Below are positions 1-33,721 of a stretch of DNA of 33,721 bases, in pieces (position 1 is the first letter of the stretch; every line of letters starts with the position of its first letter). The stretch comes from Deinococcales bacterium (lineage in GTDB: Bacteria; Deinococcota; Deinococci; Deinococcales; JAAFIG01): the NCBI GenBank assembly GCA_043778225.1, contig JAYWGM010000033.1, positions 1 through 33,721 on the forward strand, in the 5' to 3' direction. The translations under genes and the position numbers were made by a program. The notes beneath the pieces were generated by a model. The model was not told where the DNA came from. It searched no databases and worked only from the letters and a program-made list of their open reading frames with translations.

Positions 1-47
1 GCCTGCATTTTAGATTTTTCACAAAACGGCAAATCTGTCATTACGGC

Positions 48-61
48 GTGAGATACGTCAC
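48..61. promoter_or_regulatory. Possible CRP-family binding site upstream of acs
   Basis: GTGA-gatacg-TCAC matches the core of TGTGA-N6-TCACA; about 245 bp upstream of acs. Confidence 0.3.
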
Positions 62-79
62 CCTTACTCCTGTTAGTCG

Positions 80-112
80 GAAATGTTTTAGCAAAGAACT
101 CTAAAACATTTC
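80..112. other. Perfect 12-bp inverted repeat (operator or hairpin)
   Basis: GAAATGTTTTAG-9 nt-CTAAAACATTTC. Confidence 0.5.
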
Positions 113-304
113 GGGGAGGTACTTAGAGGTATTTTTCTTATCGCATTCGGTAAACCAGGTATCACAAGACTCATTGGTTTGGTTAGATACGCTCCTTGAA
201 ACCTCGAGTTTCAAAGTCATTCTAAGCGTTCCAATTAACTTTGATGCTTCAAAGCCCCAAATCAGTTAAACTCGAGGTATACCAAATCTAAGGAGTCTCC
301 TCTC

Positions 305-2236
305 ATGTCCGATAACCGTATTGAATCTGTGCTGCACGAAACCCGTCGTTTTTCCCCGCCAGCCGACTTTGGTGGCAACATGAATTTAGACTTATACAAC
401 ACGATGTATAAACAAAGTCTCGAGCAACCTGAAGTCTTCTGGGCTGGTATCGCGGCTCAGTTGCATTGGTTTAAGCCGTGGGACAAAGTTCTCGAGTGGA
501 ACGAACCGCACGCCAAGTGGTTTGTTGGTGGTCAAACCAACATTTCGTACAACTGCCTTGACCGTCATCTCGAGCAACACGCCAATAAAGTTGCACTGGT
601 CTGGGAGGGCGAACCGGGTGATGTACGAAAACTGACCTATAAGGAGCTGCACAGCGAAGTCTGCAAATTTTCTAATGTCCTTAAAAGCCTAGGTATTGTG
701 TCTGGTGATAGGGTCACGATTTACTTACCCATGATTGTCGAAGCCGTCGTAGCAATGTTGGCTTGCGCTCGAGTCGGGGCGGTTCACAGTGTTGTCTTTG
801 GTGGCTTTAGCGCTGGCGCACTGTCTGACCGCATCAACGATTGCCAAAGTACGCTTTTAATCACCGCCGATGGCAGTTACCGCCGTGGCGCAATTGTGCC
901 ATTAAAGCAAAATGTGGACGAAGCCCTCGAGAATGCGCCAACCATCAAGAATGTGATTGTGGTGAAGCGTACCGCCCACGAAATCACGGTTAATCCTCGA
1001 GACCACTGGTATCACAACCTGATGGCAACTGCCTCGAGCGACTGCCCAGCCACGCCTCTGGATGCCGAACACCCGCTTTTTATTTTGTACACTTCTGGCA
1101 GCACTGGCAAACCCAAAGGCGTGCTGCACACCACAGGCGGTTACATGGTCGGCACGTACATCACGGCTAAGTATGTCTTTGACTTGCGCGATGCCGATAT
1201 TTATTTTTGCACCGCCGATGTCGGCTGGATAACTGGTCATAGTTATGTGGTCTACGGGATTCTCGAGAACGCTGGCACAAGCCTGATTTTTGAAGGTGCG
1301 CCAAATTACCCACACGCGGGGCGGCTCTGGGAAATTATCCAAAAGCACCAAGCCACGATTCTTTATACTGCGCCAACTGCTATTCGCAGCTTTATGCGTG
1401 GCGGCGACGAGCAACCCAACCGCTTTGATCTCTCGAGCTTGCGTTTACTTGGTACAGTTGGCGAACCAATCAATCCCGAAGCATGGCTGTGGTATCACCG
1501 TGTGATTGGCAAAGAAAGACTGCCGATTATAGACACCTGGTGGCAAACCGAAACAGGCAGTATGATGATTACCACCATTCCGGGCGCACATGAGACCAAA
1601 CCGGGCAGTGCGGGCTTACCGATGTTTGGCGTGGACGCGGCGATTGTGGACAAAGAAGGCAACGAACTTGGCGCAAACGAAGGTGGCTTTTTGGTGATTC
1701 GCAAACCCTTCCCAAGTATGCTCCGCACCATTTATGGCGACGACGAACGCTTTAAGCGCCAATACTACGGCGAGATTCCCAATGTTTACTTTGCTGGCGA
1801 TGGCGCTCGGCGCGACGAGGACGGCTACTTTACGATTGTTGGACGGATAGATGATGTGCTGAATGTCTCGGGACACCGCCTAGGCACAATGGAAGTTGAA
1901 AGTGCGCTGGTTTCGCATCCAAGTGTTGCCGAAAGTGCTGTGGTCGGCAGACCAGACCCGATTAAAGGCGAAGGAATTATTGCCTTTGTAACCCTAAAAA
2001 CGGGTAAGACCGCCACTGCCGAAGAACTTCGCGCCCATGTGACCAAAGAAATTGGCGCAATTGCCAGACCCGACGAAATAAAATTCACCGATTCGTTACC
2101 CAAAACCCGCAGTGGTAAAATCATGCGCCGTTTACTGCGCCAAATCGCTTCTGGGCAAGCCATGAGCGGCGACACCAGCACGCTCGAGGATGTTGGTGTG
2201 ATTCAAAAACTTCAAGCAGCCAACGATGAAGAATAA
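305..2236 (+). CDS. acs: Acetyl-CoA synthetase
   Basis: AMP-binding motif [21 protein letters not shown]-terminal [20 protein letters not shown] upstream. Confidence 0.98.
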
Positions 2237-2276
2237 GCTACCAAAGCCTAAAAGTCACGGCGTTAATCTCCGAGGC

Positions 2277-2305
2277 TTGACAGGTCAATTAAATTATGTT
2301 ATAAC
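2277..2305 (+). promoter_or_regulatory. Sigma70 promoter of ssb
   Basis: TTGACA (2277-2282), 17-nt spacer, TGn-TATAAC (2300-2305). Confidence 0.65.
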
Positions 2306-2310
2306 CATAA
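2294..2310. promoter_or_regulatory. RDRM-like (DdrO-binding) 17-bp palindrome
   Basis: TTATGTTATAACCATAA fits the TTAYG-N7-CRTAA shape; overlaps the -10 box of ssb, a known RDR regulon member in Deinococcus. Confidence 0.65.
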
Positions 2311-2386
2311 CCGACACACTCGAGTGTCAAAGCAACATACTAGGCAATCAAGAAATTCACTCAGAGAACAGCAAGGAGAACAGATT

Positions 2387-3184
2387 ATGGCTCGAGGTAT
2401 CAACAGTATTCTTTTAATTGGCGCATTGGTTCGGGATTCAGAACTTCGCTACACCCCCAATGGTGCCGCAATCCTTTCGTTTACCGTGGCTGGCGATAGC
2501 ACCATCACCGACAGCACTGGGGAGGTTCGCAGTGTGGCTTGGTATCACCGTGCCGAGTACATCTCGAAAAACGCTGAAACACTTGCCGAAAGCCTTAAAC
2601 CGGGGGCGGCATTGTTGCTCGAGGGTAAACTCGAGTATCAGGCTTGGGAAAATGACCTTGGCGAAAAGCGCAACCGCGTGGTCTTGCGGGTCAATCAACT
2701 CGAGGTGCTGCGTGAAACCAGTACCGAGCGTTTAACCGCCGACCGCACTGGTGGCTACAGGCTGCTTGAAGGGGTCAATCGGGCAGTCATTGCTGGCAAC
2801 CTGACCAAGGATGCGGTGCTGCGTCATACGAGTGCTGGCACACCAGTCACGAGTGTGGCGGTGGCGGTCAACGAATCTTGGAAAGATGCCAGTGGCGAAT
2901 GGCGCGAAAAAGCCCATTATTTGGATGTCACGCTCTGGGGTTCTTTGGCAGAAAGTGCCGCGATGCTGCAAAAAGGCACACCGATTTTTGTCTCGGGGCG
3001 GCTTGAGTCCGATTCTTGGACAGACAGCAGTGGACAAAAGCGCTCTAAACTGCAAATCAGTGCTGACCGCCTCGAAATTCTCGAGCGCCGTGCCAGCCAG
3101 ACCGAAAATGCCCAAGCCCCAAGCGAAGACCTTCCATTTGAAGCCCCGCCTGTTCGCCGTCAGCGCCGCAGCGCCGCCGCCTAG
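2387..3184 (+). CDS. ssb: Single-stranded DNA-binding protein, Deinococcus-Thermus double OB-fold type
   Basis: Two OB folds (MARGINSILLIG...ELRYTPNG; VNRAVIAGNLTKD); EDLPF near the C-terminus; start moved to ATG 2387 after AAGGAG. Confidence 0.93.
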   Translation: MARGINSILLIGALVRDSELRYTPNGAAILSFTVAGDSTITDSTGEVRSVAWYHRAEYISKNAETLAESLKPGAALLLEGKLEYQAWENDLGEKRNRVVLRVNQLEVLRETSTERLTADRTGGYRLLEGVNRAVIAGNLTKDAVLRHTSAGTPVTSVAVAVNESWKDASGEWREKAHYLDVTLWGSLAESAAMLQKGTPIFVSGRLESDSWTDSSGQKRSKLQISADRLEILERRASQTENAQAPSEDLPFEAPPVRRQRRSAAA

Positions 3185-3186
3185 GT

Positions 3187-3522
3187 ATGCAATCCAGTTT
3201 CTCGAGGGGCTTATCTGCCCCTCTGGTTTTTTTGTACCCACTCGAGCCAGACGCACACCTCGAGCGCACCCCACAAAACTTAGCGCGAATCGGACAGCAA
3301 ATGCTACAAACTCGGGTGCATCATCTGGTTTTGGGGTTGACTCGGCAAAGCATTGAAATTCTCGAGGTCAGTTTCTATCCGCCCACAGTATTGTGGCTAG
3401 AAGGTTGTGTTCCGATGTTGCTCGAGCCGTTTGAGCTTAGCGCTTGGCTGACAGCGACTGATGCCCAAGTCGAATTGTGTTGTCGCTATGGCGTTCTCGA
3501 GGTACGGCTACTCGAGGCATAA
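3187..3522 (+). CDS. Hypothetical protein
   Basis: 111-aa ORF starting 2 nt after the ssb stop; no recognisable motif; overlaps a terminator-like hairpin. Confidence 0.4.
   Translation: MQSSFSRGLSAPLVFLYPLEPDAHLERTPQNLARIGQQMLQTRVHHLVLGLTRQSIEILEVSFYPPTVLWLEGCVPMLLEPFELSAWLTATDAQVELCCRYGVLEVRLLEA
3204..3233 (+). terminator. Intrinsic terminator-like hairpin after ssb
   Basis: GAGGGGC-TTATCT-GCCCCTC then TGG-TTTTTTT. Confidence 0.6.
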
Positions 3523-3587
3523 GAATGTTCAGCCAAGCCTCAGTTTCGGCACAGACTTATCTCATGCTTTTGGCAGAAGATACCGCC

Positions 3588-4430
3588 ATGAAACAAAATC
3601 TTATTTTTGTCGGTGCGGCAGCAATCCTTGGTTTGGCTTTAGCCCAAAATAGTAATGGCTTTGAAGTGCTTCGTACCCCCGGCGCAAATAATCAGCTTGT
3701 GGTCACGGAATCTTCGCCTCGGGCTGCCAACCTAAAAATGCGTTGTGTTGGCTCGAGGGTCGAAGTGGTGCTTGACTCTAAACTGAACATCAGGCGCAAT
3801 CAGTCGCCGTTGGTTAGTTGGAAATTTGACGATGCCGCAATGCGCCAGCAGCGTTGGAACTTTGAACCCGAAAGCGGCTTACTGATTTTGCCACAAAATT
3901 TTACTCGCCAATTTCTGGAAGGTATTGCCGACTCGAGCCAAACCCGCATGACTTTCCCAGAAAAAAATAACTTGGCTTGGAATGCCACTTTTATAACCAC
4001 TGGTTTCCGTGAAGCCTATGTCGAATTACCTTGCAAGAGCGGTATGATTCTTGGCAATACCACCACGGTCACCAGCACGATGATGCCCAGCCGTATTTTG
4101 GATGCGACCGTGGCTTTTATCGCGCCGCTCGAGTTTGCCAAAGCCTTTGGTGGGCGCTTTGAACCAGAAGGAAACTTACTGGCTTGGGAATACAACGGTG
4201 TTAAATTGTTACTCGAGCGCGGCAGCACCACCGTCCAAAATGCGATTCAAAACACCAGCCTCGAGTTACCCCGTCCAGTCCAAATTGTTGGTGGGCGCAC
4301 GGTTGTCCCGGCTCGTCTGGTCAGTGCTTTTAACTGCAAACTCGAGCAAACCAAACCGACCGATTCGCTGGTCAAAGTCACTTGTGGGGCTGGTACAACC
4401 CTGCTCGAGCGCGATTTACCACGTTATTGA
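3588..4430 (+). CDS. Secreted protein with a copper-amine-oxidase N-terminal-like (stalk) domain
   Basis: Signal peptide MKQNLIFVGAAAILGLALA; C-terminal LPRPVQIVGGRTVVPARLV is typical of the stalk domain. Confidence 0.65.
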   Translation: MKQNLIFVGAAAILGLALAQNSNGFEVLRTPGANNQLVVTESSPRAANLKMRCVGSRVEVVLDSKLNIRRNQSPLVSWKFDDAAMRQQRWNFEPESGLLILPQNFTRQFLEGIADSSQTRMTFPEKNNLAWNATFITTGFREAYVELPCKSGMILGNTTTVTSTMMPSRILDATVAFIAPLEFAKAFGGRFEPEGNLLAWEYNGVKLLLERGSTTVQNAIQNTSLELPRPVQIVGGRTVVPARLVSAFNCKLEQTKPTDSLVKVTCGAGTTLLERDLPRY

Positions 4431-4508
4431 TGCACAAACCATGAATGTACTCGGTTTAGGTTTTAGTTAAGAAAGTCGTTATTCACAACTTAATAGGCAT
4501 TTTTTTAG

Positions 4509-4553
4509 AAGGCTCGAGTGGTTCACACAACCCGCTCGAGCCTTGGGTTTTTT
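4509..4553 (+). terminator. Terminator hairpin built from paired CTCGAG
   Basis: AAGGCTCGAGTGG...CCGCTCGAGCCTT then GGGTTTTTT. Confidence 0.6.
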
Positions 4554-4611
4554 CTGCATTGCTCGAGGGCAAACTATATCTCAAGCGCAGAAGCGCCAAG
4601 GAGCAAAAAAT

Positions 4612-5049
4612 ATGAAAAACTTAAAAACCGCCGCCCTCGTTATCCTCGCCACCCTTGCTGGTAGCTACGCCAGCCTCGCCGCCAGCAGCCAAGCCGATTG
4701 GCAAAGTTCAACGACAGTGAGCATCAACTCGAGTAGCACCAGTCAGGTCAGCATTAACGCCATGAGCCTGATTGACAATTCCGAACTGATACGACTGCAA
4801 TATGGTTTTCAAGATTTACAAAAAACCTTGCGAATCAAAAACATTGTTGCCCCAAGCGGTGTAAAAGTCAGCCTGAGCGCCGACACATTGGCAGCCCTTG
4901 GCACAGATGCAAATGGAAATCCAAGCCTGACCATGGTCTTTGATGTTGTTAGCAATGGCGGTTTTGGTGTCTTCCCAATCATGATTACGCTCGAGAACAC
5001 CCAAACTGGTCAGACCACCACCCTCGAATTGATGGTCAGCGTACAGTAA
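4612..5049 (+). CDS. Secreted hypothetical beta-rich protein
   Basis: AAGGAG RBS, signal peptide MKNLKTAALVILATLA, Ser/Thr-rich. Confidence 0.7.
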   Translation: MKNLKTAALVILATLAGSYASLAASSQADWQSSTTVSINSSSTSQVSINAMSLIDNSELIRLQYGFQDLQKTLRIKNIVAPSGVKVSLSADTLAALGTDANGNPSLTMVFDVVSNGGFGVFPIMITLENTQTGQTTTLELMVSVQ

Positions 5050-5056
5050 TCATCCT

Positions 5057-5089
5057 AAATCTCGAGACGCTGCGTCTCGAGATTTTTTT
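5057..5089. terminator. Bidirectional terminator between convergent genes
   Basis: AAATCTCGAGACGC-T-GCGTCTCGAGATTT plus T-tract. Confidence 0.75.
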
Positions 5090-6113
5090 ATAACGGGAAA
5101 ATTCTGTTCGCCCATTGCTTGGGGTCGGTCGCTTCGGCACGTACCCGCATTTCCCAGTGCAAATGTGGCGCGGTGCTAAAACCAGTGTTACCAACCTTAC
5201 CAATCAGTTGCCCTTTTTTAACCACTTGCCCGACTTTGACCAAAATCTGGCTTTGATGAAAGTACAAGCTGACCACCCCAGCCCCGTGGTTAATGCCACT
5301 TAATCCACCACGAATCGGGTAAAAACCAGCCACCTCAACCACCCCGTCGTTGGTCGCATAAATCGGGTCGCCCATTTTTCCAGCCAAGTCTAAGCCATAG
5401 TGATAATTCACAACATCGTCTTTTTTATACAGCCGAGCTTGGGCAAAAGGACTGGTAAAAACCATCGGGCGTGGGTAAGCAAAAGTTTTATTCCATAAAC
5501 GCGGTGTGGAAATCGATTTTCTGTGGGCTGCATCTAAAATCGTACGTTCTCGAGTGCGGTTAGCATCGGTCAGGGTAGACAAAACAGCTTGGCTCATAAA
5601 AACATTCTGAACCGCTTGTGGGTCTGGCAGTAACTTGAGGCTCGAGTTAATCACTTCGCCGCCAAGGTTGGCTTGAATTGCCACAATTTTTGGTTTTGTC
5701 CCCAACAATTCGCGCCCAATGCCAACCCAATCGTTGCTATCTTGGGTCATGACCAGTTCTTCTTTTCCCCAAAAAACAACTGGTCTACCCGCCACCACGC
5801 CACGCAAGCGAATCAGTACAGGGTCGCCCGGAATGGCAGACTCACGGTGCGTCAGGCTCGAGCCAGCCCCAATTCCCTTGACGGTTGTCAGTGTAAAGCG
5901 ACTCGAGCTTGGTGGGTTTTCTGGCACATCTAAGACTTGTCCAACCCGAATTTCATTGGTTGTTAGGTTATTTAAGCGCTTTAACTCATCTGCCGAAATA
6001 CCATACTGCTTGGCAATACTAAAGAGTGTGTCGCCGCTTTGTACGGTATACGACCCCGCCAATGCCAAAAGGCTCGAGACAAGCAAAAAAACAATCAGCC
6101 AAGGTTTTTTCAT
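5088..6113 (-). CDS. LysM + M23 family peptidoglycan endopeptidase
   Basis: Signal peptide, LysM YTVQSGDTLFSIA, M23 motifs HYGLD and PHLHWE. Confidence 0.93.
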   Translation of the reverse strand: MKKPWLIVFLLVSSLLALAGSYTVQSGDTLFSIAKQYGISADELKRLNNLTTNEIRVGQVLDVPENPPSSSRFTLTTVKGIGAGSSLTHRESAIPGDPVLIRLRGVVAGRPVVFWGKEELVMTQDSNDWVGIGRELLGTKPKIVAIQANLGGEVINSSLKLLPDPQAVQNVFMSQAVLSTLTDANRTRERTILDAAHRKSISTPRLWNKTFAYPRPMVFTSPFAQARLYKKDDVVNYHYGLDLAGKMGDPIYATNDGVVEVAGFYPIRGGLSGINHGAGVVSLYFHQSQILVKVGQVVKKGQLIGKVGNTGFSTAPHLHWEMRVRAEATDPKQWANRIFPL

Positions 6114-6159
6114 TCACTTACCAGTCTAACCTTTTACTGGGTTTTTAAGTGCAACACAT

Positions 6160-7029
6160 TTATTGCTTTAAGCGCAACCAGCGCACCATCCGCCCGAGTT
6201 TTTGGCTTTGGTAGGCAATTTTGACCCATTGCTCGGTTTCAATCGTCACCGTCTCGATTTTTCCAGCAATTTCGAGAACCAAGACCGTATCGCCACGAAT
6301 GATGTAGTTAGTGGTTTTGGCGCTTTCTTTGGGGCTGGAGTACAAGAACATTTTTGCGGGAACGGTGCGCTTGACTGGAATCGAATTGCCATCTTTATCG
6401 GTGTCGTTGAGGCTACTTTGTATTAAATCCCCAGCTTTATTAAAAATTTGGGTTTGCTCGAGGTACGAGTCGGTCTTATCAAAGACCAATAAATTGCGAT
6501 AATTCGAGCTGCGGTATAACCAAGGCTTATTGTCCGAAAATTTATAGGCAAAGCCATACCAAAACGGTCCACTGCGTGAATTACCAAAAAGAATTTTATT
6601 TTTCGGGTCAAACATAGGGTTGCTGACTTGGAAATCTTTACCCTCGAGTTTCACCAATTGCTTTTGGCGCGGCTCGTAACGCCAAACGTCATAAAAGTTA
6701 TTGACCCCGCCATAGCCAATCCCGCTTGGCAGACCGACATCATTAAAGCCATCAAAATCAAAATCCTCGACCAGCACATCGCCTTGGGCGGGTGAACCCG
6801 AATCGTCGATCGTCTCGAGGGCAAACGTTTGGGTTTTAACTCCAATCTGCACCTCGAGTTTTTTACTGGCTCGAGAGGCGTTTAATAAAATCGTGCCACC
6901 ACGGCTCGAGAGCGGCGCACTGACCTTAAAATCCTTGGTTAAAGAATAACTGTGTTTGGCATCGCGCTGGGCTATTGCCAAAGAAAGAACACCAAAAACC
7001 GCCACTGCACCAAGGAATCTCGAGATCAT
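6160..7029 (-). CDS. Secreted XAC2610-related protein with an SH3-like C-terminus
   Basis: Signal peptide; VEDFDFDGFND Ca-loop and N-x-FYDVW; C-terminal LYSSP...GDTVLVL...WVKI pattern. Confidence 0.55.
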   Translation of the reverse strand: MISRFLGAVAVFGVLSLAIAQRDAKHSYSLTKDFKVSAPLSSRGGTILLNASRASKKLEVQIGVKTQTFALETIDDSGSPAQGDVLVEDFDFDGFNDVGLPSGIGYGGVNNFYDVWRYEPRQKQLVKLEGKDFQVSNPMFDPKNKILFGNSRSGPFWYGFAYKFSDNKPWLYRSSNYRNLLVFDKTDSYLEQTQIFNKAGDLIQSSLNDTDKDGNSIPVKRTVPAKMFLYSSPKESAKTTNYIIRGDTVLVLEIAGKIETVTIETEQWVKIAYQSQKLGRMVRWLRLKQ

Positions 7030-7041
7030 GGAGATAGTATA

Positions 7042-7107
7042 AGGGAAAAAGGGAAAAAGTTAAAAGTAAAAGCTGCTCTTACTTTTAACCTTTTCTACTT
7101 TTCCCCT
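7042..7107. repeat. A/G-rich imperfect tandem repeat with inverted pyrimidine arm
   Basis: AGGGAAAAAGGGAAAAAGTTAAAAGTAA...TTACTTTTAACCTTTTCTACTTTTCCCCT. Confidence 0.75.
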
Positions 7108-7111
7108 CGCT

Positions 7112-8533
7112 CTACACCTGTTCGACACGAATTAAATTGGTTGTTCCAGCTTGTCCAAAAGGGACACCCGCAACAATCACGATTTTTCCGCCCTTGGCAA
7201 CAATGCCACTTTGCAGGGCTGCGGCTCGAGCCAACTCGACCATGTGGTCGGTGTCTTTAATGTCCATGGCAATTTCGGTGGTGACATTGCTGGCAAGCAC
7301 AAGCTGGTTTTTTGCCAGTTCGGTGCGGGTTAAAGCAATAATTGGCACACCTGGACGGTTGCGCGATAAACGCCATAAGCTGCTGCCAGAGTCGGTAAAG
7401 CAAACCAATGGGGCTTGAATTGTGCCTGCCACTTCGCAAGCCGCCAAGGCAATCGCGTCTTGGGTGGTGTGCAAGGCTTCAGGATGCCCCGTAATTGTTT
7501 TTTGATAGGCGGCGGAGCTTTCGGTGGTGCGGGCAATTTTATCCATCATCGAAACGGCTTCGACTGGGTATTTGCCACTGGCGCTCTCGGCAGACAGCAT
7601 GACTGCATCTGTGCCGTCAAGAATCGCGTTTGCCACATCCGAGGCTTCGGCGCGGGTCGGGCGTGGGTTATCAATCATGCTTTCGAGCATTTGGGTGGCA
7701 GTCACCACAGGTTTACCTGCATCACGGCACATTTGAATAATCATTTTTTGAATCATCGGTACTTTTTCGGGTTCGAGTTCTACGCCTAAATCACCTCGAG
7801 CCACCATCACACCATCCACAATCTCGAGAATCCGTGCAAATTCGCTGGGTTCAACCGCGCTGGGCTTTTCGATTTTTGCCATCAGTTTGGCTTTAGAACC
7901 CGCACGGCGCAGGTGTTCTTTGGCAATCAAGACATCTTCGCGGTTGCGAACAAAGCTCATGGCGACCCAATCCACCCCAAGTTCGACTCCGGTTTTGATG
8001 TCTTCGATGTCTTTATCGGTCACGGCTGGGGTGGACAGGTTTGCATCGGGTACATTGATGCCCTTTTTGTCTTTGAGGATGCCGCCGTAAATCACCACGG
8101 TGTGAATATCGTTGCCGACAATTTTTTCGACCCGTAAACGCAAATTGCCGTCGTCAAGCAGCAAATCCTGCCCGGCTGTGACATCTCGAGGTAATTCTTT
8201 GTAGGTGGTCGAGACGCGCTCCTCGTTGCCAACCACATCATCCGAGGTGATGATAAATTTTTGCCCCTCGAGCAATTCGATTTGCCCATGCTCAAAGCGC
8301 TCGGTGCGAATTTTGGGACCTTGCAAATCTTGTAAAATAGCGATTGCCACCCCTTTTTCTTTGGCAACACGGCGAATTGTATCGACTCGAGCCGCCATTT
8401 CGGCAGGGTCTTTGAGGTGCGAGAAATTGAGGCGGGTGACATTTAAGCCTGCATCAATCAGTTTACCAATCATTTCGGGGCTGCTCGAGGCGGGTCCGAT
8501 TGTTCCAACAATTTTTGTCCGACGTGGATTCAT
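7112..8533 (-). CDS. pyk: Pyruvate kinase
   Basis: RRTKIVGTIGP, RLNFSH, DLQGPKIR, MVARGDLG, TATQMLESM; start at ATG 8533. Confidence 0.98.
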   Translation of the reverse strand: MNPRRTKIVGTIGPASSSPEMIGKLIDAGLNVTRLNFSHLKDPAEMAARVDTIRRVAKEKGVAIAILQDLQGPKIRTERFEHGQIELLEGQKFIITSDDVVGNEERVSTTYKELPRDVTAGQDLLLDDGNLRLRVEKIVGNDIHTVVIYGGILKDKKGINVPDANLSTPAVTDKDIEDIKTGVELGVDWVAMSFVRNREDVLIAKEHLRRAGSKAKLMAKIEKPSAVEPSEFARILEIVDGVMVARGDLGVELEPEKVPMIQKMIIQMCRDAGKPVVTATQMLESMIDNPRPTRAEASDVANAILDGTDAVMLSAESASGKYPVEAVSMMDKIARTTESSAAYQKTITGHPEALHTTQDAIALAACEVAGTIQAPLVCFTDSGSSLWRLSRNRPGVPIIALTRTELAKNQLVLASNVTTEIAMDIKDTDHMVELARAAALQSGIVAKGGKIVIVAGVPFGQAGTTNLIRVEQV

Positions 8534-8547
8534 GAAACTCCTTTTGT

Positions 8548-8640
8548 CGGGGCTTGCCTCACCCCCACAAATACAAGGGCGAGGCAAGCCCGTCTTGACC
8601 CAATACACGCACCTGACGGGCAAGGTCGCCCGCCCTTACG
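8548..8640. repeat. REP-like GC-rich palindromes between eno and pyk
   Basis: GGGCTTGCCTC...GAGGCAAGCCC inverted pair and GACGGGCAAGGTCGCCCGCCCTTAC. Confidence 0.5.
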
Positions 8641-8641
8641 G

Positions 8642-10012
<1,371 letters not shown>

Positions 10013-10167
10013 CTATTTAATGAAGGTGATTTATACCTTTGGTCATTGGACAACATCTCGACCCTTTGCTCGACGCTTCACAGTATTTTTGACAGCTAAT
10101 TTTAGCAATAGGAATACGGGGAAAGGTAATTTGTTGCTAAAAGACCTTGGACTGTGCCAAAAAACTA

Positions 10168-10203
10168 TGGTATACTGTTTTTGGTGAAAATTTCACCAAA
10201 AAC
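10168..10203 (+). promoter_or_regulatory. Extended -10 box followed by a 27-bp palindrome
   Basis: TGG-TATACT, then GTTTTTGGTGAAA-A-TTTCACCAAAAAC. Confidence 0.6.
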
Positions 10204-10223
10204 TGAATTAAAGAGGTGAAATT

Positions 10224-11527
10224 ATGCTCATTCAATTCACTACTGGCAACTTTCGTTCAATTGCTAGTGATATTAATTTTTCAATGGAAGTAGCACCCAC
10301 CTCAAAACGGGCTAAAAAGATGCGTGTTGATATTGAAAATCAATTGAGATACCAAATACAAAATTACTGAAATCTGCCGTTTTGTATGGTGCAAATGCAA
10401 GTGGAAAAAGTAATTTTGTACAAGCAATTCGTTTTATGCGAAATTTTGTTTTGCGTTCCTCTGCAATGCAAATAGGCGACAACATTGATGTGTCAGCATT
10501 TCGTTTTATTGAAGGTTTTCAAGAGAAACCATCATCATTTGAAATTATTTTTTTTGCATCTGACCAAAAGACTTATCGCTATGGTTTTAGCGTTACCAAC
10601 GAAAAAGTGATTGAAGAATGGCTTTACGTCAAAAGTACATCAAGAGAAATTTGCTTATTTGAAAGGAGAGAGCAAAAATTTGATGTTAAAAAGAAATTTA
10701 TTGAAGGTGAAAATATAGCAAACAAAACTCGAGACAACGCCTTATTTTTACCGACAGTTGCCCAATTTAACGGAGAAGTCTCGAGACTAATTATAGACTG
10801 GTTTAGGAGAATTCAAATTATAGACGGAACTGCTGACCAAGACCAAAGTAACTCGGCTGCCCAAGCAATCACAGATGAGAAACTAAAGAGAAAAGTCAGT
10901 GACTTTATAAAAAACTTAGACCTTTCAATCCAAGATGTCACTGTCGAAAAAAGTTCTAATGTAATCGATGGAGATAGTGAAGGGTCACAAATACTCTCTT
11001 TTATACAACTCACAACAAAATTTTTCCGAGAATCAACAAAAGAGAGGACTAGACTTCAGGTAATGACACGACACAACAAATTTTCATCGGATGGCAACTT
11101 GATTGGTTCTGAGACGGTTGATTTAACTGAATACGAATCTGAGGGAACAAAAAAACTATTTAATTTTGCACCCGCTTTTCTCGAGGGCTTAGAAAATCAA
11201 AGAATTTTCATCATAGATGAACTTGATGCAAAGCTGCACCCGCTACTGACGATTGCACTTATCAAAATGTTCCACTCAAATACCGGCTCAGGACATTGCT
11301 CACAACTGGTTTTTACAACTCATGACACAAACTTACTGACATCTGAGTTGTTTAGGCGTGACCAAATTTGGTTTGCTGAAAAAGACAAATTTGGGGCAAC
11401 CCAAATGTATTCGCTTTATGATTTCAAGCCTCAAGGCAAAAATGTTCGTACCGATGAGTTGTACGAAAAAAACTATCTTATTGGTAAATATGGAGCAATT
11501 CCGTACCTTGGAAACTTGAGGTTTTAA
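10224..11527 (+). pseudogene. AAA_21 ABC-type ATPase (RloA/AbiLi-like), split by a 1-nt frameshift
   Basis: GAGG RBS and MLIQFTTGNFRSI N-terminus stop at 10368-10370; the other frame gives LLKSAVLYGANASGKSN (Walker A), ESEGT, IIDELD, FTTHD. Confidence 0.8.
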
Positions 11528-11528
11528 T

Positions 11529-12137
11529 ATGGCTCGCCACTCAAAACCCAAGTTTTCTCAAGGTCGCCCTGCACCTACCAAAACCACGAAAAAAACGTTC
11601 TTAATCTTTTGCGAAGGTGAAAAAACCGAGCCAGATTATTTTAGGGCTTTTCGGATACGCGCAGATGTTAGAAAATACAGAGTCGAGGGAACGGGGTTTA
11701 ATACTGAAAGTCTTGTCAGAGATGTAATTGAACAAATAGAAAGTGGTTACTATGGTGAATACGATGAGGTTTGGTGTGTTTTTGACAAAGATAGCTTCAA
11801 GCCCAACCAATTTAATACAGCAATTCAAATGGCGCTTTCAAACAAAATGAAAGCTGCATACAGTAACGAGGCGTTTGAACTTTGGTATCTTTTGCATTTT
11901 GAATACTGTGAATCTGGCTTGAATCGAGCGACCTATAAAAAGCGACTGACAAAATATTTTGGTAAAGAATACAAAAAGAACGACCCCAAGATGTATGAAA
12001 CACTGCTACCAAATCAGGCTACGGCTATCAGAAATGCAAAAAGATTAGCCCAAATGCACATTTCAAATTCACCCGCCGACCACAATCCTGTCACATTGGT
12101 GTATCAGTTGGTTGAATCATTAAACAGTCCCGAATAG
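11529..12137 (+). CDS. rloB: RloB-family (AbiLii-like, TOPRIM-like) protein
   Basis: LIFCEGEKTEPDYF, VWCVFDKD, SNEAFELWYLLHF, NPVT motifs; 1 nt after the ATPase. Confidence 0.9.
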   Translation: MARHSKPKFSQGRPAPTKTTKKTFLIFCEGEKTEPDYFRAFRIRADVRKYRVEGTGFNTESLVRDVIEQIESGYYGEYDEVWCVFDKDSFKPNQFNTAIQMALSNKMKAAYSNEAFELWYLLHFEYCESGLNRATYKKRLTKYFGKEYKKNDPKMYETLLPNQATAIRNAKRLAQMHISNSPADHNPVTLVYQLVESLNSPE

Positions 12138-12185
12138 GTTTTTAAATTTCACGTCTCGAGCATCCAAACTCGAGGCATCGATTTT

Positions 12186-13400
12186 TCAATCCTTGACCAG
12201 TTCAATATCGGTCAGTTCGTGCCACGGTAAGCCCCACTGGTTCATGGCAGCCATAAAAGGGTCTGGGTCAAACTGCTCCATATTCCAGACGCCCGGCTTC
12301 ATCCAAACCCCCTCAAGCATCAGCATTGCACCAATCATGGCAGGAACACCCGTGGTGTAACTAATACCTTGAGCTTGGACTTCCTTAAAGGTCTCGGCAT
12401 GGTCGCAGACATTGTAAATAAAATGGGTTTTTGGCTTGCCATCTTTAATGCCTTTAATCTGCACCCCAATACAGGTTTTACCAGTGTAATTGGCAGCCAA
12501 ACTTTCTGGCGCGGGTAAAATCGCTTTTAAGAATTCGATTGGCGCAATATCCACACCTTTAATCCGAATTGGTTCGATGCTGGTCATGCCAACGGTCTCG
12601 AGAACCGACAGGTACTTGATGTACTGCTCGCCAAAAGTCATCCAGAACCGTGCGCGTTTAAGGCTCGGGTAGTGCTTCACCAAACTCTCGAGTTCTTCGT
12701 GGTACAACACAAAACTTTTGCGGGTTTGCACCCTTGGGTAATAAATATCTTGGCTAATCTCGAGCGGTGCGGTTTCGACCCACGCGCCATTTTCCCAATA
12801 ACGACCATTGGCTGTAATTTCGCGGATGTTAATTTCCGGGTTAAAATTAGTGGCAAAGGCTTTACCATGATTACCGTTGTTGCAATCCACAATGTCCATA
12901 TAGTGCATTTCGTCAAAGTGGTGCTTGGCGTGGTAGGCGCTGTAGACATTGGTTGCACCGGGGTCAAAACCCGAACCGAGCAGTGCCATTAAGCCCGCGT
13001 TAGCAAAACGCTCTTGGTACGCCCATTGCCAGCTATACTCGAATTTGGCAAGGTCTTTGGGTTCATAATTGGCGGTGTCCAAGTAATGAACCCCAGTCTC
13101 GAGACAAGCATCCATAATCGGTAAGTCCTGATAGGGGAGAGCCACGTTAATCACCATTTTGGGTTGGTACTCACCGATTAACTTGACCAGCGCCGCCACA
13201 TCATCAGCATCCACTTGGGCAGTCGTGACAACGGTTTTAGAGTTCGGGAAAAACTCTTTTATTTCGGCAGCAATTTTATCGCATTTGGCTTTGGTTCGAC
13301 TGGCAATCATCAGTTCGGTAAAAACCGAATCGTTTTGAGCGCATTTTTTAGCGACCACGCCGCCAACACCGCCAGCACCTATCATCAAGACTCGAGACAT
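12186..13400 (-). CDS. Saccharopine dehydrogenase family protein, probably carboxy(nor)spermidine dehydrogenase
   Basis: GAGGVG Rossmann fold, NVALPYQD, YLDTANYE, GFDPG, ATNFNPEINIRE. Confidence 0.88.
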   Translation of the reverse strand: MSRVLMIGAGGVGGVVAKKCAQNDSVFTELMIASRTKAKCDKIAAEIKEFFPNSKTVVTTAQVDADDVAALVKLIGEYQPKMVINVALPYQDLPIMDACLETGVHYLDTANYEPKDLAKFEYSWQWAYQERFANAGLMALLGSGFDPGATNVYSAYHAKHHFDEMHYMDIVDCNNGNHGKAFATNFNPEINIREITANGRYWENGAWVETAPLEISQDIYYPRVQTRKSFVLYHEELESLVKHYPSLKRARFWMTFGEQYIKYLSVLETVGMTSIEPIRIKGVDIAPIEFLKAILPAPESLAANYTGKTCIGVQIKGIKDGKPKTHFIYNVCDHAETFKEVQAQGISYTTGVPAMIGAMLMLEGVWMKPGVWNMEQFDPDPFMAAMNQWGLPWHELTDIELVKD

Positions 13401-13426
13401 AGGCTAAAGAATACCTTAATTCAAAG

Positions 13427-13735
13427 CTATTGTGGGTCAGTCAGGCTCAGTAACTGGGCAATTCGGTCTCGAGCCTCGAGCAATTCCATGCCCTCAAGGG
13501 TTTTTATGGCTTTTTGTGCCACCGCTAAATTCACTTCTGAGTCGTTCCAACTGGCGGTCAGTTGTGCGAGGTCTTGTAAAACGCTTTTTTGGTTTTCGGT
13601 AAAAAACATCTTTGCAATCGCGCTCGAGGCAGCAATCGCAGGTGGTTTTGCGTCCAGCACAGCCACACGCACCACTGCCAGCAGTTCCATAAAGGTTTGG
13701 TCGGTCGCCGCACGGACTTTGGGGTCGAGTTTCAT
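13427..13735 (-). CDS. Hypothetical helical protein
   Basis: 102-aa ORF with TAGGCT 6 nt before ATG. Confidence 0.65.
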   Translation of the reverse strand: MKLDPKVRAATDQTFMELLAVVRVAVLDAKPPAIAASSAIAKMFFTENQKSVLQDLAQLTASWNDSEVNLAVAQKAIKTLEGMELLEARDRIAQLLSLTDPQ

Positions 13736-13797
13736 AGGTCTAGCCTATCCGAATGAAGTAGTATTTTTAGCCTAACGAATACAGTAGTATTTTGCCA

Positions 13798-14520
13798 ATG
13801 AATCCTCTAGGTGTCTTGGTCTGTCATGGTTTTACGGCACAACCCAAAACGGTTGAGTATATCGCGCCGTTTCTCGAGCAAGCTGGACTACCGTTTGAAA
13901 TTCCAGCCTTACGCGGTCATGGCACGGTCTGGACAGACTTGCGTGGCGTAAAATGGCAAGACTGGCTTGAGGATGCCCTTGTTGCCTACGCCAGTCTCGA
14001 GGCGCGTTGCGAGCGCGTGGCGGTGGTTGGTCACAGCATGGGTGGCTTGGTGGCAGCCCAGATTGCCGCCCAAAAACCAGTCTCGAGCTTGGTTTTGGTT
14101 GCACCAGCCCTCAAATTCGCCAGTCCGCTTGCGCCCTTTGTTGGCTTACTACAAAGCGTGGTTAAAGATTTTAAGGGCGAGGGCAGTGCAATTCTTGACC
14201 CTGTTTTACGCGCCCAAGCCGAAAGCCAAAACATCACTTATCAAAAATTCCCGACCGCCACCTTTAGCGAACTCTGGAAAATGGCAACCGAGACCCAAAA
14301 AATCCTGCCTCGAGTGACTGCACCAACCCTGATTATGCACTCCTTAAAAGACACCGTGATTCCACCCAGCGCAGCCGACCTTGCACTCGAGCGAATTGGC
14401 AGTAGTGTCAAGCGCATTCGCTGGCTGCAAAATTGTAACCACGAAGTTTTTTGGGATGCCGAACGGAACAGCATCTGCGAGGAAATCACCAAATTTGTTC
14501 TCGAGATGGGTAAAGCATAG
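13798..14520 (+). CDS. Alpha/beta hydrolase (carboxylesterase/monoacylglycerol lipase type)
   Basis: HGF oxyanion motif, GHSMG nucleophile elbow, catalytic Asp/His region; TAGTAT 7 nt before ATG 13798. Confidence 0.9.
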   Translation: MNPLGVLVCHGFTAQPKTVEYIAPFLEQAGLPFEIPALRGHGTVWTDLRGVKWQDWLEDALVAYASLEARCERVAVVGHSMGGLVAAQIAAQKPVSSLVLVAPALKFASPLAPFVGLLQSVVKDFKGEGSAILDPVLRAQAESQNITYQKFPTATFSELWKMATETQKILPRVTAPTLIMHSLKDTVIPPSAADLALERIGSSVKRIRWLQNCNHEVFWDAERNSICEEITKFVLEMGKA

Positions 14521-14610
14521 GGTGAAAAGGTGAAAAGTAAAAAAGGCTAAAAGTAAACAACAAAGGCTTGATTTGCTTTCCCTTTTAACCTTTTACCCTT
14601 TTAACCTTAC
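14520..14610. repeat. Octamer tandem repeat with inverted arm, between convergent genes
   Basis: GGGTGAAAAGGTGAAAAGTAAAAAAGGCTAAAAG...CCTTTTAACCTTTTACCCTTTTAACC. Confidence 0.75.
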
Positions 14611-14611
14611 T

Positions 14612-15334
14612 TTATCGCCCGACCAGAATCACATTTAATGGCAATTCTCGGTTGCCTTGTAGCCCCAGTAAAAAACCGACTTCATCATCAAAAAAAGTGC
14701 TGATTGAGCGTGCCGATAAACCAAGGGCGGTACTTGCCAACAAAACATTTTGGGCGGCATAACCAGCCTCGAGATACAGATGCCGATAGCCGCGCTCGGC
14801 GTGGGCGGTCACGGTGCGCTCGACCACACCCGTAAAAATCAGGGCAATAGCGCTGGTGTCCACACTGGCATCGTTGAGAAGTGCGCCAACCAAATCCTTG
14901 GTGGTGTCGCCAATGCGGACTTGCTCGAGTTGATGTTCGCGCACCACATAATGGTAAACCCCTGCAAAAGTATCGGCAATGCTGCGAGCCACAAGGTAAA
15001 TCTCGAGCGGATACGCCCCAGATGGACTCGGCACAGTGCGGTAAGGCAAATTGCTGCCGCCGGGACGCTGCCCAGTAATCCCTTGGGCTGCCCAGAGTAA
15101 CTGCGCCACCTCGGAAATTGTAATTGAAGCGCCAATTTCAGGGGTCTGAGAACGCCGCGCCGTGACCACGCTCCAAAATCCCGCTCCGCCTTTTTGCTTT
15201 GCCGACGGTAAACGGATCGTCTCGAGTGGGCTGGCATACACCTTAAAAGCAGGTACGCGCTTTCCAACCGGAAAGGTATCGCCGCGCTTGAGTTTGGTTT
15301 GGTCTACGAACTTCTCGCCGATGGATTCTTTCAT
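14612..15334 (-). CDS. SagB/ThcOx-family nitroreductase-like dehydrogenase
   Basis: RRS, LLWAAQG, RTVPSPSGAYPLEIY, EAGYAAQN motifs. Confidence 0.88.
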   Translation of the reverse strand: MKESIGEKFVDQTKLKRGDTFPVGKRVPAFKVYASPLETIRLPSAKQKGGAGFWSVVTARRSQTPEIGASITISEVAQLLWAAQGITGQRPGGSNLPYRTVPSPSGAYPLEIYLVARSIADTFAGVYHYVVREHQLEQVRIGDTTKDLVGALLNDASVDTSAIALIFTGVVERTVTAHAERGYRHLYLEAGYAAQNVLLASTALGLSARSISTFFDDEVGFLLGLQGNRELPLNVILVGR

Positions 15335-15411
15335 GCTGCCTCGAGATGGACTCCCGCAAAACCCGAGAGATTAGGGATGCGCGAGTTTAACACAAGGGGG
15401 TAAGATAATTC

Positions 15412-16041
15412 ATGCTTGTCAAAGATTGGATGACCCCAGCCCCACTGACCATCGCACCGAATACAGTCGTTCTCGAGGCGCTTAAACTCTTAAAAGCCCA
15501 TAAATTTAGGCGTTTACCTGTGGTGGATGGTGCAAAACTGGTCGGTATTGTCACCGATAAAGACCTCAAAGATGCGATGCCAACCAAAGCCACAACCCTT
15601 TCGGTCTGGGAACTCAATTACTTGTTGGCAAAATTAACGGTGCGTGAAGTCATGGCAACCCCTGTCAAAACTTGTCGCGCCTCGGACACCCTCGAGAGTG
15701 CTGCCCTGACGATGCAATCTAAAAAAATAGCCGGTTTACCAGTTTTGGATGGCGCAGGCGCACTGGTTGGAATGCTGACGATCACCGATGTTTTAGGAGC
15801 GTTTACCCAAGTTTTGGGCTTAAAAGAAGGCGGTGTGCGCCTGACCCTCGAGATGCCCGATGTCCCCGGCAGTCTGGTGGCTGCCAGTCAAGCGATTCAA
15901 CCCGCCAACATTGTCAGTGTTGCCACGGCTGGCTCGAGCAATGGCAAGCGCAAGTTGGTGATTCGTGCCACGGGCGACACCCTAGAAGCGTTGTCGGAGC
16001 GGCTGACCGAAGCGGGAATAAATGTATTGAACGTACAGTAG
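15412..16041 (+). CDS. CBS-pair + ACT domain protein (AcuB-like)
   Basis: [24 protein letters not shown], second CBS, C-terminal DVPGSL ACT-like segment. Confidence 0.88.
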
Positions 16042-16106
16042 AAACAAGAGGAAGGTCAGCATATTATTTTCCTCTTTTCTCTGCTTTTGAATGGTAACAT
16101 TCTGGT

Positions 16107-17105
16107 ATGTCCGAAGCTCGAGTACCACTTTTTCCTGATTACCAAAGTCCAGCGTTTCGATTTGCTGATATTTTTGCGGGAATTGGTGGAATGCGACTTG
16201 GTTTTGAAGCGGTTGGCGGGCAGTGCGTTTTTTCTTCAGAATGGGATGTGCATTCGCAAAAAACGTACTTTGCAAATCATGCTGATTTTCCAAAGGGCGA
16301 TATTACACTTGTTCCTTCGAGTGAAATTCCTAATTTTGATGTGCTACTGGCAGGATTTCCGTGTCAGCCTTTTAGCAGTATTGGTTTGCGTCAAGGTTTT
16401 TTACATCAGACCCAAGGCACTTTGTTCTATGAAATTGCGCGGATTCTGCGCGATAAGAAACCACTGGCTTTTCTGCTTGAGAATGTTGAAGGGCTAGTCA
16501 CACATAACAACGGTGAGACCATGAGCATTATTCTCGAGACCCTGCGCGAACTTGGGTATGCTGTTTCGTACCAAGTGCTGGATGCTTCGCAATTTGGTGT
16601 GCCTCAGAAACGCAAACGCATTTATATTGTTGGACATAAACTCGAGAATGCAGAGTTTGCCTTTCCAAAAGGCACACGTTCAGATGTTTTTATTGGACAA
16701 TTTATTGAATCGAATATCGAAGGGTACAGTATTTCTGAGCATTTGCAAAAAACATATATTTTCAAAAAAGACGATGGTAAACCTGCGATAGTTAGCCCAG
16801 ACTCGAGGATTCAGATTAAAACCCAAGTCGCTTCGTATCATAAAATTCAGCGCTTAACAGGAACATTTGTGCGTGATGGGAAGACTGGCTTGCGCTTACT
16901 GACCGAAAACGAATGCAAAGCGATTATGGGATTCCCGCCGCATTTTATATTCCCAGTCTCGAGAACCCAAATGTACCGTCAGATAGGAAATTCGGTGACT
17001 ATACCTGTGATAGTCGAAATTGCTAAACAGATGTTTGGTAAAATTATTCAAGTACATTTTAATGAAAAACGTAGAAGTAAAGCCTATTCACGACATTTAG
17101 CTTAA
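16107..17105 (+). CDS. C5-cytosine DNA methyltransferase
   Basis: Motifs I FAGIGG, IV GFPCQPFS, VI ENV, VIII QKRKRIY, X RQIGNSV. Confidence 0.96.
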   Translation: MSEARVPLFPDYQSPAFRFADIFAGIGGMRLGFEAVGGQCVFSSEWDVHSQKTYFANHADFPKGDITLVPSSEIPNFDVLLAGFPCQPFSSIGLRQGFLHQTQGTLFYEIARILRDKKPLAFLLENVEGLVTHNNGETMSIILETLRELGYAVSYQVLDASQFGVPQKRKRIYIVGHKLENAEFAFPKGTRSDVFIGQFIESNIEGYSISEHLQKTYIFKKDDGKPAIVSPDSRIQIKTQVASYHKIQRLTGTFVRDGKTGLRLLTENECKAIMGFPPHFIFPVSRTQMYRQIGNSVTIPVIVEIAKQMFGKIIQVHFNEKRRSKAYSRHLA

Positions 17106-17136
17106 AAATGTTGGTAAAGATTATTGAGGAGAAAAT

Positions 17137-17736
17137 ATGGCAGATAACCTAGGCAAAAGAGCAATTAAGCAAGTTGATCTTGTAAAAGAATATTTCATGA
17201 GTCATCCAAATGAAGATATAAAACATAGCGAAGTGGTTGGCTGGTTACAGCAAACTTTTAAGGAAAGAACAGGTGGACAATTTGCAGATCCAGATAGACA
17301 AATTAGAACTTTGAGTCAACAAGGATTTCTAATAAAGAAGGCTAAGGGTGTCTATTGTTATGATCCTGAAGCAGTTCATTCACGCGAATTAGAGTATTTT
17401 TCTGATGAGCAAAAAAGAATAATTAAAGAACGTGATGGTTTTAAGTGTGTCATTTGTGGAAAAGGTGTTAAAGACGGAATTGAACTTCACGTTGATCATA
17501 TTAAACCCAAAGAACTAGGTGGACAAGCTATAATTGAAAACGGTCAAACATTATGTGCACAACACAATTTTATGAAAAAGACTTTAAAGCAAACTGAGAC
17601 AGGGAAAAAAATGTTTTTACGATTATATGAACTTGCAAAATCGGAAGGTGATACGAATTTACAAGATTTTTGTAAAGCAATTCTTTCAACTTTTGAAACC
17701 CATGGGATTAATGGACATATTGAGTGGAAACCATAA
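17137..17736 (+). CDS. HNH endonuclease, probable type II restriction partner
   Basis: RDGFKCVICG...HVDHIKP...GG...N.QTLC..HN; GAGGAG RBS; directly after the methyltransferase; AT-rich. Confidence 0.88.
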   Translation: MADNLGKRAIKQVDLVKEYFMSHPNEDIKHSEVVGWLQQTFKERTGGQFADPDRQIRTLSQQGFLIKKAKGVYCYDPEAVHSRELEYFSDEQKRIIKERDGFKCVICGKGVKDGIELHVDHIKPKELGGQAIIENGQTLCAQHNFMKKTLKQTETGKKMFLRLYELAKSEGDTNLQDFCKAILSTFETHGINGHIEWKP

Positions 17737-17842
17737 TGCAATTAGAAGCTTTTAGATATATTACGAGCAGTGCGAATAGAAGAGTCGCCTTCACAAAAAT
17801 GCTTGTTCAACATTTGGTTCTCTCCTCAGCGATGGTGCAAGC

Positions 17843-19042
17843 ATGAACCCAATTTTATCTAAACCCCAAACCTTTGAACTTTTCGCTGCCCCCGGTTGTC
17901 TCGAGGAAGCGCTGCTCGAGGCAGAAGTGATTGCTTCTAAACCGTGGAAACCCCTGAAATTCGCGCCCATTTTCTCAATCCAAAAAGGCTATCTGCGCCT
18001 TGCCAATGCCTCATGGGATTTTGCTTGCGAACTGGCGGCTCGAGCCACGACTTTGCATGATGTGCGCCTGACTTTCCCAAAGTCTCGGGTGCATGGCTGG
18101 AACGACCTACCGCGCCTGCTCGAGAAATTACCGTGGGGCGTGTTGCTGCCAGAGCGTGCCAGCCTCGAGATTCGGGCTGAGGCGTTTCCGGGGGTGATTC
18201 CACACGCTGGGCGAATGACCAAAATTATCGAAGAACTATTTGCGGCAAATGGTTTTCGGATTACGCCCGACGAGCCGCATTTTCGGATTCATGTCACCTC
18301 TGGCGGCGACTACTTGCGGGTGGCGGTCAGCCTTGGCAACGATGCCCTGCATAAGCGCGGCTGGCGAGCCAGCACGGGTACACTTGCACCCTTGCGCGAA
18401 GACATTGCGGCGGCGGCACTATGGCGTTTAGCCACTTTCGAGCCACGGGTTCTCGAGGCAGTCCAGATTGCGGTGCCGTTTGCGGGCAGTGGTACACTAG
18501 GACTCGAGGCATGGCAAAGTTTATTTGGCTTACCGCCAGCCATTTGGGGTACAGAACGCCCGTGGCAGCGCCTCGCCAATCCAAGTACCGCCACGCTCGA
18601 GTGGTGGCAAAAACGAATTGCCCGAGCCGCCACAGACACGCAATTGCCCGAAATTACCTTTTTGGAAAATGATGCCAGCCAATTGCTCGAACTCGAGGGC
18701 AATATGCAAAAAGTGCAAAAAACCATCCAAGCCGAGATTGCGGTCTTAAATGCCGATGCTTTTAGCACCGATTTTTTAGCTCGAGATGGCATTGTTTTGT
18801 TGCCACTGCACCCGCCATATGGCTTGCGTTTAGCGTCCGAGAACCCCGAATTACTGTATGCCAAACTTGGCAAATCGGTACAAAAATGGGCGCTCGAGTC
18901 CAAAGTAGCGGGTTTTTGCTTATGCCCATCCGAAGTCTCGTGGCGAGCCTTTAAGTCTGGTTTGGCTGGAATGAAGGCGCAAACCACGCACTTAACCCAA
19001 GGCGGTTTGGATATTCGGGTTTGCTGTTTTAGCAATCTATAA
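17843..19042 (+). CDS. THUMP-type class I SAM-dependent RNA methyltransferase (RlmL-like, divergent)
   Basis: LHKRGWR, APLREDIAAA, PFAGSGT, HPPYG. Confidence 0.75.
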   Translation: MNPILSKPQTFELFAAPGCLEEALLEAEVIASKPWKPLKFAPIFSIQKGYLRLANASWDFACELAARATTLHDVRLTFPKSRVHGWNDLPRLLEKLPWGVLLPERASLEIRAEAFPGVIPHAGRMTKIIEELFAANGFRITPDEPHFRIHVTSGGDYLRVAVSLGNDALHKRGWRASTGTLAPLREDIAAAALWRLATFEPRVLEAVQIAVPFAGSGTLGLEAWQSLFGLPPAIWGTERPWQRLANPSTATLEWWQKRIARAATDTQLPEITFLENDASQLLELEGNMQKVQKTIQAEIAVLNADAFSTDFLARDGIVLLPLHPPYGLRLASENPELLYAKLGKSVQKWALESKVAGFCLCPSEVSWRAFKSGLAGMKAQTTHLTQGGLDIRVCCFSNL

Positions 19043-19600
19043 AATCGTTACAAGTTTAACCTCGAGCCGCACTGCATCGTCGGTTTTTAGCCACAAGAAT
19101 TCTGGGCGCTCGAGCTTATGGGCATCCAGAGAAATTGTAAAAGTGCTTTCGGCAGTCAAGCGCCGCGTGTTGCCATCGTAGGCAATCTCGAGCGGAATCT
19201 CGAGGTCTTTGGTAATTCCGCCCAACTCGAGTTTAACTTTGGCTTTGAAAGTACGGCTTTCGCCGCTAATCAGGGTACGCTTTTCGCCGCTTAGGCTGCT
19301 GCTTTTGATGCTGATAACTGGAAATCTTGCGACCTTAAAAACATTGTTTCGGGCGTTGTCGTCGCGGATTCCATTGCCACTGTTAAATTTGGCTGGGCGA
19401 ACAGTGGCAGTAAAATCGGTCTCGAGCGGGCGTTTTAAGTCCAAATTCCAGTTCAGTGTTTCGAGTGGGGCTTGACCCGACCATTTATCTGCGCCAGCAC
19501 TGGCAAAATAGGTTACGCCAGAACCCACCTCGAGTTTTTGGCTGCTTTGGGCAAGGCTGAGGGTGGTGAGGCTCAGAAAAACCAATAAAAACCGTTTCAT
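19037..19600 (-). CDS. YceI-family lipid/polyisoprenoid-binding secreted protein
   Basis: Signal peptide MKRFLLVFLSL; SGNGIRDD...F....FP.I motif; TAAACT 7 nt before ATG 19600. Confidence 0.85.
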   Translation of the reverse strand: MKRFLLVFLSLTTLSLAQSSQKLEVGSGVTYFASAGADKWSGQAPLETLNWNLDLKRPLETDFTATVRPAKFNSGNGIRDDNARNNVFKVARFPVISIKSSSLSGEKRTLISGESRTFKAKVKLELGGITKDLEIPLEIAYDGNTRRLTAESTFTISLDAHKLERPEFLWLKTDDAVRLEVKLVTIL

Positions 19601-19702
19601 GGATTTTAGTTTAATTCTTTTGGCGCAAGGTGTCTGTACAGCGCCATCCAATGTAGGACAAATCACATCAAACTTGAGTCTGGTTGTGTTAGATTATGCA
19701 AC

Positions 19703-19948
19703 ATGAATCAGAATTTCTCGGAAGTCATAGAAAAACTAAAAATTGAACACGCCGAAAATCTGGCACAAATGCCACTGCCACTTGGCGCAGAAGAATTTCT
19801 GAAAACCAAAATTTTCGAGCAGGACTCGGAAACTGTGGTCTTTATGCTCAAGCTGGCATGGGTTTTTGGGGCGCAAGCTGGGCAGCAAGCTGTGGCACAA
19901 GCCCAGATGCTCGAGCAAATGCCACAGCGTCGGCGAGTCGAGGCTTAG
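19703..19948 (+). CDS. ddrH: DdrH-like DNA damage response protein
   Basis: MPLP.G...FM.KLAW.FGAQ.G pattern as I recall it from Deinococcus DdrH; matching size (81 aa). Confidence 0.7.
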   Translation: MNQNFSEVIEKLKIEHAENLAQMPLPLGAEEFLKTKIFEQDSETVVFMLKLAWVFGAQAGQQAVAQAQMLEQMPQRRRVEA

Positions 19949-19953
19949 GTATT

Positions 19954-19991
19954 AAAGAACCGCTCGAGCTAAATGCTCGAGCGGTCTTTTT
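19954..19991. terminator. Bidirectional terminator built from paired CTCGAG
   Basis: ACCGCTCGAGC-TAAAT-GCTCGAGCGGT then CTTTTT, between convergent genes. Confidence 0.75.
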
Positions 19992-19997
19992 GTGGTT

Positions 19998-22900
19998 TTA
20001 GTTACCTGTAATGTTAATGTCGTCAATACCAACAAATTCGTCATTTCCGACAGCATTGGTAGTCATAATTCGTAGTTGTACTGTTGATTGTCCAAGCGCT
20101 CCAGCAGGTAAAGCAACACTGATGTTTGTTACTTGAGTAGCAGCATTGGCAGTCGTTGCATCAGCAATATATCCAGAGGCAATGTTGGTAAATGCTCCAC
20201 TGTTGCCGACACGATAGTGAAGCGCGACTTGTTGTACAGCATCATCAGCAGAGCCATCTATGTCGCGTACACTATAAGCAACATTGCCATTGCTACAGCT
20301 AAGGGTATTGATTGTTATAAGCAGATACGGCGCGTCGGCTGTTCCCGAGCCAGCTAGACCAACAACAGGGTTGGCAATTGCAAATTCTGCCACACCACCA
20401 GTGTTAAAGACGCTTGGGTCGGTCTGATTAGCGTTGACATCTAGCACGCCAGGAGTATCATCAGCCAATAGAGTTCGTGGGTCTGTACCTGTGCCAGCTG
20501 TGATGTTATCTCCACGATACCCCACAATATTGGATACGCCACTCCAATCGTCATTGGCTGTAATTAAGCCAGCATTTGACCAATTTTGCGTAAATGGTGT
20601 GACTAAAGCACAAACTGAAGCCGTAACCGTAATCGCACTCGAGCCACTAAGCGTTCCGGCATTAGCAGTGATGGTTGCACTACCTACGGCAGCGCCCGAA
20701 ACCAAACCAGTGGTATTGACTGTAGCAGCCACAGAACCACCATTTGACCAAGTAATGCTTGGGGTGGCACAACCGCTCGGTAAAAATGCTGCGGTCAGTT
20801 GTTGTGTAGCCCCAACGGTAATGCTGGCGGCGTTTGGCGTGACACTCAGGCTTGTACAAACAGGCACGACAACAATGCTAAAGCTGCTGCTCGAGGCAGT
20901 GGTTGTGCCGCTTGTGCCTTTGACGGTCAGAGGATACGTTCCAGCCGCCACAGTGTTGTCTAAATCTAGGGTCAGGGTACTGGTGTTGCCTGCGGTGTTG
21001 TTTGGCGAAAAGCTGCCAGTCACGCCACTTGGCGCGCCCTCTAGGGTCAGGGTAATTGGGTCTACAAAGCTGGTGCGGTTAATTGTGATGGTGCTGCTTG
21101 AGGAGGCAGCAATACCAGTCGTGAAACTCGAGCTACCAAGTGCGCCAGCACTGACGGTAAAACCCGGGGTAGCCGTTCCACCAAGGTTTAAGCCAACCAC
21201 CACTGGGTCGTGGTCGCTCGAGCGGTACGCATCGGCGGCATAAAGACTGGTGACCTGACCTGTTGATTTGAACTCAGTGTTGTAGTCCAAGATTATTGGC
21301 TCATCAGCGTTAATGTGGAGTTTTTCTGCACCAGCCACTTGTGCTGTTAAGGTGGCACTTCCTAAAGCATGGTCAAGGCTGCCCCATGTACCATCAAAGA
21401 CATAGGAATAACTGCTGCTTGGGTTGAGGTTGGTATAGCCAGCCGTCTCGAGTGTGGTCAGGGGTTGTTCTTTGTAGTAGGCGTTAAAGTCGCCCATCAG
21501 GAGGTAATCTGGGTCGGTTGTGCCAGTTGGGTTGGTGGCTAACCAGTTTTTGAGGTCGGTGGCATTCTGGGTACGCAGTAAGTTGGATAGCCCTTGCCCG
21601 TCACCTGAATCCGTGTTACCTGCACCACTGCCCGAGCCTTTAGACTTAAAGTGGTTCATCACAGCCGTAAAAACTTGGCTGTTGCTGATTTGGGTAAAGG
21701 TTGCGGCGACGGGGCTACGCCCTGTCCCACTCGAGCCAAAGGAGGAATATGTGGTTGTGTTTGGACTGGCGATTGTACCGAGCGTGACTGTACTTGGCTT
21801 ATAGATAAAGTCAACTTTAATTGCATCGCAGCCGTAACCGTTGGCTGGAGCGCTGGCGGCGGCGTATGTACCAGCACTTGTGGCGGTATTGAGTGCAGCA
21901 ACCAGGTCATTGATAGCCGTTGTGCCGTTGTTTTGCATTTCGATGACACCAAGCACATCGGGGTTAATTGCCAAAATAGCCTGTACAATTTTGTCTTTTT
22001 GGCGGGTAAATTCTTGGGCTGTATCCGCACCTCGAGCCGCTATGGTGTTGCTGCAACCAGCGCTGACAGTTGCAAAACTAGCTTGGTTGAGGGTTGTAAA
22101 AAAGTTCAAGACATTAAAGCTGGCAACTCGCAGCGTTCCGCCGACCGTGGGCGCAGTCGGACGAGCATTGACAGCTTGAAAATTAATTGCGGCTGTAGGC
22201 TGGATTCGGTATCCCTCGAACCGTTCGTCTAAAATCCCACTCAGATTGGCAACTGTGTCACCGCCGCGCAGTGTATTTGTTGCCGACAACGGATTACCGC
22301 CACGACCAAGCAAAATAGGGTCTGGGTTTTGTATCGAACGACCATCGTCCAGATAAATTTTGCGCTTGGCGATTTCGGCTAAATACGTCGCATAACCACT
22401 GACGCTCGGGGTGTTAAACTGGGTGTAGTTATCAAGCCTTGCATCTGTTCCGGTCGCATTGGATGCACCATCAGAAGACAGCACCACTTGTCCAAAACGC
22501 CCCAACTGAAAAATCTCGGTGACGGTCATGGTGTCTGGAATGCTGACCCGCATCCCTTCGTATTTCTCGAGGTCGGCAACGCTACTGACAGGGAAGTTGA
22601 CTTTAATGGCTTCGGGCAATTGGCGTGTGCCGCAGTTTTGCACCAAGGTCGGGCTGGTCAGTTGGGTCAAAGAACTGTTGACTGTCACGCCACCCGAAGC
22701 TGCACTCGAGGTAAATTCGGTTGGTGTGCCAGAGACCCGAATAAAATCGCCAGCCGCAACATCAGGAAAACTCGAGCCAAACACAAGAATGCCATCTGAC
22801 GTATTGGTATTACCATCGCCGTAGCGGTCTTGTAAGTAAAAGCCACTAAGGTTGGTGGTGGTGGTGATTGAGTTGACAGTTGTACTGACATCTTGAAAAT

Positions 22901-23924
22901 CGCCAGTCACCACACCTTCAACCGCGACCGTGCCTGTGGCGGCGGTGGTCGAACCTGAACCTTGAATTTGTGGAATTGTAGTGCTGACGCTACCCGTGTT
23001 GCAACTTGGCTCGAGTAAAAGCGCTGGCGTGGTGCTAATTTTAGCGTTACTCAAACGAATTTCACCTACCGTGGTATCGGTGTCTTGTCCAACTAAAACC
23101 ACTTGACTTGCTGCCAAGGCAGTGGCTCGAGCCGCCGCCGCCAGTGTGCTTTCTTCTGGGCTACGGCTGACTCGAGTATCGCTTTCGGTGGTAAGCACAA
23201 AAGTTGCCGAAAACCCGTAAGCAGTGTTGGCGCTGGCGCTTGGTATTTTATAGGCAACGGTCACTTGTCCTCGGTTGCAGTTGGCATCAGCAACGGTGTT
23301 GCAGTTGGCTGCGCCGATGGTGCGTCCGCCAGTTATTGCAAGGCTACGAGTTACAAATCCATACTCGAGTACACGGTCATTGCTCGAGATAATGCTGGCA
23401 GTTTGGGATTGGGTCTGGACTCCTGCTGCTTCGCTGGTTTGGAAAACTTGGAGGTCTTCACGTCCTGCCACAATACTCACTGTGCCATTGCCGCTCATGC
23501 CATGTGTGGGCAGTAAACTCTGGGCATTTTGAGCATCGTTGACATTGCCCCCAGCAAAATTAACAAGGTTCTTGATGGCTGTGCCACCTTTGTTATTGGC
23601 ACTTTGATGGTAGGCATAAAGAGTCAGGTTATTGAGGGCGGTGTTGGTCGTGTTGGTAAAAGCAAAAGTCCGCAGAATGTACTTAAAGTTGCTGTCGAAT
23701 GCAACTGAAGCGGCGGGTGTGACATTGGTATTAAATGAATCAAAAGCAACAACCGAATCTGGCTGAACTGTACTGATTTGCGGCGTAAGGCTGCCGCCAC
23801 CAAAAGACAATTCAACTGCACCAAAGGGTTTGACAGTTTGCACAGGCTTTTGTGGGGCAAGTTGGGTACAAGCGGTGATGATGGCTGAGGCAATCAAAGC
23901 CGTTAAAACTCGAGGCGTATTCAT
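19998..23924 (-). CDS. ExeM/NucH-family extracellular endonuclease lipoprotein with Ig-like domains
   Basis: Lipobox IITAC; OB fold (IPQIQG, GFYLQD, LEKYEGMRV); EEP domain (SFNVLNF, NHFKSK, GDFNAY, SLDH, SSDHDPV); Big_2-like LSVTP...ITVGATQQLTA. Confidence 0.92.
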   Translation of the reverse strand: MNTPRVLTALIASAIITACTQLAPQKPVQTVKPFGAVELSFGGGSLTPQISTVQPDSVVAFDSFNTNVTPAASVAFDSNFKYILRTFAFTNTTNTALNNLTLYAYHQSANNKGGTAIKNLVNFAGGNVNDAQNAQSLLPTHGMSGNGTVSIVAGREDLQVFQTSEAAGVQTQSQTASIISSNDRVLEYGFVTRSLAITGGRTIGAANCNTVADANCNRGQVTVAYKIPSASANTAYGFSATFVLTTESDTRVSRSPEESTLAAAARATALAASQVVLVGQDTDTTVGEIRLSNAKISTTPALLLEPSCNTGSVSTTIPQIQGSGSTTAATGTVAVEGVVTGDFQDVSTTVNSITTTTNLSGFYLQDRYGDGNTNTSDGILVFGSSFPDVAAGDFIRVSGTPTEFTSSAASGGVTVNSSLTQLTSPTLVQNCGTRQLPEAIKVNFPVSSVADLEKYEGMRVSIPDTMTVTEIFQLGRFGQVVLSSDGASNATGTDARLDNYTQFNTPSVSGYATYLAEIAKRKIYLDDGRSIQNPDPILLGRGGNPLSATNTLRGGDTVANLSGILDERFEGYRIQPTAAINFQAVNARPTAPTVGGTLRVASFNVLNFFTTLNQASFATVSAGCSNTIAARGADTAQEFTRQKDKIVQAILAINPDVLGVIEMQNNGTTAINDLVAALNTATSAGTYAAASAPANGYGCDAIKVDFIYKPSTVTLGTIASPNTTTYSSFGSSGTGRSPVAATFTQISNSQVFTAVMNHFKSKGSGSGAGNTDSGDGQGLSNLLRTQNATDLKNWLATNPTGTTDPDYLLMGDFNAYYKEQPLTTLETAGYTNLNPSSSYSYVFDGTWGSLDHALGSATLTAQVAGAEKLHINADEPIILDYNTEFKSTGQVTSLYAADAYRSSDHDPVVVGLNLGGTATPGFTVSAGALGSSSFTTGIAASSSSTITINRTSFVDPITLTLEGAPSGVTGSFSPNNTAGNTSTLTLDLDNTVAAGTYPLTVKGTSGTTTASSSSFSIVVVPVCTSLSVTPNAASITVGATQQLTAAFLPSGCATPSITWSNGGSVAATVNTTGLVSGAAVGSATITANAGTLSGSSAITVTASVCALVTPFTQNWSNAGLITANDDWSGVSNIVGYRGDNITAGTGTDPRTLLADDTPGVLDVNANQTDPSVFNTGGVAEFAIANPVVGLAGSGTADAPYLLITINTLSCSNGNVAYSVRDIDGSADDAVQQVALHYRVGNSGAFTNIASGYIADATTANAATQVTNISVALPAGALGQSTVQLRIMTTNAVGNDEFVGIDDINITGN

Positions 23925-24085
23925 GGTTGTTCCTCCAAAAAGTCGCCGCTCAATGTGTTGAATGGCGTGGTTACCCCTGTGCTAATGACCCAAGATTGAT
24001 GTTGCTCGAGTTTTGGTACGGTATAAGTCTTTTTGGCAGCCAAAACAAGCTGCACAGGGTCGGCTGTGTTTAATTTGGTATTCAT
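23921..24085 (-). CDS. Unannotated 54-aa peptide with YxxPxL leader-like motif
   Basis: AGGAG RBS at 24090-24094; MNTKLNTADPVQLVLAAKKTYTVPKLEQHQSWVISTGVTTPFNTLSGDFLEEQP; the stop overlaps the nuclease start (ATGA). Confidence 0.75.
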   Translation of the reverse strand: MNTKLNTADPVQLVLAAKKTYTVPKLEQHQSWVISTGVTTPFNTLSGDFLEEQP

Positions 24086-24159
24086 TTTTCTCCTAGATGG
24101 GTTGCCCCATACAGGCAGACTTATATCGGGCTTATGTCAGCCTAAGTTCAGTTCTCATC

Positions 24160-24223
24160 TTGTACCCGAAGCCAAGCCGATGTCGCTCCTCGAAGCCAAG
24201 CCGACGTTGTACCTCGAGCCAAG
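24160..24223. repeat. Three degenerate ~24-bp direct repeats
   Basis: CGAAGCCAAGCCGA at 24167 and 24191; CGAGCCAAG at 24215. Confidence 0.65.
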
Positions 24224-24234
24224 TAGAATGGCGT

Positions 24235-24486
24235 ATGGATTATCCAATCTCTGGCGTTTACGAACACCACAAAAGCACCCCAGAAGCCCGTAGGTATTAC
24301 CAAGTCTTGGGTTGTGCTAAACACACCGAAAGCGGCGAGGAATTGGTGGTTTACGTTCCGTTGTATGTCATCCCAGAACACACCGGGCTGCGTTTACAGG
24401 TACGACCAGTTGCCATGTTTCTCGAGCAAGTACAAAAAAATGGCGTTCTTGTGCCGCGTTTTGCCTATATTGGGGTAGCCTTGTAG
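24235..24486 (+). CDS. DUF1653-family protein
   Basis: G.Y.H.K...Y.V...A.HTES.E.LVVY..LY...RP..MF...V....PRF; TAGAAT 5 nt before ATG 24235. Confidence 0.8.
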   Translation: MDYPISGVYEHHKSTPEARRYYQVLGCAKHTESGEELVVYVPLYVIPEHTGLRLQVRPVAMFLEQVQKNGVLVPRFAYIGVAL

Positions 24487-24542
24487 GCTCGAGGTAACAC
24501 AAAGTCTGGTTTTCGTCGTAGACTGTATAAAAAGGGGGCTTT

Positions 24543-25724
24543 ATGACTCAACCCGCGCAGGAACTGACCATCGTTGAAATTCTCAAGTATTCCGTCGAGC
24601 GCAATGCTTCGGATATTATTCTCACGGCTGGATTGCCACCGCAGTACAAAGTACATGGTGAATGGGGCAATGGCGAGAACACCAACCCGCTGACCGCCCA
24701 AGAAACCCGCCGTTTGATGTACTCAATCATGAACGAAAAGCAACAGCGCAACTTCGAGGAAAAACGCGATATTGACTTGTCGTTTGCCTCAACTGGCATC
24801 GGCGGACGCTTTCGGGTCAATGTTTTTTTTCAGCGTGGCTCGGTCGGTGGGGTCTTGCGGCTGATTCCAACCAAGACCCGTCCAATCGAAGAGTTGGGTA
24901 TCCCCAAGGAAATTCTGATTCAAATCTCGAGCCTGCCGCGTGGTCTGGTGCTGGTGACCGGTCCGACAGGTTCGGGCAAAAGCACAACTTTGGCTTCGAT
25001 GATTGACTGGATTAACACCAACAAGAAAAAACACATTGTGACGATCGAAGACCCGGTAGAATTTGCCCATTCACACAAAAGCAGTATCGTCAATCAGCGC
25101 GAAATTGGACCAGACACCCAAGATTTCGAGATGGCGCTTAGGGCAGTTTTGCGCCAAGCCCCAGATGTGATTCTGGTTGGAGAGATGCGCGACTTTGAAA
25201 CGATTCGCAGTGCCGTCACGGCTGCCGAAACCGGACACTTGGTGATGGGAACATTGCACACCAACAGCGCCCCAGAAGCGATTGACCGTATTGTGGATGT
25301 TTTCCCCGAGGAACAACAAGAACAGATTCGAGTCCAGCTTGCCAACAACCTGAGCGCTATTGTGACCCAGCAAATGTTGCCCAAAATCAGTGGTGACGGG
25401 CGCTTGGTGGCTTACGAAATCATGATTGCCACGCCAGCCGTGCGAGCCTTAATCCGCGAAGGTAAATCCTACCAGTTGACCAGTGTGATTCAAACCGGTG
25501 CTTCGCTCGGAATGCTGACCATGGATGCTTGCCTTGCCGATATGTACAAAAAGAAAATGATCACTTACGAAGTTGGCGAATCTCGAGCCGTTGACCCCAA
25601 GGAATACACCCGTTTGGCTAAACTTGGCGAGACGCTGCCCGGGCAGCGTCCGGCGGTCGGGGCGCAACCTCAAGCCCCACAAGCCCAGCAACCCGCTTCG
25701 CCCAGTGGTTTTGGACGGCGCTAA
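24543..25724 (+). CDS. pilT: Type IV pilus retraction ATPase
   Basis: GPTGSGKSTT, TIEDPVE, LRQAPDVILVGEMRD, TLHTNS, AVRALIRE. Confidence 0.93.
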   Translation: MTQPAQELTIVEILKYSVERNASDIILTAGLPPQYKVHGEWGNGENTNPLTAQETRRLMYSIMNEKQQRNFEEKRDIDLSFASTGIGGRFRVNVFFQRGSVGGVLRLIPTKTRPIEELGIPKEILIQISSLPRGLVLVTGPTGSGKSTTLASMIDWINTNKKKHIVTIEDPVEFAHSHKSSIVNQREIGPDTQDFEMALRAVLRQAPDVILVGEMRDFETIRSAVTAAETGHLVMGTLHTNSAPEAIDRIVDVFPEEQQEQIRVQLANNLSAIVTQQMLPKISGDGRLVAYEIMIATPAVRALIREGKSYQLTSVIQTGASLGMLTMDACLADMYKKKMITYEVGESRAVDPKEYTRLAKLGETLPGQRPAVGAQPQAPQAQQPASPSGFGRR

Positions 25725-25735
25725 AATTATCCAGA

Positions 25736-25767
25736 AAAGCGACAGCCCAATTTAGGGCTGTCGCTTT
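25736..25767 (+). terminator. Terminator after pilT
   Basis: AAAGCGACAGCCC-AATTTA-GGGCTGTCGCTTT. Confidence 0.75.
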
Positions 25768-25805
25768 CATATGCTTTAAGGATTGCTGTGGTTTAATCCA
25801 AACCG

Positions 25806-26972
25806 ATGCTTGGTATGATTCACGCGCCAGAAGCCCCGATTTTTAAGGCGTTGTTGATTTTAGCCACACTGGTACTGCTTGGGGCTGGCTTGGTTGGGCG
25901 CTATCTCGAGCCGCGTTTTGCTAAACAGTTGCGCCTGATAATTAATCTGGCTGCGCCGTTTTTGATTGTCTCGAGCTTGGTGGATGTGGGTTTTACGGCT
26001 TGGCGAGCGCTTTTAGAACTCAATCCCTATTTGTACGGAGCATACATGACTGCCAGCCGACACGGGCAGTGGGTCATGGCTCGAGTTGCCGCCGCCTGCG
26101 CTTTGTGGTGGCTTTCCAGCACTTCTCGAGTTCGTTTTGACAAGTATTTACACGCTTTGGCGTGCTTGGTTTTGGGTTGTAGTTTATCCATGACAACCCA
26201 CAGTGGCGCAACGGGCGAAGTGCTGCCAGTCTTTGGCGATTTGCTGCATTTATTTTCGATGATTGTCTGGGTCAGCAGTGTGGCGGTGTTGGCACTTGGC
26301 AAGTTTGTAGCTCGAGATGGGGTTGTGGCGGCGACTCGAGTCTCGAGTATTGCCGCTTGGTGTGTTGGTTTACTGACCTTAACGGGGATTTATCAAAGCC
26401 TGATTAAACTCTGGTCGCCCGCCCTGTTGGTCGAAACACAGTACGGCACAACTTTAACGATTAAACTTTTACTCTATGCCGTTGTGCTGGCTTTTGCAGC
26501 CATCAACCGATTTTATTGGCTGCCACAACTTTCAAAGCGGCAGAATTTATTTGGGCGTTTTCAGAGTGCCACCCGAATTGAACTCACCTTACTTGTGACC
26601 GTACTTTTTGCTACTGCAACGCTTGGCAGTACCGCCCCACCAGAACGCGATGTGCGGCTGGTTGCGCCAGTTGTGGTCAAAGAAACTAAGGGGGTCTGGA
26701 CACTGACCGCTAATGCCACCACGCCTGCAATTGGTGGCTTACGGCTCGAGTTTAAGATTACTGGGCAAAATGGCTATAAGCTCGAGTTAGATGCCCGAGT
26801 GGATGTCAATCTTTTTATGTCGGCAGATGGCATGACAATAGCCCAAAACCCAACAAGGCGCAAAGATGGTTCTTATTTCCTCGAGACTCGGCTAGGAATG
26901 CCGGGCGAATGGAATATCCAAATTAAAGTACCTGGTGCAAGTTGGCGCATTCCACTTCGATTTAAGGATTGA
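25806..26972 (+). CDS. CopD-family membrane protein with a C-terminal FixH/YtkA-like domain
   Basis: Multiple TM helices, TTHS, LHL...W, LTG, T.YG..L..KL; MPGEWNI tail. Confidence 0.8.
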   Translation: MLGMIHAPEAPIFKALLILATLVLLGAGLVGRYLEPRFAKQLRLIINLAAPFLIVSSLVDVGFTAWRALLELNPYLYGAYMTASRHGQWVMARVAAACALWWLSSTSRVRFDKYLHALACLVLGCSLSMTTHSGATGEVLPVFGDLLHLFSMIVWVSSVAVLALGKFVARDGVVAATRVSSIAAWCVGLLTLTGIYQSLIKLWSPALLVETQYGTTLTIKLLLYAVVLAFAAINRFYWLPQLSKRQNLFGRFQSATRIELTLLVTVLFATATLGSTAPPERDVRLVAPVVVKETKGVWTLTANATTPAIGGLRLEFKITGQNGYKLELDARVDVNLFMSADGMTIAQNPTRRKDGSYFLETRLGMPGEWNIQIKVPGASWRIPLRFKD

Positions 26973-27030
26973 ATCGATTCCTAAGGATTGATTTCATCTT
27001 GCAGTGCTACACTGCTGCCAGAGGTGCGCC

Positions 27031-27324
27031 ATGGCAACCATCAGCTTCTTAAAAAATAATCAACCGCTTATCCTCGAGAACATCGAACTGGCACTCGAGA
27101 CAATCCAGACTTGGGCAGAAAGAAATGGCTTTGATAGCATGACCCTACACCTCGAGTCCGACCATAAACTGATGGTGCAACTTGGTACAGAAGCCCCGCT
27201 TTCTAATTGGTTAGAGCTGTCGGCTTTACAAAATAACGATACCGAAGCGATTGAGGATTTACTCGATTTTGTGCGCGGTGAGTATCGTCGGCGCTTGGCG
27301 GGTTATGGCAAATTTGACCGATGA
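27031..27324 (+). CDS. Hypothetical protein
   Basis: GAGG RBS before ATG 27031; ATGA overlap with tsaD. Confidence 0.7.
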   Translation: MATISFLKNNQPLILENIELALETIQTWAERNGFDSMTLHLESDHKLMVQLGTEAPLSNWLELSALQNNDTEAIEDLLDFVRGEYRRRLAGYGKFDR

Positions 27325-28316
27325 TTGTACTGGGCATCGATACAAGTTGTGATGACACTGGCGTGGGAATTGTCCAAGACGGCAAAATCCTTGCCAACGT
27401 GATTGCCTCGCAAAGCCTGCACCGAGCTTTTGGCGGCATCATGCCCGAATTGGCATCTCGAGCGCATTTAGAAAGCATTGACCAAGTGGTACAACTGGCG
27501 CTGTCGGATGCCAAGCTAAAACTCGAAGACATGGATGTGATTGCTGCCACGCGAGGACCCGGCTTAGCGGGGTCGCTTTTGGTTGGCTTTGTCTATGCCA
27601 AGGGTTTAGCCTTTGGCACGGGTAAAACTTTTTATGCGATGCACCACCTTGAGGGACATATCCAAAGTGCCATTGCCAGTCAGCCAGACCTCGAGCCACC
27701 CTTTTTAGCCCTGATTGCCTCAGGTGGACACACCCATTTATTTGATTGCCAAATTGCTGGGCAGTACAGTTTAATTGGTGCAACCCGTGACGATGCCGCC
27801 GGCGAAGCCTTTGATAAAGTGGCGCGGCTGCTTGAGCTTGGTTTCCCCGGCGGACCGGCGATTGCTAAAGCAGCCCTTGTAGGCAACGACCACGCTTATC
27901 CATTTACAATTCCGCTTTTAGGGCAGACGGGTTTTGACTTTTCGTACAGTGGAATTAAAAACCAAGCACGGTTAGCCGTCGAAGCCCGAAACACGGGCAA
28001 GCTCAAGATAAGCATCCCCGATTTAGCCGCCAGTTTTGAACGAATTATGGTCGAGAGTCTGGTCAAAACCACGCTTAGGGCAGCCAAAGCCCACTCGAGA
28101 AGCACAGTTGTGGTGGCGGGTGGTGTGGCAGCCAATCAGCGTTTGCGCCGTGTGTTTGCTGCTGGTGTGGCTCGAGTAATTTTTCCACCCGCCCTGTTAA
28201 ACACTGATAATGGCGCAATGATTGCACTGGCTGGCTGGCTGAGGGCTGTTCGCCAAGAGCCAGCCGACGGTCTAGGGCTGGGGGTTTTACCCACTTGGGC
28301 ATTGGCAACACCTTAA
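27321..28316 (+). CDS. tsaD: tRNA t6A37 threonylcarbamoyltransferase
   Basis: LGIDTSCDDT, GG.MPELASRAH, HHLEGH, SGGHT, DDAAGEAFDK, TDNGAMI. Confidence 0.96.
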   Translation: MIVLGIDTSCDDTGVGIVQDGKILANVIASQSLHRAFGGIMPELASRAHLESIDQVVQLALSDAKLKLEDMDVIAATRGPGLAGSLLVGFVYAKGLAFGTGKTFYAMHHLEGHIQSAIASQPDLEPPFLALIASGGHTHLFDCQIAGQYSLIGATRDDAAGEAFDKVARLLELGFPGGPAIAKAALVGNDHAYPFTIPLLGQTGFDFSYSGIKNQARLAVEARNTGKLKISIPDLAASFERIMVESLVKTTLRAAKAHSRSTVVVAGGVAANQRLRRVFAAGVARVIFPPALLNTDNGAMIALAGWLRAVRQEPADGLGLGVLPTWALATP

Positions 28317-28759
28317 AAGCTATTTTCTAAGGTCTCGATGGCTTTTGTCACTCGTTTGGCTCGAGTCTCGGGGTTTTTTGTACCCTCGACCGATAGCGTA
28401 TGAATCCGCTTTTGGCTATACGATAAGGCTTCAAATTTTGCTTTGGCGTTTGCATTTTGCTCGAGTGCTAAGGCTAAATCGGCGGGTAGCTCGAGAATTC
28501 GCGGCTCGGTATCCAACTCAAGGCTGACCGTGATATTGTCGCCGCCTTTAACTTTTGCGCCAAGGCGGTGTTCGGCACTGACTGGAATCATAAATTTACT
28601 GCCCATCACAGCAATTGTGCTGCGGTATGAATAGCCATTTACGGTCACTTTTACGGCTGGCTTTTTGCTCGGGCTTAGGCTGGTCACAATTTCGTTTGGT
28701 ACTTCGATGCCTGTGGCGGTTTTTCCTGCTTGGATTAAAATGGTTTGGAAAGTTTTCAT
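28313..28759 (-). CDS. DUF1905 + YdeI/OmpD-associated domain protein
   Basis: V..TVNGYSYRS, LP.DL..AL...F..LSYS...K.PETR..R; ATGA-coupled to the upstream gene. Confidence 0.85.
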   Translation of the reverse strand: MKTFQTILIQAGKTATGIEVPNEIVTSLSPSKKPAVKVTVNGYSYRSTIAVMGSKFMIPVSAEHRLGAKVKGGDNITVSLELDTEPRILELPADLALALEQNANAKAKFEALSYSQKRIHTLSVEGTKNPETRAKRVTKAIETLENSF

Positions 28760-29157
28760 TGCAGATACTCGGGATTCATCCACATCACTTCCCAAATATG
28801 ACCATCGAGGTCTTGGAAACCATGCTGGTACATAAAACCATGGTCTTTGGCTTGGTTGTAGGTATTTCCGCCGGCTGCCACAGCTTTTGCGACCATGGTT
28901 TCAACTTCGGCTCGAGATTCGCAAGACAACGCCACCAGCACCTCGGTGCTGACTCGAGCATTGCTAATCGCGTTTGGCGTAAAGGTCTGGAAAAATGGCT
29001 CGGTCACCAGCATCGCAAAGATATTTTCTTCAATCACCATACAGGCTGCCGCCTCGTTGGTAAATTGGGCGTTGTAGGAAAACCCCAAGGCACGAAAAAA
29101 GGCTTGGGAGGCTTCTAAATTCTTGACGGGTAAATTCACAAAAATATTTCTTGGCAT
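28756..29157 (-). CDS. VOC/glyoxalase family protein
   Basis: IFVNLPVKNL...FF.ALGF, GFMY...F.DLDGH.WE. Confidence 0.9.
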   Translation of the reverse strand: MPRNIFVNLPVKNLEASQAFFRALGFSYNAQFTNEAAACMVIEENIFAMLVTEPFFQTFTPNAISNARVSTEVLVALSCESRAEVETMVAKAVAAGGNTYNQAKDHGFMYQHGFQDLDGHIWEVMWMNPEYLQ

Positions 29158-29164
29158 GGTTCTC

Positions 29165-29710
29165 CTATTTGATGGCGCTGTAGGCTTGCTCGAGCCACCC
29201 GAGTAATTCGGTGTCTATTTCGGTGGTGTGACTAATTCCAACGCGGTGTGTGACCATGTTGTTCCAAGTTCCAGCCAACTCGAGACGTGGTGTGGCAGCC
29301 ATGTTTTTGAATTTAATGCCAATCTCGAGTCGGTCTTTACTCGATGGCTGGACAATGCCAAATTTCTTATTGTTTTTCAGTAAACTGATGTAGCTGTTGG
29401 TTGGCGCAAGGGTCACATCTGGGGCAAAGATTTTTATTTTCTCGAGCAGTACCTCAAAGGTTTCACGCCAGACCGCTTTTGTGCCAGTAAAGACTTGCTC
29501 GAGTCGGTCGTCGGGGCTGGGTCTGCCTGATTCAAGGGTTTTTAGTACGGCTGCAATCGCATTGGCGTGTCCGTGACCTAAACCAAAGTCGGCTTTGAGC
29601 CAAGCAATAATCTCGCCATGCTTGGTTAAACCTTTTTCGGTGGCAATGACCTGAAAATCGGCTGGGGTTTTACCCGTTTTGGCTTTGATGCTGTCTAAGT
29701 AGGCTTGCAT
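29165..29710 (-). CDS. DUF4287 + DUF5655 domain protein
   Basis: QAYLD.I..KTGK, WLK.DFGLGHGHANA; C-terminal ID.EL..WL..AY; AGGAG RBS. Confidence 0.8.
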   Translation of the reverse strand: MQAYLDSIKAKTGKTPADFQVIATEKGLTKHGEIIAWLKADFGLGHGHANAIAAVLKTLESGRPSPDDRLEQVFTGTKAVWRETFEVLLEKIKIFAPDVTLAPTNSYISLLKNNKKFGIVQPSSKDRLEIGIKFKNMAATPRLELAGTWNNMVTHRVGISHTTEIDTELLGWLEQAYSAIK

Positions 29711-30275
29711 GGTTCTCCTTATGGGTTTTGACCACATCAAAACGCAAGTGGGTCACACCAACACTTTCTATCACCTTGGTTTGCTCGAGCTTGACCGCAC
29801 CAATATGTTCAAACAGCCGTAGTCCTTCGCCCAGTAAAACTGGCACAAGATGAATACGAATTTCGTCCACCAATCCAGCTTTGATAAATTGTTGGACTGT
29901 GTTTGCGCCACCTGCAATACAAATATCTTTTTTGCCAGCTACGGCTTTGGCTTGCTCGAGACAGGATTCTAAACCATCGGCGATAAAAAACATCGGCGTT
30001 TTTCCGGGTATGCGCCGTGTTGTGATACTGCGCGACAAGATAAAATGTGGCATTTGATAAGGATTATTTTCGTCATAAGCCCCATTGTCACTACCCGCTT
30101 CGTAACTTTTGCGACCCATAACCATCGCCCCGATGTTTTCGATCAGTTCGGCAATAACAGCTTGACTGGCTAGGGCGGGAGCAAAGTACCAATTGTGTAA
30201 GCCATGATCTTCGCCGTTAGAACCGCTTATAAATCCATCAAGCGACATTGCCAAGTCTATAAAAACTTTGCTCAT
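29670..30275 (-). CDS. Dihydrofolate reductase/RibD C-terminal family protein
   Basis: MSLDGFI, MGRKSY, GGA..VQQF..AGLVDE....VPVLLG.G.RLF. Confidence 0.9.
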   Translation of the reverse strand: MSKVFIDLAMSLDGFISGSNGEDHGLHNWYFAPALASQAVIAELIENIGAMVMGRKSYEAGSDNGAYDENNPYQMPHFILSRSITTRRIPGKTPMFFIADGLESCLEQAKAVAGKKDICIAGGANTVQQFIKAGLVDEIRIHLVPVLLGEGLRLFEHIGAVKLEQTKVIESVGVTHLRFDVVKTHKENHASLLRQHQSQNG

Positions 30276-30278
30276 GAT

Positions 30279-30770
30279 TTAGGCAACCCAACCCAACAGT
30301 TGTGTTGGTAGTGGTTTGCCGAGCGCACGCAGATAGACACTGGCTTTGGCGGCAAAAATAAAAACCGATTCGCGGTAAGTAAAAAAGGTTGTTTCGGCAG
30401 GTAAGCCCCACGTGCCTCGAGCGATGGTTTTTTTGAGGTCGGTGTCAGAAAGTTGCTCGAGGGCAGCCATCATGGCTTGGTCTAAGGTTTCAAACCAAGT
30501 TTTGAATTCTGCCACCGTGTGGATGGCTGGCGCGGTGGCATCAAAAACCAACTCAAAGCTGCCAAAGGCTTTGGTGTACGCCATTTGAAATGTGCCTTGC
30601 TCGAGCAGCAGTTCGGCGAAACTCAGGCTCGAGCCACCGAGCGAAAAGGTCAAATCGGGGTCGGTTATCGCCTCGAGAATTTCGGTTCTGAGGTTGTGGG
30701 TCGTGTCTATCAGTATGGCTTTTTTGGCAATGAGGTGATTCATCTCGAGGTTTACTTGGATTTGTGCCAT
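30279..30770 (-). CDS. DinB-like four-helix protein
   Basis: L..I.D.DL.F......SF..LL, VYLRALG pattern; AAGGAG RBS; canonical His ligands not evident. Confidence 0.65.
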   Translation of the reverse strand: MAQIQVNLEMNHLIAKKAILIDTTHNLRTEILEAITDPDLTFSLGGSSLSFAELLLEQGTFQMAYTKAFGSFELVFDATAPAIHTVAEFKTWFETLDQAMMAALEQLSDTDLKKTIARGTWGLPAETTFFTYRESVFIFAAKASVYLRALGKPLPTQLLGWVA

Positions 30771-30861
30771 AAAAATACTCCTTTGTGCCGTATACCCGTG
30801 TGCAAAATTTTACGCAACAAGTCTCATGGCTTTCTATGCCAATATGTTTGTCGGTATTTAG

Positions 30862-30892
30862 ATTATAACATAATGAGATTGCAAACTGCAAT
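30862..30892 (-). promoter_or_regulatory. Promoter with palindromic operator candidate for the five-gene operon
   Basis: Minus strand TTGCAG-18 nt-TATAAT with TGn extension; ATTGCA-AAC-TGCAAT palindrome at 30878-30892. Confidence 0.55.
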
Positions 30893-30920
30893 AGCTTAGA
30901 ATTGTAGTAAGTCGAACAAT

Positions 30921-31151
30921 CTAACGACGTTTTCTGGGATGCTGGGCAGCTAAACGCTCATTGCCGTGCTTATAATTGCCAGTTATCCGAGCCATCAGTT
31001 GTTGTTCCTCGACAAGGGTTGCGCCAGCCACATCCTCGAGAAAGGCTTGAGCGGTTAAGGAACGCAATATCGTTATTTCCTTGCCGTTTCTCGAGATGTA
31101 AACCTCACCAGATTTGCTGACTCGAAAGGTAAAATCAAGGTCTTCGGACAT
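30921..31151 (-). CDS. Small hypothetical protein
   Basis: TATAAT 6 nt before ATG 31151; QLMARITGNYKHGNER tail. Confidence 0.7.
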   Translation of the reverse strand: MSEDLDFTFRVSKSGEVYISRNGKEITILRSLTAQAFLEDVAGATLVEEQQLMARITGNYKHGNERLAAQHPRKRR

Positions 31152-31177
31152 CACAAGATTATATCGTCTTGGGTAGC

Positions 31178-31774
31178 TCAAGACCGGCTTGTAGCGGGTT
31201 GCTCGAGCCTATGCAGGGCTTCCTCGAGTGCTTTGGCATGGCTTTCTTGTGTTCCTTGGGGCAGAATCGGTGTTCCGTACCTGAACACAAAGCGCTTAGC
31301 CCCAAACCAATTGGTCTCGAGATGAATCCCTGCGGGTATGACTGGCACTTTGGCTTTTAGGGCAAGCATTGATGCACCGCCCTTCACTTCTTGTCCGCCG
31401 CGTGTGCCTTGTGGAAAAATCACCAGCAATTGGTTATTTTGTAATAAACGCAAAGCGGTTTTGATCGCCGTCAAATCCATTTTGCCGCGCTCGACAGGAA
31501 AGGCGTTGCCACTTAACATATACCAGCGCAAGGGCTGATGCGTAAACGATTCAGCTTTGGACATATAATGCACCCGGCGCTTGGTTGGTTGCGCCACCCC
31601 AAATGGGTCTATGGCGGTGATGTGATTGGCGGCAATAATCGCAGCGCCAGCCTTGGGAATAGCACTTGGGTTCATGTAGCTCGAGCCAAGAATACGAAAA
31701 TACACGCCCCAAATGGCTTTGATGATGTCAAACGCCAATGGCATATTTGATAAATCAGGATTTTTGTCGTTCAC
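31178..31774 (-). CDS. plsC: Lysophospholipid acyltransferase (PlsC family)
   Basis: NHITAID (HX4D), FPVER, IFPQGTR. Confidence 0.88.
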   Translation of the reverse strand: MNDKNPDLSNMPLAFDIIKAIWGVYFRILGSSYMNPSAIPKAGAAIIAANHITAIDPFGVAQPTKRRVHYMSKAESFTHQPLRWYMLSGNAFPVERGKMDLTAIKTALRLLQNNQLLVIFPQGTRGGQEVKGGASMLALKAKVPVIPAGIHLETNWFGAKRFVFRYGTPILPQGTQESHAKALEEALHRLEQPATSRS

Positions 31775-32424
31775 GGATTCACCAACCTCTTTTGAATCAA
31801 CTCGAGGGCTTGGGCAATGGTCTGTTCTAAGGTCAAGTCGCTCGAGTCAAGCAATATCGCATCGGTGGCGGGGGCGCTGTTACTTGCATCCATCGTGTCT
31901 CGAGCTTCGATGCTGGCTTGGACTTCGGCTAAACTTTTGCTGCGTTCTGCGACACGGCGTTTGGCTCGAGTCTGGCTACTGGCGGTTAAAAAGATTTTAA
32001 CATCGGCATTGGGAAAAACATTTGTTCCCATATCGCGCCCTTCGGCTAAAAATGGTGGCTTGAGTTGCCGAATTTGGCGGTTGACCCAAGCCCGAATCTG
32101 TGGGTGCTGTGCCACCACACTGACCAAGGCATCCACCAGAGTTGAATGGCATTGGGCAGTCACATCCAAATTATTCAAAAAAACCACATTGCCCAAAACT
32201 CGAGCCTCAAAACGCAACTCCCCCAATAACTCAAGTAAGGCAGTTTCCGAATGCTGGTCGGTTTTACTGGTCTGGGCAGCCAATGCCACCAAGCGGTAGA
32301 GTAAGCCACTGGAGATAAATGGTATCTGTAAAATGTTGGCGATGCCTTGCGCCACACTGGATTTGCCACTGGCAGCCAAGCCATCAAGGGTGATGATTGT
32401 GTTTGGGGATAAAGAAGATGCCAC
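31771..32424 (-). CDS. cmk: Cytidylate kinase
   Basis: ITLDGLAASGKSS, SGLLYR, EGRDMGT.VFP.A.VKIFLTAS; TATACT 7 nt before GTG 32424. Confidence 0.93.
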   Translation of the reverse strand: MASSLSPNTIITLDGLAASGKSSVAQGIANILQIPFISSGLLYRLVALAAQTSKTDQHSETALLELLGELRFEARVLGNVVFLNNLDVTAQCHSTLVDALVSVVAQHPQIRAWVNRQIRQLKPPFLAEGRDMGTNVFPNADVKIFLTASSQTRAKRRVAERSKSLAEVQASIEARDTMDASNSAPATDAILLDSSDLTLEQTIAQALELIQKRLVNP

Positions 32425-32436
32425 AAAGGAGAGTAT

Positions 32437-32469
32437 AAAGGTCAAAGGGTCAAAAGGTGAAAAGTAAAC
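32437..32469. repeat. Single-arm copy of the octamer repeat
   Basis: AAAGGTCAAAGGGTCAAAAGGTGAAAAGTAAAC. Confidence 0.7.
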
Positions 32470-32485
32470 ATACCCCAGAATTCTT

Positions 32486-32767
32486 CTAAGCACTTGGCAG
32501 GATAGTCGGAGTCTTGAGAACCGAGAACCCCCAAACTCTGGTTTTAACATTCTCTAGGTTCAGGTCGGCTTGGCGCACGGTTTGTAGTAATTCGGCGCGG
32601 CTCGAGACCTCTAAAAGCAGCACCCTTGGGTCTTCGGTGTTTTGCAGTAGGCGGGTGCTGGTCACGCCAGCCACGCTATCGAACAAACGCTTTAAGTGGT
32701 GCAGCGCCTCCATTGTGGCGCTGTTGGCAGTTTCAGGCAGAGTAACCTCGAGAAATAGCACAAACAC
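32486..32767 (-). CDS. Small hypothetical protein (ferredoxin-like/ABM-like pattern)
   Basis: GTG start 2 nt after the Crp stop; beta-alpha-beta-beta pattern. Confidence 0.55.
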   Translation of the reverse strand: MFVLFLEVTLPETANSATMEALHHLKRLFDSVAGVTSTRLLQNTEDPRVLLLEVSSRAELLQTVRQADLNLENVKTRVWGFSVLKTPTILPSA

Positions 32768-32769
32768 AC

Positions 32770-33465
32770 TTATTCATCCTCAGCTATAAACTTTTCGAGC
32801 TTTTGGGTGTTGATAATAAATGGCACTCGAGTGCGAGCGATTGCCCCTTCACGCTTGAGACGATTTAAGCTGTGCGAGACGGTTTCTCGGGTTGCACCAA
32901 TCATGCGCGATAAGTCTTCTTGGGTCAGTTTTAAGTGAATTCGCACGCCATCTGTCCCCGTTTTGCCAAACTCGAGCGCAAAGCGGTAGAGCAAACTGGC
33001 GAGTCGGGCTGGGGCGCTGTAGGCACTGACTTCGGCTTGCCACGATTGGGTTTCAAAAAGGCGCTGCGCCATAATCTGAATAAATTTAAGGGCTAAGGCT
33101 GGACGTTCACGGATTAAATCCTCGAGTTCAGAAATCGGTAGGGCAATTAAAACTGTGTCTTCAATCGCTTCGGCTTGGTGCGGACGCTTTTCGGCTGGGG
33201 TTAAGAGCAATTCGCCAAATGCACCATACTGCCCGACCACACCCAGAATCGCTTCTTTGCCGTTAGGAAATAACTTGGAGATTTTAACCAGTCCAGAGCG
33301 GATAAAATAAATTGCATCGGCAAAGTCGTCCATATGATAAATCACGTCACCCGCCGCAAAACGGCGATATGGCGTGGTCTTAGAAAGTTTTGCCAAATCC
33401 TCGAGTTCCCAGTCTTCAAATAAGCTGGTGCTTTTGAGGTGCCAAACAAGACTGGGGAATTCCAC
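32770..33465 (-). CDS. Crp/Fnr family transcriptional regulator
   Basis: cNMP domain (YFIRSGLVKI, FGE), HTH LTQEDLSRMIGATRETVS; TAGACT 6 nt before GTG. Confidence 0.95.
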   Translation of the reverse strand: MEFPSLVWHLKSTSLFEDWELEDLAKLSKTTPYRRFAAGDVIYHMDDFADAIYFIRSGLVKISKLFPNGKEAILGVVGQYGAFGELLLTPAEKRPHQAEAIEDTVLIALPISELEDLIRERPALALKFIQIMAQRLFETQSWQAEVSAYSAPARLASLLYRFALEFGKTGTDGVRIHLKLTQEDLSRMIGATRETVSHSLNRLKREGAIARTRVPFIINTQKLEKFIAEDE

Positions 33466-33510
33466 CCGCCCAGTCTACAACTTAGGATGTGCTTTGCGCT
33501 TGAAAAAGGC

Positions 33511-33623
33511 AAGGTGAAAAGGTCAAAGGGTCAAAGGGTTAAAAGGTCAAAGGGTTAAAAGGTTAAAAGTGAGGTCTGTTTTTAACTTTTAACCTTTTTT
33601 ACTTTTCCCCTTTTCCCCTTTTT
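33511..33623. repeat. Seven tandem A(A/G)GGT(C/T/G)AA octamers followed by an inverted pyrimidine arm
   Basis: AAGGTGAA AAGGTCAA AGGGTCAA AGGGTTAA AAGGTCAA AGGGTTAA AAGGTTAA ... TTTTAACTTTTAACCTTTTTTACTTTTCCCCTTTTCCCCTTTT. Confidence 0.85.
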
Positions 33624-33721
33624 AGTAGGGCAAACGCACCAACTATGCCTTGCCTGATAAACCAAGTAACGATAGCAAGTAATCATCATGTAATAACGCC
33701 TTCAAACGTTTCCGTCGCTTA

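Follow-up and report, generated by a model that had tools for sequence, protein, structure and literature searches.

Features of the window

The window, meaning the whole stretch of 33,721 nucleotides analysed here, comes from a Deinococcales bacterium, and its genes and spacers alike are crowded with the palindrome CTCGAG (Table 1). The exact copies were compared with 100 dinucleotide-preserving shuffles, which gave 4.30 ± 1.98 copies and a largest count of 10, confirming the proposal of an earlier note on this DNA that the word is highly iterated. Copies run from 203-208 to 33400-33405 at a density of 5.81 per kb, and the full position list reproduces exactly the previous tally, which gave 39 in the first 5100 bases. 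The three sites that had been described in acs are each in a different reading frame and are translated as claimed. Regarding the taxonomic assignment to Deinococcota, it agrees with the SSB, a two-OB-fold protein best matched among solved structures by 1se8, 2fxq and 2cwa, which are Deinococcus and Thermus SSBs.

Two islets of low GC content are poor in the word. The first (AAA_21 ATPase and RloB-like gene) looks like imported DNA yet to gain CTCGAG, and in the second all five copies are held by the methylase gene (16107-17105), the HNH gene (17137-17736) having none.

Table 1. Positions of CTCGAG sites and CTCGAG-poor islets in the window
Feature	Position	Strand	Remark
CTCGAG, 196 copies in genes and spacers	203..33405	.	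5.8 per kb; 4.3 expected
acs site, frame 0, CTC GAG (Leu-Glu)	569..574	+	LEQ in translation
acs site, frame 1, GCT CGA GTC (Ala-Arg-Val)	768..773	+	ARV in translation
acs site, frame 2, GCC TCG AGC (Ala-Ser-Ser)	1033..1038	+	ASS in translation
CTCGAG-poor islet, AAA_21 ATPase and RloB-like gene	10201..12140	+	GC 0.371; 3 sites, 1.55 per kb
CTCGAG-poor islet, C5-cytosine DNA methylase and HNH nuclease	16042..17842	+	GC 0.385; 5 sites
CTCGAG pair 7 bases apart, CTCGAGNCTCGAG	13468..13480	.	closest spacing seen
Second CTCGAG pair 7 bases apart, within CopD-like gene	26335..26347	.	

Genome-wide abundance and coding controls

The enrichment is not restricted to the window, as the 4.03-Mb genome (107 contigs) has 24,877 copies, about 27 times the expectation, corresponding to 6.2 per kb or roughly one per 160 bp. 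CTCGAG is the top hexamer of this genome, threefold ahead of the next, and reaches 4.2-8.0 per kb in each of the first 40 contigs listed. The expected numbers are 931 at zero order, 524 with a Markov model of order 1 and 1,651 with order 2, resulting in observed-to-expected ratios (O/E) of 26.7 at zero order and 15 at order 2; the ratio at order 4 is only 1.16, because the CTCGA and TCGAG 5-mers almost all lie inside CTCGAG.

Such numbers might be put down to biased use of codons or dipeptides, to base composition or to an artefact of assembly, considering that frame 0, which reads Leu-Glu, holds 59% of the coding sites (12,975, followed by 4,411 in frame 1 and 4,538 in frame 2) and that CTC and GAG are favoured codons in high-GC relatives, a Thermus-like genome having 0.85 copies per kb, only 1.2 times its codon-preserving shuffle. 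However, in a crude gene set of 3,305 ORFs (longest-ORF calls, made without a gene finder), 21,972 copies were observed against 2,361 ± 30 when synonymous codons were shuffled within each gene, a 9.3-fold excess that survives codon and protein control, and against 1,041 after shuffling of the codon order. Non-coding DNA, meanwhile, has 2,943 copies where 88-94 are expected, a 31-fold excess, and its density of 6.12 per kb is close to the 6.16 per kb of coding DNA. Together with the occupation of all three frames and the presence of the motif in 19 independent assemblies, one of them a single-contig 5.1-Mb genome, these values refute an origin in codon usage or artefact, which retains a negligible probability.

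The word also shapes the proteins that are written with it. Among 18,776 Leu-Glu pairs, 69% are written CTCGAG, compared to 6.8% expected from codon usage. Protein change was assessed by ortholog-matched counts and composition-based O/E; the ratio of Leu-Glu to Glu-Leu was dropped as a control, as it also reaches 1.65-1.8 in the motif-free Thermus-like genome. At identical aligned ortholog positions, G000 has 218 Leu-Glu pairs and a Deinococcus-like genome 97, with equal totals of Leu and Glu, and the Leu-Glu O/E climbs with motif intensity over nine genomes (0.90, 1.17, 1.31, 1.41, 1.53, 1.62, 1.62, 2.09 and 2.4). With spacers and all frames occupied, codon choice overridden and Leu-Glu raised, the pressure acts on DNA and not on protein, as had been argued from the window.

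Distribution among relatives and in imported DNA

All 19 family genomes that match the window DNA carry abundant CTCGAG, with 4.3-6.8 copies per kb in 16 of the 16 measured (13 of 13 in a first set). Beyond the family, the excess is graded within the order: other genera are weaker, the Thermus-like genus has none and the Deinococcus-like genus avoids the word. The comparison across Deinococcota that had been suggested reveals strong, intermediate, absent and inverted states in one order, so that roles in methylation, repair, uptake or the nucleoid can be examined by comparing these lineages.

Imported low-GC DNA is poorer in CTCGAG. By gene GC content, the O/E is 6.1 below 36%, 19 at 36-40% and 25-28 above, and the 19 CTCGAG-free gaps of at least 1.5 kb (2.45 expected) have a mean GC of 0.39; the word therefore marks native versus imported DNA in these genomes. 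In viral contigs, at least 126 stretches carry three clustered CTCGAG. Most of the 80 loci examined have 60-72% GC, and in most of them the clustering was set aside as a codon effect, CTCGAG being about as common as GAGCTC. Three loci are skewed in CTCGAG:GAGCTC (L117, 39:0; L174, 16:0; L102, 18:1) and may be phages of related hosts.

Retention and turnover of sites

Between two close relatives, G003 and G005 (5.4% divergence over 28.5 kb), CTCGAG is retained at 278 of 302 sites (92%). Hexamers as a whole are kept at 76%, and both the 179 words of the same composition and the one-off neighbours at 75%, meaning that loss of CTCGAG is about threefold slower than that of the control words. Its terminal changes comprise 6 gains and 5 losses. 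In a second comparison, 400 kb of sequence was taken from a complete relative, G026, and 159 orthologs were aligned with those of G000: the motif occupies 381 of the 529 conserved Leu-Glu pairs in G000 and 219 in G026, and the 162 sites in common are close to the 157.7 expected (odds ratio 1.18, p = 0.43). Hence, the proposed check on site conservation gave a double answer, with sites kept in close relatives and independent in position between genera.

Form and spacing of the word

CTCGAG is a bare hexamer, as no flanking position exceeds 0.033 bit and its 8-bp palindromic extensions are depleted, CCTCGAGG standing at 0.30 of independence. The one-off variants are 18-190 times rarer than the motif, and the ratio to each transition neighbour is about 18:1, where composition predicts about 1:1. 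The gaps between copies are near-random (CV 1.0). In spacers, a lag of 6 was observed 0 times against 19.5 expected, because GAGCTC, a purged word, would arise; lags of 8-12 stand at 0.55 and the other lags are random. The spacing revealed neither a helical or other periodicity past the codon period nor a pairing preference. For HIP1, the highly iterated palindrome of cyanobacteria, a periodicity at the 10-90 kb scale is reported.

These features bear on the possibility that CTCGAG binds an abundant chromosome-organising or replication-linked protein, in the manner of GATC with Dam and SeqA, with selection on density and not on position. GATC occurs about 4 times per kb in E. coli, and the 6.2 per kb found here is of the same order; the pressure is independent of position; and GATC itself is purged from the genome (O/E 0.13), so that another word would be required for such a role. 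A nucleoid function has been argued for HIP1 by Xu et al. (PMC5861425). On the other hand, the spacing is free of the periodicity and pairing mentioned above, no candidate reader was identified, and nucleoid proteins usually accept degenerate sites, unlike the strict word seen here. An organising role is accordingly regarded as rather improbable, though ahead of any explanation from codon usage.

Methyltransferases, nucleases and competence genes

The earlier note had suggested that the word could be generated by methylation-directed repair. In such a scheme, mismatch repair linked to methylation, of the type proposed by Elhai or of the Dcm/Vsr type, turns near-cognate words into CTCGAG, and the abundance is a functionless by-product. 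Several observations suit it: the equal density in coding and non-coding DNA and the random placement are those of a mutational or repair drive, the sites are kept in close relatives and independent in position between genera, enzymes of the restriction-modification type recognise just such a strict hexamer, whose flanks are uninformative, and the genome is rich in methyltransferases, with about 22 loci matching DNA-methyltransferase families of Pfam, most of them within low-GC islets. For HIP1, a methylation-linked repair model is proposed by Elhai (PMC4390886).

A search for a common enzyme gave none: in the families PF00145, PF02384, PF01555 and PF07669, G000 has no methyltransferase ortholog in common with five family genomes (G026, G011, G010, G012 and G006), with the qualification that specificity is not readable from sequence and that an ortholog search says nothing on methylation itself. 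A C5 methylase was not found in G010 (91% complete), nor an N6_N4 methylase in the single-contig G026, and the best identity of any G000 methyltransferase with those of G026 is 26-32%. The D12 enzymes of the family are of several unrelated types, none universal. One D12 group, 55-93% identical among G026, G009, four g5 genomes and G001, was discarded as the CTCGAG enzyme, being absent from G000; in g5 and G001 it adjoins a low-GC partner ORF and therefore looks like a mobile pair. In a Halorubrum, m5C methylation of CTCGAG is described (PMC8112702), which concerns 560 sites only and is not relevant to the CTCGAG-rich family.

A search for Vsr (PF03852) gave no match in the 19 family genomes, with a positive E. 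coli control. Very-short-patch repair drives one position, whereas CTCGAG is held at all six. The deamination-type neighbours CTTGAG/CTCAAG and TTCGAG/CTCGAA stand at 1.36-1.42 times expectation (CTTGAG and TTCGAG at 1.39-1.40), similar to the transition neighbours at position 2 (1.14-1.18), and no single position shows depletion of its transition neighbours. The suggested origin in methylation-directed repair is thus not borne out by these results, and biased repair is considered unlikely, while being the foremost of the alternatives to the reading preferred below.

Concerning nucleases, an XhoI-type enzyme would shatter the CTCGAG-rich DNA of the family, and 13 family genomes yielded no match to the XhoI nuclease family PF04555. 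The sole match to PF04555 among 21 genomes is in G015, from another family, next to a PF01555 methylase; this lead was abandoned, as the methylase has at most 26% identity in G000. As to competence, 18 of the 19 family genomes have an intact ComEC (PF03772), but so do 10 of 14 control genomes match this family; the gene is common in bacteria, and its presence is therefore weak evidence.

Loss of other palindromes

The other 6-bp palindromes are mostly removed from the CTCGAG-rich genome (median O/E 0.077), a loss that, like the gradation across the order, had escaped the earlier note. Out of 64, 53 stand under half their expectation, 34 under a tenth and 24 under 3%, several being reduced to 1-10 copies in 4 Mb, and the degenerate sites GRCGYC, RCATGY, GDGCHC, GGNNCC and CCWGG are also lost. 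The tolerated palindromes include AAATTT (2.5x), AGCGCT and CAATTG (both 2.2x) and TTGCAA (1.9x). HIP1 proper, GCGATCGC, has 11 copies, and CGATCG has 182 (O/E 0.195), showing that the word here is not HIP1. A loss of this kind, in palindromes and degenerate sites alike, bears the marks of type II restriction pressure. It points to heavy DNA traffic between strains of differing restriction systems, a context to which the methyltransferase loci of low-GC islets and ComEC also belong.

It could be supposed that CTCGAG is the sole palindrome left uncut by the restriction enzymes of the lineage, its abundance being a side effect of the purging of the others; 53 of the 64 are indeed purged with few others tolerated, and the XhoI nuclease family is missing from the 13 genomes mentioned above. 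Nevertheless, tolerance predicts an O/E of about 1-2, as in the spared words, and not one of 27; any palindrome is separated from another by two or more substitutions, and therefore a purged site cannot become CTCGAG in one step; and codon usage is overridden tenfold with Leu-Glu raised. This supposition is very improbable.

Proposed role of the word

The whole lineage has CTCGAG as a true highly iterated palindrome, present about once per 160 bp. Weak pressure at the level of DNA, on each site separately and independent of position, maintains this density, and in the long term the sites turn over and become independent in position between genera. The preferred reading is a weak bias in fixation, indifferent to position, that favours a signal in the DNA itself, most likely one for uptake or recombination. 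The hexamer is probably read by a symmetric, presumably dimeric, protein. From the ratio of about 18:1 between motif and neighbour, the scaled fixation advantage would be about S = 3 per site, presuming that equilibrium is reached and that mutation is as fast in one direction as in the other; this is the strength of strong codon bias, and therefore many sites would each count slightly. Slow site loss and random placement are equally expected from biased repair or gene conversion, so that selection and drive are not separated by them.

As for function, a 'self' tag promoting the uptake of kin DNA, its recombination or both is tentatively preferred, with a probability of about 0.35, by analogy only. 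Somewhat less probable is the fuller version, in which the tag would operate without a dedicated conserved methyltransferase in a palindrome-purged Deinococcales clade; tag and purge might then be two faces of frequent DNA exchange among strains with different restriction systems. Against the tag, the uptake sequences known so far exceed CTCGAG in length, are non-palindromic and occur about once per kb, and DNA uptake in Thermus is reportedly not sequence-specific. If the self tag is true, it would be the first signal of the HIP/DUS type in Deinococcota and the densest known, and the avoidance in the Deinococcus-like genus, together with the graded, cultured-looking relatives, would make the HIP question testable outside cyanobacteria.

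Comparison with known systems

To our knowledge, HIP1 does not occur outside cyanobacteria, and three decades have brought no explanation of it. The literature yielded no report of an excess of CTCGAG in Deinococcota. The notion of a HIP1-like palindrome outside cyanobacteria holds, with more than roughly tenfold excess, occupation of all frames and spacers, lineage-wide presence and scarcity in acquired DNA; CTCGAG is thus another case, denser than the first and of separate origin in a different phylum, which shows that the HIP phenomenon is general. HIP1, with its alternate HIPs (PMC4390886; PMC5861425), and CTCGAG are alike in being short perfect palindromes, hyper-abundant genome-wide in genes and spacers. 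Both are shared by a lineage, better conserved than control words in close relatives and scarce in foreign DNA, and both belong to host lineages rich in restriction-modification systems. Besides these similarities, CTCGAG is a different word from a different phylum, of 6 bp and not 8 bp, with positions statistically independent between genera, and about six times denser than the approximately 1 per kb given for HIP1 by Elhai (PMC4390886). After Elhai (2015), a HIP-specific methyltransferase would be expected wherever the HIP is abundant (PMC4390886), and HIP1 has DmtA and DmtC (PMC13756078), whereas no conserved cognate methyltransferase was found for CTCGAG. Methylated HIP1 raises natural transformation, an effect described as methylation-dependent (bioRxiv 10.1101/2024.09.10.611283), in contrast with the CTCGAG family, where no conserved methyltransferase was found; HIP1 abundance also correlates with uptake-related genes (PMC13756078). 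Both recent findings on HIP1 lean towards the self tag preferred above.

The Dcm/Vsr system is comparable in that a recognition word can become more frequent, and a neighbouring word rarer, through a repair enzyme that is coupled to a methyltransferase. Bhagwat and McClelland reportedly described in 1992 such a bias of very-short-patch repair on CCWGG in E. coli. That effect is about twofold at one position, whereas the excess here is 27-fold over six positions, in a family where no Vsr was found in 19 genomes and with T-containing neighbours undepleted.

The DUS of Neisseriaceae and the USS of Pasteurellaceae are DNA uptake sequences. Unlike the bare 6-bp palindrome, they are non-palindromic words of 9-12 bp, found about once per kb, with a consensus that fades gradually into the flanks, and no receptor or uptake bias is known in the CTCGAG family. 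They nevertheless resemble CTCGAG as over-represented words in core genes of competent lineages, with family-level sharing, peptide bias and scarcity in imports, and their molecular-drive model predicts a weak per-site advantage and turnover, as CTCGAG shows.

Finally, Gelfand and Koonin in 1997 and Rocha et al. in 2001 are said to have described the avoidance of palindromes and restriction sites in prokaryotic genomes. The palindrome loss seen here bears the same type II signature, but is unusually deep and occurs alongside one palindrome driven up. With the remaining 6-bp palindromes nearly absent, the genome is an extreme case of restriction-driven editing, and the occurrence of this loss together with the CTCGAG excess is new here.

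CTCGAG in the Window and the Genome

The palindrome CTCGAG is present in 196 exact copies in the window, spanning 203-33405, compared to an expectation of 4.3 ± 2.0, with a maximum of 10, in 100 dinucleotide-preserving shuffles. The 39 copies that the earlier note had counted in the first 5.1 kb are reproduced exactly by a recount, and the three reading frames that it named in the acetyl-CoA synthetase gene are correct (569 LEQ, 768 ARV and 1033 ASS). The excess extends beyond the window, as the whole assembly (G000; 4.03 Mb, 107 contigs, 48.7% GC) contains 24,877 copies, or 6.2 per kb, with densities of 4.2-8.0 per kb in all 40 contigs listed. This count is 26.7 times the zero-order expectation (931), and the excess stands genome-wide under Markov models of order 1 (47-fold) and order 2 (15-fold). 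No hexamer is commoner; CTCGAG is three times as frequent as the next-ranked words, which overlap CTCGAG itself.

In a crude gene set of the 3,305 longest non-overlapping ORFs, covering 88% of the DNA, the density is equal in genes (6.16 per kb) and spacers (6.12 per kb), the coding copies being distributed over frames 0, 1 and 2 as 12,975, 4,411 and 4,538. The excess also survives the codon control that had been proposed: the ORFs carry 21,972 copies, and 2,361 ± 30 are left when synonymous codons are shuffled within each gene, a procedure that retains all proteins plus the already inflated codon usage, while shuffling the codon order leaves 1,041. In the spacers, where 88-94 copies are expected, 2,943 are present. 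Leu-Glu pairs, 18,776 in total, are spelled CTCGAG in 69% of cases, where independent codon use predicts 6.8%, and CTC makes up only 9.7% of the Leu codons that are not followed by GAG; moreover, 4,427 of 12,335 CGA codons and 4,555 of 15,559 TCG codons lie inside CTCGAG. The pressure acts at the DNA level and codon usage is not its cause; neither mere tolerance of the word nor artefact is a realistic source of the excess.

Anatomy and Turnover of the Sites

The flanks of CTCGAG carry at most 0.033 bit per position over ten positions on each side, and the signal is the bare hexamer. Relative to independent flanks, its 8-bp palindromic extensions are depleted, CCTCGAGG to 0.30 and TCTCGAGA to 0.74, with ACTCGAGT at 0.78 and GCTCGAGC at 0.88. 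The gaps between sites are near-exponential (mean 161, CV 1.00), with the 3-base coding period as the sole periodicity. In spacers, lag 6, which would make GAGCTC, is found 0 times against 19.5 expected and lags 8-12 stand at 0.55, the other spacing being random, and no helical phasing was seen in this spacing analysis. CTCGAG could be a binding site that organises the chromosome; this reading is ranked third and is held improbable.

Since the one-off variants reach 1.14-1.42 times expectation for transitions and 0.13-0.90 times for transversions, CTCGAG outnumbers each transition neighbour by about 18:1 in G000; under a mutation-fixation equilibrium, the scaled advantage would be about 3 per site.

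The conservation of sites among orthologues, suggested earlier as a check, was compared at two distances. The close relatives G003 and G005 (5.4% divergence, 28.5 kb) have both kept 278 of 302 CTCGAG sites (92%), compared to a retention of 76% for all hexamers and 75% for both 179 same-composition words and the one-off neighbours; ten of 172 words with at least 40 occurrences are retained better. With G001 as the outgroup (12.4 kb), 68 sites are common to all three genomes, and five terminal losses stand against six terminal gains. Between G000 and G026, from another genus (159 orthologs, 55,157 aligned codons, fourfold-site identity 36%), 529 conserved Leu-Glu pairs are spelled CTCGAG at 381 positions in G000 and 219 in G026, and in both at 162, where independence gives 157.7 (odds ratio 1.18, p = 0.43). 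Of the 681 frame-0 sites of G000, 300 correspond to a different dipeptide in G026 (e.g., LD, LQ, LA, LN, ME, VE or IE). Given this close-pair retention, the balance of losses and gains and the distant-pair independence, CTCGAG sites are lost at about a third of the rate of the control words, new ones arise as fast as old ones vanish, and no given position is favoured. The pressure bears on every site alike, wherever it lies; selection on density, molecular drive and biased repair would each account for these results equally well, with no decision among the three.

Distribution across the Order and Effect on Proteins

The window DNA is matched in all 19 genomes of its family, f1 (five genera), where the local GC is 0.45-0.64. 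In a first sample, 13 of 13 f1 genomes carry 12,028-35,442 copies of CTCGAG, 4.3-6.8 per kb, and 16 of 16 do likewise among 161 genomes sampled across the order at a completeness of at least 80%. A separate phylum-level sample drew genomes of this order alone. Several other genera are intermediate (2-3.4 per kb). The 23 genomes of the Thermus-like genus g9 have 1,455-2,537 copies, a number matched by the control word GAGCTC, and the 42 of genus g7, which appears from its genome size and GC to be Deinococcus-like, only 26-942. On the basis of these counts and of the shuffle ratios, the trait is strongest in f1, yet found outside it, and is inverted in one genus; the enrichment in G162, G110, G122 and G019 is weaker but real. 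The excess in short spacers follows the same ranking. Carriers outside f1, in genera g13, g22 and g11, include assemblies of 99-100% completeness, possibly from cultured strains on which experiments could be done. In a 120-kb sample of G040 (L239-L244), 3 copies are seen against 41 expected; the palindrome TGATCA is enriched 5.9-fold in the same sample.

CTCGAG intensity and Leu-Glu frequency in nine genomes. Observed/shuffle: ratio to a protein- and codon-preserving shuffle, samples of 90-400 kb; Leu-Glu O/E: composition-based observed/expected, from small samples of 16-172 orthologs across genomes
Genome	Family, genus	Observed/shuffle	Excess in short spacers (fold)	Leu-Glu O/E
G000	f1, g1	9.3		about 2.4
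G162	f2, g41	8.0	10-13	1.62
G026	f1, g3	5.1	27	2.09
G110	f5, g13	3.45	10-13	1.53
G122	f5, g22	3.1	10-13	1.62
G019	f4, g11	2.0	10-13	1.41
G013	f2, g6	1.5	6	1.31
G020	f5, g9	1.2	2	1.17
G040	f3, g7	0.06	0.3	0.90

The Leu-Glu dipeptide in G000 is found at about 2.3-2.4 times its composition-based expectation, and across the nine genomes this ratio climbs with CTCGAG intensity. Glu-Leu was dropped as a control for this excess, because a Thermus-like genome free of the motif excess also gives a Leu-Glu/Glu-Leu ratio of 1.65-1.8. The ortholog-matched test is cleaner: in 40 orthologs aligned with the Deinococcus-like G040, Leu-Glu pairs number 218 in G000 and 97 in G040, with equal totals of Leu (1,712 vs 1,706) and Glu (989 vs 957), and in 18 aligned with the Thermus-like G020 they number 100 in G000 and 76 in G020, despite fewer Leu and Glu in G000.

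Foreign DNA and the Purge of Other Palindromes

Foreign DNA is poor in CTCGAG. CTCGAG-free gaps of at least 1.5 kb number 19 in G000, against an expected 2.45, and have a mean GC of 0.39; the observed/expected ratio (O/E) by gene GC is 6.1 below 36%, 19 at 36-40% and 25-28 above 40%. The window has two islets of this kind, the first with what is probably an imported defence-type pair. In the second, the HNH nuclease gene has no CTCGAG and the catalytic half of the methylase has M.HhaI as its nearest PDB match. The window is assigned to the Deinococcus/Thermus lineage because its SSB has two OB folds in a single chain, the architecture of the Deinococcus and Thermus proteins, to which its three nearest solved structures belong. 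The repeat that opens the window looks like a MITE in its sequence: a 140-base query returned 37 BLAST pieces in G000, 12 of them of at least 120 bases, and the other f1 genomes have many copies at 78-91% identity, often at contig ends.

Features of the window and of loci in related genomes
Feature	Location	Details
Dispersed repeat, ~125 bp	window 1-128	hairpin-forming, no CTCGAG
SSB, two OB folds per chain	window 2324-3184	nearest solved structures 1se8, 2fxq, 2cwa
Low-GC, CTCGAG-poor islet	window 10201-12140	GC 0.371; 3 sites
AAA_21 ATPase and RloB-like gene	window 10382-12137	36-37% GC; inside islet 10201-12140
Low-GC, CTCGAG-poor islet	window 16042-17842	GC 0.385; 5 sites
C5-cytosine DNA methylase, then HNH nuclease	window 16107-17736	low-GC two-gene islet
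XhoI-family nuclease convergent with PF01555 methylase	L002:6897-8794 (G015)	
D12-class methylase beside conserved low-GC ORF	L225-L231 (G001, G011, G022, G023, G024)	methylase 279-286 aa; ORF 365-397 aa

The other palindromes are purged. In G000, 53 of the 64 6-bp palindromes fall short of half their expected number, 34 do not reach a tenth of it and 24 do not reach 3%; their median O/E is 0.077, compared to 0.82 for 2,016 non-palindromic pairs. GACGTC, AGGCCT and GGGCCC occur once each in 4.03 Mb, GGCGCC 3, CTTAAG 8 and GAGCTC 24 times; GGCC totals 131 copies (O/E 0.009), and GATC (0.13) and CCWGG (0.12-0.13) are also rare. After setting aside words with GGCC, GATC, CTAG or CCGG, the lowest non-palindromic words mostly match degenerate restriction-type sites (GRCGYC, RCATGY, GDGCHC and GGNNCC). 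In the window, 31 of the 64 are absent, and those other than CTCGAG total 165 against about 519 expected. The purge spans f1, with targets differing by genome: in G026 the median is 0.33, CAGCTG, GTCGAC and GGCGCC are absent from 400 kb and GGCC-containing words are far less depleted than in G000, while loci of seven further f1 genomes give a pooled O/E of 0.31-0.47 for the other 63 palindromes. Outgroups have a milder purge (median 0.32-0.82). About 22 loci of G000 have DNA-methyltransferase family matches, mostly in low-GC, CTCGAG-poor islets. A purge of this kind is what strong and shifting pressure from type II restriction leaves behind; such pressure accounts for the rarity of palindromes but not for the 27-fold enrichment of CTCGAG.

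Search for a Reader of CTCGAG

The f1 assemblies searched are 57-94% complete, and absences are to be read as "not found". The XhoI nuclease family (PF04555) was not found in any of 13 f1 genomes; its sole match among 21 genomes is in G015, adjoining a PF01555 methylase that has no close homolog in G000. G015 (2.3 Mb, from another family) has 3,937 CTCGAG despite this gene. Methylation-linked biased repair as the generator of CTCGAG, with which the turnover is compatible, is ranked second and considered unlikely; none of the 19 f1 genomes gave a match to Vsr (PF03852), and the E. coli control did.

Methyltransferase sets vary widely among G026, G011, G010, G012 and G006: no C5 methylase was found in G010 and no N6_N4 enzyme in G026, and none of the G000 methyltransferases is represented by an ortholog in every one of these genomes. 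Identity reaches at least 40% in just five pairs, namely the window methylase (80%, G006), C2_309 (66%, G012), C99_1006 (58%, G011), C38_447 (54%, N-terminal part only, G006) and C92_501 (41%, G006), the last four being other G000 enzymes. D12-class enzymes, of several types that are not related to each other, are present in 18 of 19 f1 genomes. One group is common to three genera and absent from G000; in genus g5 and in G001 a low-GC partner ORF adjoins this methylase, and the two may form a mobile restriction-modification pair. No homolog of the partner was seen beside the D12 methylase of G026 and G009, which has native GC. ComEC is intact in 18 of 19 f1 genomes.

Comparison with HIP1

A full-text search, with most subscription journals outside its coverage, found no publication on CTCGAG over-representation in Deinococcota. 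The present analysis adds four findings and a caution. Other palindromes are almost entirely purged; within the order the trait is graded and, in one genus, inverted; site positions are independent between genera but retained in a close pair; and neither Vsr, nor an XhoI-type nuclease, nor a methyltransferase common to the f1 genomes searched was found. The caution concerns Glu-Leu as a control.

Methylated HIP1, the highly iterated palindrome of cyanobacteria, is reported to raise natural transformation, and a role as an uptake signal has been proposed (bioRxiv 10.1101/2024.09.10.611283, PMC13756078). Similarly, CTCGAG might serve as a signal for the uptake or recombination of kin DNA. This reading is ranked first, tentatively and with a probability of about 0.35, on the HIP1 analogy and because a purge of palindromes implies that this DNA often meets foreign restriction enzymes.

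The nearest known phenomenon is HIP1, to which the earlier note had likened CTCGAG, together with the alternate HIPs of cyanobacteria. The word and the phylum are other, HIP1 itself having 11 copies in G000, and a conserved cognate methyltransferase is not evident for CTCGAG in the f1 genomes searched. CTCGAG is some six times as dense as HIP1, for which Elhai gives roughly 1 per kb (PMC4390886). Like CTCGAG, the cyanobacterial words are perfect palindromes that are hyper-abundant in all frames and spacers, lineage-wide, scarce in foreign DNA and conserved in excess between relatives (PMC4390886, PMC5861425, PMC13756078).

Follow-up and report, generated by a model that had tools for sequence, protein, structure and literature searches.

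Linear polyphosphorylated peptides (LPP) are encoded by lppA-K-B-S-D-N clusters, which are restricted to Bacillota by the account of Popov et al. (Nat Commun 2026, PMC13381572). The precursor motif is given there as YxxPxVLxHQxIxFETxxS. The precursor is cut after the motif Thr, and the Ser three residues on is polyphosphorylated by an HprK-like kinase with the help of an RRE. According to the same paper, the clusters lie within polysaccharide loci, the S3T change in LppA abolishes phosphorylation, and W or Y in the precursor discriminates between lasso and LPP pathways; its Discussion states that LPP have no known function.

Related chemistry is described for phosphorylated lasso peptides. The Bsf system of Bradymonas makes a phosphorylated lasso peptide with split B1 and B2 proteins, a kinase (K) that acts on Ser3 of BsfA, and a nucleotidyltransferase (N) (PMC10368454), and PsmN, the N protein of the pseudomycoidin pathway, adds a hexose to the phosphate (PMC6993621). 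In lasso leaders, YxxPxL occupies positions -17 to -12, and position -2 is Thr or, in rare cases, Ile or Val (PMC10368454). We describe here a small peptide gene of a Deinococcales bacterium for which the LPP of Bacillota are the closest described system.

The peptide gene and its locus

The DNA that was analyzed, referred to below as the window, is a single stretch of 33,721 nucleotides. The initial annotation had pointed to a 54-residue ORF on the minus strand with its own AGGAG, an ATGA overlap with the following lipoprotein gene, and the GGAGG of that gene inside it, and each of these is read directly from the sequence. The features of the locus are as follows.

23921..24085, minus strand: gene for the 54-aa precursor-type peptide, by direct reading of the sequence
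24090..24094, minus strand: AGGAG as ribosome-binding site for the peptide gene, with 4 nt between it and the ATG at 24085-24083
aa 18-37 (approximately) of the peptide: leader, K-K-x-Y-x-x-P-x-L-E ... T-G, from the family profile and column counts
aa 38-54 of the peptide: core and tail, VTTPFNTLSGDFLEEQP
23932..23936, minus strand: GGAGG ribosome-binding site of the lipoprotein gene, within the last codons of the peptide
23921..23924, minus strand: ATGA overlap of the peptide TGA (23923-23921) and the lipoprotein ATG (23924-23922)
19998..23924, minus strand: 1308-aa lipoprotein, an ExeM/NucH-type nuclease, from Pfam/NCBIfam and N-domain alignment
22926..23867, minus strand: family-specific N-terminal domain of the lipoprotein (about aa 20-330), a beta-sandwich
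24167..24204, no strand assigned: 14-nt direct repeat in two copies, CGAAGCCAAGCCGA on the plus strand, in the intergenic region upstream of the peptide

The ORF translates as MNTKLNTADPVQLVLAAKKTYTVPKLEQHQSWVISTGVTTPFNTLSGDFLEEQP. Positions 1, 4, 6, and 16 of the leader motif fall on Y21, P24, L26, and T36, with Q at position 10, exactly as first annotated. With G37 taken as -1, these residues become Y-17, P-14, L-12, and T-2, the spacing of a lasso leader. The GGAGG lies 7 nt ahead of the lipoprotein ATG, and the peptide gene is predicted to be co-transcribed with the lipoprotein gene. The peptide belongs to no Pfam family, its only NCBIfam match is lasso_cyano (E 0.11), and no signal peptide was seen in it.

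On the plus strand, the ORF at 24097-24486 has a DUF1653 match confined to aa 53-123. Its probable start is Met47 (24235), and the divergent intergenic stretch on the upstream side of the peptide then measures about 149 nt. The 14-nt repeat occurs genome-wide in these two copies only and is a possible regulatory site; short, module-specific tandem repeats are also found upstream of several peptide-lipoprotein modules. A consensus scan of 23800-24600 gave no sigma-70-like promoter site. Among the 35 window ORFs scanned, there is no match to the cyclase, PqqD, B2, or radical SAM families, in agreement with the original reading of the window. The sequencing runs listed as containing this stretch are two DNA runs from one biofilm-metagenome study, which is possibly its source, and no RNA run is among them.

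A conserved peptide family paired with lipoprotein genes

A profile built from nine paralogues finds 13 paralogous frames in the same genome at E<1e-5, of which the window peptide is one. Searched against public data, it finds 58 small proteins of 39-75 aa, all named 'hypothetical'. Y21, P24, and L26 are present in 58/58 of these members, E27 in 57, and G37 in 56. A second conserved block follows the T-G junction, with P41 and G43 in 55 members each, S39 in 53, and T44 in 51; T36, at the junction itself, is likewise present in 51. His is found at motif position 9 in 25 of the 58, and the tandem copies on contig C49 have I or V at -2. The reading frame is open in nearly all family matches, and the purifying selection that the first annotation had proposed as a check is found, with dN/dS between 0.09 and 0.57 in 11/11 orthologue pairs of other family members. 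To judge from these comparisons, the peptide ORF is real, multi-copy, and under purifying selection, and not a product of chance.

The proposed search for small ORFs upstream of lipoprotein homologues also gave a positive answer. The orthologues of the nuclease lipoprotein in genomes G006 and G013, which are 53-54% identical to it, are both preceded by a family peptide, and the nuclease-peptide pair is kept across two genera. All 13 copies in the home genome have a lipoprotein gene downstream, and in eight of the nine strongest paralogues the two genes overlap by 4-8 nt. In relatives, 25 of 26 assessable copies are paired, the exception being L047 (G013), which sits after, not before, an N-domain gene; the pairing survey has 36 rows with six flagged as unpaired (three artefacts of the distance rule, caused by frames open 5' of the true start, two duplicates of these, and one contig end), L047 is a seventh case beyond those six, and the breakdown does not reconcile. 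The pair on contig C75 has a lipoprotein partner without the N-domain. A search for longer proteins with a fused peptide domain found none; owing to the crowding of the candidates, this counts as weak evidence.

The window copy departs from the family just past the junction, with T39 in place of S (3/58), T40 (1/58), and N43 in place of G (1/58). Given these deviations and the loss of phosphorylation on the S3T change in LppA, the window peptide may be a poor substrate, or it may be drifting.

The lipoprotein and its N-terminal domain

The lipoprotein begins with MNTPRVLTALIASAIITAC, a signal peptide with lipobox Cys19. Residues 335-914 match the ExeM/NucH extracellular endonuclease model NF033681 of NCBIfam with 551.2 bits against a cut-off of 300, and the Pfam models Exo_endo_phos and Big_2 are both passed, the latter at 1024-1099.

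In this genome, 22 paralogous lipoproteins have the N-domain. Neither Pfam nor NCBIfam has a model for the family, which as a whole comprises 844 sequence clusters. The AlphaFold2 model (pLDDT 72.7, pTM 0.77) gave nothing at E≤0.001 in a Foldseek search of the PDB. In VIA-align wide, the best match was WSSV VP37 with a Z of 5.5, which indicates a generic beta-sandwich only, and in the ESM Atlas the best score, 0.84, was to unnamed clusters. A complex prediction with the N-domain (aa 1-285) and peptide alignments scored 0.03 against a mark of 0.32 in a run without controls, a result that speaks neither for nor against binding. N-domain lipoproteins without the peptide or the cassette exist in the f2 genomes and in G007, so the peptide is not required for the domain as such.

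Candidate maturation enzymes are encoded in trans

The genome search for RRE/PqqD, B2, and asparagine synthetase-like genes that had been suggested for this locus returned a B1 (PqqD RRE) and a B2 outside the window, on contigs C64 and C44, respectively, and a complete, separate lasso cluster (B2, B1, C, A) on contig C92. The C64 PqqD protein scores 60.7 bits in Pfam and matches TbiB1 (1.7e-7) and TfuB1 (5e-6) in the PDB. Its stop codon overlaps the start of a gene for a P-loop, HprK-like kinase, which is 32% identical (E 1e-39) to a kinase-like protein encoded beside a peptide gene in genome G128. The G128 protein has a weak HprK_rel_A match, and for the 297-aa kinase-like protein of the home genome the sole match to a curated model is ScmC (E 1.8e-4). 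The C44 protein is a fusion of NTP_transf_5 and Transglut_core3 (N-B2) and passes the NCBIfam lasso B2 model NF033537 with 47.6 bits against a cut-off of 33. In this genome, PqqD, kinase, and N-B2 are not linked to the lasso cyclase.

Since the enzymes lie on other contigs here, it is their clustering with the peptide in three other genomes, together with co-distribution, that ties them to it. In G128, contig C148 carries PqqD, kinase, peptide, and N-domain lipoprotein, with N-B2 and an N-domain-only lipoprotein on the opposite strand. In G072, peptide, N-domain lipoprotein, GT2, PqqD, kinase, and N-B2 stand together amid glycosyltransferases. In G003, of the same genus as the window, PqqD and kinase lie at a distance of 1.7 kb from a lipoprotein-peptide pair and converge with it. 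N-B2 is also found amid polysaccharide genes in G000, G013, and G072. No asparagine synthetase-like cyclase, no ABC-transporter family, and no S24/S26-type (LppS-like) peptidase was matched among the scanned ORFs of the G128 and G072 clusters and around the G003 cluster.

As to distribution, kinase and N-B2 occur in the same 17 of the 35 genomes of genus g7, and the N-domain in 16 of those 17 vs. 5 of the 18 others; the genomes counted are related and non-independent. Peptide, kinase, and N-B2 are jointly absent from the f1 genomes G009, G010, and G012. Neither kinase nor N-B2 was found in G007, where 5/5 sampled N-domain lipoprotein genes have no upstream peptide, and the absence of the enzymes could be an assembly gap, as this genome is 94% complete. 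The clusters in G128, G072, and G003, together with the C64 and C44 genes, support the earlier proposal of an orphan RiPP-like precursor processed in trans.

Comparison with lasso peptides and LPP

The leader is lasso-like by several measures. In the PDB, the family profile matches a single entry, the leader of the lasso precursor TfuA of fusilassin/fuscanodin (6jx3_A, in complex with TfuB1), whose whole 22 residues align up to the terminal TG, and TfuB1 and TbiB1 (5v1u) are homologous to the C64 PqqD protein. The match to the TfuA leader is weak (E 0.39), and the TfuB1 and TbiB1 systems are true lasso pathways of Actinomycetota, unlike the one here. A paralogue on contig C50 passes the NCBIfam lasso_leader_L3 model with 20.5 bits against a cut-off of 19. 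The peptide is nevertheless not a lasso peptide: Asp/Glu is missing at 7-9 of its core, and its gene has no linked cyclase gene. In the core, VTTPFNTLSGD..., the first acid is at position 11, and in nine paralogues the first acidic residue after T-G ranges from position 3 to 15. The precursor of the C92 lasso cluster uses W (KVWVAPQLE), whereas the family has Y in 58/58 members, in agreement with the W/Y discrimination described in PMC13381572. Two other assignments were tried and rejected: the hydrophobic spacing does not fit a double-glycine (PCAT) leader, and the lipoprotein signals lack the twin arginines that Tat hitch-hiking would call for.

The likeness to LPP, as that system is presented in the text of PMC13381572, extends over the enzymes and, in its spacing, the precursor motif. 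Y, P, [VL], T, and S/T are spaced at motif positions 1, 4, 6, 16, and 19, of which the last two are T36 and residue 39 of the peptide. In both systems there are several precursor genes, the genome also holds a lasso cluster of the W type, and the enzyme genes are in polysaccharide loci; here no macrolactam cyclase was matched among the scanned ORFs of the peptide-containing clusters. The enzymes are a discrete PqqD-type protein, an HprK-like kinase (assigned by its P-loop and weak matches), and a PF14907-type nucleotidyltransferase. However, the middle of the motif diverges, and this copy has Thr at the presumed Ser site. In place of the SpI/SipW-like LppS, the predicted leader peptidase is a transglutaminase-like B2 domain of the lasso type that is fused to the nucleotidyltransferase, and no counterpart of the MsbA-like exporter LppD is annotated in the clusters here. 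The hosts are Deinococcales, not Bacillota, and at least 13 precursor genes are scattered over the genome, each coupled to a lipoprotein gene.

With Bsf and pseudomycoidin (PMC10368454, PMC6993621), the family shares YxxPxL at -17 to -12 and Thr/Ile/Val at -2, and its enzymes can be likened to their HprK-type kinase, which modifies a core Ser with the help of B1, their B2 Cys peptidase, and their N protein. The differences are the lack of a cyclase and of a core Asp/Glu at 7-9, the fusion of N with B2, and the pairing with lipoproteins.

It had been suggested at first that no described system matches. This no longer applies to the maturation half, which resembles LPP, but it still stands for the lipoprotein pairing, as the word 'lipoprotein' does not occur in the text of PMC13381572. 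The literature searched, including the text of that paper, contains no description of lasso-type peptides in a pairing with lipoproteins and none of the present system in Deinococcota.

Proposed pathway and alternatives

On balance, we think it probable that the peptide is the precursor of a cyclase-less, lasso-derived maturation pathway that is the Deinococcales counterpart of the Bacillota LPP. The enzymes that probably phosphorylate and trim the family peptides have their genes at other places in the genome, as the gene clusters of relatives suggest. In the proposed pathway, the PqqD protein would bind the YxxPxLE leader, and the kinase would phosphorylate the conserved hydroxyl just past the T-G junction, a Ser in 53/58 members and Thr39 here. 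The B2 domain would then cleave after T36-G37, and the nucleotidyltransferase domain may put a sugar or a nucleotide on the phosphate. The linear acidic product would act jointly with the cognate lipoprotein at the cell envelope. Against this pathway stands the fact that neither an exporter nor a signal peptide was seen by which a product made in the cytoplasm might reach an exported lipoprotein.

What could the peptide be if it is not such a precursor? It may be an unmodified 1:1 partner that binds the lipoprotein, such as a chaperone that donates a strand to the N-domain or the pre-lipoprotein or serves in its targeting, the lasso-like leader being convergent or irrelevant. The start-stop overlaps, the pairing in the home genome (13/13) and in relatives (25/26), the diverged peptide that each lipoprotein has of its own, and the retention of the nuclease pair in two genera are all what such a partner predicts. 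We consider this unlikely, however, as conservation is strongest precisely at the lasso/LPP recognition and junction positions, three genomes have RRE, kinase, and B2 genes beside the pair, the C75 lipoprotein lacks the N-domain, and, as weak evidence, no fused peptide-lipoprotein forms were found. In addition, the peptide has no signal peptide and the lipoproteins have Sec-type signals with no twin arginines, so that binding to a folded, exported domain would require an export route that is not seen. If instead the ORF were a regulatory upstream frame, its translation, or the capture of the nascent leader by PqqD, would set the lipoprotein level by termination-reinitiation, and the peptide would have no later role. 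The ATGA overlap, the burial of the lipoprotein ribosome-binding site in the ORF, and the tandem repeats upstream of several modules fit this proposal. It is quite improbable in view of the purifying selection on amino acids, which includes the second block past the junction (S39, P41, G43, T44), the strong GGAGG that the lipoprotein gene has of its own, and the leader-dedicated kinase and peptidase, which imply a processed product.

That the peptide is a true lasso precursor, matured in trans by the C92 cluster, is suggested by the presence of that cluster with its cyclase, by the leader spacing, and by the paralogue that passes the NCBIfam leader model. This is highly improbable, since ring formation requires the acid at 7-9, and the W of the C92 precursor, in place of Y, speaks against a shared pathway. 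Furthermore, no Asn synthase-like cyclase was matched among the scanned ORFs of three peptide-containing clusters, and in the home genome the C92 cyclase is the only PF00733 (Asn_synthase) match besides a weak one on C88. A chance ORF in a divergent promoter region might be considered for a frame that is short, falls under the usual gene-calling cut-offs, occupies much of the intergenic space, and lies where a consensus scan showed no promoter-like site, but the idea is refuted by conservation: 58 database members with invariant residues, a frame open in nearly all matches, and dN/dS below 0.6 leave it a negligible probability.

Within the cyclase-less, LPP-like pathway that we prefer, a more specific role can be imagined, although we regard it as doubtful. 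The processed, phosphorylated, and possibly glycosylated peptide might be a dedicated adaptor that, after export, docks its own lipoprotein, usually on the N-domain, and either links these surface enzymes and adhesins to the cell's polysaccharide layer or labels them for display at the surface. The near-universal pairing, the polysaccharide loci in which the enzyme genes lie, and the operon of G128 N-B2 with an N-domain-only lipoprotein are consistent with this role.

Significance

These comparisons would extend LPP-type pathways beyond Bacillota, to a related one in another phylum with a different leader peptidase. The peptide family adds hundreds of small, mostly unnamed genes, and the N-domain family adds its 844 clusters, for which Pfam and NCBIfam have no entry. 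The fixed pairing with lipoproteins offers a handle on the role of linear phosphopeptides, which may act with or on envelope lipoproteins and perhaps the polysaccharide layer. If the adaptor role were true, it would be the first biological role of LPP-type peptides, and it would define a surface module of peptide plus lipoprotein of which each genome has a dozen or more cognate pairs.

Results

The initial annotation had described a 54-aa peptide gene on the minus strand, coupled to that of a 1308-aa nuclease lipoprotein. On direct reading, its frame, AGGAG and GGAGG sites, ATGA overlap and motif residues were all correct:

24094–24090, minus strand: AGGAG, 4 nt ahead of the peptide ATG at 24085
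ATG 24085 to TGA 23923–23921, minus strand: peptide frame, 54 codons
TGA 23923–23921 on ATG 23924–23922, minus strand: overlap of peptide stop and lipoprotein start
23936–23932, minus strand: GGAGG within the small ORF, 7 nt ahead of the lipoprotein ATG

The peptide sequence is MNTKLNTADPVQLVLAAKKTYTVPKLEQHQSWVISTGVTTPFNTLSGDFLEEQP. The 1308-codon ORF downstream begins with a lipoprotein signal (...IITAC). Its domains are ExeM/NucH extracellular endonuclease, scoring 551 bits against an NCBIfam cut-off of 300, and Big_2. No cyclase, PqqD, B2, or radical SAM family was matched among the 35 window ORFs scanned, bearing out the claim that cyclase, B1/B2, and radical SAM genes are absent from the window. 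On the other side of the peptide gene, the listed 129-aa ORF at 24097–24486 (+) matches DUF1653 only over aa 53–123; the true start of this gene is probably Met47 (24235), divergent from the peptide gene over about 149 nt. Short tandem direct repeats, differing in sequence from module to module, lie 60–110 nt upstream of the peptide start in several modules.

Tandem repeats upstream of peptide genes in the window and on other contigs of its genome
Window, 24167–24204: 14 nt, two copies
C89: about 25 nt, two to three copies
C28 and C17: 11 nt, two copies, ATAACGCCCAA and TATAACGGCAA
C104: 9 nt, two copies

Elsewhere in the window, a low-GC island at 10382–12137 (+; 0.35–0.38, about 0.50 around it) encodes an AAA_21 ATPase (AbiEii/OLD-like) and then an RloB-like protein, a pair typical of defence islands. 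A second low-GC stretch (0.36–0.43) at 16107–17736 (+) encodes what is likely a restriction-modification pair: a C-5 cytosine DNA methylase with an HNH endonuclease.

Searching 61 related genomes with the window peptide showed that each of the 18 genomes in its own family has several small open frames. A profile of nine paralogues from the window's genome (A1) found 13 frames there at E < 1e-5 and, in the public protein collection, 58 proteins of 39–75 aa, every one unnamed or 'hypothetical'. In the 58-member family alignment (A3), Y21, P24, and L26 are invariant, followed by E27 (57/58), G37 (56/58), P41 and G43 (55/58 each), S39 (53/58), and T36 and T44 (51/58 each). The initial annotation had made purifying selection a point to be checked, and dN/dS is indeed 0.09–0.57 in 11 pairs of orthologues from different genomes of the genus, all of them family members other than the window copy, whose nearest orthologue (51% identity) is too diverged for the test. 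The window peptide belongs to a conserved gene family and is not a chance ORF. A shortened 40-aa member on contig C60 of the same genome (13191–13373, −) stops soon past the leader–core junction and may have decayed; the next gene encodes a 68-aa membrane protein rather than a lipoprotein.

Lasso precursors are described as having YxxPxL at −17 to −12 and Thr at −2 (PMC10368454). With G37 taken as −1, the window peptide has Y−17, P−14, L−12, and T−2; its leader has lasso spacing and resembles that of the linear polyphosphorylated peptides (LPP) of Bacillota. The sole PDB match of the family profile, weak at E = 0.39, is the 22-residue TfuA leader, aligned from its start to the terminal TG, and one paralogue passes NCBIfam lasso_leader_L3. 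Two tandem peptides on contig C49 (10367–10677, −) have Ile or Val, not Thr, at −2, resembling lasso leaders of this kind that PMC10368454 describes as rare.

All nine of the strongest paralogues in the window's genome are followed by a large ORF with an N-terminal lipoprotein signal, eight with a start–stop overlap of 4–8 nt. Four further profile matches also precede a lipoprotein gene, making 13 of 13 paired. Contig C104 carries a second such pair, and on C49 one lipoprotein gene has the two tandem peptide genes ahead of it. The N-terminal ~330 residues are common to the partners of the nine strongest paralogues (N-domain), while their C-terminal domains vary (nuclease, P-domain, DUF5122 propeller, FG-GAP, RCC1, LTD, beta-helix). 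On contig C75 (41621–42480, +), a family peptide gene runs into the start of the gene for a 239-aa lipoprotein without the N-domain, which indicates pairing with lipoproteins as such and not only with this domain. Of the genome's 22 N-domain frames, 12 have a dedicated peptide gene ahead of them; the remainder occupy second or third place within an operon or lack a peptide.

The initial annotation had suggested looking for conserved small ORFs upstream of lipoprotein homologues; the nuclease lipoprotein orthologues in G006 (54% identity) and G013 (53%) both have a family peptide gene ahead of them. At the fetched loci of relatives, 25 of 27 distinct peptide ORFs (36 rows with duplicates) are directly ahead of an N-domain lipoprotein gene; one other is cut by a contig end and one sits after the N-domain gene. 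The high-GC relatives G020 and G096 have more diverged peptides (Y..P.V...LG.W..VTLA.S.PIG) ahead of N-domain lipoprotein genes, which profile A1 missed at E ≤ 0.01. A weak search with crowded candidates found no fused peptide–lipoprotein forms.

The N-domain has no Pfam or NCBIfam match. Its AlphaFold2 model (pLDDT 72.7, pTM 0.77), built from a 28-row alignment, is a beta-sandwich that includes two helices; Foldseek returned no structural relative at E ≤ 0.001, and VIA none that convinced, its top Z being 5.5. A profile search found 844 representative clusters of 226–1592-aa proteins, the domain always N-terminal. Within the order, it occurs in 16/18 genomes of the window's family (f1), 21/36 of f3, 6/37 of f2, 1/36 of f5, and 0/23 of f4.

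The initial annotation had suggested searching the genome for RRE/PqqD, B2, and asparagine-synthetase-like genes; all three types are present. A PqqD protein on contig C64 matches TbiB1 (1.7e-7) and TfuB1 (5e-6) in the PDB, and its stop codon runs into the start of the gene for a 297-aa P-loop protein. Contig C44 encodes, amid sugar-nucleotide and polysaccharide genes, a 437-aa protein (N-B2) in which a PF14907 nucleotidyltransferase is fused to a B2 peptidase domain and which passes NCBIfam lasso B2. No cyclase adjoins either locus; apart from a weak Asn_synthase match on C88, the cyclase is found only in a separate, complete lasso cluster on C92 (B2, B1, cyclase, precursor), whose precursor motif has W (KVWVAPQLE).

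Outside f1, profile A1 matched a single genome, G128. There, and in G072 (f3), the genes lie together.

Gene order in two relatives
G128, 12.4-kb contig, one strand: alpha/beta hydrolase, PqqD, kinase-like protein, peptide, N-domain lipoprotein, three tail-collar-domain proteins
G128, same contig, opposite strand: N-B2, N-domain-only lipoprotein, DUF6916
G072: GT2, peptide, N-domain lipoprotein, GT2, PqqD, kinase, N-B2, DUF1616, two GT4

The G128 kinase-like protein is 32% identical to the C64 P-loop protein and weakly matches HprK_rel_A. In G003, of the window's genus, PqqD-kinase lies 1.7 kb from a convergent lipoprotein–peptide pair. The clustering in these three genomes links PqqD and the kinase to the peptide, and in G128 and G072 N-B2 as well. 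At the G128 locus (L057, contig C148), the three phage-tail-collar-domain proteins are in tandem directly after the lipoprotein (6072–7634), and the DUF6916 protein follows the N-domain-only lipoprotein (9231–9527).

Discussion

Distribution across genomes bears on the same link. Within genus g7, the kinase and N-B2 occur in the same 17 of 35 genomes, and the N-domain in 16 of these 17 vs 5 of the 18 others, counts drawn from related, non-independent genomes. Three f1 genomes (G009, G010, G012) are without peptide, kinase, and N-B2. G007, of the window's genus, has many N-domain genes and one peptide match only; neither kinase nor N-B2 was found in this 94% complete genome, and the upstream peptide ORF is absent at all five N-domain genes fetched. 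At that completeness the missing enzymes could possibly reflect an assembly gap; G007 reads as a case in which peptide and enzymes were lost together and the lipoproteins kept. What the leader precedes is a separate matter. A lasso core was rejected, because the first acidic residue past the junction is at position 11 in the window peptide and anywhere from 3 to 15 among paralogues.

Comparison with LPP, as described by Popov et al. 2026 (PMC13381572), is closer. That peptide is cleaved after Thr and polyphosphorylated on Ser three residues on, and an S3T variant was not phosphorylated; leader W vs Y separates the lasso from the LPP pathway inside one cell, and the clusters, of no known role, lie within capsule loci and are termed restricted to Bacillota. 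Here, as in LPP, motif positions 1, 4, 6, 16, and 19 carry Y, P, L/V, T, and S/T, the W/Y split recurs (W in the genome's lasso precursor, Y in all 58 family peptides), and the enzyme genes lie in polysaccharide loci. The enzymes described there correspond, apart from the leader peptidase and exporter: LPP uses an SpI peptidase, whereas here a B2 domain is fused to a nucleotidyltransferase, and no exporter was seen among the annotated cluster ORFs. 'Lipoprotein' and 'Deinococc' do not occur in the main text of PMC13381572. Set against that text, four features are new: the phylum, the fusion of N to B2, precursor genes scattered over the genome, and their pairing with lipoproteins.

We suggest that the PqqD protein, as an RRE, would bind the peptide leader, that residue 39 would be phosphorylated, and that B2 would cut after T36–G37; by analogy with PsmN (PMC6993621), the N domain could possibly add a sugar. 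The window copy is atypical in the second conserved block of A3, with T39 for S (3/58), T40 for L (1/58), and N43 for G (1/58). In the peptides of the nuclease orthologues, the presumed site is Thr in G013, and ISLPIGT is kept in G006. If the kinase is Ser-specific like the LPP kinase LppK, the window copy may be modified poorly or differently. The genes are coupled, the leader signature is present, the enzyme set is encoded in trans, and it clusters with the peptide in other genomes. Judging from sequence, we lean towards the window peptide, which is paired with a surface lipoprotein, being of precursor type and belonging to a lasso/LPP-like pathway that lacks a cyclase.
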